Part shown: positions 1 through 60,028 of the stretch, piece after piece
How positions within the stretch are numbered: position 1 is the stretch's first letter
Layout of the letters: the number at the start of each line of letters is the position of its first letter
From: an uncultured Candidatus Marinamargulisbacteria bacterium
GTDB lineage: Bacteria; Margulisbacteria; Riflemargulisbacteria; GWF2-35-9
Length of the DNA stretch: 60,028 nucleotides
Assembly (NCBI GenBank): GCA_964358175.1
Contig: CAYHOI010000001.1
Span: 1 to 60,028, forward strand
Direction: 5' to 3'
The notes under the pieces: generated by a model
What the model was told of the DNA's origin: nothing
The model's input: only the letters and a program-made list of their open reading frames with translations
Databases searched by the model: none
Program-made: the position numbers and the translations under genes

Positions 1-3000
1 AATAATACGTCCTTAAACTATGGACTCCCATGGAAACCTAGCTTCTCGCAGTTGGGAGAAGGCACCAATGATATCACCTATGTGATCAGCGATAATGCCG
101 GCAATGTATCAAGCGCGTGGGTGTGTAAGATCCTGAGGGACAGCTTGCCGCCTACCTGGTCGCCACTATCGGCTCCAGCCTCCTTTAATCTCTGGTATCG
201 CGTAACGCCGGATATGGTTACCATGGATATCGATTTTGCCGATCCGAGTATCGCGCATTCGGGTATTCAGCAGCTTGCGTATCGGGTGTCGAACAATGGG
301 GGGCTGTCGCTGTCAGTCTGGAAAACGATTACCAGTGGTGTAATCCTGGACAAGTATACGAAGGATTGGCTGGTTGACTGGAGCCTTTTGGGCAATGGCA
401 CCAATGATATTCTGGTTGGGGTGCTGGATCGGGCTGGCAATGGGGCGACCTACACAGTTCGCTCAATCCTGAAAGATACCCAAAAGCCGTCATTCAATTA
501 TACGGCAGGTGTCGGGTACAACAAATGGTATCATTCCATCCCCCAAAATTTGCTTCAAATTCCCATTACACTTGAGGATGCGGGCGGTTCACTCCTTGCG
601 GGCTACTCGTGGGGATTTATAAATTCGACGACGGCCAACGAGTACAATGTGGACAACAACATTAACCAGTTGACAATGAGAACGACGATCAACTTGGATG
701 AGAACTGGATTCTCAATGGAACAAATAATATTTTTATCATCATAAGTGATAACGCGGGCAATCAAATCACGTTTAACGCATTTAATCTCTTAAATGATGA
801 TACCACTCCCGATTTTATGCCAATTCCGGTTGCCTCATATAATTATTGGACGAGAACAATCCCTTCATGGCTGAGCGTTCCGGTGACGCCACTTTTTACG
901 GATGCGGGAGGGTCACTTCTGGCGACCGTGAATATCACACTGATGACGACAGGCGCAACGACGACTTATTCTCTTGTACTGTCGACGAACCAAGTTGCCA
1001 CCTACGACACCCCATTTGTCCTGACATGGAACCTGCTTGGTAACGGTACAAATAATATTTATATAAAACTGATCGACGGTACGGGGACAGCCACAGAGAA
1101 TCGATGGTTTTTTGTACTGAAGGATGAGATACCTCCTCAGATAAAAGCACAGATAATCTCCACGGATGCAAGGTACATGAGCTGGCTCAATAGTTCCGGA
1201 AATCTCTTTAATGATTTAGCCATTAGCGTCACCGATAATGGCTATTCCCTGTTGGATGCTTTTGTGTGCGTGGTGAGCAATAATCGAAGCGATGCGTGGG
1301 TGAGTCCGCATGTTCTTGCGACACAGATCAATCGCACATCATACCCTGTTGACGGAGGGATTAACATTAACTGGGAAACCCTGAGTAACGGCACCAATGA
1401 CATCTTCTTTGTCGCGAGCGATAACGCGGGCTGGGTGGTGACGAGCTCGGTGTTTTTTCACATTCTCAAAGACGTGGTTCCTCCAATAATTTATGTGACG
1501 ATAAATACGGGTGCTACCAAAAACTTTGGCGCGTGGCACGCAACCGCGCCTCCTTGGCTGAACAGAGCTTCTGTGGATGCCTACGACACGGGTTACTCGA
1601 ATATCTTGTCTATTTCCTATCGGATTTTGAGGCAGAAGGATAATACGTACTCCCCGTGGCAGGCGGTGACCACGAATTACAAACAACCAACCTGGAACAG
1701 AGGCATTAGCGTAGACTGGCTTCTTCTTTTCAACGGAACCAATGATGTCTTTGTCGAGGTGAAAGACAGCGCGAACAATGTGAATAGCGTCACCTACTCG
1801 TTTTCGTTACTCAAAGATACCGTGAGTCCCAGCATCGTCATCGGGAGTGCCGTGAGCGGTTATACTACGCAAAACTGGTATCGCTCAGAGACTGCGCCTG
1901 CGTTTCTGCAAAGCGTGCAGGTAACGGTCTCGGACACGGGCAGTTCGAATATCAACCAGCTGGAATACGGGGTGAGCGCGAACGACGCGGGATGGAACGC
2001 GATCTCGTGGAATATTCTCGTGAGCGCGTCTCGCATTCAGACGACTGGAAACTGGGCGGTCTCTTGGGGCAGTCTGGCGAATGGGACGAATGATATTCTC
2101 GTTCGGGTCAGCGACAATGCGGGTTGGGTGGTCACCAGCGGGGTGCTGTTCAGGGTACTCAAAGATGATGTGGTTCCATCCTTTTCGTTGATAACACCCG
2201 TGGCCTCTTTCAATGCATGGTACAGGCAGGCACCCGACTGGTTCACATGGATCAGCGTAGACGCTTCGGATAGCGGTCATTCTACCATCGCCACGTTCAG
2301 CTATCAGGTCACTCGCCTGGTGGATGGTTCGGTGAGTGTCTGGCAAACCATTACCTCAAATTATCAAAAAAACATATATTCTGCCGGAGTCTCCCTTGAT
2401 TGGAATCTGCTTAGTAATGGAAGTAACGATATCACGTTTCGCGTGCAAGACCTTGCGGGAAACACGACACAAAACACGGCCTTCACGGTTCTCAAAGATG
2501 TGAACAGACCCAGCATCAACCTCGGAGAAACTTCTGTAGATGCCAAATTTTCTGCCTGGTATCGCCTGTCGCCGGCGTGGGCAGATTCAATACAGGTTAC
2601 CTTTAATGATACAGGTAGCTCCAATATCTCGGGGATTGATTACGGGGTGAGCTGGAATGGATCCCCTGCGGTCTGGCGCGTGATTACCTCAGCTTCTTCG
2701 GCAAGCCAGCACGGAGCTTGGAACCTTTTGTGGACAGATTTGCAGGACGGGACGAATGATGTTCTCGTTCGCGTGAGCGATAATGCGGGGTGGGTCGTCA
2801 CGAGCGCAGTCCTCTTTCGCGTAAAGAAGGATACAATTATTCCCGCAGTCACGCTGATTACGCCCTCAATGGCAGACGATACTGCAATGTGGCACAACCG
2901 TTCACCCGGCTGGCTCAGCTCGATAAAGGCACTTGTGACGGACGATGGCGGATCCGCCATCGCTACCGTTTCGTATCGTTTGGTTACCGGAGTCGGTGGC

Positions 3001-4180
3001 AGTGGCGGAGATCTTCTGTCTTCGAACGTCAATCAGACATCGTACGCAAAACCTTGGCAGCTCCTCTGGTCAGACCTGAGTGACGGGACGAATGATGTGT
3101 ACGTACGTGTGACGGATAACGCGTTTAACGCTGTTGATCAGTATGTGTTTCATGTGAAGAAGGACGTAACGGTTCCCAGCTATGATCTGTCTTTGGTCGC
3201 ACGCAGTTATCGAAATCCATTTGCGACAGTTCCTGAGGAAATGAGCCATATTACGATCAACTTCTATGACTGGGGCGGTGCCTTTATTCGCGATATCGAT
3301 TACGCGATTTCGATCAACACTATCCTGACCGGGCCGACAATCAACTGGTACCCGATTACCTCGAACTATAACGCGTCCACATTGGATGTGCCCTGGAAAA
3401 TTGACGGCAATCGGTTTCTTAATGGAACCAGCGATGTCTACGTGAGACTCAGCGATTATGCCGGAAATGCTGTGACGAGCGATGTTTGTTTCTCGATATT
3501 CAGGTCAGAGCCTGGGCTGACCTACAATTATGAGTTGTACGATCCGGGAGCGTACACAAGCTGGTATCGAGCCCCGCAGGAGTTTATGGCAAACACAATG
3601 ATTCGGTTCTACGATGTGTCCGGTCTCACGTTGCTAAAGACCCTTCAGTACGGTGTATCCGCGGATGGGCGTGTGACGTGGAATACGATCCGCGACAACG
3701 TAAACTACATGACCTATACTACGCCCTTTACGATCATGTGGGATACGCTCATGGAGGGTACCAATGATATTCTGATCTCATTCAACAACACCGATGGAGC
3801 TCAGATGACCTCCGGCGTACTCTTCACCTTGTTTAAGGATTCCCTCGCGCCGTTGATCGCGTTTGCCATACAGGCTCCAACAGGGTTCGCCAACGCCTCC
3901 AATCACGACTGGCTGAACCATCTCACGGTGAATGTCACCGAGAACGGGTATTCGGCTTTGAAGCGTCTGGAATGGGGGAAACGAACCCATTCGGCGTGGT
4001 ATTCCTACTCAACGATCCTCAGCGTCGCGGGGCAGAAGGTGGCATCGGCTCACTACGCAGTGCCGTGGGATCAGATGGAGGAGGCCTATAATGCCCTCAT
4101 TCTCGAGGCTGAGGACAATGCGGGCAATATCACGTCCGTGAATCTCTGCGTGGTCTCCCGCGATACAATCGCCCCCTATC
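1..4180 (+). repeat. block A: about 13 tandem ~112-aa HYR/Ig-like modules
   Basis: Each module ends with (N/D/E)G(T/S)(N/S)D(I/V)-x3-5-(V/L)xDxAGN-x12-18-(L/F)(K/R/N)Dx2-3P. An example is NGTNDILVRVSDNAGWVVTSGVLFRVLKDDVVPS at nt 2080-2181. The last boundary is SRDTIAPYP at ~4155-4181. Copies are clearly diverged at the DNA level, including synonymous sites. Confidence 0.6.
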
Positions 4181-7100
4181 CGGTGATGTATGATGTGGAA
4201 AACTCCGTTCTCTACCGCGATTTCATCACGAGCCAAAACCAGACAGAAGCCATAAGCTGGGTCGACCGGGGCGACATCGGGATCGCCGGCGTGGAGAAAT
4301 GGCTCTATTACTGGGGGCAGGATCCCAATGGAACTTCCGCCACGCAACACGAGTCCGCGAGTTTGCCACCCTTCACGGTTCCCGCGGGGACGGCGGGCAA
4401 TGGCATCTACCGTCTGCGGGTGTCGCCGGTGGACAGAGCCGGCAATCAGGGGGAATGGCAGCCGGTGTACAAGTACACGTACGACTCGCAGGTTCCGGCG
4501 CGATGGTACTACACGGATCATGACGGAAGGTATTGGTATCGGAGCCTCACGGACTTGAGTGCGTCCATCGGATGGTTCGGGCGGGATGACTGGGGCTTCG
4601 CGGGAGTGAAGCGGTACCATGTCCTTCTGACCACGAACGCCAACGTGAACCCCGTAGGCGATCCCAGCTCGAAAGTGACCACGGATATGCTGGTCGCGTG
4701 GCCCACACCGAGTCTTCAGAGCGAGGTGCGACACAAAGCCAGCTTTTACTGGACGATAGCTATTGAGGATTACGCGGGAAATATCGGGGTGAATGTGGCG
4801 GGAACAACGTATGATCGGTATTCGCTCTCTTCCTTCGGGCTGGATCTCCAGCCCCCATTGCTGGACGCGATCAATGCCGGATCTCCCTACGACCTCAGAA
4901 GTGCCTATACGGGACTTGCGCTGCCCCGTGGCGAATGGACCTCAGTGGATCAGTTCTCTATCGATGTCACCCCGAGCGCGCAGGATGACGCGTCAGGTGT
5001 TTCCTATTATCAATTCAATGTGGGGGTGAGTACGCCTGATTCGGCCCAGAACTACAGCTATAGCTACCAGATGGGCAGGAAATTTACCTCGATGCAGCTT
5101 CAACCTATGGAGCAGGGCAATATCTCCAAGGTATACGTGCGGGCGATAGACTGGGTTAACGCTATTAGCACCTGGTCGGTCGCTCTCGCGACGATCAATT
5201 ATGATGGGCTACCCCCCAACAAGGCGGGGCACTTTCTGATCGGGGACGGAGAGGCTTACTCCACGGGCAATAGTCTTATCATCAGCTGGGACGAGGCCTT
5301 CGATGAGGGTGGCTCGGGGGTCACGACGTATGATGTGGTGGCATACGCGATGAGTCCCGCGGGGGTCATCGTCGCTACGGAGTCTTTCTCGCTACCCTCC
5401 GTGAGTCGGCAAATCAAGATTGGAGCACTCGGAGACTCACCTAAAATACCCTTACTCAATGACGAATACATCTATTTTGCCCGTCTGCTGGTCTGGGACA
5501 GGGTGGGATGGAATAGTGCCAAGAAGTACGGATCCAACCGGATGGACTACGCCCAGCAGACAAACGTTATCCAGATCGACCGTAAGTCGCCTTTTTCGGT
5601 GAAGAATCCGAGAGAGGACGCTCGAACAAATGATCTGGTGACCTGGAAATGGGGACAGCCCGCGGACAATCAGGGAGGCTCCACTCCCGGCTCAGGCGTG
5701 GGGCAGTACCAGATTCGGATGTACTGGAAGGATCCGGTAACGGGGCTGAAAGCCGACTATTTCTCTACCTTCAATGTAGCGGACACGACCTATGAATATC
5801 CGATTGCCCCCGGGATGGAGTTTGGTGCGGAAATCCGCGCGATCGACAATGTGGGCAATCTCGCGGACAACTGGATGGCGATCCGGGAGGGGGTGCTGGA
5901 TAGTACCCCTCCCAACAACCCGCCCGTTGCCATTTCGCGGGATAGAAGCCTGTATTCCATCTGGGCGGGAGATGGAACGGGCAACGACATCAAAGTTCCC
6001 GCCTACACGACAGGAAACGTGAACCAGTTCCAGTTCATCTGGATGCCGGGAGAAGATGATGTGGTGGGCGTGAAGGGGTATTATGTTGCGTGGGGCAAGA
6101 ATCTGGTAACCCCCAATACCTATACAGGATATACCTTCACCACCAGCCGGACGATCTCTCTCTCGATCGCGGAAACGGTGACAGCTACCTACCGGCTCTG
6201 GCTGGCTGCTACGGACTATTACAATAACACCGCCAACTGGATGGAGGCCTATCGGTACACGTACAACGGTCTGGCGACAAAAAACACTATCCGACCTCTG
6301 GCTCCGGTGCTTTCCACGCGCTACATCAGTGCGAACAATCAAGGGGTGACTGTAACGCTTACGACAAAAAACGCCTCAGGGGTGACGTTGGGTTCGTTTG
6401 ACCACTACGAGGTTCGCTTGTACAGGGCGTTCAGTGAGGCGTTTGTGACGCAGAACCAGTTCGGCAGTTCGGCGAATGTAAAGAGCGATATCTTTCTGCT
6501 GAACAGCGTGGCACTGTCGCCGAATACCCAGTATTTTATCAAATACCGAGCGTATTACGGCATATCCAATTTTACTGAATGGAGCTACGCCTCCCCTTAT
6601 CTTTTTTATGACGACGTCCGACCCCCAACCGTGAACTCGGTGCTCCTGGAAGAAGGGGAGGATATCGTGACCAGAACCTCAGGGATTGCGGTGCGCTTCT
6701 ACGCGGCGAGGGACAGTAACGATGACAATGCCAGCTACGCGGGAAGCGGAATCGATCATTATGAGACCGTGCTGTTTGATTCCCCTTCGCCGGGGGAACA
6801 GTACAGCTCAGGAGCGGTTATTCCCCTCTTGAGTCCAGCCTATACGAATACAGGGGTTAAGCTGACGCTTACAGAACCACTGGCAGACGGACACCAGTAC
6901 TGCCTCAAGGTTCGCGCGGTGGATCGCGCTGGGAACGCAGGGCCATGGAGTGAAACGAGCAATGAACTCATGGTGGATATACGCGCACCGGATGTTCCTG
7001 TCGGCATCACCAATTCGTACGTGCCCACTGACCCTTCAGGGTATACCAATGTGTTCTCGTATATCTGGAGCTGGACACCTGCCACGGATGCGGGGGGCGG

Positions 7101-10100
7101 GGGAGGTGGCTACACGAGCGGTGTCAGGCAATACCAGTATTATTACGGGTACAGTATGCAGAGGGATACAGGCGCGGAAAATACGCTGGTGCAAACCAAC
7201 GCTACCGCAGTACAGGAGTGGGCAGGCTATAACGCGCAGGGACTGAGGAACAATCAGTCCACGGGTTGGCGTGCCAAATCGACCAGCCAAGGCGGTTCGG
7301 GGGATGTGAAGTACTTCTATGTGCGAGCGCAGGACTGGGCGGGCAACTGGAGCGACTGGTCAGCTTCTCCTGCTACGACGAAGGTTGATGTTTTCGCGCC
7401 GGCACATCCGATCCCCAATCCAAGCATGAATACGGTGGTGGGGACGACCAGCATGACCTTCAGCTGGTCACCGGTTTCGGATATCGGTGGCGGGGGACTA
7501 AAGTACTACCACGCAACCCTGTATGACAAAAACAAGCTACAAGTCGCCAGTAGCCGAAATATCCCTGCGACGAGGACATCAGTGACCTTTACGGGGCTTG
7601 CCACGGACAATGCGTATGTGCTGAAGATGGATGCGGAGGATGTTTTCGGCGAGAAGATCCCAGCGTACCCCTATTTCTCGCAGGGAATGGTGCCCCGGTG
7701 GGACGCCGACCTTCTATCCGCCTGGGTGATGGTGGATGCCACGCCTCCCGCGCCTCCGAACTATATCAGAAGAAGCGTATGGGCGTTTAACACCAACACG
7801 GCGGATGATCCCCCCGGGCAGATCATGTACAGTGCCATCTTGGATTCGGTGGGATCCGCTGAGTTTGGCAACAATTTCAGGGCGGATTACGGATCGAATT
7901 ACTGCTACTACGGTGCCAATAAAGAGATGAGCGACTATCTGAGTTCCTATGAGGACAAGATCAATGCGAATCTTATTTACTACCGGAATGGGTCAGTGTC
8001 GGACGCGGAGCTGGGTGCCATTTCCTACTCTCTCGGACGTGGTGATTACACTGGAGCGCAATTGCGTCAACTGCTGGTGGATATGGCTTATCTGAAAGGC
8101 GAGGCGCATACGGATCAGTCAGGAGCCAATCCGCGCTACGCTATCAGCGACTATTATGTGAACAATTACCGACCCACGCTGAATATCCCGAATCAGGGCG
8201 GATATTATTATAACGGGGTCTTTCAAAACAGCGAGATCAATACCGTTCAGACGTACGTTAACGGGAGACTGTCGGGGTCTGAGGTCATGAACGCGCTGAA
8301 ACTCAGTGATTTTGGAAGTATTTTGAGTGACGGGAGCTCGTTTCGCGTAACGAATTTCACGCCGGGAATGAATTATGACGATTTCAGGCGCAGCTTGATT
8401 TCCTCACAGCCAAAGCTCAATGGCGTGGTTCTGGTCGGCGATCTGGTCGGCATCAGTGTCAACCGGACGCCGACCGACGGAGTGGCTGTTTTTGACCGAC
8501 TGAAGAGCAAAGGATACCTGGACGTTGCGGGTGTGATTAACCCACTATACGACTTCACGCAAGGGGATCAGGTGTCCGGTGTCAAAAAAACGACTTGGAA
8601 TATTACGAACGCGGATATCTCGAATCGGCTGAAAACAATACAGAGCGACTATCATTCAAGCGCGCTGGCATCAAGTGTGCTGAAAAAACTGTATACGGAT
8701 ATGGGCGCGCAATACGACGAATTGCGCATGGAGCTGAATACAATGCTCACGAGCAACCGTCGCGTGGCCAATCCAAATAACCTTACCACCACCCTGGCGG
8801 ATATCGTGTCGCGATCCCATGGCTATGTCTGGTTCTGGGGACGCGCCGCAGATGATGGTCTGGGCGGGAGCGGGGTATCCACTTGGGAGGTGCAGGTAAA
8901 AGAAGACGGACAGAATGAAGCTAGTCGCTCTCTTTCACTGCCCTATGACCAGCCGTGGCTCAACTGCGCGGGAAGCTATACGTCTTTCCCCGGTTTTAAT
9001 GGAAGTCCCGCGCTGAGTGTGAGCGCGTCGATGAGGCTTCGCGCGATGGACAACGCCGGAAACGCCGGCGAATGGTCGGACTGGCGGGGGGTGACGGCGA
9101 ACGGTCTGCGGGTCTGGTATCAGGCGCCTCCCGGAAACCGTTCTGTCTATGATACGGGGAGTTTGCTTGGCATTAAAAATGGTCGAAGCGATACGCAGTC
9201 CTTATGGGCACAGAATCGCGAGTTGAATCTCTTGTGGGATGGCTCGCAGATGTGGGGACCGGATCTTTTCTATGACTACAGCTCCAGCATGGGGCAGTCG
9301 GACTTGCCACAGGGGAGGACGAAATACCGCTTCCATGACGTGAATGATTCCACGATTTCGGGTGGCACGAACAGGATGTACGTGATGGCGTATAATGCGG
9401 AGAACGAGGGAACCAACGAACTGGTATACAGTCTGGATTACGATGCGTTGCCACCGGACAGACCGTCAATCAGCACTCCTTTAGCTACACAGAACGTCCC
9501 GAACAGCTACACCTTCAGCTGGTCGGGGGGAGCGGATCCGAATCCTGGTTCAGGTCTCAAGAGCTATCATGTGCAGATTGTCGATGCGGACGGAAATGTC
9601 GCGTACGAGCGAACGGACTTCACAGGGGACAGTTATCTGTTTACGGAGGGCAAGTCCGGCAAAAAGTATACCCTTCGGGTCAACGCGGTGGACAACGCCG
9701 GTCTTTCCGGTGAGATTGCGATGACGAACGCCTGGGTGGTGGTGGACAAAGACGCCCCCCCCGCCCCCGATATGCTGTGGGTCAATACCGGAAAGGTGTC
9801 GAACGGCTCGATGTGGAGCAGCAGCGCCAACTACAACGTGTGGCGGTGGGTGCTCCCCCAAGATACGGGCAGGAGCGGTCTTGCGAGCTATAATATTGCG
9901 ATTAACGAAAGCAACAAGGGCTGGCTCGAGGTCACATCGGGAATGATAGACAAGACGACGTATCTAAGCAACGCCCCGATTTTTGCGAAAATCAAATTTT
10001 CAGACAAGGCAGGCAATATCTCCGGGGAGAAGAACAGTTCATACCCGCTCAAGATCGACACCGAGGCACCGTTGATCGACTTAAGCGTGGCGGATATCAG

Positions 10101-13100
10101 AGAGCTTAACGGTATGGTGAACGATGTCTGGCAGACAAGTACGCGAAGCGTCATTTTCTCCTGGGAGCAGGCCAATAAGAACGCGGCGTCAGATGCCCTC
10201 AGCGGTGTGGTCGCGCTGGAATACTACTGGGGGCCGGAAGCCGACAAGACCTCTGGGTTTGCGATCAATACATTTGACAAGAAGGTGACGCCTGTCGGAC
10301 AGATGCCCGCGGGCGCGGAGACCATCTATTTCTTCAAAATGAGATCACAGGACAATGCCGGGAACTGGTCGCCGATGGCGACGCTGTATACCACCAAATA
10401 CGACAACTTTGTGAAATCGATTGAGGATGTGCGGCAGTCTGTGACGACAAACAGGTACTCGAATCAGCTCACGCAAAACTACAACTGGGGAAATGTGAGT
10501 GATTTAACGGGAATACAGTCCTTTGTTTTCTCCTTTTACGTTTCCGGCAATTTGCTTGACAGTATGGATGACGGGGTTCTTACGCGTGACGTGACGATAC
10601 CGTACGACAGTGCCATTTATGATTCTTCAAGTTCTCGGTTTATGGCTTCGGTGATGCTTGATAATCAGTTTTCAAGCCAAGATGTCTATGTCCGGATGCG
10701 GGTGAGAGACACCAATGGGAATGTCTCCATAGCTGGCAACAAATCCGAGAAGATGTGGCTGGATTTCACCGCGCCGAATGCGGTAGACGTCCCCACCATT
10801 GATAATGGGAGTATTATTCACGTGACCAGCAGAAATTTCGGCGTGACCTGGAACTGGACAGCCCCGAAAGACATCGGCGGGAGCGGGTTGTCCTCCTATG
10901 ACACGAAATTGCAGGTGTATTCTGACGCTCAAGCCGTATCCATCAATCCGAATGTGCCCTCGACGGTCAACAGGGCGGTCTACCCGCAAGTATTCACGGA
11001 CAACGTCTATGCATTCAGCATCAGCGCGCATGATCGTGCCGGCAATACAGGCAATATTTCTTTCGGTCAGCTCTTCGTGGTGGATACGGTTGCACCCTCC
11101 GTCAATCTTCAGCTACGAAACGCCTGTTCCGCTTACGGATGGAACCGGCCATTCAAGGAAAATATTTATTATCTGATCAGAGGCAATACTGTGGGACTAT
11201 CGATTTACATGAAGGACAAGGCCTCAGAGCAAATCGGGAATGTTGGCTCCGGCATCGCGTCAATGAAGCTTGAACTCTATGAGCTGGCGACACCGGATAC
11301 GGGTGAGTTTGCGCTGGCATCTGTTCCCACATTCAGTTTGTCAGCGAATAGTATTTGTACTTTTGGGATTCCGATGACCAGTAGCGTGATTCACACGTCT
11401 CAGAATACGCAGTTGTGGCGATACGCGCTTATTTCCGACGACATTGTGATCTCAGACAGCTATCTGTCCAGCCAGCAGTTTGTAGACCCGACCAGCAACG
11501 CGACAGCGAATTTCATTCAGATGACACTCAGCCGGAATTGGACGGGATTCTTCCGACTGTCTCTGAGCGTCAAAGATTTTGCGAACAATGAAACCTCACA
11601 AAACTATTACCTCTATTATGATCCTGTTCCTCCCTCCATTGATATGGGCTTTAGTGGCATGATCTTTCTTTCGACTAATGCGATGGTGTACATTCGCAGA
11701 TTGGATGGAGGACAGAGTGTCATACAGGAAGATGCTTCCAATGGTAGCAAATACGCAGATGAACGATCAAGGATGACCTTCTTCCCGATAGCGGGTTATC
11801 AGCTGTATGAGGTGAGCGGGGCGAATCAACAAAAACTGGGTCTCAACATCACAGGAAGCCGATATTATCCCTATTGTGAGCTTGAGCAGGGGGCGTGGGG
11901 TTCTGGTTTTATGGTACTCTCTACCAATGCCAAGTTTTATGTAAGGGTGTTTGATGAACTGAGCGAGGAAATTGGATTTTTCCAGGGAGGCGGGAATCAA
12001 CCGAATCGATCATGGGATGCCGCTGGGGACATCTTAATCTCAAGCGAATCCGGACGAATCAACGTGAATGGATACCAGCTACCTTTTGCGAAGTACGGTC
12101 TTATAGATGACTTTTACCAAAATGAGGCGACGAATCGTTTGACCCATAATCCGGAACGGAATGTAACATTCCTAGATTATGCCAGAGAGTGCTTGGAAGT
12201 ATCACTTAACGCCGATGTGGTTGATGGAACCAGATTGGTTCTAGGTGTCGCAGATATGGCCGGAAATGTGACCACCGTCAGTTCGCTACCGGTCTATCGA
12301 TCTTCGCCGATTATCTTGGTGACGGCAGATGCGTCGCTACAGTATCCTGTCCCACATTCCTATAACCGCCGCTACGGGACGCAATATTCTTGGGGGGATT
12401 ACACTTATGGTACACAGAGGGTCAGCGCAAGTTTCTATGTAGACACCGTCAACGTGTACGTATCGGCGAACATGACGGTGAGTAGCGAAGTGCACAGCCT
12501 GCGCGATGGTTTGCAACAACCCTTTTTCTTCGCACAAAATGGGGTCGAGATCAATCCGTACTCAGGACTTAGTGCCACGGGCTATAGCGTCTCAGGAAAG
12601 AGCACGATGAATTATGTTTACTGGGGGCAGTTCAGCGTGGTGACGCTCAGCACGGGTGCGCAAACCCCGCTTTTGAGCGGACAGGGAAAATACATTTCTA
12701 TCAATGTGCCCAATCGGTACGGGGACAGCGATGTATCCATTCGGGTGAGCTACAGCGTGGACGAGGATTATCCTTCGCTGACCGTAAACACCTTTTTTGT
12801 CTATCCGGCGATTCCCATCGTGAATCCGACGGTGGACAACAGACTTGGCGCGATGAGCATGACCACCAACAGGGTTGCCATTACTTCCGACGGGGTCGAT
12901 GAAATCTCCGGAATTTTTCCTTCCAGCTTTTTCGTGACACAGCTGTCTGAGTCGCTTCACAGCTTGAAAGAAGTGCTGTTTATCCGCGCCACGAACAGCC
13001 TCAGCACCCCCAACTGGATCAGCGCGAACAACGAAGGCAGTAATGGCGTATGGCTTACCGATAACGCGGGAGTGGGGCTGTCGGATACGCCTTTCCTACA

Positions 13101-16100
13101 CCGTTTACGTCAAAATGGCTTAATCACCACCGATTGGCAGGCGGGCTTTGAGGGGCTGTCCGGCACGGTGACGCTGGGTGTGAATGTAATGGATGTCATC
13201 TGGCGCGACAAGGCTGGCAACTATTCAGGCACCACGAATTTAGCGATTGTCTATGATCGTACGCCTCCTGAGCTTCTGGCGGTGAGCCTGAATGCGGACT
13301 GGGTCGATGCTGCGACGACGGTTTCGATGGTGTTCGAAAAGCCCTATCAGAGTATTCAGGGCGGAACGCCGATGCTTCCCAATGATCCGATCAATAGTTT
13401 GCATGCCTTCTACATGGATGGATATCAGGGACTCCGACTCTATTTTCGTATCAGCGATAACGCCAAGGTGAACGGATGGTTGTCAGCCGATGCCGCCGAT
13501 GTCAATACGGTTCGTGTCCAGTGGACGACAAACAACACCTACTGGCATTCGTACACGGTTAACGGGGGCAGTTTTAATGTCTATCAGCCCAGCGGGGATT
13601 TCGGGGTATTTAAGATAACCCAAAGCCATGAGATTGAGGCGCGAAGACCGGCACTGAATAATGGGGAAGCCTTTAATTATTGTTTCTTCGTAAGTGCCAG
13701 TATGATCATCAGCGATAATGCGCTTTTCGGATCAGGTATTCCGGAAATTGTGACGCAGAACCAGGCCTATGCCTTCAGAATTGATTTATTGGACTATGCG
13801 GGAAATGCTTCCCGTGCGACCGGCTCCTACACGGTGAATATCGATAATGACCGATCCAATCGCAGCGTTGAGCTGACCATCTCAGGGGACAGTACCGTCA
13901 ATACGGCCAACGCGAAGATCGTGACACAAAACAGTCATGGGGCGGGACTGCTTAACAGCGAGCTGTATACCCCGCAGGATTGTGATCCGTTTGCGGCTCC
14001 AAACGAGAAAATCTACAACGATGGCCAGATTTTCGCCAAGCTGGGAATCACTGTCAATACACTGGTCGGCAGAGAGTACGCGCTGGTTTGGACGACGATG
14101 AATCCGGTCGTACAGCCGTTGAATAAGCCCTCTTACGTGTATTATGCCTATGGGAAAATTGGCTGGGCGACCAGTAACTCAAACTTCGTTGGAACGGGTA
14201 ATTTCGCCTTCGACTTCTTTAATCCGACGCCGGATATCGGCAGAACGGGACTCAGTAGCGGTCTGCCCTACTATGCCACCAACAATGCCTTACTCACTTT
14301 GCCAACCACCGACACGGTGATTCATCTCTTCGTAGCCCCGATGGGGGTCGCGGGAAATCCGATTAACATCGATTCGGGAACATGGGCAACCATCACCATC
14401 GATCTGTCCGCTCCAATACTTTCCGGAAACAGTGCCCCCTTTTATCTGCATGATCTGGCCGGAACGACGCTGAATGCCCTGAAGGGATTGTACGTGTCCC
14501 GAAGCGTTATCGAAGGGGATTGCCCGGTTGCCCCGAGTTTTGACCCCATGGCACATTTGGATTTTCTGGGTCTCGGGAGTTACTTTTTCCAAGATGTACA
14601 CCGCTCTACGCATGTGCAATTCGGGCGTGGTGACTACGTGGATCTGCAAAGCGGTATGCCGACGAACAATACTTTTCTGCGCAAGAAGGTTTACCGCGCG
14701 GATGTGGCTGGAAGCAATGGCTATCTGTTTGAACAGCTTAGCAGTGAGCGGTACAGTAGCATTGCGAATATGATTGATACGGATCTGGCAGCCTTTGGAG
14801 AGGGTCTTTACCGATTTGATCTGTATACCAGCAACAAAGCAGGTCTGGTTACGAAATCGTCTTTTGCGGTGGTGATGGATGGCACGCCCCCGACGATCAA
14901 TCAGTTTGCCTTTGAGGTATCCGTTTCACAGGATTATGAGCCGGTTAGTGTTAACTATTATGGGAGCCAGAATATCCGAATTTCCTGGAGTGCGAGCGAT
15001 AATATGGGTGTTTCCTCCAATGGGCAGCTGACGGGGGGCGATTCGAGCGGGATATGGTTCTATGAGCTGAGGTTTGAGAATCTGACAACCCCCTCCGTAA
15101 AAGGATATGTGTTCAGTTCGCGCAACACGACGATTACTTGGGATCAAGGACTTGGACTTGCCTTTGTCCCCACCAAGGCGATTTCGACTACTTTGAATTG
15201 GCGTGATGTGGTTGGCATCATTAAACTTGGTAAAGTTCGATTCACCTTGAACGCCTACGATTATGCACTTTTGACGATTTCCCGTTCTCATGAAGTCTAT
15301 ATTGATTCCGGAAACGAGGTGCAATCCATGGTTAGCCTAGCCGACCCGCAGGAAGATAATGTGGACAACCAGCAGGATGGGGAGAGTCCCTCTGAATCCT
15401 CTCAGGGAGCCTCAGGATACTTTGATCAGACGAGCATCAATCTGGTGATTCAGTTTTTACCGACTGCGTTTGATACCACCCAGCTCAATCGTGCCTCACC
15501 GCAAAGGACTCATCTGCCGATAGAGGTCTTTCTGGTAACCCCCGGTTCCGTGGCGGCTGTTCCTATCAGCACCAGCCTTATTGTCGTGACGTACAGTAAT
15601 AGCGCGAATCTTGATGTACAGGGGGCTCCAACAGCAAATTTAGCTAATTACCGCCTGACACTGTCGGTGGTCGATACCAAGGAGTTCGTAAAAACAGGGG
15701 GCTATGAAGGACCGGTGACGCTCTCCTATAAGATTGTGGATGGAGCGGGATATCGATCCGCAATGACAAGCATTTTTACAAGGGTGACGATCGATATGTC
15801 CGCGCCTACAGGGAGCTATGGTTTTCATGAGGGGCTGAAATTTATCGGAAGCGATAATACTTATTTTCTGTACGGGGTCAGTGAGAATTTCGCCTTTGCG
15901 ACAACGACGAGTGGAACAAAAGTGTCTGCCAATTATGAGGATGCCCATTCAGGATTGTCATCGAAGCCCTATCGGTTTATGGTCAGCCTGAACAGTCTGG
16001 CCGGAGCCTATCAGGGAGTTGACAAAGACATGGGCTGGCAGGCCAGAACGTCCTCTCCGTTTGATCTGCTTTCTTCGGAAATTTCGACTTCAAACAAGTG

Positions 16101-19100
16101 GTACGCCGTCAAGCTGCGGGTTCGCAATCAAACCGGTGTGGTGGCCTATAATACGCTGAATGTGATTCTGGATACACAAACACCCAATATTTATTTCTTT
16201 GCTGTTTTGCAGGAAACCGCGAGTAACGAGTATGCGCGAAGTGCCGAAAACTTCGTGGGCAAACGGGCGACCACCATCAATTGGGGGGCAAGCGATAATG
16301 TCTTCAGCGAATCCTTCGGAAGTATTTTTGGTGTGACAGGAAACTCGCACCAGGGAATCCGGCAGTACCAGCTTTCATTTGCCACCCCGAATGTCAGAAG
16401 TATCAGCGCGGACATTTTTCCGGCGATCACAACGAACATTGTGACCGTCGGGTATACCGAGTTTGTGATCGGGGAGGGGGTTGTTCGCTATGTGATACGC
16501 GCCTTTGATTTTGCGAATAATGAAACGGTTGTGACCAAGGGCCCCTACTATTATGACTGGACAAACACCCTTCACAATCAGGTTGGCCAGATACTTGCCG
16601 TCACGGATAACACGGATGAGGATGGGGATGGGATATCGCCTGTGTCCGCCAATGGTGTTTCGGGGTATTTCGATCAGCCGACGATTAGTATTCAGTTGAT
16701 ATTAAGCACAACCGCTGATGACGCCACCCAGCTGAACTATTTGTCTGATGCGCACATTCCGGTAGAGGTATTTGCCGTGACGAACGCTGTGATGACCAGA
16801 ATTGCAGCCTCGCAAATCTGGGCGACTTATGATCACAAATTGCTGATCGACGCTCATCCGAATCTGGCGGCCTATAGCATTGCCATCACGATTAACCTAG
16901 CGGATATTGTGTCGCGGGATCGCTATCAGGGCGGAGTGACTCTATTCTTTAAGCTGATTGACGGCGTCGGGAATTTGTCGTTGACCACCAATACGCCTTT
17001 GCGTTTGACGGTGGATCTGAGCGCGCCGACCGGACAAATGCGGGTGCTATCGGGAGTGACATTTCAGGGAAGCACCAGCAACTTCGCACAATACGGGGTG
17101 AGTACGAATATGCTTTTTACCAGTGTGAATGCTGTCGCGATGGATCATCAGTATTCGGACGCACACAGCGGACTTGCGATCAGCTGGAACAAGGTGACCG
17201 TAATCCGTTATCCCCTTGAGGGAGGGGTGGGGACGGCTGTAAACCGTGACTGGTCAGATGTGAGCCAGGTCTCGATCAACAGCGTCCAAGCCATGATCTC
17301 GAACAACCTTTTTCTGGTGGAATCGGATATCCTCAATGGCGTTGGGGAAGTGGCACACTCGGCGACTTGGAATGTGGTCTTTGATACCGTGCCCCCCACG
17401 ATCAACGCAGAGGATTTTATGCTGACCTTCAACGTGCTGAGCGGAGGTTACGCGCCCTCATCCGTAAACTACCTCCAGAGTACGACACTCGACTTGGTCT
17501 GGGTGGCGACGGATAATGTTTTTGCCAGCTCTCCGAATCTGTTCGCTGTTTTAAGTCATCGGGGCGTGTACCAGTATCGCCTGTCTTTCAGTAAGGACGG
17601 TCAGACGTTTACCTCAGTCAGCGCAAATATGATGCCTGCGGTGAATAATCATCTTTATATTTCGCCGAATGAGCTACTGGGGACGATCGGGGAAGGCAGG
17701 GTATACTTCAAGCTGGAGGCTGTGGACTTTGCCGGAAATTGGAGTAGTCGGAACATAGGGCCGTATTTCATGGACTTGCAGAACACCCTGAATGAGCAGA
17801 TAGTGCGAATTGAGCCGGTAACTGCCAATAACGATAGTATGCCGGATTATTTTCAGAAGTCTCCTTTCGACGCGAGTGGCAAGAATGGTTATTTTGACCG
17901 GGTCAGTGTTGACTTTATCATTCACCTTTCGCCCAATGCGAGCGATTTGACCCAGCTGAGCTACCTTGAGGGAAGCTATATCCCCCTTGAGGTATATGTA
18001 GTGACGGACGGTGTGAAAAAGGCGCGGGTTTGGGATAGCGACATCCATGCGACCTATAACCGTGATGTCCTGCCCAGCCTTAACGCGACATCAAATCTGG
18101 CCTCGGTTCCGATTGCCGTGACCATTAACTTCAGCAATTACGTTGGGACAAGCAATTATAACGGGCGAATTCAGTTTTACTACAAGATTATTGACGGTGC
18201 GGGAAATGTTTCAGCGACAACCAATACAGATATGGCATTTTTGGATGTCACGGTAGATATGACAGCTCCGGTCGGAAACAGCCGGTTCGGGGAAGGGTTC
18301 ACGTTTGTAGGAAGCGGGAATACCTTCGGCTTGAACGGTGTGAGCGATGATGTTGCGTTTGCCAGACAACTAAGCAATCTGGTGATCAGCATGGATTATC
18401 AGGATGCTGAAAGTGGCCTTGCCATCAGCTCGAACTATTTTTCTGTATGGGAATACAGCCTTACTCATAATTATGTGACGAGCGGGAATCGTGGTTGGAC
18501 GAATGTGCCCACACTCAATCTGTCGGATATGGGAACGATTACCCAGAATCGCTGGTACAAGGTCGTTGGGTTTGCGGCTAACAATACCGGGGTGATCACG
18601 AAGGCGACGACGAGAAATGTGATTATCGATCTGGTGGATCCCGTGGTCGTGACGTTCTCCCTATCCGGAGAGCTTCAGAGCGGATCAGACTATGGCAGTA
18701 GCAGTCTCAACTTTGCGCAGGTTCAGACTCTGAATTTTGTCTGGACTGCTTCCGATAATATGTTCTCGGATCTCACGATTGGTGAGTTCAAGCAGAAAAA
18801 TCACCAAGGGATTTCCCTGTATGCCTTTCTTTACAAGGTCAACGGGATCGATTGGGTGACCCTGAACGGCTCGATTACCCCGACTGCGCAGAACGAATTT
18901 CAGGTGGATAAAACCACGGTGAATAGTCTGTTTTCAGGCAAGAAAGCCTTTTTTAAGCTGGTAGCCTATGATTTCGCGATGAACCAGTCTTCAAAGGAGT
19001 ATGGGCCTGTTTTCTTTGATTCAGGAACCGTTCTTGAGCAAGCGATATCTGCCTGTATTCTGGAAGACAAAACGGATGCCGATGACCTGGGAGGGTCACC

Positions 19101-22100
19101 GTTTGATGTTTCAGGACAGGGATACTTTGATCAATCCGTGCTTAAGATGAGGCTCCAGCTGATGGATACGGCGAATGACGTGACCCAGCTGAGCACCCTG
19201 CCTTCCGGAAATATCCCGCTGGAGGTGATGGCAACCTTTTACGGGAGTAACCGTGGTTCTCTTTACTTCTCAAAAGTCTTTCCGGGGAATTTGCAGAAAC
19301 TGTCGGCAACCTATAATTACGGTCGGTTGCCAACGATAGACGCAGCGAATAACCTGGGCGGGATCACGATAGATATTTTAACGCTGAATCTGTTCGATCA
19401 GATAGAAGGCTCGGGTTGGAATGGGGGTGTAGGTCTAAGTTTTAAATTGATTGACGGTGCGGGGAATTTATCAACCGATTGGTCCCGCGAGTTTCGTGTG
19501 ACCGTCGATGTTACCCCTCCGACGGTGGCTTTGTTGTGGGGAACGCGTGATTATTTTGTGACAGGGAACGATGAAACATTTGACCAGTTTGGATTTGGTA
19601 AAAGTTCTCAATATCCGGTGAAGTTCCCCTATGTGGGATTCAGTCGGCAGATCCAGTCTCTCAGGTTAAGCGGAAATGCTCAGGACCAGGATTCAGGGCT
19701 ACCGACAGGAGCTTATCGATATGATGTGACTCAGTTCGCCTTTTCCAACCTGAGTTCAACGGTGAATTCAGATTCAACGGGCTGGACAGCGACTCCGACC
19801 CTCAATCTGTCAGAGCGGTTCACGGGAATGATTGCTCCGAATTTCGCGTATCGGGTTGACTTGCATGCGCGCAATCAAGTGGGGCGTACGTCCATCTCGA
19901 CCAATCTGATTATTCTGGATGATGTCGCGCCCACTTTTCAGGCGATGAATCGCTCCGAACCAGTGGGGGGTGACTATTCAGCGACGAGCAAAGATCTTTA
20001 TTCGCTACAGGATGTTCTTCTGACCTGGCGGGCAAGCGACAATTTTTATGCAGAGAATGCCGGTGGCGAAGGAAACTTCTTCAACGCACGCGATCATCAG
20101 GGAGTCTATTTCTACCAGGTTTGGTATGAGAAAAATGGGGTAACGGCTTCTATAACGGAAAATATGCTGGCATATGCTGACAACGATTTCGTGGTATCGA
20201 AGGGGTATATCCGGCAAAGCATCGGCGAAGGAATCGTGACCTTCAGTATTCGAGCAACGGATTTCGCAGGCAACACCAGCGTTACCACCAGCCGCCTGAG
20301 ATTTGATTGGAGCAACACCATTAATCTTCAAATTGCTGACATGATTTCTGCGATGGACGCGACGAATAGCGATGAGGATCTGTGGGATAGAAGGCAAAGT
20401 GACAAGTGGGGCGACTTTGTTGATGATGTCTCTCCTTTTGACGCATCGGACGGACAGCTTGGGATTTTCGACCAGACGGTTATTCCCGTCCATATCCGAA
20501 TCGCTGAGAATGGATATGATATTTCTCAGATCAGCGAACTGACCCCGAATCACATCCCGTTTGAGGTCTATATTTCGCATGATGGACAGGTGCTGACGAT
20601 TAATCATGATCGAATTTGGGTGACTTATGACCGCAAAACAGATATCGAAAGCCCCTCGAACATTGCGAGCCGAAACTATTGGCTGACCGTGGATGTCGGA
20701 GAATGGGTTGGCGTTGAACCGCTCCATAGGGGTGCTTTCCAGCTTCTCGTGAAGGTCATTGACGGCGCGGGTAATCTCAGTAGCTTTGACACGAAGGAAT
20801 TCAGATTAACCGTTGACAGGACACCGCCTACGTCTGATGCTTCCGCTCCTTTTTATTTTAATGAACCGATAGGCTGGGTAACCTATAATCCCCTCTTTCT
20901 TGACGGGTATAATGGCGTGGCTTTCATCAATACGACCCATTTCAGTGCGCAGATGGTTTCCTTTAATGATGCGGAATCGGGGCTTTCAGAACAGCCCTAC
21001 TGGATGAAACTTGCTGGGGTGGGGTTCAAAGACGAAAACGAAAATCAAGCCGACAAAGGTTCTGTTCAGATAACCTGGCAGACACAGGAAGCCTTCACGG
21101 GGGTCAGTCTGAGCGAATTGGGATACCAAGGGCTGACCGGCGGTGGCGTTTTTGATCTGTTTTTTAAAGTTCGCAATAACGCGGGCATCGTGACGTACAA
21201 TCTGAATTACTTGTGTATCGATTTGCTTAAGCCGGTTCTGGTTACCTTCCAGCGCACCGAGCATATTGACGTCGATCAGGATGGCTACCTGCCCGAGGAG
21301 GATACCTATTATAACAAACAGGCAATATGGCTGACTTGGGATGCTTATGATAATCTGGGATACAGGGGCGATCAGCCGGCTGAAGTCGTTACAGGTGATC
21401 CGGATGCAATTTGGTTCTATACCCTGAGCTGGACATGCCGAAGCCTGACGGGGAATATGGTTTCCTCCGGCGATATTCTGACGCCAGGAATGCGCTTGGA
21501 TGCGAAGCAATGGTTCCTGCCTACCAGTGGGGTTTCTGTGATTGACGATGTATCCTATGGGATTTCGATCTCGGATAATCTCAAAGAGGGAAATGTTGAG
21601 TTTATTCTGGGGGCTGTGGATTACGCACTCAATGTGACAACGAAATCCATGCAGGTGGTCTTTGACTGGACGAATCGAGCAACGGCCAGTTCAAATTTTT
21701 ATTTTGTCGCGGATCAAACCGACAGTTCAACACCAGCTGACGGAGTCATCCCTGAAGCAGGCTACTTTGATCAGACAACGATGACCGTGGTCATAACGCT
21801 TGATCATGTGATTGAATTAACACAGTTATCGACCCGGAATTTGAAAGTGAATTATTCAACTGGGAATTCAGGCTCCGAACTTAGTGTAATGAATCCAGAG
21901 GATTATCGCTACAGCATCGAGGGTGTGGATGGGAAGTTTACGGTAACGATTGATTTTAATTTGGCACCTTATTTAATGACCTTGAATGTCGTTGAAGGAC
22001 AGCCAGTAAGGAGCGGGGTAGTTTCGTTAAACATTACGCTATTGGATCGAGCAGGCAACATGCCGAGTGTGCCTGCGAATATGGGGTGCAGGGTGACTGT

Positions 22101-25100
22101 GGATATGCAGTCTCCCTCTTTGGAATCGTCAGGTGTATTTGATGTTTATCTTTATCCAGACAAGGATTCGATGGGAGATGGGATTGATCCGGAGAACGGG
22201 TATCTGGACGATTCCTTGCCCTATATCACCGTGACGCTGAATAGTCGGGTTACCTCCAATGGTGCTGCGCAGATGGATCAGTGTCTCAATGTCCGGCTGT
22301 TTGATGATAGCCGGATACAGAAGGCTTCAGCGAATACTTTTGAGCTGATCTCAGAAAACAGATCCCTCATGATCGTTGTGACGATGGATAAGGGTGGATG
22401 GAGCGTTCCTCTGCAGGCTGATCAGCAGATTGCGACTCTTCCCTCGGAAAATAGCTATACGTATGAGTTTTACCTGAGAGATAAAGCGGGAAACATTTTA
22501 AGTAGAGTTGTGACGCTGAATTATGATCGGACTCCTCCTGTTTTGCGGGATCGGGCTTTTGTGTACAAAGTCGAGCCGGCTAAGGGAGAGGATCATGGTG
22601 GCGATGGAATTGATCCGCTTGCGGGATATTATGATTCGCCTTTCGCGACCGTCAACATCCAGCTGAACATCCCCAATTGGACAGTTGGATACGGGAACAG
22701 TCTGGCCTCCTCTTACAACGATGGTGTGTCAGAAAGTTATCACGGATCGGGAATTCGGAAACGACCCCTGTTTGTCAGGCTTGAGTCCCTGACTCCCTTG
22801 AATATTCCTGGGGTTTACGCAAGCGCGACTTATCCCGGCGGGCATTTCGGAGCTGAGCTGACCGCGAACCTGTTTGCTGTAGGGATTCCTCTGACGCGCG
22901 ATGCCGCGCGAATCATCGTGATGATGGCAGACCGAGCGGGGAATGTTGTGACCCTTAATGACACAAACAGGGTGACCATGGACGACAGAATGCCCTTCGG
23001 CATATCCTTCAACCTGGTGGATACGCGGGACGTGAGCGGTATCGGCATTTTTCCGGTGTACGGCTTTTTTAATCATCAGGTGATTACGTTTAACATTGAG
23101 GGTAGCCAGGTGGATAGGGGATTGTCGGGGCTTCGCGGGAACAGATTTGTTGTTTCCACGGCCAACGGAATCTGGAAGAATTACACCTATCAAAGTCGAT
23201 ATGTGGATCCAGAGCTAAAAGAACAAAATGAACCTGGGACAGACAGTCCGCTGATAGGTTCGCTACGCCTACCCACCGGAACCGTAACGGTCTGGGCAGG
23301 ACTTGTGGATCGGGCAGGGAATGTCGGGGTGATTTCTCAGCCCATTGTAGTGGATATGACCCCGCCCTCTATCAATTTATTTAGTTTGGACTTTGCCACC
23401 AACAACAAAGGTCTTCGAGGGGATATTGATTCTCACGGGGACGGCGTAGACCCCTATTATGGGTACTGGGATGAACCCAGCGTGAATATTGAGGTCGTCT
23501 CGCTCAGCTATGCCGAGGACTACCGGCGTAGCAATGACGTATTTGTGAAGGACTACAGATATACGCATGTTCCCGTGATGCATGACTTTGGGTTGGGTTG
23601 GGTGACGACCGAGAACAATATCGGACAAAGTTCCCGCGTTTTTCGTGAAATATATGTTCCGGAGGGCAATAGTCAGCCGATTGTTGTGTATGTGGCTGAT
23701 TTGGCGGGCAATGTGGTGTCTCGTCAGATTCTGGTTACGGTAGATCAGACCGTTCCCGCAGGGTTTGCCCAGATTGTTCTGGATGTTGATACAGACAGCC
23801 AGGGAGATGGCGTGGATCCTTTATATGGGTTCTTTGACAATGTCGAGGTCGGTCTGGTTATTTCAGAGAATACGGCTGATAGTAGCGGGTTTCGGGTGAA
23901 TCGCTACCTGATTCGGTCAAATTCCGCCAGGACTCTTTCCTATAATGTCCATGACTACAAAAACAAGGATAAGTCGGAGTCTTTGCACAGACCAATAGAT
24001 CTTGAGCAAGGGGATCAGGTGGCTTTCGGGCAGGATAGTTCTCAAATATTCAATTTCAAGCCTGCCAGCGAAGATGAAAAGCAGATTGAGATTGTTGCGG
24101 GAATCAGTGATTGCGCGGGGAATGTCCGGGAAGTGACGGCCTCCATTACCGTGGATACCCAGCCTCCGACCGGTGATTTTCAGGGAAAACTCATCACGGA
24201 TACCGATAGCGCGCTCGACGGCATAGATCCGCTGGAAGGGTATTATGACAGTCTTGCCGTGAGCGTACTGCTGTCTTCAAATGTTGTGGACAATATTGGG
24301 ATGAGAACCAATCGATATTTTATCAAAACAGGAGATGCCGGATTTCTGACGAGCTATAACGCTTATCCGTACGACGGCAACCATTACTTCTCAGAGGGAG
24401 CCGATGTGCCGGGTATAGGAAAGTTTGGTTCCGCGACAGGATCCATTACGGGAATTACCTATAACGCGCAGGGCGTGTACGAGGTTCATGTAGCGGTTGC
24501 GGACGGAGCCGGTAATCTTTTGGAGAAGACCGTCCGGGTGACCATCGACCTGACACAGCCATCCTCCGTTCCAATTGTTCGGCTTGCGCCATACCGCGCG
24601 GGCGGGAATCGTGTGGAGGCAGATGAGGGCTGGTATGGGAGCAATGAGGTTGATTTTTACGCGGAGTTCAGAAACGGAGCAACCGATGAATTGTCAGGAC
24701 TTCGCGATGTGCCTTACGTCGCGCGAGTGGTGACGCCCGGAACGAATCAGATTTCCTGGTTGCTTGAGCAAAGGGATCCTGCTTTCAAACAGATATGGGT
24801 TCCGGAAGACAGGAGTATTACAAAAAACAGTTCATTGTTCGTGGGACTCGTGGACCGCGCGGGGAATGTTGCGAGTGCATCTGTCCCGGTTCATGTAGAT
24901 CTGACCCCGCCGACCGGAAATTTATCTCTCATCATCCGCCCTGACAGCAAAAATGATGCCTCTCAGCTGATTCCGGAGAGTGGCTATTACAATGACAATA
25001 CAATGGACTTGCAATGGCAGATGGTTTCGGATTATTTGGGGTTAAAGAGTAGGCCGTTTCGAGTAAAGGCTAATGAGATGCCCTGGAGTGATAGCTTGAA

Positions 25101-28100
25101 TGTTACCAGCCTTGAAGATTTCAAGGTGAACAATGAAGGAACCGTTACGATTCAAATATTGGTCGCAGATCATGCAGGCAATATTCTCATTGAGACTGCA
25201 TCGATTATTGTGGATACACAAGTGCCAACGGGAATGGTGGTTTCAGTATTGTCTGACAATACGGATAGTGGTCAGGATGGCCTATTGCCCGAAGCCGGAT
25301 GGTACGATGATCCGCTGATTTCATTAAGTTGGACTGCCGCGACGGATAACGGAAGTGGCCTTCGAGATAAACCTTATCAAACGAAGAGTGAAGTTTCTAA
25401 TTATGACCTGCAACAGAGCACGACAACTGCAACGGTGGAAGCAAAGGTTAAATATACGTCCTACGAGGATCGGGTATCCTCTAAGTTATCAGTTCGTGCT
25501 GTTGATAGAGCCGGGAATATTTTGGAAGTGATGGCGTCAATCAACGTTGACCAGCGAGTTCCTGAACCCTATACGTTTACTGTAAAGCCTGATTCGCAAG
25601 AAAATCCGACCTATAATCCTTCTGCGGGTTGGTACAATGATCATACCCTAGAGTTGGAGTGGAGCGAGTCTCTTGATTTTGGTGGAATGCGCACATCTGG
25701 CAGTGTGTTGGCAAGAGTGGCCTCGGACATCCCATGGGTGACCTTGAATGAAAATGTGAGTCAGACCAATAATGACACTTTCTGGGTTTCTGAAGATGTT
25801 TCTGCAAGAACACTTGTTACAAGGATGGTAGACCATGCCGGAAATGTTCGGACGCAAGCAAGCAATGGTTTCAATGTAGATCTGACGCCGCCAACGTTTA
25901 GTCAGTTGGCTTTGGTTGGGGATGTCGATGTTCATGGCGTTGCGCTTGCGGCTGGATGGTATGACGATCAGATGGTTCGCTGGAAATGGTTTGGGGCGGA
26001 TAATGGGGGACTGTTTGATGCTCCGTATCGTTACCATAACTTGGTTTCCCCAAACTCACTTTGGAGTGATTGGAATGGACAGACGGGTGTTGAGATTTTG
26101 ACGACATGGGGGATTCCTCAGTTTTTTGAAGTAGAATTGCGCGATCAGGCGGGTAATCATATTACCCGAATAGAAAAGGTGAATGTCGCGGGATTTGCAC
26201 CGTCGGGAAATGTTAATTACTTTCTTAGCATAAATGTGACGGAGGTGACACCCGGATGGACAATCACTCCAAATGTAGGATGGTATGCAAGCCATACGTT
26301 GAATGTTGTGATCACCACAAATTATCTAAACCTCCTTGAACAGCAGAAGTTAACAGAGGACTTGACATACTATGTGTATAATACGAATGGTCAAACGCAG
26401 CCGATATATCAAGGAATTCCGACTTTTAGCAAGGTTATTTGTGGGGAGAGCGGCCGGGCAGGACTTACCGTTGTTTATGGTATTTTACTCAAGAGCGGCT
26501 TGAGGATTGAGGGGCGACAAATTATCTTTGTTGACACCCAGCCTCCGCAGGATTTTTCTGCAACTCTCCGAACGTGTACAGACCATGGAGGAGATGGTGT
26601 TTCACCGGAATCGGGATGGGTGGATACGATGAATTTCCACATTGATCTTCTTGCTCCGAAGGATGGGGGAATTCTAAGAGCTCAACCCTACCGGTATCGA
26701 TTTGCAGTCCCAACCGGTTCATGGAGTGATTACCAATCGTCAGAAAAAATTGAAAATCTTCAGATTTCCGAGAATCGAGCGTATATCGTTGAGGTCTCGG
26801 CAGTGGATTGTGCGGGAAATATTGCAACAGTTTCTGTTTGTGTAACTGTGGATACAATGCCTCCAACATTTAACGGCTTGGAGATTATCCTCATTCCGGC
26901 AACAAGTAATCAGGGAATTGAGCCTGTTCCGGGCTGGTATCGGAACGATAGTCTAAGTGGAAGTGTGACATGGAATCGAGTGACCGCAGATGACCTGAGA
27001 CAAAACTTTTTATATGTGAGAACAAATAGCGCGAAAACAGTAGGCAATTTTTCTGCTCTGACATTTGATGCCAAAGTGGTTCCGGCTGATATACTTCCAA
27101 TAAATATAGATGTATTTATTGCGGATCATGCGGGAAATGTTGCTCGATCAGCTAAGGTTATTTATTCAAAAGTGACCGTGCCAGGGAATAGTTACGTGAT
27201 TCTTAAACGAGACGGAAATCATAATCCGTGGTTTAAACCTGAAGAGGGATATTATGGCCGACTGAGCGTGGATGTTGAGTGGGCTGAGCCAATAGGTGGG
27301 GGGCTGAGAGGACGACCCTATCAGATCCAGAGCAGCTTATCCTCTAGTCGCAACTGGACGGCTTCTCAAGACGGGAAAGCCTACAATGGATATGCTGTGA
27401 GTGAAGGTGTTCAGGAGATTATTGTTCGTGCGGTGGATAAAGCTGCAAATATTGCAACGTTTTCAACCCTTGTTTCGGTGGATGTGACCGCGCCAGAGCC
27501 GATTGTTCTCTCTTTGGTGCAAGATCTTGACAACGATTCTGATGGAGCTGTTCCATTACAAGGTTTTGATGATGACGGGGTGATTACCGTTACATTTAAT
27601 CCTGTCTTTGATAATGTGGCATTGAGAGATAAGCCCTATTGTTCTTTATTGGGGGATTTAGAGGATATCCCGTCGGGGACAGTTCTGAGCCTTAGTCGTG
27701 AGGGTTATGCGACTCTGACAACTTCGGTAGAAGGAATACAAACTGTCTCGGTGGTAGCAGTGGATCGAGCAGGAAATTACCGAATTTCCATAGTAACCGT
27801 GAATGTGGAAAGAACGGTTTCAGAGTTTACGGTGAGCATTAATCGCACAGAGTTCCCCGTGTCGGCAAGCCTGATTGTTTCGGTGTCGATGACGAAGAGC
27901 ATTTCAAGAGTGCCGGGAGTGGTACTTTCGGTTGCTGGTGTGGATTACGGTCTTGCAGTGGTTCGTTCAGAGATTTCGCAGAATGTATTTATCGGAACCT
28001 TGGATGTGGGTGTGGTGGTGAGCGATGGTATTGGAATTCTTCGTTTCAGCGTCATCAATGATGCAGGGAAAATTGCCACCCAATCCATAGGCATGGTTTT

Positions 28101-31100
28101 ACCGATTTATATCCATCGGTTTGTCCCCGAGGAACCTGTAGTGTCATTCTTTAGTCCTTCGAATGGAAGCCGACAATATACCAATTCATTAAACGTTTTG
28201 GTGTCTTCAGATATGTCCCTGTCGCATCAGGATTATCTGTGGCTGATTACGGAGAATAGTACGCCTCCGACCCTTATGGATCCGAAGTGGACGACTCTAA
28301 ATGGGGAGTATCGCCTCGCAGAGGGTTCAGATGGCACCAGAAACTTATGGGTCTGGGTAAAGAATAGTTATGGGATGACTCTGCGGGCTGTTACTGCAAA
28401 TATTATGTTGGATCGTTCTTTGCCTACTGGGAACGTCAAAGTGGGACGAAGCGAGATTTGGTTTGGCAAGCAAACGTTCCTTCTGGAAACGAGTAAATTA
28501 CTGCCCGTGCCCCCTCAAGTCCTTCTCACCTTTGCTAGGGACGGAGTGACTAAATCTATGAATGTGAGTGGGGCGAACGGGAAATATCGAGCTGATTTCA
28601 CCTTTAAGGAAGATTTTGGTGAAGGGTATGTGACGATTCAGATTCAGATGGAAGACTATGCGGGGAATGTGTCTACCGTGAATATTGGCGCAACCAGGGT
28701 GCTCTTGAAGGTGATGTATCCCCACAGCCCGATTTTGAAAATAATGGATTTGGCGACTCATCAGTTGGATTATACGAACAACTTATCCAAAATCTATTGG
28801 AATTTGCTGGTGACCAAAAATAACTCAGAAGAAACATGGACTGACCAAAAATGGTACATCATCGACGATGTGACGGCCAATCGGCCTGAAGGCTACGATC
28901 CGAGATGGCTGGAATATTCTCCACAGCAAGGGGTTACCCTGCCTTCCGCATCCTATTTCAGGATGTATGGTGAGCAGGGCATCGAAACGAGTTCGTATAA
29001 TCCCCCAAAAGGCTATTTGAACAAGATGTTTTATGCATGGTTTAAAAATAGCGGAGGGTATGTAAGCCTACTGCCTTCAGTCGCAAGGATCACCGTTGAT
29101 GTGACTGCGCCCTCGGCGACCCTGAACTACCTCCCTTTACAGGGGACGACCGATGCACAGCTCAAGTTAACTCTTAACACTAGCGAGGGGGTAACGGTTT
29201 ACGGTTCAAAAATGATTCATTCAGATGGGGTGAATTCTTTTGAATTCATTGGATCTGGCAACCTATGGCTGACAACTAATTTGGGGGTGCGACCCTCAAA
29301 ACATCCTTTATTCTCAACTGTTATTCAGGATTATGCGGGGAATCAGACTACATTAGATGTTGATCTTCAACCCTATTTACAGATTTCAAGTATTAATTGT
29401 GTTACCCAGAGTGTTTCTCGGCTGGATAAAGATATCACTCTTCTTAGAATAGAAGTTTCTGCGTCAACTAAAGTGATTCTTTACGGACTTGTTATTCAAA
29501 AAACAGGAGATGATGGACACCGGACGCTGAGGACAATGCGATTGGTGAGTGGAAATACAGTGCTCAGCACTGCAACGTTCCCCAAAGACCAAATGACTGC
29601 GGAATTTGTCATGAAGGGTGGCGGTATGGTGATCACTCGACCCACTGTGCTAACCGTACGAGCTGATATTGAGGCGTCGGCAATGGAGCCGTTTGCTCTC
29701 AACGTTGATCGAAGTGGCTGGAAGGTGGATACCTATAACATTGCCTTAGAAGAGAACTTGCCATTTACTTCTGCCCCTTTCCAGATTATGGATGGAAGTA
29801 ATGAGCTGAGAATCTATCTTGAAGATAATTCTTGGCGTACTCAAACGGTGAAAGTCCATCAAAACGACAGAGATATTCTTCTTGGACAGTTCAATATGGA
29901 AAGTTACCCCTATAGTACGATGCTTAAGATGATTACCTTAAATATATCTGGAAATCTTACGACTCCTGGTTTGAGCGGGGTTCGGTTGATTCGAGATAGC
30001 AATTACAATGGGGTTTATGATCAACTCGAGGATGATCAGGTTGGCAATAGTCAAGCACAAGCACCAAAGCCAAGCACTTTATTGCTTAAGGGTCTTGATG
30101 AGAAAGTATCGCAAGTAGCGCAGAGGTATTTTATTGTGGGGGATATAGCATTAAGCGCGACCGTAAATAATTCTTTTCAGTTTAAAATTGCATCGAAAGC
30201 GGATGTTCAGCTGGGAGACAATCAATTTGTGAACGAGCGTGCACTGCCAATGTTGACCCAGACGAACACTGTGCTTCCTTATGTTCCAAAGGTCAGCCTT
30301 TCCGTTCGGAATGCTGTGAGCGAAGATGTTTTCCAGAGTCAAACCATTCAGCCCTATAGTTACTTGAGGTTTGCGACCGATTATCGTACGAGTAGTTTGA
30401 AAGAATTGGTCTTTAGAGTGTCCTGTAACATGTCTTATGACAATGTCGATATAATCAAGCTATTTATTGTAACTTCAGACAGTGCTGTGATTAATGTCTC
30501 GGATGAGCAATCTGCCAACACTCTAAAAGATCAAGATAAAATTAAAATGACCATGACGAATGAATTTCTCGTGACATCGAGTGGACGTTATTTGGCCGTT
30601 GGAATGAAGTTGAAGCCGGGTACTTCAACCGGACAGTTGCAATTGGTACTGCTTGCCGAAGGTATATCCTTCAATGAATCGGGCAAAAATGAGAATACAA
30701 GCAATCTTGACTTGGGACTTCTCAATATTGTGGATCTGCACCAGCCGATTTTTGATGGGGTGGATGTTCCACGGTATATCAATATAGCGGATCATGTGTC
30801 CTACAATTTTGATGTTGGCGTAAGTGCAGATCATACTGTGGTTGCTACCCTTGAAGTAGCGATTGGAAGTGATAGTGGACAGGAGAATGTAATGGCATGG
30901 ACTGCCTATGCTTTCAACCCACCAGCAGCCTATTTTGTGGACAAGGCCGGGGTGATGAATGGGCTTGCCTTGCAGCACAATCAATCGTATTTCATGAAAA
31001 TCCGTGCGAAGAGTTTTGATTCAGCAGGAGACTATGTGTCGACGCAGAAAATTCTGCCCTTCAAGGTGGATATGACGCCCCCGGTTGTGGCTCAAGGCGC

Positions 31101-31725
31101 AACGGTCTATGTCAATCAGACCGTTGGAGGTGCGCAATCGGCGTCTGCTCAGGGAGTTCGCAATACGCAGTATTTGACCTGGCCGGCGGCCAAGGATGAT
31201 GAGTCAGGGCTGAAGCGGTATGAAATTCAGTGGCAGAAGGGCACAAGCCTCAAGTGGGAGGTTCTGGAGTCGAATACGACGCAAAATTATTATAAACAGT
31301 CTAGCCTGGATCCTGCTCTGCGTTACAGGTACCGTGTAAGGGCTGAGAATAATGCAGGGAGCTACACGGATTGGCTTGTGTCATCGTATACGCAAGTGCA
31401 GAAGCCCAAAGAAGTCATCTACAATGTTTCGTTCTTTCCCAATCCTGTAAAGTCGCAGGAGCAGGATGGAACCCTCTATTATGAGCTGAATCAAGATGCG
31501 AATGTGACTATTAAGATTTACGATGCGCTTGGGCATTTTGTGCGCGAGATTAATTGTGTGTCTGGAAAAATGGGAGGCATGAGTTCCGAACCAAATCGAG
31601 TAATTTGGGGAGGCACCAATTATAAGGGCGAGAAAGTAGCAAAGGGGGGATACATTGTCGTCCTCTCTGCGGATAAAGAAGGGCCACAGAATATCGTCAA
31701 GATTACGGCAGGAATTCTGCGCTAA
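1..31725 (+). CDS. giant repetitive, predicted all-beta extracellular/surface protein, 5'-partial (at least 10,574 aa inside the window)
   Basis: Frame +1 has no stop from nt 1 (aat aat acg tcc tta aac tat gga ...) to TAA 31723-31725. Codons 1-17 (NNTSLNYGLPWKPSFSQ) already fit the repeat consensus that precedes each NGTND motif, so the TTG at 52 in the ORF track is an artefact of the window edge. The sequence holds dozens of modules ending D-x-AGN ... V-x-V-D-x-x-P-P and is very poor in Cys. No catalytic motif such as HExxH was seen. The C-terminus is a sorting-type beta-sandwich. Confidence 0.85.
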   Translation, partial: NNTSLNYGLPWKPSFSQLGEGTNDITYVISDNAGNVSSAWVCKILRDSLPPTWSPLSAPASFNLWYRVTPDMVTMDIDFADPSIAHSGIQQLAYRVSNNGGLSLSVWKTITSGVILDKYTKDWLVDWSLLGNGTNDILVGVLDRAGNGATYTVRSILKDTQKPSFNYTAGVGYNKWYHSIPQNLLQIPITLEDAGGSLLAGYSWGFINSTTANEYNVDNNINQLTMRTTINLDENWILNGTNNIFIIISDNAGNQITFNAFNLLNDDTTPDFMPIPVASYNYWTRTIPSWLSVPVTPLFTDAGGSLLATVNITLMTTGATTTYSLVLSTNQVATYDTPFVLTWNLLGNGTNNIYIKLIDGTGTATENRWFFVLKDEIPPQIKAQIISTDARYMSWLNSSGNLFNDLAISVTDNGYSLLDAFVCVVSNNRSDAWVSPHVLATQINRTSYPVDGGININWETLSNGTNDIFFVASDNAGWVVTSSVFFHILKDVVPPIIYVTINTGATKNFGAWHATAPPWLNRASVDAYDTGYSNILSISYRILRQKDNTYSPWQAVTTNYKQPTWNRGISVDWLLLFNGTNDVFVEVKDSANNVNSVTYSFSLLKDTVSPSIVIGSAVSGYTTQNWYRSETAPAFLQSVQVTVSDTGSSNINQLEYGVSANDAGWNAISWNILVSASRIQTTGNWAVSWGSLANGTNDILVRVSDNAGWVVTSGVLFRVLKDDVVPSFSLITPVASFNAWYRQAPDWFTWISVDASDSGHSTIATFSYQVTRLVDGSVSVWQTITSNYQKNIYSAGVSLDWNLLSNGSNDITFRVQDLAGNTTQNTAFTVLKDVNRPSINLGETSVDAKFSAWYRLSPAWADSIQVTFNDTGSSNISGIDYGVSWNGSPAVWRVITSASSASQHGAWNLLWTDLQDGTNDVLVRVSDNAGWVVTSAVLFRVKKDTIIPAVTLITPSMADDTAMWHNRSPGWLSSIKALVTDDGGSAIATVSYRLVTGVGGSGGDLLSSNVNQTSYAKPWQLLWSDLSDGTNDVYVRVTDNAFNAVDQYVFHVKKDVTVPSYDLSLVARSYRNPFATVPEEMSHITINFYDWGGAFIRDIDYAISINTILTGPTINWYPITSNYNASTLDVPWKIDGNRFLNGTSDVYVRLSDYAGNAVTSDVCFSIFRSEPGLTYNYELYDPGAYTSWYRAPQEFMANTMIRFYDVSGLTLLKTLQYGVSADGRVTWNTIRDNVNYMTYTTPFTIMWDTLMEGTNDILISFNNTDGAQMTSGVLFTLFKDSLAPLIAFAIQAPTGFANASNHDWLNHLTVNVTENGYSALKRLEWGKRTHSAWYSYSTILSVAGQKVASAHYAVPWDQMEEAYNALILEAEDNAGNITSVNLCVVSRDTIAPYPVMYDVENSVLYRDFITSQNQTEAISWVDRGDIGIAGVEKWLYYWGQDPNGTSATQHESASLPPFTVPAGTAGNGIYRLRVSPVDRAGNQGEWQPVYKYTYDSQVPARWYYTDHDGRYWYRSLTDLSASIGWFGRDDWGFAGVKRYHVLLTTNANVNPVGDPSSKVTTDMLVAWPTPSLQSEVRHKASFYWTIAIEDYAGNIGVNVAGTTYDRYSLSSFGLDLQPPLLDAINAGSPYDLRSAYTGLALPRGEWTSVDQFSIDVTPSAQDDASGVSYYQFNVGVSTPDSAQNYSYSYQMGRKFTSMQLQPMEQGNISKVYVRAIDWVNAISTWSVALATINYDGLPPNKAGHFLIGDGEAYSTGNSLIISWDEAFDEGGSGVTTYDVVAYAMSPAGVIVATESFSLPSVSRQIKIGALGDSPKIPLLNDEYIYFARLLVWDRVGWNSAKKYGSNRMDYAQQTNVIQIDRKSPFSVKNPREDARTNDLVTWKWGQPADNQGGSTPGSGVGQYQIRMYWKDPVTGLKADYFSTFNVADTTYEYPIAPGMEFGAEIRAIDNVGNLADNWMAIREGVLDSTPPNNPPVAISRDRSLYSIWAGDGTGNDIKVPAYTTGNVNQFQFIWMPGEDDVVGVKGYYVAWGKNLVTPNTYTGYTFTTSRTISLSIAETVTATYRLWLAATDYYNNTANWMEAYRYTYNGLATKNTIRPLAPVLSTRYISANNQGVTVTLTTKNASGVTLGSFDHYEVRLYRAFSEAFVTQNQFGSSANVKSDIFLLNSVALSPNTQYFIKYRAYYGISNFTEWSYASPYLFYDDVRPPTVNSVLLEEGEDIVTRTSGIAVRFYAARDSNDDNASYAGSGIDHYETVLFDSPSPGEQYSSGAVIPLLSPAYTNTGVKLTLTEPLADGHQYCLKVRAVDRAGNAGPWSETSNELMVDIRAPDVPVGITNSYVPTDPSGYTNVFSYIWSWTPATDAGGGGGGYTSGVRQYQYYYGYSMQRDTGAENTLVQTNATAVQEWAGYNAQGLRNNQSTGWRAKSTSQGGSGDVKYFYVRAQDWAGNWSDWSASPATTKVDVFAPAHPIPNPSMNTVVGTTSMTFSWSPVSDIGGGGLKYYHATLYDKNKLQVASSRNIPATRTSVTFTGLATDNAYVLKMDAEDVFGEKIPAYPYFSQGMVPRWDADLLSAWVMVDATPPAPPNYIRRSVWAFNTNTADDPPGQIMYSAILDSVGSAEFGNNFRADYGSNYCYYGANKEMSDYLSSYEDKINANLIYYRNGSVSDAELGAISYSLGRGDYTGAQLRQLLVDMAYLKGEAHTDQSGANPRYAISDYYVNNYRPTLNIPNQGGYYYNGVFQNSEINTVQTYVNGRLSGSEVMNALKLSDFGSILSDGSSFRVTNFTPGMNYDDFRRSLISSQPKLNGVVLVGDLVGISVNRTPTDGVAVFDRLKSKGYLDVAGVINPLYDFTQGDQVSGVKKTTWNITNADISNRLKTIQSDYHSSALASSVLKKLYTDMGAQYDELRMELNTMLTSNRRVANPNNLTTTLADIVSRSHGYVWFWGRAADDGLGGSGVSTWEVQVKEDGQNEASRSLSLPYDQPWLNCAGSYTSFPGFNGSPALSVSASMRLRAMDNAGNAGEWSDWRGVTANGLRVWYQAPPGNRSVYDTGSLLGIKNGRSDTQSLWAQNRELNLLWDGSQMWGPDLFYDYSSSMGQSDLPQGRTKYRFHDVNDSTISGGTNRMYVMAYNAENEGTNELVYSLDYDALPPDRPSISTPLATQNVPNSYTFSWSGGADPNPGSGLKSYHVQIVDADGNVAYERTDFTGDSYLFTEGKSGKKYTLRVNAVDNAGLSGEIAMTNAWVVVDKDAPPAPDMLWVNTGKVSNGSMWSSSANYNVWRWVLPQDTGRSGLASYNIAINESNKGWLEVTSGMIDKTTYLSNAPIFAKIKFSDKAGNISGEKNSSYPLKIDTEAPLIDLSVADIRELNGMVNDVWQTSTRSVIFSWEQANKNAASDALSGVVALEYYWGPEADKTSGFAINTFDKKVTPVGQMPAGAETIYFFKMRSQDNAGNWSPMATLYTTKYDNFVKSIEDVRQSVTTNRYSNQLTQNYNWGNVSDLTGIQSFVFSFYVSGNLLDSMDDGVLTRDVTIPYDSAIYDSSSSRFMASVMLDNQFSSQDVYVRMRVRDTNGNVSIAGNKSEKMWLDFTAPNAVDVPTIDNGSIIHVTSRNFGVTWNWTAPKDIGGSGLSSYDTKLQVYSDAQAVSINPNVPSTVNRAVYPQVFTDNVYAFSISAHDRAGNTGNISFGQLFVVDTVAPSVNLQLRNACSAYGWNRPFKENIYYLIRGNTVGLSIYMKDKASEQIGNVGSGIASMKLELYELATPDTGEFALASVPTFSLSANSICTFGIPMTSSVIHTSQNTQLWRYALISDDIVISDSYLSSQQFVDPTSNATANFIQMTLSRNWTGFFRLSLSVKDFANNETSQNYYLYYDPVPPSIDMGFSGMIFLSTNAMVYIRRLDGGQSVIQEDASNGSKYADERSRMTFFPIAGYQLYEVSGANQQKLGLNITGSRYYPYCELEQGAWGSGFMVLSTNAKFYVRVFDELSEEIGFFQGGGNQPNRSWDAAGDILISSESGRINVNGYQLPFAKYGLIDDFYQNEATNRLTHNPERNVTFLDYARECLEVSLNADVVDGTRLVLGVADMAGNVTTVSSLPVYRSSPIILVTADASLQYPVPHSYNRRYGTQYSWGDYTYGTQRVSASFYVDTVNVYVSANMTVSSEVHSLRDGLQQPFFFAQNGVEINPYSGLSATGYSVSGKSTMNYVYWGQFSVVTLSTGAQTPLLSGQGKYISINVPNRYGDSDVSIRVSYSVDEDYPSLTVNTFFVYPAIPIVNPTVDNRLGAMSMTTNRVAITSDGVDEISGIFPSSFFVTQLSESLHSLKEVLFIRATNSLSTPNWISANNEGSNGVWLTDNAGVGLSDTPFLHRLRQNGLITTDWQAGFEGLSGTVTLGVNVMDVIWRDKAGNYSGTTNLAIVYDRTPPELLAVSLNADWVDAATTVSMVFEKPYQSIQGGTPMLPNDPINSLHAFYMDGYQGLRLYFRISDNAKVNGWLSADAADVNTVRVQWTTNNTYWHSYTVNGGSFNVYQPSGDFGVFKITQSHEIEARRPALNNGEAFNYCFFVSASMIISDNALFGSGIPEIVTQNQAYAFRIDLLDYAGNASRATGSYTVNIDNDRSNRSVELTISGDSTVNTANAKIVTQNSHGAGLLNSELYTPQDCDPFAAPNEKIYNDGQIFAKLGITVNTLVGREYALVWTTMNPVVQPLNKPSYVYYAYGKIGWATSNSNFVGTGNFAFDFFNPTPDIGRTGLSSGLPYYATNNALLTLPTTDTVIHLFVAPMGVAGNPINIDSGTWATITIDLSAPILSGNSAPFYLHDLAGTTLNALKGLYVSRSVIEGDCPVAPSFDPMAHLDFLGLGSYFFQDVHRSTHVQFGRGDYVDLQSGMPTNNTFLRKKVYRADVAGSNGYLFEQLSSERYSSIANMIDTDLAAFGEGLYRFDLYTSNKAGLVTKSSFAVVMDGTPPTINQFAFEVSVSQDYEPVSVNYYGSQNIRISWSASDNMGVSSNGQLTGGDSSGIWFYELRFENLTTPSVKGYVFSSRNTTITWDQGLGLAFVPTKAISTTLNWRDVVGIIKLGKVRFTLNAYDYALLTISRSHEVYIDSGNEVQSMVSLADPQEDNVDNQQDGESPSESSQGASGYFDQTSINLVIQFLPTAFDTTQLNRASPQRTHLPIEVFLVTPGSVAAVPISTSLIVVTYSNSANLDVQGAPTANLANYRLTLSVVDTKEFVKTGGYEGPVTLSYKIVDGAGYRSAMTSIFTRVTIDMSAPTGSYGFHEGLKFIGSDNTYFLYGVSENFAFATTTSGTKVSANYEDAHSGLSSKPYRFMVSLNSLAGAYQGVDKDMGWQARTSSPFDLLSSEISTSNKWYAVKLRVRNQTGVVAYNTLNVILDTQTPNIYFFAVLQETASNEYARSAENFVGKRATTINWGASDNVFSESFGSIFGVTGNSHQGIRQYQLSFATPNVRSISADIFPAITTNIVTVGYTEFVIGEGVVRYVIRAFDFANNETVVTKGPYYYDWTNTLHNQVGQILAVTDNTDEDGDGISPVSANGVSGYFDQPTISIQLILSTTADDATQLNYLSDAHIPVEVFAVTNAVMTRIAASQIWATYDHKLLIDAHPNLAAYSIAITINLADIVSRDRYQGGVTLFFKLIDGVGNLSLTTNTPLRLTVDLSAPTGQMRVLSGVTFQGSTSNFAQYGVSTNMLFTSVNAVAMDHQYSDAHSGLAISWNKVTVIRYPLEGGVGTAVNRDWSDVSQVSINSVQAMISNNLFLVESDILNGVGEVAHSATWNVVFDTVPPTINAEDFMLTFNVLSGGYAPSSVNYLQSTTLDLVWVATDNVFASSPNLFAVLSHRGVYQYRLSFSKDGQTFTSVSANMMPAVNNHLYISPNELLGTIGEGRVYFKLEAVDFAGNWSSRNIGPYFMDLQNTLNEQIVRIEPVTANNDSMPDYFQKSPFDASGKNGYFDRVSVDFIIHLSPNASDLTQLSYLEGSYIPLEVYVVTDGVKKARVWDSDIHATYNRDVLPSLNATSNLASVPIAVTINFSNYVGTSNYNGRIQFYYKIIDGAGNVSATTNTDMAFLDVTVDMTAPVGNSRFGEGFTFVGSGNTFGLNGVSDDVAFARQLSNLVISMDYQDAESGLAISSNYFSVWEYSLTHNYVTSGNRGWTNVPTLNLSDMGTITQNRWYKVVGFAANNTGVITKATTRNVIIDLVDPVVVTFSLSGELQSGSDYGSSSLNFAQVQTLNFVWTASDNMFSDLTIGEFKQKNHQGISLYAFLYKVNGIDWVTLNGSITPTAQNEFQVDKTTVNSLFSGKKAFFKLVAYDFAMNQSSKEYGPVFFDSGTVLEQAISACILEDKTDADDLGGSPFDVSGQGYFDQSVLKMRLQLMDTANDVTQLSTLPSGNIPLEVMATFYGSNRGSLYFSKVFPGNLQKLSATYNYGRLPTIDAANNLGGITIDILTLNLFDQIEGSGWNGGVGLSFKLIDGAGNLSTDWSREFRVTVDVTPPTVALLWGTRDYFVTGNDETFDQFGFGKSSQYPVKFPYVGFSRQIQSLRLSGNAQDQDSGLPTGAYRYDVTQFAFSNLSSTVNSDSTGWTATPTLNLSERFTGMIAPNFAYRVDLHARNQVGRTSISTNLIILDDVAPTFQAMNRSEPVGGDYSATSKDLYSLQDVLLTWRASDNFYAENAGGEGNFFNARDHQGVYFYQVWYEKNGVTASITENMLAYADNDFVVSKGYIRQSIGEGIVTFSIRATDFAGNTSVTTSRLRFDWSNTINLQIADMISAMDATNSDEDLWDRRQSDKWGDFVDDVSPFDASDGQLGIFDQTVIPVHIRIAENGYDISQISELTPNHIPFEVYISHDGQVLTINHDRIWVTYDRKTDIESPSNIASRNYWLTVDVGEWVGVEPLHRGAFQLLVKVIDGAGNLSSFDTKEFRLTVDRTPPTSDASAPFYFNEPIGWVTYNPLFLDGYNGVAFINTTHFSAQMVSFNDAESGLSEQPYWMKLAGVGFKDENENQADKGSVQITWQTQEAFTGVSLSELGYQGLTGGGVFDLFFKVRNNAGIVTYNLNYLCIDLLKPVLVTFQRTEHIDVDQDGYLPEEDTYYNKQAIWLTWDAYDNLGYRGDQPAEVVTGDPDAIWFYTLSWTCRSLTGNMVSSGDILTPGMRLDAKQWFLPTSGVSVIDDVSYGISISDNLKEGNVEFILGAVDYALNVTTKSMQVVFDWTNRATASSNFYFVADQTDSSTPADGVIPEAGYFDQTTMTVVITLDHVIELTQLSTRNLKVNYSTGNSGSELSVMNPEDYRYSIEGVDGKFTVTIDFNLAPYLMTLNVVEGQPVRSGVVSLNITLLDRAGNMPSVPANMGCRVTVDMQSPSLESSGVFDVYLYPDKDSMGDGIDPENGYLDDSLPYITVTLNSRVTSNGAAQMDQCLNVRLFDDSRIQKASANTFELISENRSLMIVVTMDKGGWSVPLQADQQIATLPSENSYTYEFYLRDKAGNILSRVVTLNYDRTPPVLRDRAFVYKVEPAKGEDHGGDGIDPLAGYYDSPFATVNIQLNIPNWTVGYGNSLASSYNDGVSESYHGSGIRKRPLFVRLESLTPLNIPGVYASATYPGGHFGAELTANLFAVGIPLTRDAARIIVMMADRAGNVVTLNDTNRVTMDDRMPFGISFNLVDTRDVSGIGIFPVYGFFNHQVITFNIEGSQVDRGLSGLRGNRFVVSTANGIWKNYTYQSRYVDPELKEQNEPGTDSPLIGSLRLPTGTVTVWAGLVDRAGNVGVISQPIVVDMTPPSINLFSLDFATNNKGLRGDIDSHGDGVDPYYGYWDEPSVNIEVVSLSYAEDYRRSNDVFVKDYRYTHVPVMHDFGLGWVTTENNIGQSSRVFREIYVPEGNSQPIVVYVADLAGNVVSRQILVTVDQTVPAGFAQIVLDVDTDSQGDGVDPLYGFFDNVEVGLVISENTADSSGFRVNRYLIRSNSARTLSYNVHDYKNKDKSESLHRPIDLEQGDQVAFGQDSSQIFNFKPASEDEKQIEIVAGISDCAGNVREVTASITVDTQPPTGDFQGKLITDTDSALDGIDPLEGYYDSLAVSVLLSSNVVDNIGMRTNRYFIKTGDAGFLTSYNAYPYDGNHYFSEGADVPGIGKFGSATGSITGITYNAQGVYEVHVAVADGAGNLLEKTVRVTIDLTQPSSVPIVRLAPYRAGGNRVEADEGWYGSNEVDFYAEFRNGATDELSGLRDVPYVARVVTPGTNQISWLLEQRDPAFKQIWVPEDRSITKNSSLFVGLVDRAGNVASASVPVHVDLTPPTGNLSLIIRPDSKNDASQLIPESGYYNDNTMDLQWQMVSDYLGLKSRPFRVKANEMPWSDSLNVTSLEDFKVNNEGTVTIQILVADHAGNILIETASIIVDTQVPTGMVVSVLSDNTDSGQDGLLPEAGWYDDPLISLSWTAATDNGSGLRDKPYQTKSEVSNYDLQQSTTTATVEAKVKYTSYEDRVSSKLSVRAVDRAGNILEVMASINVDQRVPEPYTFTVKPDSQENPTYNPSAGWYNDHTLELEWSESLDFGGMRTSGSVLARVASDIPWVTLNENVSQTNNDTFWVSEDVSARTLVTRMVDHAGNVRTQASNGFNVDLTPPTFSQLALVGDVDVHGVALAAGWYDDQMVRWKWFGADNGGLFDAPYRYHNLVSPNSLWSDWNGQTGVEILTTWGIPQFFEVELRDQAGNHITRIEKVNVAGFAPSGNVNYFLSINVTEVTPGWTITPNVGWYASHTLNVVITTNYLNLLEQQKLTEDLTYYVYNTNGQTQPIYQGIPTFSKVICGESGRAGLTVVYGILLKSGLRIEGRQIIFVDTQPPQDFSATLRTCTDHGGDGVSPESGWVDTMNFHIDLLAPKDGGILRAQPYRYRFAVPTGSWSDYQSSEKIENLQISENRAYIVEVSAVDCAGNIATVSVCVTVDTMPPTFNGLEIILIPATSNQGIEPVPGWYRNDSLSGSVTWNRVTADDLRQNFLYVRTNSAKTVGNFSALTFDAKVVPADILPINIDVFIADHAGNVARSAKVIYSKVTVPGNSYVILKRDGNHNPWFKPEEGYYGRLSVDVEWAEPIGGGLRGRPYQIQSSLSSSRNWTASQDGKAYNGYAVSEGVQEIIVRAVDKAANIATFSTLVSVDVTAPEPIVLSLVQDLDNDSDGAVPLQGFDDDGVITVTFNPVFDNVALRDKPYCSLLGDLEDIPSGTVLSLSREGYATLTTSVEGIQTVSVVAVDRAGNYRISIVTVNVERTVSEFTVSINRTEFPVSASLIVSVSMTKSISRVPGVVLSVAGVDYGLAVVRSEISQNVFIGTLDVGVVVSDGIGILRFSVINDAGKIATQSIGMVLPIYIHRFVPEEPVVSFFSPSNGSRQYTNSLNVLVSSDMSLSHQDYLWLITENSTPPTLMDPKWTTLNGEYRLAEGSDGTRNLWVWVKNSYGMTLRAVTANIMLDRSLPTGNVKVGRSEIWFGKQTFLLETSKLLPVPPQVLLTFARDGVTKSMNVSGANGKYRADFTFKEDFGEGYVTIQIQMEDYAGNVSTVNIGATRVLLKVMYPHSPILKIMDLATHQLDYTNNLSKIYWNLLVTKNNSEETWTDQKWYIIDDVTANRPEGYDPRWLEYSPQQGVTLPSASYFRMYGEQGIETSSYNPPKGYLNKMFYAWFKNSGGYVSLLPSVARITVDVTAPSATLNYLPLQGTTDAQLKLTLNTSEGVTVYGSKMIHSDGVNSFEFIGSGNLWLTTNLGVRPSKHPLFSTVIQDYAGNQTTLDVDLQPYLQISSINCVTQSVSRLDKDITLLRIEVSASTKVILYGLVIQKTGDDGHRTLRTMRLVSGNTVLSTATFPKDQMTAEFVMKGGGMVITRPTVLTVRADIEASAMEPFALNVDRSGWKVDTYNIALEENLPFTSAPFQIMDGSNELRIYLEDNSWRTQTVKVHQNDRDILLGQFNMESYPYSTMLKMITLNISGNLTTPGLSGVRLIRDSNYNGVYDQLEDDQVGNSQAQAPKPSTLLLKGLDEKVSQVAQRYFIVGDIALSATVNNSFQFKIASKADVQLGDNQFVNERALPMLTQTNTVLPYVPKVSLSVRNAVSEDVFQSQTIQPYSYLRFATDYRTSSLKELVFRVSCNMSYDNVDIIKLFIVTSDSAVINVSDEQSANTLKDQDKIKMTMTNEFLVTSSGRYLAVGMKLKPGTSTGQLQLVLLAEGISFNESGKNENTSNLDLGLLNIVDLHQPIFDGVDVPRYINIADHVSYNFDVGVSADHTVVATLEVAIGSDSGQENVMAWTAYAFNPPAAYFVDKAGVMNGLALQHNQSYFMKIRAKSFDSAGDYVSTQKILPFKVDMTPPVVAQGATVYVNQTVGGAQSASAQGVRNTQYLTWPAAKDDESGLKRYEIQWQKGTSLKWEVLESNTTQNYYKQSSLDPALRYRYRVRAENNAGSYTDWLVSSYTQVQKPKEVIYNVSFFPNPVKSQEQDGTLYYELNQDANVTIKIYDALGHFVREINCVSGKMGGMSSEPNRVIWGGTNYKGEKVAKGGYIVVLSADKEGPQNIVKITAGILR
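4181..11100 (+). repeat. block B: about 16 FN3-like modules carrying a W..x..D..SG(V/L/I)xxY signature
   Basis: Recurrent signatures include DDASGVSYYQFNV, EGGSGVTTYDVVAY, PGSGVGQYQIRMYW, AGSGIDHYETVLFD, YTSGVRQYQYYYGY, GGGGLKYYHATLYD, PGSGLKSYHVQIVD, GRSGLASYNIAINE and GGSGLSSYDTKLQV. Each is followed by (R/A)A(I/V/Q)D.AGN..(E/D)W and a P-rich boundary. Confidence 0.55.
7800..8820 (+). other. unique ~330-aa non-repeat insert inside block B
   Basis: It lies between WAFNTNTADDPPGQIMYSAIL and HGYVWFWGRAADDGLGGSGVSTWEVQV. The sequence is Y/N/S/G-rich and includes the only clearly helix-like stretch seen in the protein (ADISNRLKTIQSDYHSSALASSVLKKLYTDMGAQYDELRMELNTMLTSNRR). I found no copy elsewhere in the ORF. 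Confidence 0.45.
11101..14879 (+). other. block C: ~1,260-aa weakly periodic central region
   Basis: D.AGN / D..PP boundaries still occur (KDFANNETSQNYYLYYDPVPPS, VADMAGNVTT, RDKAGNYSGTTNLAIVYDRTPPE, LLDYAGNASRATGSYTVNIDND), but spacing is irregular and the intervening sequence is not repeated. The one exception is a small internal echo (FLSTNAMVYIRRLDG / VLSTNAKFYVRVFDE). Confidence 0.4.
14880..22110 (+). repeat. block D: five complete and one partial ~1.22-1.31-kb super-repeats (~410-435 aa each, 4-5 subdomains)
   Basis: Unit boundaries (V-I-x-D-x-x-x-P) lie at ~14880, 16180, 17400, 18640, 19930 and 21235. Each unit contains W.ASDN.F...HQG(I/V).(Y/L)Y, then (S/N/Q)GYFDQ...TQL(N/S)...IP(I/L/F)EV, then (K/L)(I/L)IDGAGN(L/V)S...TVD(M/L/V)(S/T)(A/P)PT, then DA(H/E)SGL(S/A). 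The GYFDQ motif sits at nt ~15413, 16660, 17884, 19118, 20458 and 21758. Confidence 0.65.
22111..27830 (+). repeat. block E: about 16 tandem ~120-aa modules with an N-terminal acidic loop and a (G/A)(Y/W/F)(Y/F/W)D motif
   Basis: Loop examples are DKDSMGDGIDPENGYLD, GEDHGGDGIDPLAGYYD, DIDSHGDGVDPYYGYWD, DTDSQGDGVDPLYGFFD, DTDSALDGIDPLEGYYD, DNTDSGQDGLLPEAGWYD, CTDHGGDGVSPESGWVD and DLDNDSDGAVPLQGFDD. Each module closes with VDRAGN / ADHAGN ... V(T/I/H)VD(L/T/Q)(T/Q)PP. Confidence 0.6.
27831..29390 (+). repeat. block F: alternating A-B-A-B-A arrangement of two module types
   Basis: Type-B modules are PVVSFFSPSNGSRQYTNSLNVLV...YLWLITENSTPPTLMDPKW...GTRNLWVWVKNSYG and PILKIMDLATHQLDYTNNLSKIYW...KWYIIDDVTANRPEGYDPRWLEY...KMFYAWFKNSGG. 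Type-A modules end in NDAGKIAT, EDYAGNVST and QDYAGNQTT. Confidence 0.5.
29391..30740 (+). repeat. block G: three ~145-aa modules of a further, unnamed beta-sandwich type
   Basis: All three share one pattern. A condition-like strand is followed by a set-label strand: DKDITLLRIEVSASTKVILYGLVIQKTGD, DRDILLGQFNMESYPYSTMLKMITLNISGNLTTPGLSGVRLIRDSNYNGVYD and QPYSYLRFATDYRTSSLKELVFRVSCNMSYDNVDIIKLFIVTSD. Confidence 0.4.
30741..31416 (+). other. two FN3-like domains preceding the C-terminal domain
   Basis: The second domain is canonical FN3: YLTWPAAKDDESGLKRYEIQWQKGTSLKWEVLESNTTQNYYKQSSLDPALRYRYRVRAENNAGSYTDW. Confidence 0.6.
31417..31722 (+). other. C-terminal FlgD-Ig-like / T9SS type-A-like sorting domain (~100 aa)
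   Basis: The sequence is IYNVSFFPNPVKSQEQDGTLYYELNQDANVTIKIYDALGHFVREINCVSGKMGGMSSEPNRVIWGGTNYKGEKVAKGGYIVVLSADKEGPQNIVKITAGILR. It follows the known pattern (F/Y)PNP...L...V.I.IYD..G..V......G.....W.G.N..G..V..G.Y at the extreme C-terminus. Confidence 0.6.
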
Positions 31726-31797
31726 CCAATTTGGGTTTAGTCGTTGCCATGAAACTGACCTTTACATCTGACTTGTCTTTTTGTCCGTCTTCTGCGT

Positions 31798-31813
31798 TGT
31801 GAAATCTTTCACA
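31798..31813. promoter_or_regulatory. perfect CRP/FNR-family type palindrome TGTGA-N6-TCACA
   Basis: tgtgaaatctttcaca is a 16-bp perfect palindrome. It sits in the 209-bp spacer between the giant gene stop and cysE. Confidence 0.35.
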
Positions 31814-31920
31814 TAGCCAAACTATGCGAAAGATTCCAAGCCTTGAAGCCAAATCAAAAATACTGCGTGATCTGTAAAGGTTATTTCGTTCCAACTCCTT
31901 AGTCTAAATGTAAGATAATC

Positions 31921-31929
31921 TGGTATAAT
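31921..31929 (+). promoter_or_regulatory. extended -10 element TGGTATAAT upstream of cysE
   Basis: tggtataat lies at 31921-31929. It is 5 nt upstream of the TTG at 31935 and 11 nt upstream of the ATG at 31941. Confidence 0.35.
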
Positions 31930-31934
31930 AATTT

Positions 31935-32621
31935 TTGCGCATGGATATATTGATGCCTGTCTTTTTGTGTTGGGTCGTTCTGATGATCGGGATCGCGTTT
32001 TCCTATGGCGATGTTCAGGCAGTTTTTGAGGGAGATCCAGCGGCAAAAAATATTTTTGAAGTGTTGACGTACCCCGGGGTGTATGCCATATCCATGCACC
32101 GTGTGAATCATCTTATTTATAGACTTGGGGTTCCGTTTCTTCCACGCTTACTGTCACAAGTGATGAGGTTTTTGACCTTTATCGAGATTCATCCTGGAGC
32201 CCAAATAGGCAAGGCATTTTTCATTGATCATGGGGATGGTGTTGTGATTGGAGAAACGGCAGTGGTTGGAGATCATGTCATCCTCTATCATCAAGTGACG
32301 CTTGGAGGAACTGGTAAGCAAAAAGGGAAGCGACACCCAACGATTGGCAGTCATGTTATTATCGGGGCGGGTTCTAAAATATTGGGAAATTTGAAAGTGG
32401 GAGAGTATTGTAAAATTGGAGCTGGTACCATCGTCATTCATGACGTGCCAGAGCACTCAACGGTTGTGGGTAACCCAGCACGTGTCGTATCTGGACAGAA
32501 GGGCGATCCATTCCTTAATTTGGGGGATGTTCCGGATCCTATTCAGGAGAACTTTATTCGACTTGAGAAGGAAATTAGCGAGTTAAAGCGGGAAATAGCG
32601 AGGGATCGTCGTGATAAGTGA
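31935..32621 (+). CDS. cysE: serine O-acetyltransferase
   Basis: Motifs: DPAAKNIFEVLTYPGVYAISMHRVNH, IEIHPGAQIGKAFFIDHGDGVVIGETAVVGD, VTLGGTGKQKGKRHPTIG, and hexapeptide repeats. The protein is collinear with Bacillus-type CysE, including the C-terminal coiled tail. The start is ambiguous: TTG 31935, ATG 31941, 31953 or 31983. Confidence 0.85.
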   Translation: MRMDILMPVFLCWVVLMIGIAFSYGDVQAVFEGDPAAKNIFEVLTYPGVYAISMHRVNHLIYRLGVPFLPRLLSQVMRFLTFIEIHPGAQIGKAFFIDHGDGVVIGETAVVGDHVILYHQVTLGGTGKQKGKRHPTIGSHVIIGAGSKILGNLKVGEYCKIGAGTIVIHDVPEHSTVVGNPARVVSGQKGDPFLNLGDVPDPIQENFIRLEKEISELKREIARDRRDK

Positions 32622-33279
32622 GATCAAATATCGACGCATATTGAATGTTTCGGAGGATGCGACCATTGATGAGATCAAGCGAGCTACTAAGGAATTGCTC
32701 AAGAAATGCCATCCAGATAAGCATCATGCGCACCGAGGATGGGCTGAAACACAAACTAAGCGAGTTTTAGAGGCTTACCAGGTTCTGGTAAAGGATCAAA
32801 TCCAAGGCATGAAAATGATTAGAAAAGGTGTGCCTTCTCGCCCGCCAGTGCAAGTTATCTATAAGGAAAAGAAAGTAAATTTTATTGAAACAACGCTTCC
32901 AGACACTGGTGGGGATGCATTTCTTTGGCTTGATGTTGACATCATCCACCAGGTGGTTCACGGTAGTTCAGTTCAATGGTCAAAAACCCTGATCGTCGGC
33001 ATGCTGGGTAAGCAGCAATATTACTTTATCAATCCATTTATTACGCTGAGACATGCTCCATTTAATCCGAGCGATAAGATCATGTTGTTTAAAAAAGATC
33101 CAGCTTCTCAGAGGCATTTGGCTTATTGCTTTTCAACAGGAGGCAAATTAGTGGAGTGTGCCGAGAAAACACTAAATTCTACGCCAGTAGAGATTTGTGG
33201 GCAACTTGAATTGAAAGGACAGGGTGGACGTTATTACTTGGGGCATCAGGATTTGTTGGTAGTCGATCAGTTGTATTAG
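32611..33279 (+). CDS. J-domain protein with an uncharacterised, possibly CheW-like, C-terminal domain
   Basis: The N-terminus is YRRILNVSEDATIDEIKRATKELLKKCHPDKH (HPD motif). It has a GTG start overlapping the cysE stop. The C-terminal ~130 aa loosely follow the CheW pattern (see findings). Confidence 0.6.
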   Translation: MISEIKYRRILNVSEDATIDEIKRATKELLKKCHPDKHHAHRGWAETQTKRVLEAYQVLVKDQIQGMKMIRKGVPSRPPVQVIYKEKKVNFIETTLPDTGGDAFLWLDVDIIHQVVHGSSVQWSKTLIVGMLGKQQYYFINPFITLRHAPFNPSDKIMLFKKDPASQRHLAYCFSTGGKLVECAEKTLNSTPVEICGQLELKGQGGRYYLGHQDLLVVDQLY

Positions 33280-33332
33280 CTTTTCTGCGATTGTTGCGGT
33301 TCGGTCTCTAATCGATTATGATGAAGGAGACA

Positions 33333-33815
33333 ATGGTATGCATCAGCGTGGGATTAGCAGAGGTTAAGTTCTCAAAGACGTCGGGGGACGTTATCATGGC
33401 GCATGGGCTTGGGTCGTGCGTGGGGGTCGCTATTTACGATAAAATTATGCACTTAGGGGGCATGATTCATATTGTGTTGCCAAGTCATGAGATCCAGCGA
33501 GATGGGGCTTCTCCTGAACGATTTGCGGATTTAGGTGTGCCGATTCTTTTGGATAAGTTTGTGCTTTTTGGAGGGAATCTTTTGCAGGCAGTTATCAAGA
33601 TTGCGGGGGGAAGCAATATGTTCAAGCAGGAAAGTGCTTCAGTTCTTAATATTGGCGCAAGGAATGCTGTCGCGGTGTTGGAAGCACTCAAAAAACGAAA
33701 TATTGTTCCCCAGGCTCAGGATGTTGGGGGAACTAATGGAAGAACTTTCTCACTTCATATTGATACAGGCCGGATAACCTCTCGGATGATTGGGATGCAA
33801 GAAAAGGAGCTATGA
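33333..33815 (+). CDS. cheD: chemoreceptor glutamine deamidase CheD
   Basis: AHGLGSCVGVAIYDKIMHLGGMIHIVLPS is the CheD signature. The ATG at 33333 is preceded by a GAAGGAG Shine-Dalgarno sequence. The ORF track starts 15 nt earlier, at 33318. Confidence 0.8.
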   Translation: MVCISVGLAEVKFSKTSGDVIMAHGLGSCVGVAIYDKIMHLGGMIHIVLPSHEIQRDGASPERFADLGVPILLDKFVLFGGNLLQAVIKIAGGSNMFKQESASVLNIGARNAVAVLEALKKRNIVPQAQDVGGTNGRTFSLHIDTGRITSRMIGMQEKEL

Positions 33816-34618
33816 TGGAAGATTTATTTGATGTTGAATATGAGCGGTTTAAGCGAGATGTGAAGCAGTTCATCGGGGTAGACTTGACGCAATACAAGTC
33901 TGCGCAAATGAAACGGCGGATAAAGTCATTTATTACCAAACATCAGATACCGACCTTAACTCAGTTTACCCCTGAATTGGGGCGAAATCGCGAGTTGCTT
34001 GCTTTGTTTAAGGATTTTATTACCATCAATGTGACGGAATTTTTCCGCAATGAAGATAAGTTTGAGGATTTACGCGTCAAAATGATGCCTGAGTTGATCC
34101 GAAGAATGAAGGAGCAGCATCGGACAACTTTCAAAATATGGAGTGCGGGTTGCTCCACGGGGGCAGAGGCCTACACACTTGCCATTACGATGAATGAGTA
34201 TTTTCGGGGAGTACCCTATTCGATTTTGGCAACGGATATCGATACAACGGTGCTTGCAAAGGCAAAGCTTGCTGAGTATAAGGAACTCGAAATACGAAGT
34301 GTTCCCAAGCCTCTGCTAGAGAAGTATTTTGATTCTATGATTGAAGAAGAGAAGTGGAGGCTGAGACCGGATGTGAAACAGAATGTTTCATTCTCTATCA
34401 ATAATCTCTTGCAGGATCCTTTCCAGCGCGGGTTTGATTTGATTTTATGCAGAAATGTTGTCATTTATTTCACCGAAGAGGCCAAGGATCTTTTGTATAA
34501 GAAATTTTTTGATGCATTGGTCGAGGGGGGGGTCTTGTTTATTGGGGGAACGGAGAGCATCCTCAATGCTAAACAAATCGGATTTAAGACAAGTGCAAAT
34601 TTGTTCTATTACAAATAA
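33812..34618 (+). CDS. cheR: chemotaxis protein methyltransferase CheR
   Basis: CheR N-terminal helical domain plus a SAM-MTase core (FKIWSAGCSTGAEAYTLA, DLILCRNVVIYF). There is an ATGA start/stop overlap with cheD. Confidence 0.85.
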   Translation: MMEDLFDVEYERFKRDVKQFIGVDLTQYKSAQMKRRIKSFITKHQIPTLTQFTPELGRNRELLALFKDFITINVTEFFRNEDKFEDLRVKMMPELIRRMKEQHRTTFKIWSAGCSTGAEAYTLAITMNEYFRGVPYSILATDIDTTVLAKAKLAEYKELEIRSVPKPLLEKYFDSMIEEEKWRLRPDVKQNVSFSINNLLQDPFQRGFDLILCRNVVIYFTEEAKDLLYKKFFDALVEGGVLFIGGTESILNAKQIGFKTSANLFYYK

Positions 34619-34629
34619 GGAGCGGTCGC

Positions 34630-35499
34630 GTGGTTGATTCAAATAATGCACTCTTTAAGGAACTAGTCGATAGGATCGCCGATCTTATGCCGCTTCCTGT
34701 GACGCTACAAAAGATTATCCAGTTGACATCAGACCCGCAAACAGAGATCAAAGAATTGCTCCCCACGCTTGAACGAGACCAGGCAATGGTCGCTAGAATT
34801 CTCAAAATGGCCAATTCTTCCTATTATGGGTTTTCTCGTCAAATTCTAACGATTTCGCATGCTGTAGTTTGTCTGGGGTACAACACGATCAAGAATATTG
34901 CGTTGACCACCTCGACACAATCCTTTCTTCGTGGTCGGGTCATGAGCTATGCCCTGGAGGAGGGCGCCCTCTTTAAACATAGCTACGCAGTTGCGCTTGG
35001 CTCCCGAGCTATAGCGCGCAGGGTAGGGTATCCGAATCCGGAAGAGGTCTACGTAATGGGGCTTCTCCACGATGTAGGAAAGGTGATTTTGGATCAGTAT
35101 GCCAAGGATCGTTTTGTGGATGTGATTCGGGAATTTAAGAAGGGAGGACTTACTTTCCTGCAGGCAGAGGAGCAGGTGTTGGGATTCAATCATGGAGAAA
35201 TTGGCTCCGCAGTTACCCATAAATGGAACTTGAATTCTGAGCTGGTTGAAACGATCCGATTCCATCATGATCCTCAGGATGCCAGTATTCAGAACAGTTC
35301 TGTGCATATGGTGCATGTAGCAGATGTGATGGTAGAAATGATGGGGATCGGCTTGGGGTACGATGGGCTCAATTATGAGCTTCGGCAGGAGTCCATGGAT
35401 CGCCTACACTTGACGGAGACTGATATCGAGGCACTCATGATTCAAGTGATGGATGAATACAAGTCTGAAGAACTTTTTGAGGCGGCAATGAATGAGTAG
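34630..35499 (+). CDS. HDOD domain signalling protein
   Basis: Motifs: LPVTLQKIIQLTSDPQTEIKELLPTLERDQAMVARILKMANSSYYG and GLLHDVGKVIL. GTG start with an AAGGAG Shine-Dalgarno sequence 7 nt upstream. Confidence 0.75.
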   Translation: MVDSNNALFKELVDRIADLMPLPVTLQKIIQLTSDPQTEIKELLPTLERDQAMVARILKMANSSYYGFSRQILTISHAVVCLGYNTIKNIALTTSTQSFLRGRVMSYALEEGALFKHSYAVALGSRAIARRVGYPNPEEVYVMGLLHDVGKVILDQYAKDRFVDVIREFKKGGLTFLQAEEQVLGFNHGEIGSAVTHKWNLNSELVETIRFHHDPQDASIQNSSVHMVHVADVMVEMMGIGLGYDGLNYELRQESMDRLHLTETDIEALMIQVMDEYKSEELFEAAMNE

Positions 35500-36496
35500 C
35501 ATCCTATCACAAGAAGAAATTAACGCACTGCTTATGGGCGTCATGGAGGAGCAAAGCACAACTTCTCCTGGCCAGGAGGATGAAGGCGGACACGCGTCTA
35601 AATCAACGATTATGGAGGAGTTCCAGCATGTGACGAAATATGATTTTCGTCGACCGAATAAGTTCTCCAAAGATTTACTGCGAATTCTGAAGGGGTTTCA
35701 CGATAACATGGCGCGTTTGCTCAGTGCGTCACTTTCTGTTTATTTGCGTCAGGACGTGAAAGTGCACCTGACCTATATTGAGCAGCACACCTATCACGAG
35801 TACATCGAGGACTGCAGCGAGAAATCTCTTTACTATATTACCTCATTTATTGATGATCAGGCATTGCTCAGTTTGGACGTGAATATCGCACTTTTACTCG
35901 TTGAGAAGATATTGGGAGGACAGGGTGCCACTATTAATGTAGAGCGTCTTGATCCCACAGAAATCGAATTGACGATTATTCGTAATATTTTGGATAAGTT
36001 ATTTCAGCATCAGAAGGAGAGCTGGGGAGATGTTATGAAAGATTTACCTCGAATTATTACTGTGGAAAGTAATCCCCGAGTTATTCATTTGGTTCAACCT
36101 AATGATATTGTGCTGAAAATGGTCTTTGAGATTGTGATAGCTGATAGTGTAGGGATATTCACCTACTGTATCCCCTATATCGCTATAGACCATGTGATGA
36201 GCATGCTTCTGAAGAGTCAGTTTGTTCGAATGCAACATCAATACGTGAGAAAGTCTGATGAGATGCAAGACAATTTGGCAAACGCATTGGTGGATCTGAC
36301 CGCTGAACTTGGCCATACGGAAGCCACCGTTATGGATCTTTTGAATATTGAGGTGGGAGATGTGATCCCGTTGTTGACAAAGAGAAATCAGGATCTTCTG
36401 ATCAAGGTGGGTGGGATCCATAAATTTGGGGGGGAAATTGGAATCTCGGATAAACGGTATGCCCTGAAGATCAATCGGATTTATTTTACGACGTAG
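35492..36496 (+). CDS. fliM: flagellar motor switch protein FliM
   Basis: The N-terminal CheY-P binding peptide is MSSILSQEEINALL. Length is 334 aa, with a FliM middle domain and a C-terminal SpoA-like region. The start overlaps the HDOD gene by 8 nt. Confidence 0.85.
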   Translation: MSSILSQEEINALLMGVMEEQSTTSPGQEDEGGHASKSTIMEEFQHVTKYDFRRPNKFSKDLLRILKGFHDNMARLLSASLSVYLRQDVKVHLTYIEQHTYHEYIEDCSEKSLYYITSFIDDQALLSLDVNIALLLVEKILGGQGATINVERLDPTEIELTIIRNILDKLFQHQKESWGDVMKDLPRIITVESNPRVIHLVQPNDIVLKMVFEIVIADSVGIFTYCIPYIAIDHVMSMLLKSQFVRMQHQYVRKSDEMQDNLANALVDLTAELGHTEATVMDLLNIEVGDVIPLLTKRNQDLLIKVGGIHKFGGEIGISDKRYALKINRIYFTT

Positions 36497-37284
36497 AACT
36501 CCAAATCAACGATCTCATGAAATGCTTGGATGGAAGACGCTTGTCCGGCTGAAGATATTTCCATAAAAACATAATCTAAAATGCCCTGAGTGTCTTCTTC
36601 TGGAGGAGACAACTTTTCGGGTAGCGAGGTCAAAAACCGTCGCAAGACTGCTGAGGGCTCCATTCCAAGGATCGCGTGTTTTGCGCCGGACATTCCGACA
36701 TCTGTGATGTAGCCTGTATGACTGTTGAGAATTTCGGCATCAGCTGTTTGTACGTGGGTGTGGGTTCCGATCACAGCACTGACTCTTCCCGCGAAATGGA
36801 GTCCAAACGCAAGCTTCTCCGAGGTGGCTTCGGCGTGAAAATCCACGATGATGACGGGGAACGTCTGGAGATCATTTTTTAGGAGGGTTTCAAGTGCGTG
36901 AAAAGGGTTATCTATGGGGGGCATAAAAACCTGTCCCATGACGGATACCACAGCAACTTTTGTTCCCCCTAGGAGAGTGGTAAAAATACGAATTCCTGGG
37001 GTAACTTCCGGATAGTTAATCGGGCGAATCAGTGCAGGGCAGTTCCTGAGATGAGGAAGGATTTCCTTGTTGTCAAATACATGATTCCCAGAGGTAATAC
37101 AATGAACACCCTCATCCAGAAAATGATGGTAAATTTTGGAAGTAATGCCACGACCATTGGCAGAATTCTCACCATTAACAATGATAAGATCAGGGCTGAA
37201 CTTCCTTTTTAGACGGGGTAGTTCGGCAAAAAAGACGTCACGCCCTATTTTGCCGACGATATCCCCGAAAAAAAGTATATTCAC
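36481..37284 (-). CDS. ymdB: YmdB-family metallophosphoesterase (2',3'-cyclic-nucleotide 2'-phosphodiesterase type)
   Basis: MNILFFGDIVGKIGRD...IIVNGENSANGRGIT...GNHVFD, and the gene sits immediately downstream of rny as in Bacillus. Its 3' end overlaps the fliM 3' end by 16 nt. Confidence 0.85.
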   Translation of the reverse strand: MNILFFGDIVGKIGRDVFFAELPRLKRKFSPDLIIVNGENSANGRGITSKIYHHFLDEGVHCITSGNHVFDNKEILPHLRNCPALIRPINYPEVTPGIRIFTTLLGGTKVAVVSVMGQVFMPPIDNPFHALETLLKNDLQTFPVIIVDFHAEATSEKLAFGLHFAGRVSAVIGTHTHVQTADAEILNSHTGYITDVGMSGAKHAILGMEPSAVLRRFLTSLPEKLSPPEEDTQGILDYVFMEISSAGQASSIQAFHEIVDLEFYVVK

Positions 37285-37294
37285 TTCAAGATCC

Positions 37295-38836
37295 TTACTT
37301 TGCCACTTCTTGAGCGCGAGTTTCCCGAATGACGGTTACCTTGATGGTTCCCGGATACTCGAGTTCACTCTCGATTTTTTTTACAATATCACGAGCGAGC
37401 TTAGAGGCTAATTTATCGTTAATTTGATCTGGCTTGACCATCACCCTTACTTCTCTCCCAGATTGTATTGCAAAGGCCTTCTCAACCCCCTGAAAAGAGG
37501 TTGCGAGATTCTCTAGTGTTTCGAGTCGTTTGATGTAAGCTTCAATCGATTCTCGTCGTGCACCGGGACGGGAGGCAGATATGGCATCAGCCGTTGCAAC
37601 AAGGATGGCCTCAATCGTTTGGGGTTTGACCTCTTCGTGGTGTGCAATAATGGCGTGGACTACTTCTTCATTTTCGCCGTTTTTGTGAGCGAAATCTGCA
37701 CCAAGTCCTGCGTGGGTTCCCTCCTTTTCGAAATCTATGGCTTTCCCAATATCGTGAAGTAAACCTGCCCGACGAGCAAGCCGAGGATTGACTCCTAGCT
37801 CTTGCGCCATCAAGGAGGAGAGATGTGCGACTTCGATACTGTGCTGCAAGACATTCTGCCCGAAGCTGGTACGGTAGTGAAGTCGTCCCAGCAGATAGAT
37901 AATGGGCTGAGCCAGATTCTGTACATCTGCATCCAATGCACACTGTTCCCCAATGTCCATGATGGTTGTTTCTAGATCTTTCTTAACTTGGTGATAAACA
38001 TCCTCAATGCGAGTCGGATGAATACGTCCGTCCTGAACAAGTTTGACCAGAGTCATTCTGGCGACTTCTCGTCGAATGGGATCGAATCCTGATAATATGA
38101 CAGTCTCAGGTGTGTCATCAATAATCAGGTCTATGCCGGTCAGGGTCTCAAATGCACGGATATTGCGACCTTCACGACCGATGAGCCGCCCCTTCATATC
38201 GTCACTAGGGATGTTGACAACGGAAGTCGTCATTTCGACCACATTATCGACTGCGCAACGTTGAATGGCAGTGGCGATAATTTCTCGTGCTTTTTTCAGA
38301 GATGTTTTCTGGGCAAGGTCTTCTGTTTCCTTAATAATTTTCGCTGCATCGAATTTAACCTCACGTTCCAAATGATCCAGGAGGAGCTGTTTACCCTCTT
38401 CTCGGCTAAGTTGAGCCACTTTTTCAAGCTTGTCAACTTGTTCCTTGTAGATGAGCTCCAATTCAGTCTCGCGACGCTCAAGCAAAACCAACTTTTTCGC
38501 AGCTTCACCCTCCTTTAACTCGTAATTGGCTTCTTTTTGATCGAGGTGCTCCTCTCGAGTGAGAAGGCGATTCTCAAGAGCGAGTTGTTTGTCTCGTCTT
38601 TCTTTTAGCTCATGCTCAACTTCATTCCGAAGGCGAAGACATTCCTCCTTAGCCTCGATAAGTGCTTCTCGACGGATATCTTCTGCACGACGCTCAGCGT
38701 CTTTAAGGAGACGAGAAATTTTGCTTTCACTCTCTTGTTCCTTCAGGGAAAGATTCCGATTCTTAACAAAAGTTAAATACAGGGCGATTAGGATCGCGAT
38801 AACAGCAAACGATAACAATAAAGTAGTAATAAGCAT
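37295..38836 (-). CDS. rny: ribonuclease Y
   Basis: N-terminal transmembrane helix, long charged coiled coil, KH domain (GRLIGREGRNIRAFETLTGIDLIIDD) and HD domain (AGLLHDIGKA). Confidence 0.9.
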   Translation of the reverse strand: MLITTLLLSFAVIAILIALYLTFVKNRNLSLKEQESESKISRLLKDAERRAEDIRREALIEAKEECLRLRNEVEHELKERRDKQLALENRLLTREEHLDQKEANYELKEGEAAKKLVLLERRETELELIYKEQVDKLEKVAQLSREEGKQLLLDHLEREVKFDAAKIIKETEDLAQKTSLKKAREIIATAIQRCAVDNVVEMTTSVVNIPSDDMKGRLIGREGRNIRAFETLTGIDLIIDDTPETVILSGFDPIRREVARMTLVKLVQDGRIHPTRIEDVYHQVKKDLETTIMDIGEQCALDADVQNLAQPIIYLLGRLHYRTSFGQNVLQHSIEVAHLSSLMAQELGVNPRLARRAGLLHDIGKAIDFEKEGTHAGLGADFAHKNGENEEVVHAIIAHHEEVKPQTIEAILVATADAISASRPGARRESIEAYIKRLETLENLATSFQGVEKAFAIQSGREVRVMVKPDQINDKLASKLARDIVKKIESELEYPGTIKVTVIRETRAQEVAK

Positions 38837-38854
38837 TCTGTTTTGACCTCCTTT

Positions 38855-39853
38855 TTATTGGGTGGGGATACCGAGAATATCCTTCAATTTACCTTCCAAG
38901 TTCCCCATGATTTCAGGGTTGTTTTCGAGAAAAGATTGTGCGGTCTCTTTTCCCTGTCCAATTTTCTCACTGTTGTAACTATACCATGAGCCGAACTTTT
39001 CAATGAGTTTGTGTTCAACAGCCAAGTCCAATATCTCGCTAGACTTTTGGATGCCTTTTCCATAGATGATTTCCACCATAGCTTCCTTGAAGGGAATGGC
39101 TACTTTGTTTTTGACAACTTTTATTTTCGTCAGAGTTCCAATAAGGTCCTCTCCCTTTTTGATGCTTTCTTTTTTGCGAACATCGAGCCGAATAGAGGAG
39201 TAGAACTTGAGGGCTTTTCCGCCGGGAGTCACTTCAGGACTTCCGAACATGATGCCAACTTTTTCGCGAAGCTGGTTCACAAAGATCACAATGGTCGAGG
39301 ACTTGCTAACCGTTGCCGTTAGTTTTCGGAGAGCTTGGGACATTAGTCTCGCTTGAAGTCCGATATGGGAGTCGCCCATATCCCCTTCGAGTTCGGCCTT
39401 GGGAACCAGTGCTGCCACTGAGTCTACGACGATGACTGCAATAGCACCACTTCGAACCAAAGTTTCTGCAATATCGAGTGCTTGTTCCCCATTGTCGGGC
39501 TGGGATATCAAGAGTTCCTTGGTGTTCACCCCAATGTTCCTGGCATAGGTGGGGTCGAGTGCATGCTCTGCGTCAATAAAGGCGCAAATGCCTCCCTTTT
39601 TTTGGGATTCCGCAATAATATGAAGGGAGACAGTCGTTTTACCCGAGCTTTCCGGTCCATAAATTTCAACAACTCTACCCTTCGGAAGCCCCCCAATGCC
39701 CAATGCGGCATCTAATTTTAATGAGCCGGTTGAGACCACATCAAGACGTAGCGTCGTGTTCTCTCCCATTTTCATGATAGCGCCTTTTCCAAAATTCTTT
39801 TCAATCTGACTCATTACCAGTTCAACAGCTTTCTTGTTATCCGTGTCATTCAT
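38855..39853 (-). CDS. recA: recombinase RecA
   Basis: Motifs: [16 protein letters not shown], Walker [10 protein letters not shown], and [14 protein letters not shown]. Confidence 0.95.
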
Positions 39854-39875
39854 TTTTTTCCTCCTTTTTTATCTT

Positions 39876-40412
39876 TTATACTTCGACAAGCTCAGCATAT
39901 AATCGTGAAACATGATACCAAAGCAAATCTAGTGCCGTGAGTGTTGTTTGTTCAATGATCTCTACACGGTTCCCTGAAAACATGAAGGGTTTGACGACTT
40001 CTTGCCGCCCAGTGATCAGCCCAATGTATACGAGCCCCACCTTCTCTTGTTCTCGCTGCGGGCCAGCGAATCCAGTGGTGGAGAGCGATATTGTAGGCTG
40101 GAACTTGTGATGGATACCCTTTGCCATCTCAAGACACACTTGGCTGGAGACTGATCCAAAGTGCTGAATGGTTTTTGGGCTTACCATGCACTCGGAGACC
40201 TTTACGCGGTTGTTGTAAGCGATAATTCCGCCAATCAAAAAGTCCGATGCCCCTGGGATCTTCACAAACTTGGCACACAAATTCCCGCCAGTAATTGACT
40301 CGGCGATTGCTAACGTAGCGGCCTTGTCAGTTAATAACTGTGCCACCGTAGCCGGATTTGTTGAGGGGTGATGGAGCTCTCTGGAGGCTAGAATATCCTT
40401 GAAATTATCCAT
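39876..40412 (-). CDS. pncC: CinA C-terminal domain protein / nicotinamide-nucleotide amidohydrolase PncC-like
   Basis: LAIAESITGGNL motif, ~178 aa. The ATG at 40412 has a GAGG Shine-Dalgarno sequence 7 nt upstream and overlaps the pgsA stop (ATGGATAA). The ORF track uses the GTG at 40427. Confidence 0.7.
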   Translation of the reverse strand: MDNFKDILASRELHHPSTNPATVAQLLTDKAATLAIAESITGGNLCAKFVKIPGASDFLIGGIIAYNNRVKVSECMVSPKTIQHFGSVSSQVCLEMAKGIHHKFQPTISLSTTGFAGPQREQEKVGLVYIGLITGRQEVVKPFMFSGNRVEIIEQTTLTALDLLWYHVSRLYAELVEV

Positions 40413-40920
40413 GACGAAGCACCTCACGATATGCCCAAAAATAGTTCAATCCTGAAAGAAGAGAAAGGGCTACCGTCAACCAAACAAGGACGTCTACGAA
40501 AGGAAGCTCTGCGATGAGCCATCCGATGCAAAGAAACTGAGAAATGGTTTTAATTTTACCTCCCCAATCCGCTTTCATGACCGATTGTTTTAAGGCCGCA
40601 GCACTTCGGAGTCCAAGAACCGCAAACTCCCGGCCGAGGAGAAGGGCTACGGCTAAGAAGGCGATTTTGCCCTGGTTCATAAAAAATAACAGAAGCGTAA
40701 AGACGAGTATTTTGTCGGCCAATGGGTCGAGTAACATTCCAAGTGGGCTTACGGTATTGGTTTTCCTGGCGATCCATCCGTCTAAGTAATCTGTAAAGGC
40801 AAGTGCTATGAAAAAGGTTAAATTAAAAAGTACAGAGAAATAGTTTGGGTGCGAAACACAGATGACCAGGAGGGGAACTAGTACAATACGGAGTAGAGTC
40901 AGCCGTGTGGCCAGGGTCAC
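40405..40920 (-). CDS. pgsA: CDP-diacylglycerol--glycerol-3-phosphate 3-phosphatidyltransferase
   Basis: CDP-alcohol phosphatidyltransferase motif DYLDGWIARKTNTVSPLGMLLDPLADK. Multi-pass membrane protein in the pgsA-cinA-recA context. Confidence 0.8.
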   Translation of the reverse strand: MTLATRLTLLRIVLVPLLVICVSHPNYFSVLFNLTFFIALAFTDYLDGWIARKTNTVSPLGMLLDPLADKILVFTLLLFFMNQGKIAFLAVALLLGREFAVLGLRSAAALKQSVMKADWGGKIKTISQFLCIGWLIAELPFVDVLVWLTVALSLLSGLNYFWAYREVLRHG

Positions 40921-42209
40921 GTCACGATCCCAACCAAGTCGTATTCATGGGCTTGAGTGATCTGAACTGGCTTGATAGAGCCGATATCAGTGGATTTGAC
41001 ATCCTTTACATGGACAAACCCATCGATTTCAGGGGCATCAAAATAACGGCGGCCCCCTTCATGGTTGTCAATCATTACCGGTATCGTTTTACCAAGATAG
41101 GTCTCATTGAGGGAAGCGCTGATGCCTTTTTGCAAAAGCATGAGCTTATGCACACGAGCTTCTTTAGCTTTGTCGCTCACTTGACCCCTCATGTGAAAAG
41201 ACGGTGCTTCGGATTCGTTAGAATAAGCAAAAACCCCTAAATGATCAAACTTTGTTTCGGAGACATAATCGAACAATTCTTGGAACGACCGTTCATCTTC
41301 TCCAGGGAACCCCACCATCACGGTGGTTCGCAACTTAACGTCCGGTATCAGAGTGCGAAGACCCTGAATAGTCTTGGTAATCTCTTTCTTTGTAGTATGA
41401 CGTCTCATTGCAGTTAATATTGTATCATTGATGTGTTGAATTGGCATGTCGATATATTTCACAAGCTTACTGGACTGTTGCATGGCGTGTATGAGAGGGG
41501 CTGTTATTTTCCCTGGGTGGGCGTATAGGAGCCGGATCCACTCGAGATCTGAAATCGTTTCTAGTTGCATAATGAGATCAGCGAGGCTTTCGGCATTTTT
41601 TGACTGGTAACTAGTGGTGTCCTGGGAGATCAAAATGAGCTCCTTAACCCCTTGGCCAGTCAACTGTTTCGCCTCGGCAAGTATAGCCTGCAAAGGCTTG
41701 GATATGCCCGCCCCACGCAGTCTTGGGATGGTGCAAAAACTGCAAGCGTTACTGCAACCCTCACCGATCTTCAGGTAAGCATAATGGCTTGGAGTTGCTA
41801 GTTTTCGGTAAAGATTTCCTTCAAAGTTTTGGTTGCGGTGGGCTTGTCGAGAATCGTGGGAACATCCGCTGATTAGCCCTTCAATTAAAGAGGTTATTTG
41901 ATTTAGGGCTCCTGTGTTAAGTATTCCATCTATGAAAGGAAAGGATTCAAAAACAGAATCTTTCTGATCTTCAACGAAGCAGCCGGTTAAAATAATTTTT
42001 CTATTCCCTGTTTTCCACGACTGCAACTCATGAAGTGTAGCGATGGTTTCTTGGCGGGCAGCAGAGATAAAGCTACAGGAATTAAGCACCATAATATCAG
42101 CTTTTTCCATGGCGTTAACAAGGACATACTTGTTTCCAAGCTGGCCCATCATGGTTTCGGTGTCCGTTAAATTCTTCGGACACCCCAGGCTGATAAAGCC
42201 GATGTTCAC
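40917..42209 (-). CDS. rimO: ribosomal protein S12 methylthiotransferase RimO
   Basis: N-terminal MTTase domain (ISLGCPKN), radical-SAM motif CSNACSFC, and a C-terminal TRAM domain. Confidence 0.85.
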   Translation of the reverse strand: MNIGFISLGCPKNLTDTETMMGQLGNKYVLVNAMEKADIMVLNSCSFISAARQETIATLHELQSWKTGNRKIILTGCFVEDQKDSVFESFPFIDGILNTGALNQITSLIEGLISGCSHDSRQAHRNQNFEGNLYRKLATPSHYAYLKIGEGCSNACSFCTIPRLRGAGISKPLQAILAEAKQLTGQGVKELILISQDTTSYQSKNAESLADLIMQLETISDLEWIRLLYAHPGKITAPLIHAMQQSSKLVKYIDMPIQHINDTILTAMRRHTTKKEITKTIQGLRTLIPDVKLRTTVMVGFPGEDERSFQELFDYVSETKFDHLGVFAYSNESEAPSFHMRGQVSDKAKEARVHKLMLLQKGISASLNETYLGKTIPVMIDNHEGGRRYFDAPEIDGFVHVKDVKSTDIGSIKPVQITQAHEYDLVGIVT

Positions 42210-42216
42210 AAAAGGA

Positions 42217-43389
42217 CTAGAGTTCTTTTTTCAGAACGTTAACCTTATCGAGTTTTTCCCAAGAGAAGATCTCTCGTCCGAAATGCCCATAAGAGGCTGT
42301 TTTCTGATAAATAGGACGTCTAAGGTCTAGAGCGTCAATGATATCCTTTGGTTTTATCGGGAAATGTTTGTAGATCAATTCCGTAATCTTTTCGTTTGGA
42401 ATTTTCTCAGTGCCGAAGGTCTCAACGTAGATGGCAATAGGTTCTGCAACGCCAATGGCATAAGCCAACTGAACCTCACACTTATCTGCAAGATTCGCTG
42501 CAACTAAGTTTTTGGCGATATACCGAGCGGCATAAGCACCCGAGCGATCTACTTTTGAGGGATCCTTGCCACTAAAAGCACCTCCGCCATGACGACTCAT
42601 TCCGCCATAGCTGTCTACAATGATTTTCCGTCCCGTGAGTCCGCAGTCGCCCATCGGGCCACCAATGACGAAACGCCCCGTCGGGTTAATGTAAATGAGG
42701 TTATCTTGGAGACCCTCACGGAGGTTTGGAGGAATCACGGTATTAATGACGTGTTGAATTAAATCTTTTCGAATGGTTGCATGAATCGCTGATTCGCTAT
42801 GTTGTGTCGAAATAACAACGGAGTAGACATGATCTGGTTTGCCATTTTTATAGGCCACGGTGACTTGAGATTTGCTGTCAGGTTTCAGGTAGGGGAGGGT
42901 TCCATCCTTGCGAAGGTCGGATAGTTTGTGTAGAAGTTGATGAGAAAGCATGATGGGCAGAGGCATGTACTCGGCGGTTTCATTAGAAGCGTAGCCGAAC
43001 ATGATTCCCTGGTCGCCTGCCCCTTGTTCTGAGAAAAGCCCCTGGCCTTCTGAAACGCCCTGAGAAATATCTGCAGATTGTTTCCCTACAGATACGATGA
43101 CCCCGCAAGTTTGACTATCAAAGCCATCATCGCTGTGGGAGTACCCAATTTCTCGAATGGTACGTCGCACGATCTCTTCATAGTCCACGATGCCCTTAGA
43201 GGTGATTTCGCCTGAGACGATGACCAGGCCAGTTTTGATAAGCGTTTCACAGGCGACTCGAGAATGAGGATCTAGGGCTAGGTGAGCATCCAGAATGGCA
43301 TCGCTGACTTGGTCGGCTATTTTGTCTGGATGGCCTTCCGAAACACTTTCGGATGTGAACAAGTAGGTGTCTTTTGCAATTGGGATCAT
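42217..43389 (-). CDS. metK: S-adenosylmethionine synthetase
   Basis: Motifs: [29 protein letters not shown], and [16 protein letters not shown]. Confidence 0.95.
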
Positions 43390-43529
43390 GATGTTCTCCT
43401 TTTATTGAATGTTTAGAAATGACTTCTAGCGGGAATATTATAACTGAAAGTCGAAGTGGGGGGTAGAGGTGAATAAAGAAATAATGAAGGAGTCTCTGTG
43501 TGAATTGAATAGGCCTATTCATAAAAATA

Positions 43530-43558
43530 TTGACATCCCCATCCCAGTCTACGATACT
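43530..43558 (+). promoter_or_regulatory. sigma-70-type promoter TTGACA-17-GATACT
   Basis: ttgaca lies at 43530-43535 and gatact at 43553-43558. The ATG at 43566 sits 7 nt after the -10 element. The TTG start in the ORF track is the -35 box itself. Confidence 0.4.
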
Positions 43559-43565
43559 TTCGAAT

Positions 43566-45350
43566 ATGGAAGATCTGTTTCATGTCCAAATTGTTAGACT
43601 TCGCAAGGACTGTGAGAACCTGAAAAGCGAAGAGGATCTTGTGAGCGTGGTCTTTGACTTTCTCAAACAAGCGAATCTAATGACCTCTTTTTCAGCATTT
43701 CTGACCATTAACCATTTTGGTAGTGGTGTTCTCTACGGTAACAGCGAATTCCCAACACAGTTAATCAGTGAGCGACGCGAGCAAATACTCTCACGTTTTG
43801 AAAAGATAGGGAATGCAGATTTTAGGCATCGTCAATTGATGCTTTTTATCGAGGAACGGAACGGGGACCAGCATCAGAATTTTGAGGTTGATAATTTGGT
43901 TCTTTTTCCAATGGTGCTTGAGAATAAACTAGAGGGAGCACTACTCATCTATAGTCCCACGGGGATATTGCCGAATTATGATAAATATCAACTGGTGTCC
44001 TGGGTATTTCAGGAACACTATTTCATGATTTCTCGAAAACATCAGTCCTTGCTCTACAAGAAAATGGAGGCCATGAATGAGGCACGCGAGATGATTTACT
44101 GTGTGATGAGCATTGATGACATGTTGTCTATACTAGGGGACATCGTTCTGGGGCACGCCAAAGCGGATATGGCTTTCCTCGCACTATACGAGGGAGAAAA
44201 TAAACAGGTTGTGGTGCGAGCCAGCTGGAATTCGCCCTTGGGGAAGGTGACTGAAACCAGGATAAGTCACTTTGAGCGTGATTTTCCGGATAATTTGCCT
44301 TCTATAGAAATAGAAGATAAAGGGAATATGTTTGAGCTGGCAAAGAACAGTGCTACAAAAATATTGAAGCTTAACTCGGTGAAGCTTTTACGCTCAGATA
44401 ATCCTGACATCATTGACATTCTTATCCCAGAAATGTTGTTTATTCCGCTGGTCATCCGTGAACGTGAAATTGGATTTCTATGTGTGATTCGAAGAATGTT
44501 TGCTCGAGAGAAAATTTCTGATACAGATATATCCATTCTTGAAACTATTATTTCTCTTGCAGCTTCATCCATTGAGAATAATAGGCTTTATGAGCAAACT
44601 CTCAAGGAACAGATTACCCAAAAGGAGCTCCAAGTGGCTCAAAGCATCCAAATGGGCCTGCAAGCTAAAATTAAGCCGAAACTCAGAAATTTTCAGATCT
44701 TTGCCATGTCATTACCTGCTCGAGTCATCGGGGGAGATTATTATGATTTCTTTCCTTTATCAGAATCACGGTTGGTGGCTACGCTGACAGATATTGTTGG
44801 GAAGGGCATCCCTGCTGCTTTAATTATGGCTTTTTTTAAAGGTATTATGCAGTCTTCCGTGTTTGGCCAGGGCGGTCCCGATCAGATTTTATCGGTGATT
44901 AATGAGAACTTATGTAAGAGCAAGAGTGTTAAGAATTATATCCCGAGCGTTTTTGGGTTGATAAATGATGATGACTGTACCTTCACGTATTCGAATGCAG
45001 GACATGAAACCCCTTTATATTTTCATGCGGGAACTCAGTCCTTTAAACTGTTGGATAAGGGTGGGCTTCCTTTGGGGGCGATGAGTGACAGTACGTACGA
45101 GCAGGAGTCCGTCTTTATGGAGACAGGAGATATTGTTATGATGTTTACAGATGGGGTAACGGAAGCCAGAAATAAAGAAGGTGTGGACTATGGCTCTGAG
45201 CGGGTTCACAATTTTGTTAGGCAGTATCAATCCCTGACGGCTGAACAATTTGTTGATAAGCTTTCAGAAGAGATCCTGAGCTATTCCCAAGATGTACCCC
45301 TTCATGATGACATGACTATTGTTGTTATTAAGCGGACAGAGGCTTCCTAA
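43566..45350 (+). CDS. GAF-domain PP2C (SpoIIE/RsbU-type) serine phosphatase
   Basis: The C-terminal PPM domain contains VIGGDYYDFF, DIVGKGIPAALIM, NAGHETPLYF, FTDGVTEA and HDDMTIVVIK. The N-terminal ~380 aa are GAF-like. The start is taken at MEDLFHV; the maximal ORF starts at 43530. Confidence 0.75.
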   Translation: MEDLFHVQIVRLRKDCENLKSEEDLVSVVFDFLKQANLMTSFSAFLTINHFGSGVLYGNSEFPTQLISERREQILSRFEKIGNADFRHRQLMLFIEERNGDQHQNFEVDNLVLFPMVLENKLEGALLIYSPTGILPNYDKYQLVSWVFQEHYFMISRKHQSLLYKKMEAMNEAREMIYCVMSIDDMLSILGDIVLGHAKADMAFLALYEGENKQVVVRASWNSPLGKVTETRISHFERDFPDNLPSIEIEDKGNMFELAKNSATKILKLNSVKLLRSDNPDIIDILIPEMLFIPLVIREREIGFLCVIRRMFAREKISDTDISILETIISLAASSIENNRLYEQTLKEQITQKELQVAQSIQMGLQAKIKPKLRNFQIFAMSLPARVIGGDYYDFFPLSESRLVATLTDIVGKGIPAALIMAFFKGIMQSSVFGQGGPDQILSVINENLCKSKSVKNYIPSVFGLINDDDCTFTYSNAGHETPLYFHAGTQSFKLLDKGGLPLGAMSDSTYEQESVFMETGDIVMMFTDGVTEARNKEGVDYGSERVHNFVRQYQSLTAEQFVDKLSEEILSYSQDVPLHDDMTIVVIKRTEAS

Positions 45351-45355
45351 GATTA

Positions 45356-45384
45356 TTGACAAGGGGTTGGGGCTAGTATAGTAT
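45356..45384 (+). promoter_or_regulatory. sigma-70-type promoter TTGACA-17-TAGTAT
   Basis: ttgaca lies at 45356-45361 and tagtat at 45379-45384, ~24 nt upstream of the STAS gene ATG at 45408. Confidence 0.4.
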
Positions 45385-45407
45385 CAATGTTGAGAGAGAT
45401 AAAGTGA

Positions 45408-45794
45408 ATGAAAGAGGGTGAGCTCTTGGAAGTTGTAAAGGAATTTCGGAATAATGTATCGGTTGTGATATTAGGAGCGAAAAAAGAAGGCCAGAGTGTT
45501 TCTGGTGAGATTGAGCTTGATGTTGATAATAATTATCAGCTTACAGAGGCTGTTGAGGGAGAATTGGCCGCAGGTCATTTGAAAATTCTTCTTAATATTA
45601 AGCTTGTAAGCTATGTGGATTCATCAGGCTTGGGTGCCATTTTTGATAGCTATAAACAGACCGTTGAAAAAGGTGGGCAGTTTAAGTTAGTAAGCACCAA
45701 TATCGAGGTTCGAAGGATCCTCGATATTACGAAGATTTCAAAGAAGATCGAAATATTTGGTTCAGAGGATGAAGCTCTTCGTACTTTTGGTTAG
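45408..45794 (+). CDS. STAS-domain anti-sigma-factor antagonist (RsbV/SpoIIAA-like)
   Basis: 128 aa. The segment YVDSSGLGAIFDSY carries the conserved phosphorylatable Ser context (DSSGLG). Confidence 0.75.
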   Translation: MKEGELLEVVKEFRNNVSVVILGAKKEGQSVSGEIELDVDNNYQLTEAVEGELAAGHLKILLNIKLVSYVDSSGLGAIFDSYKQTVEKGGQFKLVSTNIEVRRILDITKISKKIEIFGSEDEALRTFG

Positions 45795-45797
45795 TCC

Positions 45798-46160
45798 TTA
45801 GATCGAGAGAGACTGTTGCACTTTATCTAACAATTCAGTTGCCCTGAACGGTTTTGAGAAGTGATCATTGAAGCCTTGTCGAATAACTTCCTGTTTATCC
45901 CCTTCGTAGGCTTTTGCGGTAAGCGCAATGATGTAGGAATCCTTGTTTAGTGAAATTTGTCTAATTTCCTTTAAAGTGTCGTAGCCATCCTTGCCCTCCA
46001 TCATCAAATCCAAAAAAATAAGGGGGAATGACTGTTCACGGCAAAGATCAATAGCGGAGTTCCCATTGTTTGCAGTGGTGACTTGATAGCCATCTATTTC
46101 TAATATAGCTTGAACAAGCGTTAGGATATCTTGTTTATCATCAACCACAAGAATGTTCAT
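45798..46160 (-). CDS. single-domain response regulator (CheY-like REC)
   Basis: MNILVVDDKQD...LIFLDLMMEGKDG...ALTAKA...KPF. The start overlaps the cheV stop by 4 nt. Confidence 0.8.
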   Translation of the reverse strand: MNILVVDDKQDILTLVQAILEIDGYQVTTANNGNSAIDLCREQSFPLIFLDLMMEGKDGYDTLKEIRQISLNKDSYIIALTAKAYEGDKQEVIRQGFNDHFSKPFRATELLDKVQQSLSI

Positions 46161-47104
46161 AATATCTTTTGAATGGACTCCAGGAGAGATGTCGCATTAA
46201 ATTTTGTTAGGAAATCTGTCGCCCCAACAGCGGAACCCCGATCTTGTATGATTGATCGGCTAAGGGAAGAGTGCAGGATAACTGGCAACTCGCGCAACAG
46301 AGGGTCTTCCTTAATGCGACGGGTGAACGTAAATCCATCCATGAGGGGCATCTCTATATCGCTGATGACGATTCCGATTTCGTCTGTGATTGAGCGATTC
46401 TGGGTGGCCGCCTTTTGTGAAAGATCGTGTAAAATGTTTAACCCCTCTATACCGTTGACTGCCTCAATAACGGTATACCCTGAATCCTCGAGCACTTTTC
46501 GCGCCATTTTCCTTGCTATACCAGAATCGTCAACACAAAGCAGGGTGGTCGGCTTTACCACTTTTACTGGATTGGGTGTCGAGTCCGTGAGAGAGTCCAC
46601 ATAGGCAAGATTCATGTCGCCGATGATTTTTTCAAAGTCTAAGATAAGCATAATGTCTTTGTTTTCAAACAGAGTAATGGAGGTCACAAGATCCCCGAAT
46701 TCGCTTCTGATCTCTTCTGGCGGACTGACGATTTCGCTCCAGGAAATGCGGCAGATCTTCTTGATTTCATCAACCATGAATCCACAAGTAATATCGTTGA
46801 AAGAGGTGACGATGAGATAGTTCGCTCTGCTGCCGGAAAAGGTATACCCTAGTTTCTTCCGGAGATTAATGATGGGAATGATGTGGCCTCGAAGATTAAT
46901 CATGCCCTCCAGGAAATCATTTGAACTTGGAACTTTTGAGATATTTTCAGGATTGAAGACAACTTCTTTGACTTTGTAAACGTTGATGCCGAAGATTTGT
47001 TCCTGATGGCCTGTAGGCTTAAGTGGATTAAGTAAGCGAAAATCAATCATCTCAATCGTATTTTCTGTATCTTTAACGGATTCGAGTTTATTTAGACCGG
47101 CCAT
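46157..47104 (-). CDS. cheV: chemotaxis protein CheV (CheW-like domain + REC)
   Basis: The N-terminal CheW-like domain contains IFGINVYKVKEVV...GMINLRGHIIPIINLRKKLG. The C-terminal REC contains LLCVDDSGIARK...ISDIEMPLMDG. Confidence 0.8.
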   Translation of the reverse strand: MAGLNKLESVKDTENTIEMIDFRLLNPLKPTGHQEQIFGINVYKVKEVVFNPENISKVPSSNDFLEGMINLRGHIIPIINLRKKLGYTFSGSRANYLIVTSFNDITCGFMVDEIKKICRISWSEIVSPPEEIRSEFGDLVTSITLFENKDIMLILDFEKIIGDMNLAYVDSLTDSTPNPVKVVKPTTLLCVDDSGIARKMARKVLEDSGYTVIEAVNGIEGLNILHDLSQKAATQNRSITDEIGIVISDIEMPLMDGFTFTRRIKEDPLLRELPVILHSSLSRSIIQDRGSAVGATDFLTKFNATSLLESIQKIL

Positions 47105-47143
47105 TGTGACACCCCTTCGCGTAAGCTTTTATACTTCGACCGA

Positions 47144-47179
47144 ATTGGTTTTCGGTTTTTCCAAAACCTGAAAACCAAT
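47144..47179. other. 16-bp interrupted hairpin in the tsaC-cheV spacer
   Basis: attggttttc-ggtttt / tcc loop / aaaacc-t-gaaaaccaat. No flanking U-tract on either strand. Confidence 0.3.
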
Positions 47180-47190
47180 AGCTCAGCATA

Positions 47191-47254
47191 ACTAAGACTA
47201 GTTCGACAGGCTCACTACAAGGAAAATTGATCCGAAAATCAATTAAGTCTTAGT
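47191..47254. other. nested inverted repeat in the tsaC-cheV spacer
   Basis: The outer arms are actaagac (47191-47198) and gtcttagt (47247-47254). The inner arms are aattgat (47225-47231) and atcaatt (47238-47244). Confidence 0.3.
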
Positions 47255-47260
47255 ATATCA

Positions 47261-47875
47261 TTATAGAGGATGTTGGCCTATTAATGAAGTAAAAAAGAAA
47301 ACATGGCCTTGTCGAAGTACTGTCGGGGTTTCTCCTGATAAATCAACGATAGTGGAAGGCACATTGGACAATTCTTGTTCCCACGGAATGACATAATCTA
47401 GTTTTCTAACCAGAAGTTGGGGGATATCGAGGTGGCGACAGATGGGGGGTTCACCGCTTTGATTGAGACTTGTTACAACGAGAGCCTTCCCGTAAAGACG
47501 AAGGACGTCTAGTGTGAGACGATGATTTGGAATCCGAATGCCAATGGTGTTGCTTTGACATGGAAGGCGAAGGAACTGTTTCTTTTTGAAAATGAAAGTG
47601 ATTTCTCCTGGCCAGTACTTTTGCAAGAGTTGAAGGGAAGTATCAGAGAGGTGCGAGGAGTCGACTAGATCAAAAAGTTGATCGGTTGAATGGACTTGAA
47701 GGATTAAATGTTTATCAGCCCCGCGGTTTTTGAAGGCATATATTTTCTCAATGGCCTCTGGGTTGTAGGCATCGGCGGCTAGACCGTAGACCGTATCCGT
47801 GGGGATGGCAATGATCCCTCCGTTTGCAAGTGCTTTGCAGGCAGACCCAAGATGTTCAGATTTAGTGATGCTCAT
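47261..47875 (-). CDS. tsaC: L-threonylcarbamoyladenylate synthase, short TsaC/YrdC type
   Basis: GGIIAIPTDTVYGLAADA motif, 204 aa, with no Sua5 C-terminal domain. Confidence 0.8.
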   Translation of the reverse strand: MSITKSEHLGSACKALANGGIIAIPTDTVYGLAADAYNPEAIEKIYAFKNRGADKHLILQVHSTDQLFDLVDSSHLSDTSLQLLQKYWPGEITFIFKKKQFLRLPCQSNTIGIRIPNHRLTLDVLRLYGKALVVTSLNQSGEPPICRHLDIPQLLVRKLDYVIPWEQELSNVPSTIVDLSGETPTVLRQGHVFFFTSLIGQHPL

Positions 47876-48557
47876 TTCTGGCCAGTTTAATAGGGATAAG
47901 CTTTATGACCAATGGACAGCTGATCAGGCTGCTCCCGATTAGAATTAAGGCGAAAAACAGGCGTGTAGATTCGCTGGTTGTGGGCGCTAACAGAAAATAG
48001 CTGAGCGTGAGGAAAAGGATATGAACCGGGATGAGAATAATCTCATATTTCCATCGAGTGCGAATCAGAAAGAAGAGGAACAAGAGCGTTAAGTAGCTGA
48101 ACTGGAGAAGACTGTGTGAAACCATGTATATGAATAGGTTAGGCGGCACCAGATGAGTTTGGGTGAAATAAGTCAAACTAGTCATGAATGCAAAGAAGTT
48201 CACGAGGCCGAGGGCAACTCCTTTCATAAATAAGTACCCTATGATAAAAAAAATCCAGTTTGAAGGCGGAGCCAGATGGTGAGTTTCCTTATGAACGAAC
48301 CATCGAACAGCCCCTTCGATGGCGATAAAAATCGTGATACTGTAAAAGGGCTCGGGGATGGGTGTATGTCCAATCAGGAATAAAAACTTGATGGCTGTGA
48401 ATAGGCTTAATCCGACGCCTAACCAGAAGTAACGGGTTTTGGGACTGGCGTGGTGTTGGTAGTAAAGAATCAATAACAGGGGAATCCCCACCAAGAGGAG
48501 TTCCGAAATCATTGTAGAAACGAGGAGCCATCGTAATGCAGAGGGAACGGGTGTCAC
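47862..48557 (-). CDS. hypothetical polytopic membrane protein
   Basis: 231 aa with roughly 7 hydrophobic segments. GTGA start/stop overlap with cheY and a 14-nt overlap with tsaC. I recognise no family. Confidence 0.5.
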   Translation of the reverse strand: MTPVPSALRWLLVSTMISELLLVGIPLLLILYYQHHASPKTRYFWLGVGLSLFTAIKFLFLIGHTPIPEPFYSITIFIAIEGAVRWFVHKETHHLAPPSNWIFFIIGYLFMKGVALGLVNFFAFMTSLTYFTQTHLVPPNLFIYMVSHSLLQFSYLTLLFLFFLIRTRWKYEIILIPVHILFLTLSYFLLAPTTSESTRLFFALILIGSSLISCPLVIKLIPIKLARNEHH

Positions 48558-48922
48558 GTGTTATTTATTTGAGACAGAGCCTTTTCGATTGCACCAAGCA
48601 CCTTTCTCGGTTCGAATGGTTTTGTAACGTAGTCTATTGCGCCTGCCCCGGTAGCTTCAATGATTTTTGACTGTTGTCCCATGCTACTCATAATAACAAT
48701 CTTGGCCTGTGGATAGGACGCGAGAATCTGCTTCATCGCGGAGATTCCATCAAGATCAGGCATCAGAATGTCCATAAAGACCAAGTGGGACTGGTGAACT
48801 TTATAAAGCTCAAAAGCCTCGGGGGACTTCAGGCAAGTGATGACCTCATGTTGATGATCAATCAAAAAAGCCTTCAGCCTTGAAACGAATAAAGGGGAGT
48901 CGTCAACTATGAGTATATTCAT
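48554..48922 (-). CDS. cheY: chemotaxis response regulator CheY
   Basis: MNILIVDDSPLF...VFMDILMPDLDG...IVIMSS...YVTKPF, 122 aa. The start lies inside the last 20 nt of cheA. Confidence 0.8.
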   Translation of the reverse strand: MNILIVDDSPLFVSRLKAFLIDHQHEVITCLKSPEAFELYKVHQSHLVFMDILMPDLDGISAMKQILASYPQAKIVIMSSMGQQSKIIEATGAGAIDYVTKPFEPRKVLGAIEKALSQINNT

Positions 48923-51236
48923 AAGCGGATTCTGCCTCCTGGGGCTGTGTCGACTCCCTTTGGCTGATGACGAGATTCATGAGGGAAGTTACATCCAGAA
49001 TAAGCCCTATGTCTCCGGTTCCCATGATTGTCGCTGACTGGATAATATAGTATTTTGAGGAAGCAGAGTCAATGTTTTTTATGACTATTTCTTCTTCTCC
49101 TAGGAGCTTGTCTACAAGGATTCCTGTGAGGGCATCATTGTAGTTTACGACGACAATAAACAGTTTCTTCTGAATACGAATATCAAACTCTTTTCCATAA
49201 AGAAGTTGTCCTAGATTTACCAAGGGAATGAGGTTTTCGCGAAGGAGAATGTGGGGTTTCTGGTTAATAAAACGAACATCTTTGCCCGAACAACGCATGA
49301 CCTCATCCACGAAGCTGATGGGAATGATAAAAGTGCGTTTCTGACAAAGAGTGACCAGCCCATGGATGATTGCCATGGTGAGAGGTAGACTGATACGAAA
49401 ATGGGTGCCTTGTCCAAGCGTGCTTTCAACGGTAATCTGTCCTCCAAGTTTTTGAACCTTGTTTTGGACTACATCCATGCCGACGCCACGCCCAGAAATA
49501 TCCGATACGGCTTCCTTTGTAGAAAACCCTGGATGAAAGATATAGTTGATAACCTCTGTATCAGAGAGGCTTTTTGCAATGGCCGGTGTAACAAGATCTT
49601 TCTTGATAAGGGATTTTCGGATAATATCCGGGTCAATGCCCTTTCCATCATCTGAAACCACAAAAGTGGCTTTATCATGTTTTTGATAAGCTTCGATTCT
49701 GATAAGCCCCATTTCTTTTTTCCTGTTACTGATTCGAACGGCAGGTTCTTCAATGCCATGGTCAATTGCATTTCGGATCAGATGGATCATCATGTCGTTG
49801 AGATGTCGAAGGATCATTCGATCCAGTTCTACTTGCTGTCCGACGATATCAAGTCGAACTTTTTTGCCAAGCTTTCTGGCGAGGTCACGAATTAATCTGG
49901 GGTATTTCTCAACGATATTGCTGAGGGGGATCGTTCTGATATTGAGTAGTTCTGTTTGAAGATGATAGGTAATTTGCCCAAGATGGTTAACAAGGCTGAG
50001 AAGCTCAACGACATGGGGATTGAGGGTATACTCTTCCTCAAGTTTGAGAATGTTTTGCGCGATTTTGTTTCGGTCGATGAGAATCTCTCCTAGTAAATTA
50101 ATGAGAGAATCTAGTTTTTTGATGTTTATTTGAACCTCTTGCGCTTCCTCTTGTACAATAGGGGGGGAGGCAGGACCGATTGGTTGAGCTTCATCGATAA
50201 CTTGGGGTGGCGGAGGAGTGTTCGGTGAAGACCAATCAACCTTTATGATCCCCTCTGTATTATGAATTTGTTCGACAAGAGATTGAATCTGTTCAGTAGG
50301 AATCTCTTGTTCAAAGTAGATGGTTAAAGGAGGCTGGGCTTTGCCGCCCTCAATTTCTTGGATGGAAGGAGTTGAGTGAAAAGAAACCTTGTGTTTATTC
50401 AAGACTTGGAGCACCTGAAACATACGTACAGCGGGGAGTGATTCATCTGCATTTAGACGTATTAACAGACCCCCGCCATCAAATTCCGAAAGGGCTGGGG
50501 GCAATCCTAATGTTTCTGTGGGGAGGGGAGCGATCCAGTCGATCTTTTTGATCCCATCTATGTGTTGAAGCTTTTCGATGAGAAGCTGGTATTGCTCAGC
50601 GGGAATTTCTTGTTCAAGATGGATCGTCAGTGGAGGTTGGGCTTTGCCGCCCTCGATTTCTTGGCTGGAAGGGTTAGACTGGAAAGGAATCCTTTGTTCG
50701 TTCAATACTTGGAGTACCTGAAACATGCGTACACTGGGCATGAGTTCATCAGCAAGAAGCTCAATCATCATCCCACCTGCCTGCGTGAGTTCAGAAGAAA
50801 TACTTGGCTTTAAAATTGGGGGTGGTGTGCTGGACGCAGGTGTAAGGTTTTTGAAATCATTGATTAGACTGGAAATCTCTCGCTCATCAAAATCCTTCTT
50901 TGGGTTGATAATAGCCTGATGCATGGTATTCATCCCATCTAATGCCCTAAAGAGTAAGTCAAGAAACTGTGCGGGGATGGTGGTGGTGGTGGTGTCCCGA
51001 TATCTTGATAGAACACTCTCAATTTCGTGTGAAAATTGACTTAGAAGCATAAAGTCAGCTATTCCTGCATTTCCCTTGATCGTATGAAAACTTCGAAAAA
51101 GCTGCTCAATCGAACCCGCTCGGTCTGTGTCTTGTTCAAGGGAGACGAGACTGTTTTCGATTTCGTGCAGATGAGTAAGCAGATCATTAAGGAAAATGTC
51201 ACGTTCCTGAGGGGTTAAAGCCAGTTTAACTTTCAT
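48903..51236 (-). CDS. cheA: chemotaxis histidine kinase CheA with two tandem P2-like inserts
   Basis: Hpt site FRSFHTIKGNAG, N box HLIRNAIDHGIE, G1 DDGKGID, G2 GRGVGMDVV, and a C-terminal CheW-like P5 domain. Confidence 0.9.
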   Translation of the reverse strand: MKVKLALTPQERDIFLNDLLTHLHEIENSLVSLEQDTDRAGSIEQLFRSFHTIKGNAGIADFMLLSQFSHEIESVLSRYRDTTTTTIPAQFLDLLFRALDGMNTMHQAIINPKKDFDEREISSLINDFKNLTPASSTPPPILKPSISSELTQAGGMMIELLADELMPSVRMFQVLQVLNEQRIPFQSNPSSQEIEGGKAQPPLTIHLEQEIPAEQYQLLIEKLQHIDGIKKIDWIAPLPTETLGLPPALSEFDGGGLLIRLNADESLPAVRMFQVLQVLNKHKVSFHSTPSIQEIEGGKAQPPLTIYFEQEIPTEQIQSLVEQIHNTEGIIKVDWSSPNTPPPPQVIDEAQPIGPASPPIVQEEAQEVQINIKKLDSLINLLGEILIDRNKIAQNILKLEEEYTLNPHVVELLSLVNHLGQITYHLQTELLNIRTIPLSNIVEKYPRLIRDLARKLGKKVRLDIVGQQVELDRMILRHLNDMMIHLIRNAIDHGIEEPAVRISNRKKEMGLIRIEAYQKHDKATFVVSDDGKGIDPDIIRKSLIKKDLVTPAIAKSLSDTEVINYIFHPGFSTKEAVSDISGRGVGMDVVQNKVQKLGGQITVESTLGQGTHFRISLPLTMAIIHGLVTLCQKRTFIIPISFVDEVMRCSGKDVRFINQKPHILLRENLIPLVNLGQLLYGKEFDIRIQKKLFIVVVNYNDALTGILVDKLLGEEEIVIKNIDSASSKYYIIQSATIMGTGDIGLILDVTSLMNLVISQRESTQPQEAESAYEYTHS
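50224..50777 (-). repeat. tandem ~303-nt (101-aa) duplication inside cheA between P1 and P3
   Basis: Copy 1 (50527-50777) is GGMMIELLADELMPSVRMFQVLQVLNEQRIPFQSNPSSQEIEGGKAQPPLTIHLEQEIPAEQYQLLIEKLQHIDGIKKIDW. Copy 2 (50224-50474) is GGLLIRLNADESLPAVRMFQVLQVLNKHKVSFHSTPSIQEIEGGKAQPPLTIYFEQEIPTEQIQSLVEQIHNTEGIIKVDW. By eye the DNA copies are roughly three-quarters identical. Confidence 0.8.
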
Positions 51237-51238
51237 CT

Positions 51239-52318
51239 CTATACCTCGTGTAGATAGCCCCGCAACTTTTTAAGGCGGGAGGGATGTCGCAGCTTTTTGA
51301 GTGCCTTTGCTTCGATTTGCCTGATTCTTTCCCGAGTCACGTCATAGACCTTTCCGACTTCTTCAAGGGTTCTCGGACGATCATCCACGAGACCGAATCT
51401 TAGTTTAATGACCATGCGTTCGCGTTCAGAGAGCTCTGACATGATCTCATCTAAGTCTTTGCGAAGTAGATTGCGAAACAGGTTGCTTTCTGGAGATTCG
51501 GTTTTATCATCTTTGACAAAATCTCCAAGCTTGGAGCTATCTGCTTCATCGCCGATAGGTGTTTCTAGTGAAATTGGAGTTAAAGAGGATCGGAATATCT
51601 CGCGAATTTTTTCAACTGGCATGTCCATAAATGTTGAAATTTCTTCCTCCGTGGGTTTTCGGCCTTTTTCTTGCATGAGTGTTCTGGAAGCTTTCCGAAG
51701 TTTGCTCATGGTCTCTCCCAAATGAACGGGAATTCGAATCGTGCGGGACTGGTCGGAGATTGCTCGGGTAATCGCTTGGCGAATCCACCACGTTGCGTAG
51801 GTTGAAAATTTGTATCCCTTACGGTAGTCAAATTTTTCAGCAGCTCGAATGAGTCCGATATTGCCTTCCTGAATAAGATCCAAAAAGGCCATTCCTCTGC
51901 CAATATATTTTTTGGCAATACTGACGACTAAGCGAAGATTTGCATCAATCAACTGTTGTTTGGCAACAGGATCGCCCTCAGCAACCAGTTTGGCAATCCG
52001 CTGCTCATCCTGAAGATTGAGCAGGCTGACTTTTCCAATTTCTTTGAGATACATTTTGACGACATCAGAGGTTTTGGTCTCCATTTCATCTGCGGGTTCG
52101 CTGATTTCGGCCGCAGGTGATCCCTGCCCCTCCTCAGAGGGATCAGGTGGAGCTTCTTTAACGATCTCAACCCCCTGATTAAGGAGATTGTCCAGCTGAT
52201 CCATGTTGTTTTCGGGCTCAGCGATAATCTCCAGAATGTCATCTGGTGTTAAGTAATTCGGAGAATAAAGAGGCTCACTTTCTCCGAGATCGAATTCTGG
52301 ACTACCTTCAAATACCAT
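51239..52318 (-). CDS. rpoD: primary RNA polymerase sigma factor (sigma-70 / SigA type)
   Basis: Motifs: [59 protein letters not shown] and region 4 [30 protein letters not shown]. Acidic N-terminus, 359 aa. Confidence 0.9.
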
Positions 52319-52441
52319 TGATGTTCCTTCGATGAATCGTGAAGTATTCCACGATTTCAGTCATGTGTTATGCCCCGGTGATCCTGCATGGGGGATACAC
52401 TTCATATTAAACAAAGTATAGCGTTAAGTAAAGGGACTCTC

Positions 52442-52624
52442 TTATAAGGAGATGGCTTCAACTGGGCAGGCTTCGATTGCTTCTTCGATTTCTGAATCGG
52501 ATGCTCCTCCTGCATTCTTGACGATGGCGACCCCTTTGTTGTCATCCATTTCAAATACATCATCGAGCATCGAACTACAGACTCCACAACCGATACACTT
52601 GTTCTCATCTATTTGCAATGCCAT
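52442..52624 (-). CDS. small single-cluster ferredoxin (60 aa)
   Basis: CIGCGVC ... CP gives four Cys. The ATG at 52624 is preceded by a GAAGGAGG Shine-Dalgarno sequence. The ORF track start at 52669 is probably too long. Confidence 0.75.
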   Translation of the reverse strand: MALQIDENKCIGCGVCSSMLDDVFEMDDNKGVAIVKNAGGASDSEIEEAIEACPVEAISL

Positions 52625-52698
52625 GAATAATTCCTCCTTCTGGAAGTTGATCCTTGGGGTAGTATACAAAAAAAGGGGATAGAATGCAATCGTCCTGG

Positions 52699-53241
52699 CT
52701 ATATCAGAAGCATTTTCTCTGTGATAATCACATCAAGCTGGATATCATGGGATTCGACAGGGAGATGGTCAACGAGCTGGAAGTCGTAGCAAAAACCGAT
52801 TTTTAAGGTTTTTTTGGTCAAAAAGCGATCATAATATCCTTTTCCGTAGCCAAGCCGGTAGCGATGTTGGTCGCAGGCCAGGCAGGGGATGATGGCAACA
52901 TCAGGAAGTATGGGTGCGAAGATAGTTTCCGGGGCATCCGGAACCGGGATGTGGTGAGGCCCTTCTTTTATCGCTGAATCGGGTGTAAAGCGAATCGGAT
53001 AGAGCTGATCCCCCCTGATTCCTGGAAGAAAGAGGGCTTTGTTTTGTTTCCAGAAATAATCAAACATTATGGTCGTATCTACTTCGTGGTGAATGGGATA
53101 GTAAATCAGCATGGAGTCAAAAGATTTGTTGTGCAGATAGCCTTTTAACCGAGCAAAGATTGCTTGACTGAGTGAGTAAATCTGGTCTGACGACAGTGCT
53201 CTTCGCTCGGTAAGGATACGGTTTCGCAGAACGGTTTTCAT
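52699..53241 (-). CDS. 5-formyltetrahydrofolate cyclo-ligase
   Basis: RYRLGYGKGYYDRFL and HDIQLDVIITE match the MTHFS C-terminal signature. 180 aa. Confidence 0.75.
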   Translation of the reverse strand: MKTVLRNRILTERRALSSDQIYSLSQAIFARLKGYLHNKSFDSMLIYYPIHHEVDTTIMFDYFWKQNKALFLPGIRGDQLYPIRFTPDSAIKEGPHHIPVPDAPETIFAPILPDVAIIPCLACDQHRYRLGYGKGYYDRFLTKKTLKIGFCYDFQLVDHLPVESHDIQLDVIITEKMLLI

Positions 53242-53536
53242 GATCCCTTATATGATGTGCTCATGAAAGGAGTATTCCAGCTCTTGCAATAATTTTTTCT
53301 GGCGATCATTCATACCGGATACCCTAGTTTTCATCCTTCGTTCAGTATACCCATGTCATTTGCAAAAAGTAAAATGCCGATCATTATTTTACGACGCCAT
53401 TGCCGATAAAGGTTCGCTGGTAGCTTTGTGGCGTTCTCAAACAGCGTTCTGCCGTTTACTTGGAGGAGTCCAGCTCGTCAAGCCATTTGCCAAAATGCTA
53501 TGTCTTTTGTCCAATGATTTGATAAAATGATATGAT

Positions 53537-53707
53537 ATGGGTTTATATTTTCAAACGGAGGGAGCCAGCGACTATGTCATTGAAATCGGAGGTAAGGGAA
53601 AAGGTCGCGAGCAATTTAAAGGCATAGCCCTTTCTAAATCCATCATTCTGAGCCACAGTGATGACACACAAGGCATCAAACGTCCGTTGGTCTTGGCGGG
53701 ATACTAA
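53537..53707 (+). pseudogene. 56-codon ORF resembling only the C-terminal tail of an AAA-type ATPase family (probable gene fragment)
   Basis: The ORF reads MGLYFQTEGASDYVIEIGGKGKGREQFKGIALSKSIILSHSDDTQGIKRPLVLAGY*. From memory, the pattern (F/I)E(V/I)GGK.K...Q(I/F)K.I......(D)D...G....PL.L.G(F/Y) is the conserved C-terminus of a family of ~380-aa bacterial ATPases. I saw no N-terminal part here. This was not verified by search. Confidence 0.3.
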
Positions 53708-53722
53708 GTCATTGTCATTGTC

Positions 53723-53832
53723 ACGAAATAACCTGCTCATCATGATAACCAGCCCATAGTCCCACTATGAGCTGGTTATCATGCCTGAAAGTCAATTCAG
53801 AAATATGGCGCGATCTGAGCAGGTTATTTCGT
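53723..53832. other. long nested inverted repeat (17-bp outer stem, 13+6-bp inner stem)
   Basis: The outer arms are acgaaataacctgctca (53723-53739) and tgagcaggttatttcgt (53816-53832), perfectly complementary. The inner arms are catgataaccagc (53741-53753) and gctggttatcatg (53771-53783), extended by catagt/actatg around a ccc loop. A 32-nt one-sided bulge spans 53784-53815. A further 7-bp pairing links 53707-53713 with 53851-53857. Confidence 0.45.
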
Positions 53833-53883
53833 TCCAGTCCCTAGGCTGAGAATGACTATTATTCAACGCATTGAAATATAGTC

Positions 53884-53913
53884 TTGACTTTTGTGCAATA
53901 CATTGATAAAAAT
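53884..53913 (+). promoter_or_regulatory. sigma-70-type promoter TTGACT-17/18-TAAAAAT
   Basis: ttgact lies at 53884-53889 and taaaaat at 53907-53913. The ATG at 53920 sits 6-7 nt downstream. The TTG start in the ORF track is the -35 box. Confidence 0.35.
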
Positions 53914-53919
53914 ACAGTC

Positions 53920-55047
53920 ATGGAAAGACAACTGGAATCACTTATACTGAAAGATTTAAAGAAGAAAATGGTGTTCTTGACTGGACCAAGACAAGTCGGA
54001 AAAACCTATTTGGCAAAAGAAATAATGACATCTTTTGCCAGCCCAATCTATCTAAACTACGATCAGGTTAATGATGCTCGCACTATACAATCGCAGAGTT
54101 GGCCACTTACCGCTGATATACTTGTATTTGATGAAATCCATAAAATGAAAAACTGGAAAAACTATCTAAAAGGAGTCTTTGATACTAGGCAACCAAATCA
54201 AGCAGTTCTTGTTACGGGGTCGTCCCGGATGGAAACATTCCGACAAACAGGATCATCCCTAGCTGGGCGATATTTTCATTATCGTCTTTATCCCTTTTCG
54301 GTAAAAGAAATGAAGGCTCCAAGTTCAGTCAATGAAAGGCTGGAAAAGCTTAATCAACTGGGAGGATTTCCTGAACCCTTGTTGTCGGATTCAGAGCAAG
54401 AAGCCTCTCGTTGGAGGAATCAATATGCCACAGATCTCATTCGAGAAGATATCCTAGACTTCAGCCAAATCCATGAGGTTCGTGCTATGAGATTATTATT
54501 AGAGCTACTGAGGAGCAGGGTCGGTTCAAGTCTTTCATATAAATCTCTTGCAGAAGACCTTCAGATTTCACCAAATACGGTTAGAAAATATGTTTCGATC
54601 CTTGAGAGTCTCTATATAGTATTTCTGATCACTCCGTATCATCGTAATATCGCGCGTTCGATTTTAAAGGAACCCAAACTTTATTTTTACGATACGGGTA
54701 TGGTTAATGGGGATGTGGGGAAGCAACTCGAAAATACCTGTGCAGTTAGTTTACTGAAGCATGTTCATTTTTTACAGGACTCACAAGGCAAGATTATTAA
54801 CCTTCATTATATTCGGACCAAAGAAGGCAAAGAGATTGATTTTGTTTTGACTGAAGAGGAAGCACTCCGAATGCTCATTGAAGTGAAAACATCTGATGAG
54901 AGCCCGTCAAAGATGCTTCAGTTGGTTCATGAGCGTTTCCCAGCTACAGAAGCTGTTCAACTCGTTCAACATTTGCGTCAGTCCAAAAGGGATGGGGCGA
55001 TTCAAATTGTTAACGCAGCCAAGTGGTTGTCAGAGTTATCGGCATAA
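53920..55047 (+). CDS. AAA ATPase (AAA_14 + DUF4143-like architecture)
   Basis: Walker A LTGPRQVGKT, Walker B ILVFDEIH, and a C-terminal restriction-endonuclease-like EIDFVL...LIEVKTS. The maximal ORF starts at 53884. Confidence 0.7.
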   Translation: MERQLESLILKDLKKKMVFLTGPRQVGKTYLAKEIMTSFASPIYLNYDQVNDARTIQSQSWPLTADILVFDEIHKMKNWKNYLKGVFDTRQPNQAVLVTGSSRMETFRQTGSSLAGRYFHYRLYPFSVKEMKAPSSVNERLEKLNQLGGFPEPLLSDSEQEASRWRNQYATDLIREDILDFSQIHEVRAMRLLLELLRSRVGSSLSYKSLAEDLQISPNTVRKYVSILESLYIVFLITPYHRNIARSILKEPKLYFYDTGMVNGDVGKQLENTCAVSLLKHVHFLQDSQGKIINLHYIRTKEGKEIDFVLTEEEALRMLIEVKTSDESPSKMLQLVHERFPATEAVQLVQHLRQSKRDGAIQIVNAAKWLSELSA

Positions 55048-55116
55048 GAACCGCAATATTTTCATGAATAAAGTGAGAAGTTCCAGGCATAAGTTAAGTG
55101 AGACGAATCATTTAAA

Positions 55117-56049
55117 CTATAACCCTAGCGTCACCAAGAGTGCGAGAATGCCGATCATCCAGAAGCGAACGACGATTTTGTTCTCAGTCCAACCGCAAAG
55201 CTCAAAGTGGTGATGGAGGGGAGACATTTTAAAGAGTCGCTTTCCTCCGGTGAGCTTAAAGAAAGAGACTTGAAAGATCACGGATAATGCCTCCGCCACG
55301 AATACGATGCCTAGGATAACGAGGGGTAATTCTTTGTGTAAGATGATGGAAATGCCTGCAAGAAGAGCCCCCAGCGAAAGAGAACCCGTATCCCCCATAA
55401 AGATTCGGGCAGGATTAATGTTAAACCACAGAAACCCGAATAATGCCCCTAATATAGCGACGATGAAGGTCAGTAGCTGGTAGTTGGATTCGTAAAATGA
55501 GAAAAGCAGTAGTCCCAGGAAAGCAATGAGTAAGTTGCCGGCTACCAGTCCGTCCAAGCCGTCTGTGAGGTTTACCGCGTTCGAGGTGCCGACGATAATA
55601 AACACCAGCAACAGATAGTAGCCTATAGGGCCGAGTTGTTTGAGCAGTTCAGGCGCCGTGGAATAATGGTTGGCGGCGGCAAGAAGGCCCACAAAAATCG
55701 ATGCCACCACGATTTGGAAGAAAATCTTATGTTTCCCACTCAGTCCTTTGTTTTGCTTTTGAAAGACCTTTTGAAGATCATCGATGAGTCCGATGAGTCC
55801 ATACCCTATGAGAAGAAAAAAGGGAAGAAGAACCCAAGGATCAGCGTGGATGGGTTGGGTGAGCAGAACGACGAGGATCGAAAGCAGTATCGCAACCCCG
55901 CCCATTGTGGGAGTTCCCTCTTTGATCAGGTGTGTTTTGGGTGCGTCTCGAAGAATGTATTGTTTGATATGGCGTTCGCGAAAGTAGTTGATTGCAAAAT
56001 TGGTTAGGAAAAGACAAAGACAACAGGAAATAAGAAATGTGCTAATCAT
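55117..56049 (-). CDS. mraY: phospho-N-acetylmuramoyl-pentapeptide transferase
   Basis: Motifs: KEGTPTMGG, IGLIDDL, NAVNLTDGLDGL, and PLHHHFE. 310 aa, polytopic. Confidence 0.9.
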   Translation of the reverse strand: MISTFLISCCLCLFLTNFAINYFRERHIKQYILRDAPKTHLIKEGTPTMGGVAILLSILVVLLTQPIHADPWVLLPFFLLIGYGLIGLIDDLQKVFQKQNKGLSGKHKIFFQIVVASIFVGLLAAANHYSTAPELLKQLGPIGYYLLLVFIIVGTSNAVNLTDGLDGLVAGNLLIAFLGLLLFSFYESNYQLLTFIVAILGALFGFLWFNINPARIFMGDTGSLSLGALLAGISIILHKELPLVILGIVFVAEALSVIFQVSFFKLTGGKRLFKMSPLHHHFELCGWTENKIVVRFWMIGILALLVTLGL

Positions 56050-57179
56050 GGTGATGTCAACATAGAGATAATGTCTTCCATTTGCAAAGAGCGCGATCCC
56101 TTAAACAAGAGCACATAATGATGCAGGTGATTCTCCTTTATGGCACGAAAAACGTCTTCCCTACTGGCTGAATAATAGCACTTCACGGAACTTTTCACAA
56201 ATTTTTTGTAGGGTACTCCATAAAAGAAAGCATGAGCTATTTGAGGGTGTGATTTCACGAGTTTGACCAAGTCTTGATGGGCTTGGTCTGTGTGAGAGCC
56301 GAGTTCACGCATTTCACCAAGCACCACTGCAAGTGAACGGTGGGGGTGATCAGCTAAAAGTTTATGGATTGCATATTTCATGCTTTCGGGGTTGGCATTG
56401 TAAGTGTCGTCTATCAGCAAATTGTCTTCCCAGGTTATGAGCTGTTGGCGATGAGCACTTTCCGTGGAAAACAGATCAAAGACTTCTTTTGAAGCAGTGG
56501 CAGGGATGCCCAGGTGTTGCGCTAGAGCACCTGCCAGCTTGAAGTTGGAGAGCAGCTCCGAGGGCTCATCTATGCTAATCACTTGAAAACCATTTTTTAT
56601 GGCGATGGATCTGACCAGTTCGAAGTAAGGCATTTGTTCATTGAGAAAGGTAATATAAGGTTGCCCGGACTGTTTAGGAAAGCGATAGATCTCTGCTTTG
56701 GCCAGTGCGATGTTTCGACGAGTTTTGAGAAGTTCAAGGTGAGTAGAGCCTAGACTGACGATGATGACATAATTGGGTCTTGCGATTTGTGTGAGTTCGA
56801 GGATTTGCCCCCGTCCGCGCATCCCCATTTCGCAGACGAGGAACTGTGCTGTTGGTGGAGTATTGAGAAGGGTGAGGGGAACGCCGATTTCATTGTTCTG
56901 ATTCTGGGAAGTTTTATGTACGGAGAACTGGGTTTTGAGGATCTCGCTGACCAGATCCTTGACTGTGGTTTTGCCGGCACTCCCAGTGATTCCAATTACT
57001 TTTGCGCTGAAACAATTTTGGCGAACGTGACGGGCATAGCTTCGGAGAGGAACATCGAGTACTCTGGCAACACCCTTTTGTAGCGCCTGTTCGATGAAGT
57101 CATGGCCGTCGAAGCGGTCTCCTTTGATGGGGATGAAAATATCCCCCGGCTTTAATGTGCGACTATCGATGCTGTACAT
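56046..57179 (-). CDS. murF: UDP-MurNAc-tripeptide--D-alanyl-D-alanine ligase
   Basis: MYSIDSRTLKPGDIFIPIKGDRFDGHDF and GITGSAGKTT. The start is taken at ATG 57179. The ORF track extension to 57299 would overlap murE by 137 nt and has no MurF-like sequence. Confidence 0.85.
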   Translation of the reverse strand: MYSIDSRTLKPGDIFIPIKGDRFDGHDFIEQALQKGVARVLDVPLRSYARHVRQNCFSAKVIGITGSAGKTTVKDLVSEILKTQFSVHKTSQNQNNEIGVPLTLLNTPPTAQFLVCEMGMRGRGQILELTQIARPNYVIIVSLGSTHLELLKTRRNIALAKAEIYRFPKQSGQPYITFLNEQMPYFELVRSIAIKNGFQVISIDEPSELLSNFKLAGALAQHLGIPATASKEVFDLFSTESAHRQQLITWEDNLLIDDTYNANPESMKYAIHKLLADHPHRSLAVVLGEMRELGSHTDQAHQDLVKLVKSHPQIAHAFFYGVPYKKFVKSSVKCYYSASREDVFRAIKENHLHHYVLLFKGSRSLQMEDIISMLTSP

Positions 57180-58341
57180 GGGGTTCCTTTTCCTTTGATC
57201 GAAGGAGTCCTTGTGCAATCTGTACGTCGTCAAAGTGCAGGGTTGTGTCGGCGATGATCTGACAGGTCTCATGCCCCTTCCCTGCGATGACCACAACATC
57301 TCCCGTGCTTGCTATATCTAGCGCGTGTGCTATGGCCTCCCGGCGGTCTAGAATCATAAGGGGTTGGTGGCGAGATATTCCCGAATGAATAGCGGTTAGG
57401 ATGGTTTGAGGATCTTCGTGGCGGGGGTTGTCATTGGTAAGAATGATCTGGTCTGCCAGAGTATCTGCCGCTTTGCCCATCAGGGGACGCTTCGTTTGAT
57501 CTCGATTTCCGCCAGCCCCGAAGACCACGATGAGCTTGTTCTGGGCCAGTTTACGAGCGGCTCTCAGAATGTTTATAAGGCCATCAGGTGTATGAGCATA
57601 GTCAACGATGACCTGAAAGGGTAAGGTCGTTTCGATGAGCTGGAATCGACCTTTTGGCGGCGTGGCGTTTTCTAGAGCTGATTGAGTGACGGCGTTTGGA
57701 ACACCCAGTTCACGAGCAATTGCATAGGCGGCCTGAGCGTTGGCTCGATTAAAGGAACCTTTTAAGGAAAGGGGGAAGTCGATCATAATTTTCTTGTAAT
57801 CACGTGGGTAGATTGTTGTTCCGCTTTGGCGAAGAAACGACATTTTTGCCTGTACGTAGGCACGAAAGGATTTGTGGTAATCGAGGTGGTCTTGTGTAAT
57901 ATTCGTAAGGCACTTGACGGCAAAGGGAAGGCCCGCGATTCGGTTTTCTGCAATGCCGATGGAGGAAACCTCCATGATGAGGTACTGTTCACCAGACTGG
58001 ATCATTTCCCGCAGGATGCCTAAGAGAGAAAAAGGTTCGGGAGTTGTGAGCGAAGAGTTGATCGTTCCGATGACGCGACAGGGTTTGCCCCAGGCTTGCA
58101 GAATTTGAGCAACAAGCCAGGTGGTGGTCGTTTTGCCGTTGGTTCCGGTTACCCCGATTATTTTTACTTTAGACAAATCAAGCTCCCAAAGTTGCGTTAA
58201 GTAGCAACAGACCTGTTCTTTGCGAAGTTTAACAATTTTGGAAACGCATGAAACAAGGAGGCTATCGATGAACCGAACCCCGTTGTCGACAGCTAGGAAA
58301 ACGTCGCCAGGCTTTATTTTTCGGGTGTCATCATGTATCAT
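57163..58341 (-). CDS. murE: UDP-MurNAc-L-Ala-D-Glu--2,6-diaminopimelate ligase
   Basis: GVTGTNGKTT, and LTNDNPRHEDP (the DNPR motif is associated with meso-DAP-adding MurE). Only 392 aa, with a shortened N-terminal domain. Confidence 0.85.
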   Translation of the reverse strand: MIHDDTRKIKPGDVFLAVDNGVRFIDSLLVSCVSKIVKLRKEQVCCYLTQLWELDLSKVKIIGVTGTNGKTTTTWLVAQILQAWGKPCRVIGTINSSLTTPEPFSLLGILREMIQSGEQYLIMEVSSIGIAENRIAGLPFAVKCLTNITQDHLDYHKSFRAYVQAKMSFLRQSGTTIYPRDYKKIMIDFPLSLKGSFNRANAQAAYAIARELGVPNAVTQSALENATPPKGRFQLIETTLPFQVIVDYAHTPDGLINILRAARKLAQNKLIVVFGAGGNRDQTKRPLMGKAADTLADQIILTNDNPRHEDPQTILTAIHSGISRHQPLMILDRREAIAHALDIASTGDVVVIAGKGHETCQIIADTTLHFDDVQIAQGLLRSKEKEPHVQHR

Positions 58342-58404
58342 GTTCTAGCAGTGATTATAAGGATAAAATCAAACGGTTGACAATAGCGGCATGGGGTAAA
58401 ATAA

Positions 58405-59166
58405 TTGTCCGAAAATAAGAAACTTTTTGAAGCTTATCTGGAATCAAAAGATCCCGCCCTAAAAGAACGTATTGTAGAGAGACATTACAACCTAGTGGTT
58501 TATGTTGCTCGTCGTTTTATGGGGAAGGGGGAAGCCCTAGATGACCTTATTCAGGTTGGTATTATGGGAATGCTCAAAGCAATGGATAATTACGACCCCA
58601 GCTTGAATGCCGAACTTGCCACCTATGCAATGCCGATGATTATTGGTGAAATCAAACATTATTTCCGAGATCATGTTCGACTGGTCAAATTGCCTCGTCG
58701 ATTGCATGAAGTGAATGCTCAAGTGAAGAAGGTTGTTTTCGGGTTTCAGCAGGATCAGAATCGTTCACCGTCAATTCAGGAGATTGCGCAGGCCGTGGGG
58801 ACGACGGAGGATGAGGTGCTGGAAGCGATGGAGGCTGGAGAGGTGACCCGGGCGCTTAGCCTGGATGCGCCCTCTTTCTTGTCAGACCGAAGCGGGGAAG
58901 TCGTCACAACAGGGAGAGCTTCGCTTATCGATTCATTGGGTGGAGATACTCTTGATACCAAAATAATTGACCGAGAGACCCTCAAGTATGCGATTGCCAA
59001 TATTTTGGATCGCCGAGAACAACGAATGATTTATATGCGTTATTATGACAATCTTTCTCAACAAGAGATGGCCGAATACCTGAATCTTTCCCAAATGCAC
59101 GTTTCACGTGTACTTCAGCATGCGGTAGAGAAGCTCTCTAAATTTATTAAGAAGGAATGTCTGTAA
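58405..59166 (+). CDS. group-3 sigma factor of the SigB/SigF/SigG type
   Basis: Motifs: LVVYVARRFMGKGEALDDLIQVGIMGMLKAMDNYDP, GEIKHYFRDHVRLVKLPRRL, and region 4 LSQQEMAEYLNLSQMHVSRVLQHAVEKL. TTG start, divergent from murE. Confidence 0.8.
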   Translation: MSENKKLFEAYLESKDPALKERIVERHYNLVVYVARRFMGKGEALDDLIQVGIMGMLKAMDNYDPSLNAELATYAMPMIIGEIKHYFRDHVRLVKLPRRLHEVNAQVKKVVFGFQQDQNRSPSIQEIAQAVGTTEDEVLEAMEAGEVTRALSLDAPSFLSDRSGEVVTTGRASLIDSLGGDTLDTKIIDRETLKYAIANILDRREQRMIYMRYYDNLSQQEMAEYLNLSQMHVSRVLQHAVEKLSKFIKKECL

Positions 59167-59399
59167 AGTCACAGTCACGGTTATTTTTTTCCAGTTCCAA
59201 AGTCGACAATGATCGGGCGAGCATTATTTTTTTGCAATCCCCCAACGCCTAATTCGAGCTGGACAGAGTGGAGATAAGGGGAAACCCCATTCTTTAAGAA
59301 AAAAGTGTAGGCTCTATTTTTCCAAAAAATATTCTTTTATCTGAAAGTGTTGAGTATAATGAATTTACATTTTATTCGGGGACTAGGGAGATAATCACT

Positions 59400-60028
59400 A
59401 TGGAAGAACTAATTCGATTGAGACTGGACGAGTTAAATCGGTTGAGACAGGATTTGATACACAAACAAAAAAAGGATTTGCAGCGCATTGAGGTTCGAAT
59501 GCAGGAGCTGACACGTCTTCTTGGAGACAAGGAGCTTTCTTTCGGACAAGAAGATGAAATTACGGCAGAGATGAATCTGCCGTTTGAATTGGATGAAGAT
59601 GAATCGTTACCCAAGCAGGTACAGGATGAAGCCGTTGTCATGGAGTCTCATGTTTCACAAGGGATAGAATTTACAATGGACGAGACTGAGAATGCTCAGG
59701 TTGCACAGATAACTCCGCTCCAGATTGTTCTCGATGAGACGCAATGTTGTGATGAAACCGTCAGTGATGATGCACTGGATACTGCCCCCGAGCCTGACAT
59801 GCCGGAATTGCCTGGGATGGATGAGGAAGATCCGGTGGTAGAAGCGGCAGGAGTGGTGGATTCTGAGCTGGCAGCGATGATGGGAGAGGAAGCATCTGAC
59901 ATGCCGGAATTGCCTGGGATGGATGAGGAAGATCCGGTGGTAGAAGCGGCAGGAGTGGTGGATTCTGAGCTGGCAGCGATGATGGGAGAGGAAGCATCTG
60001 ACATGCCGGAATTGCCTGGGATGGATGA
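59400..60028 (+). CDS. acidic coiled-coil/repeat protein, 3'-partial
   Basis: The ATG at 59400 has GGGAG 9 nt upstream, and the frame is open to the window end (209 codons). The N-terminus is MEELIRLRLDELNRLRQDLIHKQKKDLQRIEVRMQELTRLL, followed by a D/E-rich region and 34-aa repeats. Antisense ORFs (59696-60004) are also open across the repeat, so the strand call is not certain. Confidence 0.55.
   Translation, partial: MEELIRLRLDELNRLRQDLIHKQKKDLQRIEVRMQELTRLLGDKELSFGQEDEITAEMNLPFELDEDESLPKQVQDEAVVMESHVSQGIEFTMDETENAQVAQITPLQIVLDETQCCDETVSDDALDTAPEPDMPELPGMDEEDPVVEAAGVVDSELAAMMGEEASDMPELPGMDEEDPVVEAAGVVDSELAAMMGEEASDMPELPGMD
59796..60028 (+). repeat. perfect 102-bp tandem repeat, 2.3 copies, truncated by the window end
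   Basis: The unit is gacatgccggaattgcctgggatggatgaggaagatccggtggtagaagcggcaggagtggtggattctgagctggcagcgatgatgggagaggaagcatct. Units start at 59796, 59898 and 60000, and all visible bases are identical. The unit encodes DMPELPGMDEEDPVVEAAGVVDSELAAMMGEEAS. Confidence 0.9.

What the first reader, a model, noticed from the sequence alone, without database searches (positions are those of the whole stretch)
1..31725. One uninterrupted ORF of more than 31.7 kb (at least 10,574 codons), still open at the 5' window edge
Frame +1 contains no stop codon from nt 1 to 31722. Random sequence gives a stop about every 21 codons, so the frame is clearly maintained by selection. The first 17 codons already belong to a repeat module, so the true gene is longer and the N-terminus and signal peptide are not visible. 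The product has hundreds of beta-strand-like D-x-AGN / V-x-V-D-x-x-PP module boundaries and almost no Cys. I recognise no catalytic motif, and it ends in a C-terminal sorting-type domain. This suggests a micrometre-scale cell-surface fibre, adhesin or sheath component. Proteins above 10,000 aa are extremely rare in bacteria, and their roles (attachment to other cells, predation, episymbiosis, surface layers) are largely uncharacterised. This is the strongest candidate for the undescribed system in the window.
Basis: partly seen in the sequence, partly recalled or inferred. Interest (0 to 1): 0.9.

Follow-up and report, generated by a model that had tools for sequence, protein, structure and literature searches.

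The report
Giant tandem-Ig surface fibre gene
This is a real gene of at least 10,574 codons, cut off at its 5' end, from a groundwater Margulisbacteria genome; it encodes a long chain of immunoglobulin-like modules ending in a secretion/anchor-type domain, which makes it an unusually large example of a known kind of bacterial surface fibre, and a related genome keeps the same modules in the same order.

Summary
Frame +1 is open from nt 1 to the stop at 31723-31725 (10,574 codons; about 527 stops expected by chance). The ORF enters the window part-way through a module. It is not an assembly artefact. A genome assembled independently from Rifle groundwater (Candidatus Margulisbacteria GWF2_35_9) carries the positional ortholog upstream of the same neighbouring genes. 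That ortholog is collinear with window aa 4020-10574: 42% identity and no gap longer than 31 aa. In GenBank it is annotated as only 3,252 aa because scaffold gaps interrupt it. The protein contains at least 57 diverged beta-sandwich modules. A confident model of two modules most resembles the extender rods of giant adhesins (SiiE and a large adhesion protein). The C-terminus holds a cohesin/CBM-like unit, an FN3 domain and a FlgD_ig domain. The FlgD_ig domain resembles T9SS sorting domains but scores below their curated cut-offs. No catalytic family was detected. The best reading is a C-terminally anchored surface fibre about 0.3-0.4 µm long, like a fibrillar adhesin. The N-terminus, the export route and the function remain untested. 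It is a new member of a known kind, of moderate interest.

The parts
1..31725 (+). Giant ORF, truncated at the 5' window edge: 10,574 codons plus the stop codon.
   Evidence: Open frame. NCBI MAG contig JBBTGH010000028.1 matches nt 23811-27755 at 100%. Collinear with the Rifle ortholog from nt 12058 onward.
1..4155 (+). Array of 13 type-A modules of about 113 aa each (aa 1-1385). The first module is cut by the window edge. Consensus: W..P.W...V.F.D.G.S.L...Y..S...W..L..GTN..VR..D.AGN...F.V.KD..P.
   Evidence: Profile hits. AF2 model of aa 491-719 with pLDDT 91.7 shows two tandem beta-sandwiches. Best PDB fold matches are adhesin extender repeats 6xi3 and SiiE 2yn5.
4156..14877 (+). Heterogeneous region (aa 1386-4959). 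It has 9 recognisable Ig-like modules, two weak FN3 hits, and about 2,500 aa of segments with no family or PDB match.
14878..21219 (+). Five super-repeats of about 404-434 aa (aa 4960-7073), each made of three different modules.
   Evidence: Off-diagonal self-matches at about 410 aa. Module hits. The third module type was found 5 times by jackhmmer.
21220..27807 (+). Array of 18 tandem modules of 105-148 aa (aa 7074-9269). This is the block best conserved with the ortholog (up to 51% identity).
   Evidence: The 100%-identical MAG fragment P0003 covers aa 7938-9252.
27808..29685 (+). Diverged modules (aa 9270-9895). Only the last-strand motif is detectable.
29686..30555 (+). 'Unit X' (aa 9896-10185): a single copy of a jelly-roll unit of about 180-200 aa with no Pfam family. 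The same unit is repeated up to 20 times in other large proteins of uncultured bacteria.
   Evidence: AF2 model with pLDDT 88. Fold matches are the N-terminal CBM of GH33 sialidases, TTHA1873 and cohesins.
30556..31068 (+). Unassigned segment (aa 10186-10356). It is conserved with the ortholog.
31069..31389 (+). FN3 domain (aa 10357-10463).
   Evidence: Pfam fn3 at 28.8 bits. Matches to titin and contactin FN3 domains in the PDB.
31390..31722 (+). C-terminal domain (aa 10464-10574). The FlgD_ig match covers aa 10485-10560, and the domain resembles T9SS C-terminal sorting domains.
   Evidence: FlgD_ig 36.1 bits against cut-off 27. CHU_C 18.0 and Por_Secre_tail 17.9 bits, both against cut-off 27. 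TIGR04183 18.2 bits against 23, and the PorZ C-terminus 33.7 bits. PorU CTD 6za2_A residues 1055-1141, E=0.0023.

Best explanation
The ORF is the 3' 31.7 kb of a single chromosomal gene of a groundwater member of Candidatus Margulisbacteria (Margulisiibacteriota, related to Riflemargulisbacteria). The product is a giant protein of the fibrillar-adhesin type. It is one polypeptide built from tens of tandem, strongly diverged Ig/FN3-like beta-sandwich modules that form an extended stalk. The stalk is followed by a cohesin/CBM-like jelly-roll unit, an FN3 domain and a C-terminal beta-sandwich of the FlgD_ig / T9SS-CTD superfamily. The proposed mechanism is inferred, not shown. The protein is exported with the help of an N-terminal signal that lies outside the window. 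The C-terminal cassette keeps it at the outer surface. The stalk, about 0.3-0.4 µm for the visible part, holds the unseen N-terminal end away from the cell so that it can contact surfaces or other cells. Two lineages whose housekeeping proteins have diverged to 49-81% identity have kept module number and order unchanged, which suggests that length and architecture are themselves under selection. Shown here: ORF continuity, module architecture, fold class, orthology and collinearity, and taxon. Inferred: extracellular location, anchoring by the CTD, rod-like shape, and an adhesive role.
For: The frame is open. The repeats are diverged, so repeat collapse is unlikely. 53 modules match one profile and 4 further modules match a second type. 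The two-module model is confident (pLDDT 91.7, pTM 0.84). Its top PDB fold matches are the extender region of a large adhesion protein (6xi3), the giant adhesin SiiE (2yn5), RbmA and FN3 tandems. The C-terminal cassette consists of unit X with a cohesin/CBM-like fold, FN3, and FlgD_ig with PorU/PorZ-CTD similarity. No hydrophobic transmembrane-like segment was found. No catalytic family was found. The positional ortholog P0012/OGI11147.1 in Candidatus Margulisbacteria GWF2_35_9 lies upstream of the same genes (hexapeptide transferase, CheD, CheR, HDOD, FliM, YmdB, RNase Y, RecA and onward). It is split only by an 8-N scaffold gap. It is collinear over 6,367 aligned residues at 42.3% identity, with a longest gap of 31 aa. 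A MAG fragment 100% identical to the window is labelled Candidatus Margulisiibacteriota. The best RecA match among GTDB representatives is a Riflemargulisbacteria MAG at 78%, with conserved synteny.
Against: The N-terminus is not in the window, so no signal peptide, adhesive head or total length is known. The C-terminal domain is below the curated cut-offs of both T9SS sorting-domain families. As far as I know, T9SS has not been reported outside the FCB group and Bacteroidota, and a search of the held papers for Margulisbacteria together with type IX secretion found nothing. About 2,500-3,000 aa have no detectable family and could hide other functions. Contiguity of nt 1-12057 has no independent support. 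GC3 in the 5' two-thirds is well above that of neighbouring genes and is unexplained. There are no expression data.
Confidence: 0.62

Rival explanations
1. The protein is a structural coat, sheath or S-layer-like component rather than an adhesin. In this reading the chain of Ig-like modules lies along or around the cell and provides envelope structure or spacing, with no specific ligand binding.
For: No known adhesive domain was found in 10,574 aa. Module number is strictly conserved between lineages, which would fit a structural ruler. One of the fold matches is an S-layer protein, Deinococcus HPI 8cka (rank 42).
Against: Top fold matches are adhesin extenders. The C-terminal cassette looks like a single-point anchor. 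S-layer proteins are usually abundant and much shorter. No SLH or similar lattice-forming domain was detected.
Confidence: 0.17
2. The protein is a multifunctional giant protein of the kind proposed for Omnitrophota. In this reading the stalk carries enzymatic or toxin domains in the missing N-terminal part or in the unclassified segments, used for attacking or feeding on other cells.
For: Surveys place Margulisbacteria among the phyla rich in very large genes. About 2,500-3,000 aa are unclassified. Unit X has a CBM/cohesin-like fold. The gene extends upstream by an unknown amount.
Against: No catalytic, dockerin, SecA-like or protease family was found in any visible part. No secretion-system or carbohydrate-import genes lie in the 28 kb downstream. 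The unclassified segments mostly end in the same last-strand motif as the modules.
Confidence: 0.1
3. The ORF is an assembly artefact or a decaying pseudogene. In this reading the long frame results from mis-joined repeat blocks or from several genes whose stops were lost in this assembly, at least in the 5' 12 kb.
For: The gene is fragmented in short-read assemblies of the same site at about 3x coverage. GC3 reaches 0.74 in nt 3300-10500 against about 0.45 in neighbouring genes. Nothing independent covers nt 1-12057.
Against: An open frame of 10,574 codons cannot arise by chance. Repeats are at most 45% identical and there are no DNA repeats to mis-join. Nt 12058-31722 are collinear with an ortholog assembled independently from another continent. 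GC3 changes smoothly with no step and remains raised inside the verified part. Type-A arrays of the same composition occur on three other contigs of the same MAG.
Confidence: 0.04
4. The protein is a T1SS-exported RTX-type giant adhesin of the LapA, SiiE or MpIBP class.
For: The stalk modules resemble the extender repeats of this class in fold.
Against: No RTX/HemolysinCabind repeats or T1SS-type C-terminus were found. The C-terminus is FN3 plus FlgD_ig. No ABC transporter, MFP or TolC genes lie downstream.
Confidence: 0.03

Closest known systems
[quoted passage not shown]
   Same: A single very long chain with a stalk of tandem Ig-like (E-set) domains and a terminal anchor-type domain. Big_3_2 and Por_Secre_tail-type anchors are among the parts used to define this class.
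   Different: No adhesive domain has been identified, and the N-terminus is missing. Most modules fall below the per-domain significance of existing Pfam stalk families. The size is far above typical FA-like proteins.
SiiE (Salmonella, 53 BIg domains) and the extender regions of large RTX adhesins (PDB 2yn5, 6xi3)
   Same: These are the best structural matches to the modelled two-module unit (E about 7e-07 to 4e-06). They are rod-like stalks made of tens of tandem beta-sandwiches.
   Different: Sequence identity is 12-14% and TM-score only 0.38-0.45 over two domains. Those proteins use T1SS with C-terminal RTX signals, whereas this one ends in FN3 plus FlgD_ig. This protein is at least twice as long.
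T9SS cargo proteins with C-terminal sorting domains, such as the gliding adhesin SprB of Flavobacterium johnsoniae (about 6,500 aa; recalled from my own knowledge) and the PorU and PorZ CTDs
   Same: A beta-sandwich at the extreme C-terminus with detectable similarity to Por_Secre_tail, CHU_C and the PorU/PorZ C-termini. SprB is likewise a huge repetitive surface filament.
   Different: Scores are below the curated cut-offs of the T9SS CTD models. The host phylum is not known to have a T9SS. The machinery could not be looked for here.
Giant proteins of Omnitrophota and other phyla surveyed by West-Roberts et al. 2023 (bioRxiv 10.1101/2023.11.21.568195)
   Same: Bacterial ORFs above 10,000 aa from uncultured groundwater lineages. 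That paper names Margulisbacteria among the phyla with a high incidence of very large genes and proposes adhesion roles.
   Different: Those proteins carry many enzymatic, dockerin and SecA-like domains and lie near T2SS genes. This protein is an almost pure beta-sandwich array with no such domains or neighbours.
OGI11147.1, 'hypothetical protein A2Y40_00730', Candidatus Margulisbacteria bacterium GWF2_35_9
   Same: A true positional ortholog: same flanking genes, same module order, 42% identity over 6,367 residues, same C-terminal cassette.
   Different: It is annotated as 3,252 aa because scaffold gaps (8 N and 109 N) interrupt the ORF, and the part upstream of those gaps has no gene call on record. 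Its GC3 is flat and equal to the genome background, unlike the window gene.

Membership tests
Fibrillar adhesin-like proteins (PMC8286594) | Stalk-like region of tandem repeated (Ig-like) domains | tested here: met
   At least 57 modules. Tandem beta-sandwich model with pLDDT 91.7. Adhesin-extender fold matches.
Fibrillar adhesin-like proteins (PMC8286594) | Adhesive region, usually at a terminus | tested here: inconclusive
   No known adhesive family was found in the visible 10,574 aa. The N-terminus lies outside the window. The CBM/cohesin-like unit X is near the presumed anchor end.
Fibrillar adhesin-like proteins (PMC8286594) | Surface anchoring motif or domain | tested here: inconclusive
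   FlgD_ig scores above its cut-off. Por_Secre_tail and CHU_C score below theirs. No LPxTG, SLH or LysM hits.
Fibrillar adhesin-like proteins (PMC8286594) | Extracellular location | not testable with these tools
   The signal peptide region is missing. No transmembrane-like segment was found. Location is inferred from domain types only.
T9SS cargo (type A CTD TIGR04183/PF18962; type B CTD PF13585) | C-terminal domain reaching the curated score of a T9SS CTD model | tested here: not met
   PF18962 17.9 bits and PF13585 18.0 bits against cut-off 27. TIGR04183 18.2 bits against 23. The ortholog's PF18962 score is 21.9.
T9SS cargo | T9SS core machinery (PorV, SprA/Sov, PorU, GldKLMN) encoded in the genome | not testable with these tools
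   Only 60 kb of the genome is available, and none of these genes is among the window's genes.
T9SS cargo | N-terminal Sec signal peptide | not testable with these tools
   The ORF is open at nt 1.
T1SS RTX giant adhesins (LapA/SiiE/MpIBP type) | C-terminal RTX nonapeptide repeats and T1SS secretion signal | tested here: not met
   No RTX family hit. The C-terminus is FN3 plus FlgD_ig.
T1SS RTX giant adhesins (LapA/SiiE/MpIBP type) | Adjacent T1SS genes (ABC transporter, MFP, TolC) | tested here: not met
   The 28 kb downstream encode chemotaxis, flagellar and housekeeping genes only. Upstream is unknown.
Omnitrophota-type giant proteins (West-Roberts 2023) | Many enzymatic, dockerin or SecA-like domains and proximity to T2SS or carbohydrate-import genes | tested here: not met
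Pfam bacterial Ig-like families Big_13 / Big_3_2 / Big_3_3 | Score at or above the family gathering threshold | tested here: inconclusive
   Summed scores for 1,000-aa chunks exceed the cut-offs (for example Big_13 51.2 against 27), but no single stretch is significant on its own. The chunk aa 5001-6000 has no hit at all.

The most novel reading that the evidence does not exclude
The gene defines a family of surface fibres restricted to one lineage of Margulisbacteria. Each would be well over 10,000 aa, and possibly about 14,000 aa if the three extra type-A fragments from the same MAG belong to it. Module number has been held fixed through deep divergence. The fibre would be exported or anchored through a T9SS-like C-terminal domain in a phylum with no known T9SS, implying either an unrecognised secretion/attachment route or a wider distribution of T9SS-type sorting. 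It would mediate attachment to other cells. From my own knowledge, other Margulisbacteria (Candidatus Termititenax) live attached to other microbes.
Probability: 0.15. Interest if true: 0.7.

Novelty: new member of a known kind. Interest (0 to 1): 0.45.

Why it matters
Bacterial proteins above 10,000 aa are rare and almost none has been characterised. This one is now anchored by a collinear ortholog, which removes the usual doubt about assembly. The comparison also shows that a very long Ig-module array can keep every module in place while the sequence drifts to about 42% identity. That contrasts with the common view that repeat numbers in adhesins change quickly, and it suggests selection on fibre length. 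The work also shows that the public ortholog is badly under-annotated because of scaffold gaps, so surveys of giant genes that rely on annotated proteins will undercount them. The T9SS-like C-terminal domain in a sister lineage of Cyanobacteria raises a specific question about how such cargo is exported there, and that question can be tested. The protein still fits a described class, giant fibrillar adhesin-like proteins, and nothing here points to a new mechanism.

Tried and rejected
(1) Extending the gene upstream failed by every available route. A peptide-pattern scan of GTDB genomes with aa 1-400 found nothing. An exact-DNA search of JGI metagenomes with the first 42 nt found nothing. Alignments A1 and A2 of type-A modules were too diverged for pattern design. 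The window/Rifle alignment A3 found no relatives in JGI metagenomes. The Rifle contig has 22.8 kb more upstream, but no gene is on record there to look up, probably because scaffold gaps prevented gene calls.
(2) An exact look-up of CheR found no contig.
(3) Word-indexed homology searches with three parts of the protein returned only fragments of the same population, three type-A fragments from the same MAG, and a few distant relatives.
(4) Pfam at E<=1 on ten unassigned segments gave nothing meaningful. PDB sequence searches of four segments likewise gave nothing meaningful. hhalign against the module profile detected only the last-strand motif.
(5) No terminator or promoter consensus was found after the stop codon.
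(6) Repeat collapse or mis-join was rejected as an explanation of the ORF.
(7) A sharp chimeric junction was rejected as the cause of the GC3 anomaly, because the profile is smooth.
(8) Literature searches linking Margulisbacteria to T9SS found nothing, and a search for FlgD_ig together with T9SS also found nothing.
Full report
**Observation.**
Frame +1 of the window contains no stop from nt 1 to the stop codon at 31723-31725, giving 10,574 sense codons. The next-longest open stretch in any of the six frames is 788 aa. Inside nt 1-31725 the other five frames carry 229-598 stops. Base composition predicts about 527 stops in 10,574 codons, so log10 P is about -235. The ORF is open at the window edge. 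Its first 42 residues align to positions 57-91 of a 95-position module profile, so the gene continues upstream. Cys is 0.26%. "Hundreds" is not.

**Is it an assembly artefact?**
- There are no DNA tandem repeats, and the internal protein repeats share at most about 45% identity. There is therefore nothing for an assembler to collapse or mis-join.
- A 3,945-nt contig of NCBI MAG GCA_038041485.1 (JBBTGH010000028.1, Candidatus Margulisiibacteriota) is 100% identical to nt 23811-27755.
- ENA contigs from Hainich groundwater well H43 match the downstream genes at 99.9%.
- The decisive evidence came from an exhaustive HMMER search with the C-terminal unique region. It found P0012 (OGI11147.1, 3,252 aa, "hypothetical protein", Candidatus Margulisbacteria bacterium GWF2_35_9) at 33% identity over all 791 query residues.
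- The P0012 contig carries the same downstream genes in the same order: hexapeptide transferase, CheD, CheR, HDOD, FliM, then YmdB, RNase Y, RecA, CinA, PgsA, a MiaB-like gene and MetK on the other strand.
- Upstream of P0012 the frame is open to the end of the fetched locus. It is separated from P0012 only by an 8-N scaffold gap.
- The concatenated 6,582 aa are collinear with window aa about 4020-10574. The diagonal offset stays between 3987 and 4053. In a global alignment 6,367 positions align at 42.3% identity, and the longest gap is 31 aa.
- The neighbouring housekeeping proteins are 49-81% identical.
- Two assemblies from different continents therefore agree module for module over 19.7 kb. 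No whole module has been gained or lost.
- The first 12 kb of the window have no such independent support.

**Organism and context.**
The best RecA relative among GTDB species representatives is a Candidatus Riflemargulisbacteria MAG at 78%, with the next hits at 66% or below. Seven flanking genes are syntenic with it. Together with the two NCBI labels above, the host is a groundwater Margulisbacteria. The remaining 28 kb of the window are ordinary chromosome:
- chemotaxis and flagellar genes (CheD, CheR, HDOD, FliM, a CheW-receiver protein, CheY, CheA);
- RpoD, RNase Y, RecA, MetK, MraY and MurF.

There are no tRNAs and no genes of any known secretion system.

**Anatomy.**
An iterated profile recognises 53 copies of a 105-150-aa module, covering about 59% of the protein. 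This count is stable when the ortholog is added. A second profile adds four more modules. The blocks are:
- aa 1-1385: 13 type-A modules of about 113 aa.
- aa 1386-4959: a heterogeneous stretch.
- aa 4960-7073: five super-repeats of about 415 aa, each with three different modules.
- aa 7074-9269: 18 tandem modules.
- aa 9270 onward: the C-terminal region, described below.

Pfam gives only summed, weak matches to Big_13, Big_3_2, Big_3_3 and fn3, and nothing for aa 5001-6000. About 2,500-3,000 aa have no Pfam, NCBIfam or PDB sequence match. Profile-profile comparison detects only the module's last-strand motif in most of these segments. No catalytic family appears anywhere. No transmembrane-like hydrophobic segment exists.

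**Fold evidence.**
An AlphaFold2 model of two consecutive type-A modules was built on 48 aligned module pairs from the window and its relatives. It is confident (pLDDT 91.7, pTM 0.84) and shows two beta-sandwiches in tandem. Its best PDB matches are the tetra-tandem extender repeat of a large adhesion protein (6xi3), the giant adhesin SiiE (2yn5/2yn3), RbmA and FN3 tandems. Sequence identity is 12-14% and TM-score about 0.4, so this shows fold class and arrangement, not family membership.

**C-terminal cassette.**
- Residues 9896-10185 ("unit X") occur once here but up to 20 times in other large proteins from uncultured bacteria. One of these, P0016, also ends in FlgD_ig.
- The unit X model (pLDDT 88) resembles the N-terminal carbohydrate-binding module of GH33 sialidases, TTHA1873 and cohesins.
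- An FN3 domain follows.
- The last about 110 residues match Pfam FlgD_ig at 36 bits against a cut-off of 27.
- The same residues give sub-threshold matches to both T9SS sorting-domain families: Por_Secre_tail 17.9, CHU_C 18.0, TIGR04183 18.2.
- They also match the C-termini of PorZ and PorU.

**How long is the gene?**
Three further contigs of the same Hainich MAG are wall-to-wall ORF: P0005 (1,392 aa), P0006 (1,033 aa) and P0007 (884 aa). All are made of type-A modules, are about 30% identical to the window's array and to one another, and do not map inside the window. The P0005 contig has the same coverage (about 3x) and the same codon-position GC as the window's 5' end. These contigs are either the missing upstream part, which would bring the gene to about 13,900 aa, or a paralogous giant gene. 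On the Rifle contig, window aa 1 would fall near position 10,775, which leaves room for about 3,600 more residues upstream. This is inference.

**Mechanism (best explanation, confidence about 0.6).**
The protein is a C-terminally anchored surface protein of the fibrillar-adhesin type. A stalk of tens of beta-sandwich modules holds the unseen N-terminal end away from the cell. I recall about 3.3-4.4 nm per Ig-like domain from work on SiiE and titin. At most about 88 modules fit in 10,574 aa, so the visible part would span roughly 0.3-0.4 µm. That is sub-micrometre rather than micrometre scale. The fixed module count between lineages suggests selection on length. Export route, surface location and ligand are all inferred.

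**Rival explanations.**
- A structural coat or sheath rather than an adhesin (0.17).
- A multifunctional giant protein of the Omnitrophota type, with activities hidden in the unseen or unclassified parts (0.10).
- An artefact or pseudogene, at least in the 5' 12 kb (0.04).
- A T1SS RTX adhesin (0.03), disfavoured because there are no RTX repeats and no T1SS genes.

**Comparison with the literature.**
West-Roberts et al. 2023 (bioRxiv 10.1101/2023.11.21.568195) list Margulisbacteria among the non-PVC phyla with a high incidence of very large genes. PMC11573180 lists the phylum among those enriched in proteins above 5,000 aa and notes that these proteins have no COG assignment. Neither paper characterises them. 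The FA-like class of PMC8286594 fits this protein on stalk and single-chain criteria. The anchor and adhesive-domain criteria are inconclusive. The main genomic description of Riflemargulisbacteria (PMC6349859) does not mention surface proteins, flagella or secretion.

**Unexplained.**
GC3 of the window gene varies smoothly between 0.34 and 0.74. It is mostly 0.52-0.74 over nt 1-24000, against 0.42-0.52 in 14 neighbouring genes. The Rifle ortholog shows no such effect: its GC3 is 0.25-0.31, against 0.30 in its neighbours. The feature is therefore specific to this lineage. It persists inside the part verified by collinearity and has no step that would mark a chimeric join. Gene conversion among modules, acquisition of module blocks, and codon selection all remain possible.

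**Verdict.**
The ORF is real, and its reading as a giant repetitive surface protein is well supported. It is a new, very large member of a known kind and not a new kind of system. Interest is moderate (0.45). The most novel reading still open is a length-locked fibre specific to one Margulisbacteria lineage, using a T9SS-like sorting domain in a phylum without known T9SS, for attachment to other cells. I give that reading a probability of about 0.15.

Noticed in passing
window 1-24000 (against 24000-60028): Third-codon-position GC of the giant ORF varies smoothly between 0.34 and 0.74 and is mostly well above the 0.42-0.52 of the neighbouring genes. The Rifle ortholog has flat GC3 equal to its genome background, so the effect is lineage-specific and unexplained.
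   Followed up: partly
L086 2675-2783 and 9944-9951 (GenBank MFRH01000022.1, Candidatus Margulisbacteria GWF2_35_9): The ortholog is annotated as a 3,252-aa hypothetical protein only because scaffold gaps (109 N and 8 N) interrupt a much longer open frame. No gene is on record for the 10 kb upstream of it. Surveys based on annotated proteins would miss this giant gene.
   Followed up: yes
window 29686-30555; proteins P0013, P0016, P0018, P0021, P0028 and others: A beta-jelly-roll unit of about 180-200 aa with no Pfam family occurs once in the giant protein and up to 20 times in tandem in other large proteins of uncultured bacteria. Some of those also end in FlgD_ig. The fold resembles sialidase CBMs and cohesins. 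It looks like an undescribed repeat domain family.
   Followed up: partly
Hainich assembly ERZ1292635 / MAG GCA_038041485.1: P0005 (L085), P0006, P0007: Three contigs that are entirely ORF (1,392, 1,033 and 884 aa) consist of the same type-A modules but do not map to the window. They are either the missing upstream part of this gene or a second giant gene in the same genome.
   Followed up: partly
window 32611-33279 (+): A 222-aa ORF with a DnaJ (J) domain sits between the hexapeptide transferase and CheD. It has no counterpart at this position in the Rifle genome.
   Followed up: no
window 33318-36496 and 46157-52318: Two groups of chemotaxis and flagellar genes (CheD, CheR, HDOD, FliM; a CheW-receiver protein, CheY, CheA, then RpoD) flank the recA region. 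This indicates a motile, chemotactic Margulisbacteria lineage.
   Followed up: no
window 8760-11126 (-), 21175-22734 (-), 16628-17812 (-): Long antisense open frames (788, 519 and 394 aa) lie inside the giant gene. One antisense frame has only 229 stops against more than 500 in the other two. This is most likely a by-product of the codon composition of the sense strand, not of genes.
   Followed up: no
L084 4485-18261 (JGI 3300010429, Ga0116241_10003780): A distant relative with type-A-like modules (about 25% identity) is called as three consecutive ORFs (1,857, 1,356 and 1,458 aa) that run off the contig. It starts after an Rrf2-family regulator gene and has a non-repeat N-terminal region of about 400 aa, which may indicate what such proteins carry at the distal end.
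   Followed up: partly
window 47862-48557 (-): A 231-aa ORF between Sua5/YrdC and a CheY-like receiver has no Pfam match.
   Followed up: no

Follow-up and report, generated by a model that had tools for sequence, protein, structure and literature searches.

A predicted giant Ig/FN3-like repeat protein of Margulisbacteria, zoned along its length and apparently amplified long ago

SprB of Flavobacterium johnsoniae (6,497 aa) and GhpA of Aureispira (5,898 aa) are giant Ig-repeat surface filaments that end in a C-terminal T9SS sorting domain, and the stem of GhpA contains 52 Ig-like domains (bioRxiv 10.1101/2024.01.29.577165). SiiE of Salmonella (53 BIg domains) and RTX adhesins of the MpIBP/LapA type are Ca2+-stiffened giants secreted by T1SS. 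The extender repeats of MpIBP-type adhesins are near-identical. A eukaryotic analogue, though no relative, is provided by the A-band super-repeats of titin, where Ig and FN3 domains lie in zones and multi-domain super-repeats arose by recursive duplication; there, a domain resembles its counterparts at the equivalent position of other super-repeats more than the domains next to it (PMC10665226), and the constant number of domains acts as a ruler (PMC5648799, PMC7427331). Margulisbacteria have been named among the phyla rich in very large genes, with cell-to-cell adhesion proposed as a frequent role of giant proteins (West-Roberts et al., bioRxiv 10.1101/2023.11.21.568195). The giants of that survey include the Omnitrophota Archaeovorins (HEAT/TPR/enzymatic domains) and dockerin-type proteins, whereas the Ig/FN3-zoned protein analysed here is not described in it; nor was a description found in the searchable literature on Margulisbacteria, Termititenax and Riflemargulisbacteria.

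The DNA analysed (the window) comprises 60,028 nt, positions 1-60028 of contig C1 of a groundwater-type Candidatus Margulisbacteria genome (G000), a fragmented MAG of 154 contigs. It opens inside a reading frame of 10,574 aa whose 5' end is open (Table 1). At a probability of about 0.85, the observations taken jointly are best explained by one gene of ~49.4 kb that encodes a zoned Ig/FN3-like protein, amplified in situ long ago and then diverged position by position. The protein is a striking case of a known kind of protein and not a new kind.

Table 1. Features of the giant gene and of the comparison repeat (window coordinates unless stated otherwise)
Feature	Position	Strand	Basis or extent
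3' two-thirds of the ~49.4-kb gene	1..31725	+	10,574 codons plus stop
5' third of the giant gene, with signal peptide (predicted)	contig C4, same assembly	minus	5,885 codons
Zone B1: last 13 of 64 Ig-like (Big_13-type) modules, ~111 aa each	1..4221	+	block HMM
Zone B2a: first stretch of the FN3-like modules (14-17 in both stretches together)	4222..7725	+	
Unique non-repeat insert, 359 aa (aa 2576-2934)	7726..8802	+	
Zone B2b: FN3-like modules, second part	8803..11091	+	
Core, 1,138 aa (aa 3698-4835)	11092..14505	+	dot-plot, Pfam
Zone B4: 0.6 + 5 super-repeats, 409-445 aa each	14506..21720	+	
Zone B5: 16 acidic-loop modules and one degenerate slot	21721..27831	+	block HMM
Tail A-B-A-B-A, two alternating module types	27832..29400	+	profile-profile comparison
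About three larger modules of another type	29401..30750	+	profile-profile comparison
~110-aa module, then one verified FN3 domain	30751..31425	+	Pfam
C-terminal domain (CTD): FlgD-Ig/T9SS-CTD-like beta-sandwich	31426..31725	+	
Perfect 102-nt x 2.3 tandem repeat of another gene, running off the contig end	59794..60028	+	comparison only

The missing beginning of the frame was sought in the same assembly. Contig C4 carries a minus-strand ORF, open at its 3' end, that starts with a signal-peptide-like segment and contains 51 B1 modules; summed with the C1 part, it would yield a product of ~16,459 aa with 64 B1 modules (51 + 13), and orthologues G004 and G009 have 64 and G008 has 65. By BLASTP, the two parts together aligned to the 16,989-aa frame of G008 in one HSP (aa 11-16459), the residues on either side of the junction are contiguous in G004 (5885 to 5912, 5886 to 5913), and the gene neighbours upstream of the C4 ORF are those found upstream of the full-length orthologues; in relatives, the giant gene is followed by cysE and cheD. 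No contig end shares an exact overlap of at least 15 nt with the start of C1, and an in-frame join needs either a 2-nt overlap or 3n+1 missing bases. Judged by this collinearity with orthologues, by which the joint is placed, the two contig-end fragments are parts of one gene. Its predicted product is a Sec-exported chain of ~130 tandem Ig/FN3-like beta-sandwich domains with a FlgD-Ig/T9SS-CTD-like end.

Because the window starts at a contig end, it shows only the tail of the B1 array: 13 modules (aa 1-1418, found with an HMM built from the window's own modules), the first of them cut by the contig end. The sequence-only reading had described these as 13 HYR/Ig-like modules; their number in the window and their Ig-like nature stand, but the array really has 64 members and the HYR label was dropped, since HYR (PF02494) reached 20.3 bits summed over 2,500 aa (cut-off 21.7), a two-module piece gave no HYR match in Pfam, and Big_13 (PF19077) appears to fit better (60.1, 53.8 and 28.6 bits against a cut-off of 27, with the C-terminal third of the profile alone matched in each module). 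Identity between B1 modules is independent of lag, and no higher-order periodicity was found in the 64-module array at lags 1-12. A run of about 16 FN3-like modules had been proposed to follow; between aa 1408 and 3697, 12 are confident, two more have 88% hhalign probability and three are doubtful, in agreement with that estimate, though the run is split by the insert. Pfam fn3 (PF00041) is matched in this zone at 50.7 bits, and no other part of the gene is as rich in GC as B2a (0.56). The insert has no Pfam match and varies from 204 to 409 aa among orthologues. The core, previously put at ~1,260 aa and called weakly periodic, is a separate and somewhat shorter region in which no internal repeat and no Pfam match was found; only module-closing D-x-A-G-N strands recur in it, at irregular spacing.

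The super-repeats of zone B4 comprise a partial copy (aa 4836-5126) and full copies starting at aa 5127, 5544, 5952, 6364 and 6809 and ending at aa 7248, close to the 5.5 copies of ~420 aa counted earlier. Each is made of three beta-sandwich domains, the first with a G-Y-F-D-Q loop related to zone B5. An AF2 model of super-repeat S2 (pLDDT 88) consists of three beta-sandwiches, and its best Foldseek matches are FN3 triples, SiiE and MpIBP (5irb). In zone B5, the earlier count of 16 acidic-loop modules was reproduced (aa 7236-9277), with the addition of a degenerate slot at aa 8738-8852 that scores as a module in one orthologue. A P-x-x-G-[YW]-[YF]-D motif is present in 15 modules, eight of which also have an Asp-rich loop, and one module scores as FN3. 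The AF2 model of modules 5-7 (pLDDT 76) gave SiiE as its top Foldseek match (2yn3_C, E 6.4e-11), with the extender repeats of 6xi3, cadherins, GhpA (fragment 9fls, TMq 0.41, rmsd 6.3) and MpIBP (4p99) also among the best. Over the two models, the SiiE structures matched include 2yn3 and 2yn5. Cadherin ectodomains appear as fold matches only, with Cadherin_5 at 13-23 bits (cut-off 26.5), and Pfam TSP_3 has no match in the giant protein.

The tail repeats required profile-profile comparison on orthologue alignments because BLAST self-comparison found one A-B pair only, with nothing at aa 9800-10250, a region (aa 9801-10250) that also lacks Pfam matches. The proposed A-B-A-B-A order was supported in this way, tail modules A1 and A2 matching at 90% and B1 and B2 at 96%, with A3 weakest (46-58%). 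For the three modules of another type, the pairing of C2 with C3 held (92% over 55 columns) and the membership of tail module C1 was weak (25% against C2). Two FN3 domains had been placed before the CTD; one is verified at aa 10361-10475 (Pfam fn3, 31.8 bits), while aa 10251-10360 gave no Pfam match. The FN3 family reappears near the C-terminus.

The CTD matches Pfam FlgD_ig (PF13860; 30.4 bits against 27, at aa 1385-1460 of the C-terminal piece of 1,474 residues), is conserved better than any other part of the protein (51-59% identity) and is common to four other ORFs of the genome. With TIGR04183 (Por_Secre_tail, type A CTD) it scored 20.3 bits, under the cut-off of 23, and it matches the CTDs of PorZ and PorU in part only. 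T9SS components were searched in G000 and four relatives, the latter 97-99% complete. Across these five genomes, SprA/Sov was not found over the cut-off (with no match at all in G000), GldM/PorM was not found, PorU was matched through its CTD part alone, and PorV reached 21-37 bits against a cut-off of 250. A canonical T9SS to handle the CTD was thus not found and appears to be absent from the five genomes searched. Weak PorV-like beta-barrel genes adjoin other CTD-bearing genes.

With SprB and GhpA, the giant protein has in common a predicted Sec signal peptide, a very long series of Ig-like domains that differ slightly from one another and a C-terminal beta-sandwich of sorting or anchor type. 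It differs in being ~2.5-3 times longer, in belonging to Margulisbacteria and not to Bacteroidota, in having several distinct zones including three-domain super-repeats, and in coming from genomes without SprA, PorU and GldM and with those low PorV-like scores. SiiE and MpIBP resemble it as tandem beta-sandwich rods with acidic loops at module starts and a regional layout, the likeness to BIg-type extenders being one of fold only. Unlike SiiE, MpIBP and LapA, it ends in a beta-sandwich CTD, and Pfam scans covering the whole protein gave neither an RTX nonapeptide block, HemolysinCabind or another RTX family nor a T1SS C-terminal signal; relative to SiiE and MpIBP, it is probably anchored by the other end, the C-terminal one. 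Its copies are ~33% identical with saturated synonymous sites, in contrast to MpIBP. Titin differs in being intracellular and eukaryotic, with no homology beyond fold class.

At the DNA level, little of the repeat structure is left. TRF found no tandem array in 1-31725, blastn self-comparison of the window part gave two short matches only (longest exact repeat 17 nt), and the longest exact repeat in the whole 49-kb gene is 23 nt, against 14-16 nt in codon-shuffled controls. A same-codon test was used in place of dN/dS between neighbouring modules because identity between copies is ~33% (aa) and ~44% (nt) and synonymous sites are saturated: at identical residues, the fraction of shared codons is 0.37-0.41, with 0.33-0.37 expected. 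The synonymous differences pointed out by the sequence-only reading are therefore real and have reached saturation, with DNA similarity down to chance level. The perfect repeat that it had contrasted with them at 59796-60028 also exists, placed by TRF two bases further upstream. Its suggestion that divergence protects the gene from recombinational collapse fits the lack of any repeat over 23 nt and the frozen copy numbers, which describe the effect and do not demonstrate the cause.

The gene is present in six related genomes, in which the order of the zones is unchanged and the copy numbers are almost identical: 64-65 modules in those B1 arrays that are complete, 0.6 + 5 super-repeats, and 16-17 acidic-loop modules (counted in five relatives, the G003 frame ending in masked sequence just past the super-repeats). 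Full-length orthologues have 16,438-16,989 aa. Identity between the genomes is 31-38% for the giant protein and 75-83% for RecA. In a tree of super-repeats, copies group by position (S1-S5) and not by genome, with four label changes, the minimum; none of 200 shuffles was as low. The best match of a B5 module was the module of the same index in 16/16 cases against each of two genomes, and for B1 in 38/64 cases against G004 (chance ~1). Such clustering by position places the gene among anciently amplified, position-orthologous arrays of the titin-like mode. Sequence comparison thus shows the zones, with almost their present copy numbers, as inherited from an ancestor shared by at least two families of the order, and their modules as apparently evolving since then as position-specific orthologues, neither gene conversion nor copy-number turnover having left a sign. 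The proposal of old block-wise amplification followed by divergence is strongly supported by the conserved zones and counts, the position-wise clustering and the saturated synonymous sites.

Whether the zones are truly discrete bears on a reading in which the protein is a single Ig/FN3-like continuum and the blocks are artefacts of detection thresholds. Unrestricted iterated HMMs do leak across zones via the D-x-A-G-N/linker motif, for which reason HMMs built solely from modules inside one zone were adopted; moreover, the D-x-A-G-N closing motif is present in all zones, and the profile of one FN3 module matches those of B1 (89% hhalign probability) and B5 (84%). Against this, the protein self-dot-plot consists of squares along the diagonal with almost nothing between blocks. 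Mean Smith-Waterman scores are 107 within B1, 64 within B5 and 48 within FN3, but 30-34 between blocks, close to shuffled sequences (27-30), so that within-zone scores are 1.7-3.5 times those between zones. The restricted HMMs score 45-128 bits (B1) and 68-108 bits (B5) inside their own zones and at most 23 bits elsewhere, and module lengths and signature motifs are zone-specific. A single family is thus very improbable. The claim of consecutive, non-interleaved blocks is upheld by dot-plot, zone-restricted HMMs and comparisons of profiles: every zone has a sequence sub-family of its own, and all sub-families are distantly related beta-sandwiches with a common D-x-A-G-N closing strand. Sharp borders in the dot-plot could also reflect a mosaic made by fusion, in which once separate or paralogue-derived repeat genes were joined before the order diversified. 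A paralogue on contig C15 (2,537 aa) has eight B5-like modules and the same CTD, so at least a B5+CTD cassette exists outside the giant gene. However, no orthologue is split, B1, the FN3 sub-family and B4 are confined to the giant gene in G000, and the B4/B5 border is gradational (weak reciprocal HMM matches of 12-19 bits, with the first B4 domain B5-like), which fits divergence in place. Fusion is accordingly rated unlikely; it and later amplification are compatible with each other.

A dynamic adhesin array of the sort seen in many RTX and Gram-positive adhesins, in which young repeats vary in number and gene conversion keeps them alike, found no support, the window's only perfect repeat belonging to another gene; it is refuted by positional orthology, synonymous saturation, conserved counts and the lack of DNA repeats over 23 nt, and its probability is close to nil. 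Virtually no weight is given either to the long frame being a chimera or non-coding. The fragmentation of the MAG into 154 contigs, one of which ends inside the gene, would leave room for an artefact, but independent assemblies made in other studies contain the frame without interruption (16,438-16,989 aa) on N-free contigs of 125-178 kb, these frames are collinear with C4 plus C1, and AF2 folds two parts confidently. This refutation concerns the frame as such, the C4-C1 joint being set aside.

Under the preferred reading of old in-situ amplification, each zone would have arisen by tandem duplication, as its internal similarity suggests, with a single module as the unit in B1 and B5, three domains in B4 and two modules in the tail. 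Loss of DNA identity would then have left no substrate for recombination or slippage, and selection on total length or position-specific surfaces would have frozen the array. The product is predicted to form a long, semi-rigid fibre outside the cell, reaching ~0.5 um if each domain spans ~4 nm and putatively held at the cell by the CTD, with the 64-module array and an N-terminal Ig-like tip pointing outward; by analogy with cadherins and SiiE, the acidic loops of B5 and B4 are candidate Ca2+ stiffeners near the cell-proximal end. The zones may be functionally distinct segments (stalk, spacer and tip or distal parts), as the sequence-only reading had it, but identity to G004 is rather even across zones (33-47%, the CTD alone standing out), and this even conservation gives no direct sign of different functions. 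A titin-like ruler function is hypothetical and drawn by analogy. Tentatively, and with the odds against it, the protein could be a length-calibrated extracellular ruler or tether of ~0.5 um whose domain number (64-65/~16/5.6x3/17) has been selected to stay constant since before the families diverged, with CTD-type export or anchoring that dispenses with a canonical T9SS and perhaps uses the weak PorV-like barrels.

The same contig break in the giant gene recurs in other MAGs (G002, G003 and G007), which implies that such genes are systematically under-reported in annotation. In genomes where no canonical T9SS was found, the largest protein bears a T9SS-like CTD, which makes secretion and anchoring in Margulisbacteria a concrete question. 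The protein offers a clean bacterial case of a giant repeat protein that keeps a frozen architecture as its sequence drifts; selection appears to see length or position-specific surfaces and not sequence, and the absence of any remaining DNA repeat long enough to recombine illustrates a route to a stable 49-kb repeat gene.

For self-comparison, the part of the giant protein encoded in the window was cut into 120-aa windows, each of which was compared with the entire protein. In addition, HMMs built solely from window modules of a single zone were run against the whole protein. Square blocks lay along the diagonal of the protein dot-plot with nearly empty space between them, and the block borders named in the sequence-only reading thus exist. 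Mean local alignment scores were 107 for B1-B1, 64 for B5-B5 and 48 for FN3-FN3 pairs, against 30-34 between zones and 27-30 for shuffled sequences. Because within-zone scores were well above between-zone scores, and the latter near shuffled, the alternative of one family only, which that reading had set against its own proposal, was not borne out.

Zones of the giant protein and related features (aa, numbering of the window's 10,574-aa frame; nt, window positions unless a contig is named)
Feature	aa	nt	Content	Support
Window part of the giant gene		1-31725 (+)	10,574 codons from base 1 to stop; 5' end open
Zone B1, Ig-like	1-1418		13 modules of ~111 aa	zone HMM, 45-128 bits each
Zone B2, FN3-like	1408-3697		12 confident modules	zone HMM
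Extra FN3-like modules	1498-1645; 1986-2100		two modules	profile-profile comparison of orthologue alignments, 88% probability
Insert in FN3-like zone	2576-2934	7726-8802	359 aa; no second copy	no Pfam match
Core	3698-4835		no internal repeat; D-x-A-G-N module-closing strand alone recurs, at irregular spacing
Zone B4, super-repeats	4836-5126 (partial copy)		partial copy (HMM positions 170-410) plus five full super-repeats of 409-445 aa	full copies, 522-593 bits each
Zone B5, acidic-loop	7236-9277		16 modules	zone HMM, 68-108 bits
Degenerate B5 slot	8738-8852		G-W-Y motif kept	counterpart in related genome G002 scored as module
C-terminal end			~110-aa module, then FN3, then FlgD_ig/T9SS-CTD-like domain (CTD)	Pfam scans
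Syntenic 3' flank		31935-39853	synteny kept at orthologous loci
Tandem repeat at contig end		59794-60028	perfect 102-nt x 2.3, in frame, acidic protein; runs past contig end
Paralogue		contig C15, 14652-22262 (+)	2,537 aa; 8 B5-like acidic-loop modules	same CTD

The B1 HMM had no match elsewhere in the window's protein, and the FN3 HMM matched weakly outside its zone at one B5 module (23 bits) and at the C-terminal FN3 (19 bits). With the two extra modules and three doubtful segments, the FN3-like total came to 14-17, consistent with the ~16 previously proposed. The HYR label for B1 was not supported (20.3 bits vs a cut-off of 21.7); the best Pfam family was Big_13, matched in the C-terminal third alone. 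The motif P-x-x-G-[YW]-[YF]-D was present in 15 B5 modules, 8 of which place an Asp-rich loop immediately before it, and was essentially restricted to B5. The zone families are nonetheless distant relatives of one another. Iterated HMMs without zone restriction leaked over the zone limits, and one FN3 module profile matched the B1 profile (89%) and the B5 profile (84%). Weak resemblance to B5 in the first domain of each super-repeat, and to B4 in the earliest B5 modules (12-19 bits), makes the B4/B5 border gradational.

In the tail, hhalign bore out the proposed A-B-A-B-A order, with probabilities of 90% for A1~A2 and 96% for B1~B2, a weaker 46-58% for A3, and no A-B cross-match above 20%. The next three modules, taken to be of one further type, agreed in part: C2 and C3 matched at 92% over 55 columns, but C1~C2 reached only 25%. 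Of the two FN3 domains placed before the CTD, one was verified (31.8 bits vs a cut-off of 25), and the preceding ~110-aa module, which is unassigned, gave no Pfam hit. The CTD itself was a FlgD_ig-type match (30.4 bits vs a cut-off of 27).

The assembly comprises 1.94 Mb in 154 contigs at 44.5% GC, and the window's frame is open at its 5' end because the contig, C1, starts there. The minus strand of contig C4 carries a 5,885-codon frame running past its contig end, with 51 B1 modules inside and a start that resembles a signal peptide (basic residues, then VFVLLALFFLGFSFASS). Together the two contigs hold 64 B1 modules (51 + 13), compared with 64 each in the full-length orthologues of related genomes G004 and G009 and 65 in G008. 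The C4+C1 concatenate (16,459 aa) aligned with the 16,989-aa G008 frame in a single BLASTP HSP (aa 11-16459, 31% identity), the G004 alignment passed contiguously over the joint (5885 to 5912, 5886 to 5913), and the genes upstream of the C4 frame were the same as those upstream of full-length orthologues. By these sequence comparisons, the two frames are read as one giant gene of 49,377 nt, cut at contig ends inside B1 module 52 (C4 end ...GAAGGGGGGAA, a G-run; C1 start AATAATACG). The contig ends shared no overlap of at least 15 nt, and joining the frames takes either a 2-nt overlap or 3n+1 missing bases. Given the C4 count, the G008 and G004 alignments and the upstream gene match, the 13 B1 modules correctly counted in the window are the last 13 of 64, in an array truncated by the contig end. 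A contig break inside the B1 array of this gene was also seen in three other MAGs, G002, G003 and G007. GC content was 0.54-0.57 in the FN3 zone (window 4001-10000) vs 0.445 for the genome, falling steadily to 0.43-0.46 toward the 3' end of the gene.

Orthologues were sought in 40 related genomes using one super-repeat as query. The gene was found in 9/11 genomes of the same order, G006 being represented by one weak match in a 4,141-aa frame; the 29 other genomes, drawn from the class or phylum, gave no match. Three frames ran without interruption, at 16,989, 16,976 and 16,438 aa, and three more copies were cut by a contig end or masked sequence. Zone order was identical in all. Complete B1 arrays had 64-65 modules, every copy had 0.6+5 super-repeats, and the five orthologues extending into B5 had 16-17 modules there; the G003 frame ends, masked, just beyond the super-repeats. 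The FN3-zone insert measured 204-207 aa in G004 and G002, compared with 359-409 aa elsewhere; just 8% of it aligned to G004, and no other part of this otherwise collinear protein varied as much. Identity to G004 was fairly even by zone (33-47%), the CTD alone standing out.

Super-repeat units (35, taken from 7 genomes) clustered by position in a maximum-likelihood tree. S3, S4 and S5 each formed a single clade (97-100% SH-aLRT), and the labels S1-S5 required the minimum of 4 changes, a value reached in 0/200 shuffles. B5 modules had their best match at the same index in 16/16 cases in G004 and G002 and in 11-14/16 in more distant genomes; for B1 this was so for 38/64 vs G004 and 21/64 vs G008 (chance ~1). 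The best non-self B1 match within the genome (26-51% identity) was no closer than the orthologous one (30-51%). Positional clustering and same-index matches therefore indicate that the arrays are older than the split of these families, with no homogenisation since; with the near-constant copy numbers, they support the earlier proposal of old amplification followed by divergence. RecA identity among the same genomes was 75-83% vs 31-38% for the giant protein, whose architecture is frozen and whose sequence evolves fast.

At the DNA level, TRF found no tandem array in 1-31725, and blastn self-comparison gave two short matches. The longest exact repeat was 17 nt in the window part and 23 nt in the whole gene, vs 14-16 nt in codon-shuffled controls. 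Within-zone copies shared 33-36% protein and ~44% DNA identity, and B1 inter-module identity showed no dependence on distance. Synonymous sites are saturated, since the same codon was used at 0.37-0.41 of identical residues, near the 0.33-0.37 expected from codon usage. The contrast drawn earlier with the perfect repeats at the far contig end was correct, if anything understated; further copies of that 102-nt repeat may be collapsed or missing, because it runs past the contig end.

AlphaFold2 modelling of super-repeat S2 (25 aligned units; pLDDT 88, pTM 0.79) predicted three beta-sandwich domains (~residues 1-130, 134-252 and 256-385), rather than four or five domains per super-repeat. Foldseek matches were FN3 triples (contactins, fibronectin), SiiE BIg domains and MpIBP. 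For B5 modules 5-7 (42 aligned triples; pLDDT 76), three sandwiches were predicted, with the long loops as low-confidence parts. Best matches were SiiE (E 6.4e-11), large adhesion protein extender repeats (6xi3), many cadherin ectodomains, GhpA of Aureispira (TMq 0.41) and MpIBP, all of them tandem rods and mostly Ca2+-stiffened. The acidic loop appears to lie directly after a V-D-x-x-x-P linker, its place relative to the domain junction being read from the sequence.

Named relatives with the gene include Candidatus Margulisbacteria GWF2_35_9, a Riflemargulisbacteria MAG, a Termititenax MAG and several Marinamargulisbacteria-labelled MAGs. Two super-repeat units (37% identity, one with a stop in the matched frame) were also found on a 3.2-kb contig labelled 'Syntrophales bacterium' (JBAZOY010000159.1), which is probably mis-binned. 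Flagellar and chemotaxis genes adjoin the giant gene; 3' of it, at this locus and its orthologues, come cysE (except in G004), a J-domain protein, noted for G004 and G002, and cheD, with recA a few kb farther on in 6/6 relatives. Within the genome, B1, FN3 sub-family and B4 modules were confined to the giant gene, and the C15 paralogue was the sole other site of any of its module families. Five ORFs terminate in its CTD type. SprA, PorU and GldM were not found in this genome nor in four relatives (97-99% complete), and PorV scored 21-37 bits vs a cut-off of 250 in the same five; the protein is therefore not classifiable as T9SS cargo despite its cargo-like C-terminus. These weak PorV-like beta-barrel matches lay 1-4 kb from CTD-ending ORFs (contig C72 of this genome, 8819-9214, minus; G008:C28, G007:C14 and G009:C4), and could represent a non-canonical partner of CTD proteins where SprA, PorU and GldM are absent.

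The zoned-block observation was confirmed, and its evolutionary reading is supported. The giant protein carries a Sec-type signal, ~130 beta-sandwich domains chained in zones and, at its C-terminus, a conserved beta-sandwich, its layout frozen across the order. Zoned giant Ig/FN3 proteins are already well known, so the block arrangement in itself is ordinary for the class: SprB and GhpA likewise combine a CTD with Ig repeats, SiiE, MpIBP and LapA are comparable regional Ca2+-stiffened extenders, and eukaryotic titin has A-band super-repeats with position-specific similarity and a ruler role (PMC10665226, PMC5648799, PMC7427331). Margulisbacteria were listed among phyla rich in very large genes by West-Roberts et al. 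(bioRxiv 10.1101/2023.11.21.568195), where this protein is not described. Four features are unusual: a length of ~16.5k aa, ~130 domain positions kept almost exactly with sequence identity at ~31-38%, super-repeats made of three domains, and a CTD resembling that of T9SS cargo in genomes that lack a T9SS.

Tandem duplication of a zone-specific unit would have produced each zone, with the copies then diverging until the substrate for recombination was gone and selection on length or on position-specific surfaces holding the module number. The product may be an extracellular fibre of ~0.5 um, at ~4 nm per Ig/FN3 domain. By analogy with SprB and GhpA (bioRxiv 10.1101/2024.01.29.577165), its C-terminus would be cell-proximal, and the 64-module array would lie distally together with an Ig-like tip at the N-terminus (Ig_Rha78A_N at 25.4 bits, under the cut-off). 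The zones with acidic loops, close to the C-terminus, are putatively Ca2+-stiffened, and the length-variable insert and the non-repeat core would be the best candidates for specific binding.

Follow-up and report, generated by a model that had tools for sequence, protein, structure and literature searches.

The window analysed here, a stretch of 60,028 nucleotides from an uncultured Candidatus Marinamargulisbacteria bacterium, belongs to the Margulisbacteria, an uncultured sister lineage of the Cyanobacteria, and opens with a single giant reading frame of 10,574 codons. Comparison with the complete orthologous proteins, three in number (genomes G009, G008 and G004; about 16,400-17,000 aa), shows that this frame is truncated at the contig start and lacks about 6,100 N-terminal residues. 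The complete orthologues carry an N-terminal signal peptide, and the C-terminus of the giant frame is formed by FN3 and a FlgD_ig-like domain. An iterated FN3 profile placed 14 FN3-like modules within aa 1415-3687, and the largest gap of the profile in that block spans aa 2553-2940 (388 aa, vs 142-157 aa for the others). The original prediction was that a non-repeat segment of about 330 aa interrupts the FN3-like array at this place. This was borne out: an insert of about 333 residues (aa about 2588-2920, nt about 7762-8760) lies between two FN3-like modules, and the features concerned are the following.

1..31725, + strand: giant ORF, 10,574 codons, open at the contig start (5'-truncated); from the ORF and orthologue comparison
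7420..7761, + strand: upstream FN3-like module, aa about 2474-2587; from Pfam fn3 (aa 2475-2552), the FN3 profile (aa 2484-2552) and the orthologue alignment
7762..8205, + strand: N block of the insert, aa about 2588-2735, in 9/9 orthologues; from the orthologue alignment
7927..8145, + strand: unit U1 within the N block, aa 2643-2715; AF2 predicts helix-strand-helix-helix-hairpin, a winged-helix-like topology (pLDDT 54-60)
8206..8604, + strand: middle (M) block of the insert, aa 2736-2868, its fastest-evolving part; from the orthologue alignment and dN
8248..8391, + strand: unit U2 within the M block
8416..8568, + strand: unit U3 within the M block
8605..8760, + strand: C block of the insert, aa 2869-2920, in 9/9 orthologues; from AF2 helices, conservation and a dN/dS of 0.25
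8761..9096, + strand: downstream FN3-like module, aa 2921-3032; from the orthologue alignment and the FN3 profile

The upstream module ends on a conserved last strand, 'PRWDxDLxSxWxxVD', followed by a PPAPP linker. On the other side, the conserved 'NPxSFxxTxxD...YVWxW' places the start of strand A in the following FN3 module near aa 2921; this strand starts from the conserved 'NPNNLTTTLADI' and is followed by 'YVWFWGRAADDGLGGSGVSTWEV' and 'AMDNAGN'. The strings by which the segment had first been delimited were found in place, with WAFNTNTADDPPGQIMY at nt 7780-7830 (aa 2594), VWFWGRAADD... at nt 8827-8892 (aa 2943) and the helix-like segment at nt 8611-8754. The proposal that 'WAFNTN...' starts a module was abandoned, because this string is absent in the second family and has no FN3 profile match. 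The description of everything around the insert as periodic was overstated, since in a BLAST self-comparison aa 1400-4900 are weakly self-similar and aa 3700-4900 likewise lack an internal repeat. A different amino acid composition had also been claimed; this does not apply to the composition as a whole, which by chi-square distance from the protein mean holds place 121 among 410 windows of 332 aa, and applies only to an enrichment in Tyr (rank 27 of 410) and a depletion in Trp (1 in 332 aa, vs 2.2% elsewhere).

The insert is a single-copy, non-FN3 segment of which the position is conserved across two families. As had been predicted, no second copy is present in the giant frame, the best off-diagonal BLASTP matches (E 0.014-0.07) being short or 20-24%-identical stretches, and the same is true genome-wide, where a 9-sequence profile gave one match at E <= 0.001. 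Within one Margulisbacteria order, the giant genes of 9/12 genomes, MAG GWF2_35_9 among them, contain the insert, with one copy per genome at the orthologous site; it was not found elsewhere among the 146 genomes of the phylum. In G009, G008 and G004, where the protein is complete, it lies at about 51.6-52.5% of the length, i.e. nearly mid-protein. Its flanks are collinear between G000 and G003 (40% identity over aa 1404-3800). The GC3 of the insert (0.61) is close to that of the flanking gene blocks (0.67; 0.45 for the rest of the window), so that it is not a recent insertion.

The homology searches covered Pfam, NCBIfam, PDB sequences and profiles, a 1.8-billion-protein scan and two metagenome scans, and they are in agreement with the initial statement that no family can be assigned. 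In Pfam, the insert of the window matched no family even at E <= 10, and the nine orthologues gave three unrelated single-member matches (E 0.078-0.14). NCBIfam gave no family, its best match reaching E 0.057 and 11.5 bits against a cut-off of 666, and profile searches of the PDB, run with the entire insert and block by block, gave nothing below E 0.018, this best match, of the C block to the phage Ltp lipoprotein 4eqq, being treated as noise. Among 1.84 billion representative proteins, phmmer matched nothing beyond three short, near-identical fragments; nothing further was obtained with the 9-sequence profile and the insert-restricted giant protein in a word-indexed database of 5.8 billion protein clusters. 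No relatives of the insert were found in the two metagenome-contig scans, and GWF2_35_9 was the sole match of the genome-contig scan.

A degenerate pair of FN3/Ig modules or a disordered linker, the two outcomes named beforehand as contradicting the original prediction, would be another explanation of the segment, and the low AF2 confidence throughout as well as the unexceptional overall composition are consistent with it. When the N, M and C blocks and the whole insert were set against three FN3 profiles (PF00041), however, hhalign gave P values of at least 0.18 and no alignment, vs 6.6e-10 to 1e-3 for FN3-vs-FN3 controls; the 388-aa gap of the iterated FN3 HMM covers the insert, and Pfam gave no match. 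The FN3 modules of the protein, as beta-sandwiches, are recognised by the pattern W...SG-x-x-Y...D-x-AGN. Furthermore, the hydrophobic patterns of the insert are conserved across the two families, its dN/dS stays below 1 and it is poor in Trp compared with the rest of the protein, so that this explanation appears hardly tenable.

Structure prediction gave no confident model of the insert. With AF2, the single-sequence run (aa 2564-3050) was unusable (mean pLDDT 33), and the run with the 9-orthologue alignment reached a mean pLDDT of 40.7, only the downstream FN3 module and aa 2665-2715 being at 50-75. The latter residues are the best-scoring part of the insert (pLDDT 54-60), with a winged-helix-like order of elements. 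In the C block, both AF2 runs predict amphipathic helices at aa 2870-2885 and 2889-2918, at a pLDDT of 31-45 in the run with the alignment. Since the pLDDT values are low and the profile matches non-significant, "helical", "folded" and "winged-helix-like" are to be read here as low-confidence descriptions. Foldseek against the PDB, with the model from the 9-orthologue alignment, gave FN3 matches only (E at least 0.012) and is therefore uninformative on the insert, and scans of the giant protein for hydrophobic moment, Chou-Fasman propensity and Pro/Gly-free runs did not separate helical from beta regions.

Weak hints, drawn from profile comparison and modelling, suggest that small units of helix-turn-helix or winged-helix-like type may be present in the insert. 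Against a 15-sequence MarR alignment, U1 and U3 fall on identical columns at non-significant levels (hhalign P 0.023 and 0.010), and PDB profile matches in the helix-turn-helix register are likewise non-significant (MarR 5eri, E 0.12; FtsK-gamma 2j5p, E 1; 2m8g, E 0.85). The predicted order H-S-H-H-S-S of U1 resembles that of the winged helix-turn-helix (MarR PF01047; FtsK gamma 2j5p), a likeness of shape at most; as the context of the insert is extracellular, DNA binding is implausible. The insert has three occurrences of the motif 'h-x2-L-x3-G-[YH]-h', each with a hairpin after it, and comparison of the units (hhalign P 0.012 for U1 vs U3, 0.076 and 0.16) is suggestive of a possible internal triplication of a unit of about 40 aa.

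Other known modules were considered. The insert is like SLH motifs (PF00395) in having helix-loop-helix units of about 45-57 aa, three in a row, and a 'G-h-h-x-G ... P' pattern, but it matches an SLH alignment built from relatives over short stretches only (hhalign P 0.024-0.36), and the orthologue alignment lacks a TRAE-type motif, the SLH consensus being G-[IV]-x-x-G-x(4-6)-F-x-P-x(3)-[IV]-[TS]-R-[AG]-E; the Pfam SLH model matches proteins of about 600 aa in all 21 genomes, and not the giant gene (E <= 1e-5). Three '[NH]-G-x-[VIL]-x3-[DE]-[LVF]' motifs retain Gly6, hydrophobic-8 and often acid-12 of the 12-residue EF-hand or dockerin calcium loop D-x-[DN]-x-[DN]-G-x-[ILV]-x-x-x-[ED], whose acidic ligands stand at positions 1, 3, 5 and 12, but positions 1 and 3 are Ile, Tyr or Gln and not Asp or Asn, and EF-hand matches were non-significant only (7wbo, E 0.39; AIF-1, E 0.1 in one member). 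An intein would require a HINT match, an N-terminal Cys/Ser and a C-terminal His-Asn followed by Cys/Ser/Thr; no Pfam match was obtained, and the boundaries ...PPAPPNYIRRSVW... and ...RRVA|NPNN... lack the required residues.

The orthologue alignment sets apart the N block and the C-terminal helix pair, which together form a conserved core of the insert, from the M block, which diverges rapidly and is dispensable. Between G000 and G003 the identity is 0.46, 0.30 and 0.41 for the N, M and C blocks, respectively, and 0.41-0.57 for the flanking FN3 modules; overall, the insert is conserved in the orthologues at roughly the same level as the neighbouring modules. Inside the insert, only G2664, L2912 and D2934 are invariant across the nine orthologues. 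In the same-genus pair G007 vs G011, the M block has the highest dN (0.336) among the 100-aa windows of 5,171 aligned residues. The M block is absent in G002, G004 and G005, and in G003 it carries an extra insertion of about 55 aa. Between G008 and G009, no kilo-residue is less conserved than the protein centre, the windows of lowest identity lying immediately downstream of the insert and outside the insert itself. The dN/dS of the insert, 0.25-0.60 and never above 1, indicates purifying selection.

Part of these data would fit a purely structural hinge or spacer, in which the node sets the geometry or flexibility of the arms without binding anything and the M block varies as unconstrained sequence. 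The loss of the M block in 3/9 genomes, dN/dS values of 0.55-0.60 without positive selection, which fit relaxed constraint, and the failure of the PDB, Pfam and Foldseek searches to find a binding fold all point in this direction. A mere spacer would nevertheless be expected to drift more freely in length and sequence, whereas six genomes from two families keep an M block of 133-183 aa under purifying selection, with the motifs YNGV, NG/HG-V-V, G-Y/S-I and an aromatic wing in most sequences; we consider this explanation rather unlikely.

The C block raises the question of an oligomerisation node, the helix pair of aa 2870-2918 forming a coiled coil or bundle that would cross-link copies of the fibre at mid-length. 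The two long predicted helices have a 3-4 hydrophobic spacing, the low dN/dS of 0.25 is consistent with such a constraint, and the motif (Y)DELRxNLxxFL is conserved in the six long-form orthologues; the three short forms do not keep the DELR motif and retain only a diverged helix pair. On the other hand, the confidence of the helices is low (pLDDT 31-45) and an intramolecular packing of the pair is equally possible, so that we regard this node as an improbable reading.

The original prediction proposed that the insert could be a binding or enzymatic payload. An enzyme diverged beyond recognition, for instance a protease or a domain degrading glycans or peptidoglycan, would be in agreement with the size (about 330 aa) and the single copy, both typical of catalytic inserts, and such domains occur in giant proteins of other uncultured bacteria (bioRxiv 10.1101/2023.11.21.568195). 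The data do not sustain this half of the proposal: Pfam, NCBIfam and PDB assigned no family even with nine members and a limit of E <= 10, no catalytic-type residue set of any enzyme class is conserved across the orthologues (Gly, Leu and Asp only, with no His, Cys, Ser or Glu), and three genomes lack a third of the module through deletion. An enzyme is thus extremely improbable here. The binding half is possible, and the fast evolution and dispensability of the M block favour it indirectly; they fit relaxed constraint equally with partner recognition, because dN/dS never exceeds 1.

Taken together, these data lead us to propose, with a probability of about one half, that the insert is a lineage-specific, folded, non-catalytic and mainly alpha-helical module in which a variable, exposed lobe, likely in contact with a partner, is combined with a conserved core. 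The core would pack into a rigid helical node that links the two arms of the protein, about 8,700 aa on the N-terminal side and about 7,700 aa on the C-terminal side; the M block, as two small helix-turn-helix or winged-helix-like units, would project as the exposed lobe. This lobe would most likely serve for contact with a variable partner (the surface of another cell, a polymer or a second fibre copy) and not for catalysis. A bolder and very doubtful extension is that the module and the roughly 400 fast-evolving residues downstream of it would be the "head" of the fibre: the protein of about 17,000 residues would be folded back, with its nearly equal arms side by side, and the node would be a distal tip displaying an extracellular, triple helix-turn-helix-like recognition lobe, previously undescribed, whose divergence from species to species would follow a partner cell or surface.

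In RTX adhesins such as MpIBP, LapA and SiiE, ligand-binding or split domains are found within arrays of Ig-like repeats, and the payload domains, near the distal end, have recognised folds (sugar-, peptide- or ice-binding). The Margulisbacteria protein is similar to these giant adhesins as a secreted, very long fibre of beta-sandwich modules of about 100 aa with one variable, single-copy, non-repeat module. The insert differs in its mid-protein position, its predicted helical nature and its lack of a family match, and the giant protein showed no RTX or T1SS features. Two papers on giant proteins of uncultured bacteria (bioRxiv 10.1101/2023.11.21.568195; PMC11573180) both name Margulisbacteria as one of the phyla with an enrichment in very large proteins. 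Much of the sequence of such proteins escapes domain annotation and needs structure prediction; the helical module is described in neither paper. The Omnitrophota giants reported there have many transmembrane regions and SecA-like domains, in contrast to the signal peptide, FN3/Ig-like arrays and FlgD_ig-like C-terminal domain of the Margulisbacteria protein.

On present evidence, the insert is one more unclassified domain of a giant surface protein and brings no new mechanism. What was an anonymous stretch is now a defined unit, with exact boundaries, nine orthologues, a core with a deletable lobe and a fixed mid-protein position. At about 200-380 aa it is small enough to be expressed for structure and binding work, and it is probably the most tractable entry point into the role of the giant protein.

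The giant ORF of the window (10,574 codons, nt 1-31725, + strand) shows no stop codon up to the contig start, and the sequence strings quoted in the original prediction were located where they had been placed. BLASTP detected no second copy of aa 2594-2965 in the whole protein, the best off-diagonal alignments (E 0.014-0.07) being short or 20-24% identical; the profile of nine orthologues gave one match in the source genome (1.94 Mb, 154 contigs, the window being contig C1); and an FN3 profile iterated on the giant protein recovered 14 modules (aa 1415-3687), the largest gap between its matches, aa 2553-2940, reaching 388 aa versus 142-157 aa for the others. Taken together, these results confirm that a unique non-FN3 stretch interrupts the FN3 block, as proposed. 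Its limits, however, have to be shifted to aa ~2588-2920 (nt ~7762-8760), since strand A of the downstream FN3 module starts in the orthologue alignment at a conserved NPxSFxxTxxD near aa 2921, and the WAFNTN... string taken as the FN3 start is not retained in the second family. The predicted difference in composition is modest (rank 121 of 410 windows by chi-square distance), apart from its one Trp residue and its number of Tyr residues (rank 27). The surroundings are not all periodic either: the periodicity is weak, dense BLAST self-matches being confined to aa 1-1400 and 4900-9300, and in this self-comparison aa 3700-4900 is no less unique than the insert.

A six-frame search of related genomes gave a first homologue in a 10,929-codon frame of the MAG Candidatus Margulisbacteria bacterium GWF2_35_9 (G003, record MFRH01000022.1), the closest named relative found, whose protein is collinear with that of the window (40% identity, aa 1404-3800). 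With the insert and its flanks as query, the orthologous site was recognized in seven further giant frames of the same order. Across the 146 genomes of the phylum, the profile of the resulting alignment (the window insert and orthologues from eight other genomes) has a single match in each of those nine and none in the others, so that the insert is conserved in homologous giant genes of one order, and by sequence comparison the domain is without detectable relatives beyond it. On the G003 contig (nt 32778-42590, L004-L006), a 3,271-codon frame in another phase directly follows the giant frame with a ~10-nt overlap; the contig contains 165 N. Masking or assembly may have produced this break artificially, splitting one gene of ~14,200 codons or more.

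Three orthologues are complete, each with an N-terminal signal peptide and a FlgD_ig-like C-terminus:

G009:C3:90052-140979 (L033-L036), 16,976 codons, module starting at aa 8767
G008:C3:61349-112315 (L084-L086), 16,989 codons, module starting at aa 8760
G004:C52:54220-103533 (L087-L089), 16,438 codons, module starting at aa 8626

In both the G009 and the G008 gene, a TTG start codon is preceded by a Shine-Dalgarno-like sequence. In all three proteins the module starts at 51.6-52.5% of the length, between an N-terminal arm of ~8,600-8,750 aa and a C-terminal arm of ~7,630-7,880 aa. Since the window contig begins inside the gene, the window protein lacks about 6,100 N-terminal residues, with the complete orthologues as yardstick. 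Its C-terminus holds FN3 and a FlgD_ig-like domain within the final 574 residues, and the gene is followed by:

window 31935-39853: hexapeptide transferase, J-domain protein, CheD, CheR, HDOD protein and FliM, then, on the opposite strand, YmdB, RNase Y and RecA

In G009, which belongs to a different family, the ORFs 3' of the giant gene (L036, 1001-7415) mirror window 31935-39853 in ORF size, order and strand. Two papers count Margulisbacteria with the phyla in which very large proteins are enriched (bioRxiv 10.1101/2023.11.21.568195; PMC11573180). SLH-domain proteins, mostly of ~600 aa, OmpM-like and with three tandem SLH motifs, were present in 21 of 21 Margulisbacteria genomes searched (in the source genome at G000:C67:8058-8558 and C47:12167-12289), which points to an outer membrane tethered through SLH domains, as in Cyanobacteria, Thermus and Deinococcus.

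The insert is in frame with the rest of the giant ORF, and its third-position GC (0.61) is near that of the flanking FN3 block (0.67) and well above that of the rest of the window (31726-60028, 0.45). The whole giant ORF, at 0.56, likewise far exceeds the neighbouring genes, with values falling towards its 3' end. Together with the orthologues, these data indicate an old and integral part of the gene. FN3 profiles built from orthologous modules recognize each other in profile-profile comparison (P 6.6e-10, 8.8e-6 and 1.1e-3), whereas no insert block matches them (P >= 0.18). The insert is thus distinct from its FN3 neighbours; it is no artefact, and its being a degenerate FN3 module or a disordered linker is scarcely credible.

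The orthologues divide the insert into three blocks.

Blocks of the insert and flanking modules, with identity between the window genome and G003 and dN/dS between the congeneric G007 and G011
N block: aa 2588-2735, in 9/9 orthologues; identity 0.46; dN/dS 0.55
Middle (M) block: aa 2736-2868, in 6/9 orthologues; identity 0.30; dN/dS 0.60
C block: aa 2869-2920, in 9/9 orthologues, motif (Y)DELRxNLxxFL; identity 0.41; dN/dS 0.25
Flanking FN3 modules: identity 0.41-0.57; dN/dS 0.22-0.43

In G002, G004 and G005 only 7-14 residues stand in place of the middle block, which in G003 carries an additional ~55-residue insertion; the long form, being found in both families, would most simply be ancestral. 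Over the 5,171 aligned residues of G007 and G011, dN in 100-residue windows peaks within the middle block (0.336, dS 0.725). A second hotspot of this pair (L037, G011:C5, aa 3263-3367 of the 5,171-aa frame; dN 0.301, identity 0.59) follows the insert at a distance of ~1,900 residues. G008 and G009 share 48% identity (median of windows 48%) over 17,000 aligned residues, and the least conserved stretch is the central kilo-residue (37-40%), comprising the insert and the ~400 residues after it. The protein centre overall is the fastest-evolving region in this pair, the minimum windows (26-30%) falling outside the insert, past its downstream FN3 module, at G008 aa 9151-9400 (window aa ~3033-3250, nt ~9100-9750). 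A fibre bent back on itself at this mid-protein node, which with the following hypervariable stretch would form a distal recognition tip, is a long shot.

No family could be assigned. The window insert had no Pfam or NCBIfam match even at E <= 10, and scanning the nine orthologues singly gave only three unrelated matches, in one member each (E 0.08-0.14). PDB sequence and profile searches gave nothing significant, and neither the word-indexed protein database nor two metagenome scans yielded relatives. Against 1.84 billion representatives, phmmer returned only three short, near-identical fragments. One 55-aa database fragment (P0004) is identical to aa 2643-2674, then departs from the insert and returns to its reading further on (QLRQLLVD), resembling a frameshifted read or assembly from the same organism or a very close one rather than a distinct homologue. 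An SLH reading of the insert was tested and rejected, as was an EF-hand, since positions 1 and 3 of the EF-hand-like loops carry no acidic ligands.

AlphaFold2 predicted the insert with low confidence (pLDDT 33 with one sequence, 40.7 with nine), and Foldseek with this model recovered the downstream FN3 alone. Both runs predicted helices at aa 2870-2885 and 2889-2918. The top-scoring part, aa 2665-2715 (pLDDT 54-60), shows with its preceding helix the predicted order helix-strand-helix-helix-strand-strand, which is that of a winged helix. The motif '[NH]-G-x-[VIL]-x3-[DE]-[LVF] ... h-x2-L-x3-G-[YH]-h' occurs three times, in small predicted units of the N block (U1) and the M block (U2, U3), and in most sequences a hairpin with aromatic residues comes next. 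In hhalign comparisons, none significant, U1 matched U3 (P 0.012), and each of the two matched a MarR alignment drawn from relatives at its helix-turn-helix columns (P 0.023 for U1, 0.010 for U3); PDB profile matches of the N and M blocks, likewise not significant, include MarR (E 0.12), an HTH regulator (E 0.85) and the FtsK gamma domain (E 1). These predicted features are mutually consistent and offer a weak lead rather than a classification.

The enzymatic payload envisaged in the original prediction is very unlikely, because only Gly2664, Leu2912 and Asp2934 of the insert are invariant across the nine orthologues and one third of the module is deletable; a cryptic enzyme is, on the same grounds, hardly to be expected. 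We favor, at a probability of about 0.5, a non-catalytic helical node with a conserved core and an exposed, variable middle lobe. The core (N block and C-terminal helix pair) would join the two fibre arms, and the middle lobe would probably serve in partner contact. A purely mechanical hinge between the arms is an unlikely alternative reading of the same architecture, and an oligomerisation node acting via the helix pair seems more doubtful still. Unannotated single-copy domains in giant surface proteins of uncultured bacteria are already known (bioRxiv 10.1101/2023.11.21.568195); the domain itself is without detectable relatives outside one Margulisbacteria order.

Follow-up and report, generated by a model that had tools for sequence, protein, structure and literature searches.

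Giant surface proteins assembled from tandem repeats are known from several bacteria. SiiE of Salmonella enterica, with 53 BIg domains (PDB 2yn3 and 2yn5), LapA and MpIBP (PDB 5irb) are related giant T1SS repeat adhesins. T1SS adhesins of the RTX type end in RTX nonapeptide repeats with a T1SS signal, lack an N-terminal Sec signal, and, in SiiE and MpIBP, have joints that are stiffened by Ca2+ at Asp-rich junctions. Bacterial repeats of two alternating modules include G5-E in SasG/Aap and FIVAR-GA in Ebh. Ordered strings of several different domains are best known from the A-band of titin, where Ig/FnIII super-repeats follow 7- and 11-domain patterns that match the thick filament.

Here we describe a three-domain super-repeat within a giant gene of an uncultured Margulisbacteria member. 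The window analysed is a 60,028-nucleotide stretch of one contig (CAYHOI010000001.1). RecA served as taxonomic anchor and shows 78% identity to a Candidatus Riflemargulisbacteria MAG; a related-locus search with FliM had no match. Margulisbacteria recur in lists of phyla with the most huge proteins, which are still uncharacterised (bioRxiv 10.1101/2023.11.21.568195; PMC11573180). Our literature search on giant or Ig-like proteins of Margulisbacteria and on bacterial “super-repeat” adhesins found general surveys only. The 3′ part of the giant gene occupies positions 1–31725 of the forward strand as a single open reading frame of 10,574 aa, truncated by the contig start. Its missing 5′ part was found on a separate contig (G000 contig C4), so that the full protein comprises at least 16,459 aa. 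The frame stays open for 31.7 kb in this genome and for 5,000–17,000 aa in relatives, where the products are annotated merely as “hypothetical protein”. Pfam matches and composition indicate a secreted-type surface protein that is all-beta, acidic and almost free of Cys: the 10,574-aa frame matches Ig-like, FN3 and FlgD_ig families only, has a pI of 4.7 and 0.26% Cys, and contains no hydrophobic or transmembrane segment. Values for the super-repeat segment alone are similar (pI 4.5, 0.2% Cys).

The ends of the protein bear on its export. In the G008 ortholog, the N-terminus (...RKALHNLVVSLFFLFLLGNSYVFSA/TITP) is a typical Sec signal peptide, and we infer that the giant protein is exported via the Sec pathway. 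An FN3 domain (31165–31365, Pfam fn3) lies near the C-terminus and is followed by a FlgD_ig/T9SS-CTD-like tail (31453–31680), where the FlgD_ig fold clears its own Pfam cut-off (PF13860, 35.9 bits). Models specific to type 9 secretion stay below threshold at this position: TIGR04183 (Por_Secre_tail) reaches 18.9 bits where 23 are required, short of a T9SS sorting domain, and the PorZ-tail model 34 bits where 260 are required. SprA_N (PF14349) has no match in the genome, and control genomes are equally without one. The C-terminal 574 aa contain neither RTX nonapeptide repeats nor a T1SS signal and match FN3, FlgD_ig and the PorZ tail only. This C-terminal region is the sole candidate sorting or anchoring signal within the window, and its FlgD-Ig-like tail may anchor the protein at the cell surface. 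Downstream of the giant gene lie genes for a hexapeptide transferase, a J-domain protein and chemotaxis/flagellar functions.

The super-repeat array extends from 14512 to 22107 on the forward strand (aa 4838–7369). Domain HMMs and a unit profile resolve it into six D3-D1-D2 triplets, equivalent to 18 Ig-like domains, whose coordinates were obtained with hmmsearch. Triplet 1 (14512–15804) consists of a diverged D3 (14512–14886), D1 (14893–15309) and D2 (15313–15804). Triplet 2 (15805–17025) has the same succession of D3 (15805–16176), D1 (16189–16563) and D2 (16564–17025), with E-values of 3e-36, 3e-36 and 5e-58, respectively. It is followed by triplet 3 (17026–18267; D3 17026–17391, D1 17413–17778, D2 17782–18267) and triplet 4 (18268–19518; D3 18268–18633, D1 18646–19023, D2 19030–19518). 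Triplet 5 (19519–20826; D3 19519–19926, D1 19936–20313, D2 20314–20826) has a 15-aa insert within the Asp-rich opening loop of its D2. Triplet 6 (20827–22107; D3 20827–21225, D1 21268–21672, D2 21700–22107) contains the most diverged D1 and D2 copies (E 5e-16 and 6e-9, respectively), which also form a long branch in the unit tree discussed below.

A preceding sequence-only reading had recognized ~1.25-kb repeats in this region, with six units bounded at ~14880, 16180, 17400, 18640, 19930 and 21235. Matches to our unit profile start at 14890, 16183, 17404, 18640, 19930 and 21232, in agreement within about 10 nt. The landmark order that it reported as fixed is recovered from motif positions and unit alignment in all six units. 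WxASDN begins at 14986, 16282, 17500, 18742, 20026 and 21337, and G(Y/I)FD(Q/R) at 15415, 16663, 17887, 19120, 20461 and 21760. The motif [IL]DG[AV]G[NY] is exact in units 2–5 and has variant forms in units 1 and 6, and DAxSGL is present in five units only (15940, 17158, 18403, 19684 and 20968). The sixth unit covers profile positions 1–288 only, and it does lack the DAxSGL part and run directly into block E, as had been proposed. The count of five and a half units, in contrast, depends on phase. An additional D3-type domain, with the DAxSGL character, lies immediately 5′ of the proposed start (aa 4838–4962, nt 14512–14886; HMM match over aa 4877–4960 with E 2e-6 in the giant protein and 6e-8 in a 200-aa slice); the array therefore begins ~370 nt earlier and contains six complete units in D3-D1-D2 phase. 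Block E (22108–27830), delimited by motif contexts, blastp and self-comparison, consists of tandem single modules of 105–150 aa. These open with the signature “Asp-rich loop - GDG(I/V)DPxxG(Y/W/F)(Y/F)(D/N)”, which is common to the GYFDQ-bearing D2, and blastp connects unit 2 with block E at aa 7810–7859.

Each unit contains three domains, not four to five as read from the landmarks. D3 (~124 aa) carries the motif DAxSGL, D1 (~128 aa) carries WxASDN...DFAGN, and D2 (~160 aa) has an Asp-rich opening loop followed by GYFDQ...TQL...IPxEV...IDGAGN...TVDxxxP. One unit (the third as delimited by the earlier reading, 17398–18639) was modelled with AlphaFold2 from a 35-sequence alignment, with a pLDDT of 89.1 and a pTM of 0.79; the model is all beta, with three strand clusters, and the domain HMMs give the same number. 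The stretches GYFDQ...TQL...IPxEV and IDGAGN...TVD..APT are two halves of one ~160-aa beta-sandwich, so that two of the earlier landmarks belong to one domain. D2 modelled alone also folds as one sandwich (pLDDT 83.6), with low confidence at residues 17–24 of the Asp-rich loop. A Foldseek search with the unit returned 288 PDB matches at E≤1e-3, with three-domain BIg/FnIII rods at the top. SiiE BIg50-52 is the best match (2yn5, E 3e-11), and titin FnIII A84-A86, MpIBP RII, gp130 D4-D6 and contactin FN1-FN3 are among the others, all with low global TM (0.35–0.48). As modelled, the unit is a run of three beta-sandwich Ig/FN3-like domains, comparable at fold level with Ig-like/FN3-like tandem stalks, in which beta-sandwiches of 7–9 strands are joined end to end. 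Sequence profiles recognize little of this. In a Pfam scan of ten single domains (three D1, four D2 and three D3), no bacterial Ig-like family (Big_3_2 PF12245, Big_13 PF19077, Cadherin_5 PF17892, Big_9 PF17963) reached its gathering threshold. The best scores, for Cadherin_5 (19.2 bits, cut-off 26.5) and Big_3_2 (18.5 bits, cut-off 23.3), involve the DGAGN strand of D2 only; D1 gave chance-level unrelated matches (E about 0.1) and D3 gave none. The GYFDQ domain, which the sequence-only reading could not name, has no Pfam, NCBIfam or PDB sequence profile above threshold. Its best PDB sequence match is SiiE, via G.YTLSV.V.D.AGN...VTVD, and is non-significant (E 0.058). An origin of the triplet by triplication of a single ancestral domain is unsupported, because hhalign links D1 and D2 weakly (E 3e-4, probability 41%) and D3 to neither.

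The array is old. The six units have 25–37% protein identity overall (E 1e-12 to 1e-74): full-length alignments join unit 2 to units 1, 3 and 4 (27–37% identity, E 3e-35 to 7e-74), and unit 2 also aligns with most of unit 5 (E 2e-39) and with the D1-D2 part of unit 6 (25% identity, E 3e-12). Blastp and domain HMMs support the earlier proposal that a composite unit (~420 aa as first estimated, about 410–430 aa here) was amplified whole with constant internal order. Tandem Repeats Finder detects no repeat in the region, and a blastn self-comparison (word size 7, E≤1e-3) returns the self match only; without DNA-level similarity, the repeat is detectable only at protein level. This, together with the presence of the array in six other genomes, excludes a recent amplification or an assembly artefact. 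The unit occurs in nine genomes of the order; six of the nine, which belong to two families, contain five full units and a partial one in a contiguous array. Array length varies within about 4% across relatives (6,975–7,560 nt), and the leading D3 is kept in six of seven genomes. In a tree of 42 units from seven genomes, clades form by position and not by genome, with u1, u3, u4, u5 and u6 each in one clade. The six position labels require five changes on the tree, which is the minimum, versus 27.8 when shuffled. Mean identity is 37.8% between units at the same position in different genomes versus 29.0% between different positions in one genome; copies at different positions are 22–41% identical. 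The triplet copies go back to an ancestor shared by at least two families of the order, in which three-domain blocks were duplicated whole, and each of the six positions has since evolved as its own orthologous lineage, with no gain, loss or homogenisation seen. Within the tree, u2 and u3 are closest, followed by u4, u5 and u1, which suggests stepwise internal duplication. Only six full-unit matches occur among 1.84 billion representative proteins, which marks the composite unit as lineage-restricted. Conserved copy number could reflect specific functions of individual positions instead of mere length. The statement that higher-order repeats of this size are unusual was too strong, because ordered multi-domain repeats are classic in titin; the less common features are the size of the domains and a copy number that is strictly conserved together with positional orthology.

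We consider it likely that the region is an extracellular stalk segment of fixed length, part of a giant, fibrillar, adhesin-like protein in a Riflemargulisbacteria-type bacterium. After Sec export, the FlgD-Ig-like C-terminal tail may hold the protein at the cell surface. Judging from fold matches of low global TM, the 18 domains could form a beads-on-a-string rod of roughly 60–80 nm. Invariant residues are largely D, N, G and P and are located at domain ends (D126, D287, P291, D411) and in the D2 opening loop. From the character of these motifs and by analogy with SiiE and MpIBP, the conserved domain-end Asp/Asn and the Asp-rich loop of D2 may bind Ca2+ and stiffen the joints, and the stalk segment is probably Ca2+-stiffened in this way. 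Rotation of three dissimilar domain types could keep neighbours too different to misfold together, as argued for titin.

A different role for the same domains would be multivalent ligand binding, in which one domain per triplet, most likely D2, is lectin- or CBM-like and the array displays six related but distinct specificities. At about 160 aa, D2 exceeds a plain Ig domain, identity between copies at different positions is low, and weak D2 fold matches include GH5 mannanase accessory domains, CBM9 and streptococcal Siglec-like binding regions (E 1e-3 to 1e-2, TM about 0.4). However, the structural matches of D2 alone are all generic Ig/E-set sandwiches with TM<0.5 and none is specific, the conserved positions are structural and sit close to the ends of domains, outside any recognisable pocket, and D2-type modules also build the long, monotonous, stalk-like block E. 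We therefore regard a ligand-binding array as unlikely. A second possibility is that the array acts as a molecular ruler or docking rack, with a triplet period that matches a periodic partner or the register of lateral self-assembly in a bundle, sheath or S-layer-like lattice. Strict conservation of six copies, positional orthology over two families and the narrow range of array lengths would fit such a role; the fold matches include, at rank 5, the HPI S-layer protein of Deinococcus (8cka), and the pTM of the model suggests a defined inter-domain geometry. Yet positional orthology is equally expected of any old array that no longer recombines, no candidate partner gene adjoins the giant gene, where neighbours are unrelated, and one relative (G006) arranges these domains differently, in a block of about 1,200 aa, so that a six-triplet register is not universal. 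A ruler of this general kind is decidedly improbable in our estimation. Its strongest form, in which the array would do outside a bacterial cell what the A-band ruler does in titin, with triplets docked singly on a periodic partner or on neighbouring copies and both period and copy number selected, is more doubtful again; if true, small-genome Margulisbacteria would carry on their surface a bundle or sheath that is ordered and of defined length. It is very unlikely that the triplets are a neutral relic of unequal crossing-over in three-domain register, with order and number irrelevant today, because, although blocks are still being amplified in the lineage (two of the ~1,200-aa blocks in G006 are 77% identical and a third, partial one is at 65%) and stepwise duplication is suggested by the unit tree, giant frames remain open in this genome and its relatives and all 18 of 18 positions are kept in six to seven genomes despite about 62% sequence divergence, for which purifying selection on the whole array is an easier explanation than drift.

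The analysis gives domain-level anatomy for one huge Margulisbacteria protein and defines three Ig-like domain families (D1, D2 and D3) outside every Pfam model. Profiles of these families would help annotators to spot such genes, which MAGs usually contain only as fragments. A three-domain super-repeat can remain frozen in number and order across families, and this array provides a clean natural case in which to ask whether super-repeat order is selected (against misfolding, for stiffness or for register) or merely historical.

Among described systems, SiiE, LapA and MpIBP resemble the giant protein: they too are acidic, non-fimbrial surface proteins of giant size, built from Ig-like beta-sandwiches in tandem. 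SiiE is the top structural match of the whole unit and also the closest PDB sequence for D2, the closing motif “D.AGN...V.VD..xP” is common to both, and the Asp-rich junctions suggest Ca2+-stiffened joints like those of SiiE and MpIBP. Unlike SiiE, the protein lacks an RTX/T1SS signal, ends in FN3 and FlgD_ig domains and has an ortholog with a Sec signal peptide; its domains are 124–160 aa long (about 90–100 aa in SiiE) and belong to three unrelated sequence types in strict rotation instead of one type. With SasG/Aap and Ebh it shares a giant adhesin stalk that grows in multi-domain blocks of fixed internal order; here the unit is about 410–430 aa long and is frozen at exactly six copies across two families. 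Titin is the closest parallel for the repeat pattern. Different beta-sandwich domains follow one another in tandem and in fixed order, same-type copies are 25–37% identical while D1, D2 and D3 are barely or not linked by hhalign, each repeat position is kept as its own ortholog between species, and the titin FnIII tandem A84-A86 (PDB 8bnq) is the fold match at rank 7. It differs in that homology to titin is at fold level only, in a bacterial, extracellular array of three domains repeated six times. The giant protein reveals no new mechanism; its architecture is a tidy, titin-like, yet ordinary route to a giant adhesin.

The super-repeat in the window consists of a three-domain unit present six times, which is ancient and has position-specific conservation, within an exported, all-beta, multi-domain giant protein. 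The protein is encoded by an open frame on the forward strand (1-31725, 10,574 codons) that is truncated by the contig start, so that the window begins within this gene; the contig is part of a MAG of 1.94 Mb in 154 contigs. Pfam searches of the 10,574-aa product returned only scattered Ig-like matches (Big_13, Big_3_2, Cadherin_5) and C-terminal FN3 and FlgD_ig domains. Self-comparison divides the product into four parts: an N-terminal block A (aa 1-1400) with a repeat length of ~110 aa, a middle part of weak periodicity, the super-repeat itself (aa ~4840-7370), and a block E of 105-150-aa modules (aa ~7370-9280). The protein has a pI of 4.7, is rich in Asp, Asn, Ser and Thr, is nearly without Cys, and contains no hydrophobic segment. 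Internal similarity is sparse at window positions ~4200-14500 (aa ~1400-4830), with a few sub-threshold Ig-like matches. Any functional head domain that is not stalk would have to sit in this interval or in the missing N-terminal part. Antisense open frames of 174-241 aa also occur within the giant gene, at 20005-20727, 20986-21510, 4009-4734 and 5692-6342 (all on the minus strand), and are most likely shadow ORFs of a biased coding strand.

A sequence-only reading had described units of ~1.25 kb in which four landmark motifs (WxASDN, GYFDQ, IDGAGN and DAxSGL) recur in a fixed order, and both the order and the spacing hold. Full-length alignments join unit 2 to units 1, 3 and 4, and further alignments cover most of unit 5 and the initial two thirds of unit 6 (25-37% protein identity, E 3e-12 to 7e-74). 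A profile built from all six units matches at nt 14890, 16183, 17404, 18640, 19930 and 21232, which agrees closely with the boundaries read by eye; the sixth match is limited to profile positions 1-288, as expected from the reading that this copy lacks the DAxSGL part. The recurrence of the unit stands; the count of five and a half copies needs correction. HMMs for the three domains of a unit (D1, D2 and D3) map onto the protein as D3, then five successive D1-D2-D3 sets, then D1 and D2, which in the phase D3-D1-D2 makes six triplets, none of them partial, at nt 14512-22107 on the forward strand (aa 4838-7369). The leading D3 spans about aa 4838-4962, of which the HMM matches aa 4877-4960; the match is weak in the window (E 2e-6 to 6e-8), but of seven genomes examined, six have this domain immediately before unit 1 (E 2e-10 to 7e-6). 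The final D2 is followed by block E, as the reading had also claimed. Modules of block E open with the signature of D2, namely a strand, an Asp-rich loop and GDG(I/V)DPxxG(Y/W/F)(Y/F)(D/N), and D2 is thus the module type of block E, built into the triplet. Tandem Repeats Finder returned nothing at the DNA level and blastn of the array region against itself gave no non-self match; the repeat is therefore old, and an assembly artefact is ruled out.

AlphaFold2 was run on unit 3 with 35 aligned units drawn from seven genomes, and it predicted an all-beta structure with high confidence (mean pLDDT 89.1, pTM 0.79) and strands in three clusters. These clusters correspond to D1 (unit residues 1-128, WxASDN...HxGIxxY...DFAGN...FD), D2 (residues 129-290, a strand, an Asp-rich loop DNxDxxxDGxxP, then GYFDQ...TQLS...IPxEV...IDGAGNLS...TVDxTxP) and D3 (residues 291-414, ...DAxSGL...W...N..G.V...D). 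The best PDB fold matches to the whole unit are three-domain rods, including SiiE BIg50-52 (E 3e-11), titin FnIII A84-A86, MpIBP RII, gp130 D4-D6 and contactin FN1-FN3, so the unit comprises three Ig/FN3-like sandwiches rather than the four or five subdomains proposed earlier; the GYFDQ and IDGAGN motifs, listed as separate landmarks in that reading, are the two halves of D2. Modelled alone, D2 is a single sandwich (pLDDT 83.6) with a low-confidence Asp-rich loop, and a structure search with it found only generic Ig/E-set domains at TM<0.5. None of D1, D2 and D3 reaches the cut-off of any Pfam or NCBIfam model, in keeping with the initial impression that the GYFDQ domain could not be named. 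The best PDB sequence match is again SiiE, which is non-significant and rests on the closing G.YTLSV.V.D.AGN...VTVD strands. In hhalign comparisons any relationship between D1 and D2 is very distant at best (E 3e-4), and D3 is related to neither; the triplet therefore joins three different domain types, which are described here as three new Ig-like sequence families in a large unit (~410-430 aa).

Taken as a whole, the array is likely to be a rod-like stalk with Ca2+-stiffened joints, in which the rotation of domain types avoids misfolding. If each Ig-like domain is ~3.5-4.5 nm long, as in SiiE and MpIBP, the 18 domains would form a stalk segment of roughly 60-80 nm, within a fibre whose total length would reach several hundred nm. 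Invariant Asp, Asn and Pro residues at domain ends (D126, D287, P291, D411) and the Asp-rich loop of D2 may bind Ca2+ and stiffen the joints, by analogy with SiiE and MpIBP. In titin, identity between neighbours is kept below the level at which tandem Ig domains co-misfold, and the rotation of three dissimilar types could act similarly here. A multivalent binding array centred on D2 is an unlikely alternative reading of the same domains.

The age of the array is evident from its distribution. A unit profile search of 40 related genomes found matches in nine, all of one order, in open frames of 5,000-17,000 codons; among 29 genomes from farther away (28 at the level of the phylum, one at that of the class) none matched. 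A contiguous array of five full units and a partial one, as in the window, occurs in six genomes from two families, and array length across genomes is 6,975-7,560 nt. A titin-like ruler or lateral assembly register is an unlikely reading of the array, slightly less probable than binding through D2. In a maximum-likelihood tree of 42 units, grouping is by position and not by genome, with units 1, 3, 4, 5 and 6 each forming one clade; position labels need five changes, the minimum for six labels, compared with 27.8 when shuffled. Units at the same position in different genomes share 37.8% identity on average, compared with 29.0% for units at different positions in one genome. Clustering by position and conserved length indicate that all six triplets were in place before these families diverged, and the array has since undergone no gain, loss or homogenisation of units; that it is a neutral relic of array growth is the least probable reading. 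The tree suggests an order of growth in which units 2 and 3 are closest, followed by units 4, 5 and 1, with the terminal unit 6 most diverged. A genome from a third family of the same order has the same domain types in ~1,200-aa blocks (aa 836-3771 of a 4,141-aa frame at G006:C73:1-12426, minus strand, locus L109), of which two are 77% identical and a third is partial at 65%. This amplification is much younger and of higher order than that of the six triplets in the window, so amplification of blocks can still occur at this locus in the lineage. A search of 1.84 billion representative proteins gave only six matches to the whole unit (E<1e-30); every other match is confined to the generic DGAGN/DFAGN strand. 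Those of the six that carry a name are annotated as "hypothetical protein", and one of these is from a Candidatus Riflemargulisbacteria MAG. The window's RecA is 78% identical to that of a Riflemargulisbacteria MAG (next best ~66%). Another of the six full-unit homologs, from a 3.2-kb contig assigned to the bin "Syntrophales bacterium", is probably a mis-binned fragment, because the rest of the evidence puts the family in Riflemargulisbacteria.

A complete ortholog of 16,989 aa in a related genome (G008) has a typical N-terminal Sec signal peptide (...RKALHNLVVSLFFLFLLGNSYVFSA/TITP). The minus strand of another contig of the window's MAG (C4) encodes a match to the first 433 aa of this ortholog (35% identity, E 8e-47), in a 5,885-codon frame (C4:~1-17650, locus L107) that represents the 5' part of the giant gene. 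After the N-terminal match this frame enters block-A-type repeats and runs off the start of the contig; the assembler therefore broke the gene within the block that is most repetitive. Judged from these two parts, the full protein has a minimum length of 16,459 aa, which fits the lengths of its orthologs (16,438-16,989 aa). Its last ~75 aa form a FlgD_ig-type domain with weak, below-cut-off likeness to T9SS C-terminal domains. The same domain occurs in four other ORFs of the MAG (C15:22008-22208, plus strand; C72:5388-5603, C67:9894-10064 and C138:2670-2873, minus strand), with sizes including 2,537, 696 and 278 aa. It closes at least two of them (2,537 and 696 aa), which suggests a common C-terminal sorting or anchoring tail of large surface proteins; the 278-aa ORF may be a real FlgD. 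Directly downstream of the giant gene (31935-36496, forward strand) lie genes for a hexapeptide-repeat transferase, a J-domain protein, CheD, CheR, an HDOD protein and FliM, with CheA, CheW-REC and sigma-factor genes farther on. Across the 28 kb that follow the giant gene, neither secretion genes nor partner genes for its product were seen.

The protein shares its fold and general design with the stalks of the giant adhesins SiiE, LapA and MpIBP. It nevertheless lies outside that T1SS family, because it has neither RTX repeats nor a T1SS signal and its ortholog carries a Sec signal peptide. Titin is similar in super-repeat organisation, with homology that does not extend beyond the fold. An exactly conserved copy number and positional orthology of units are new here, in a poorly known phylum that has been noted for huge, uncharacterised proteins (bioRxiv 10.1101/2023.11.21.568195; PMC11573180).
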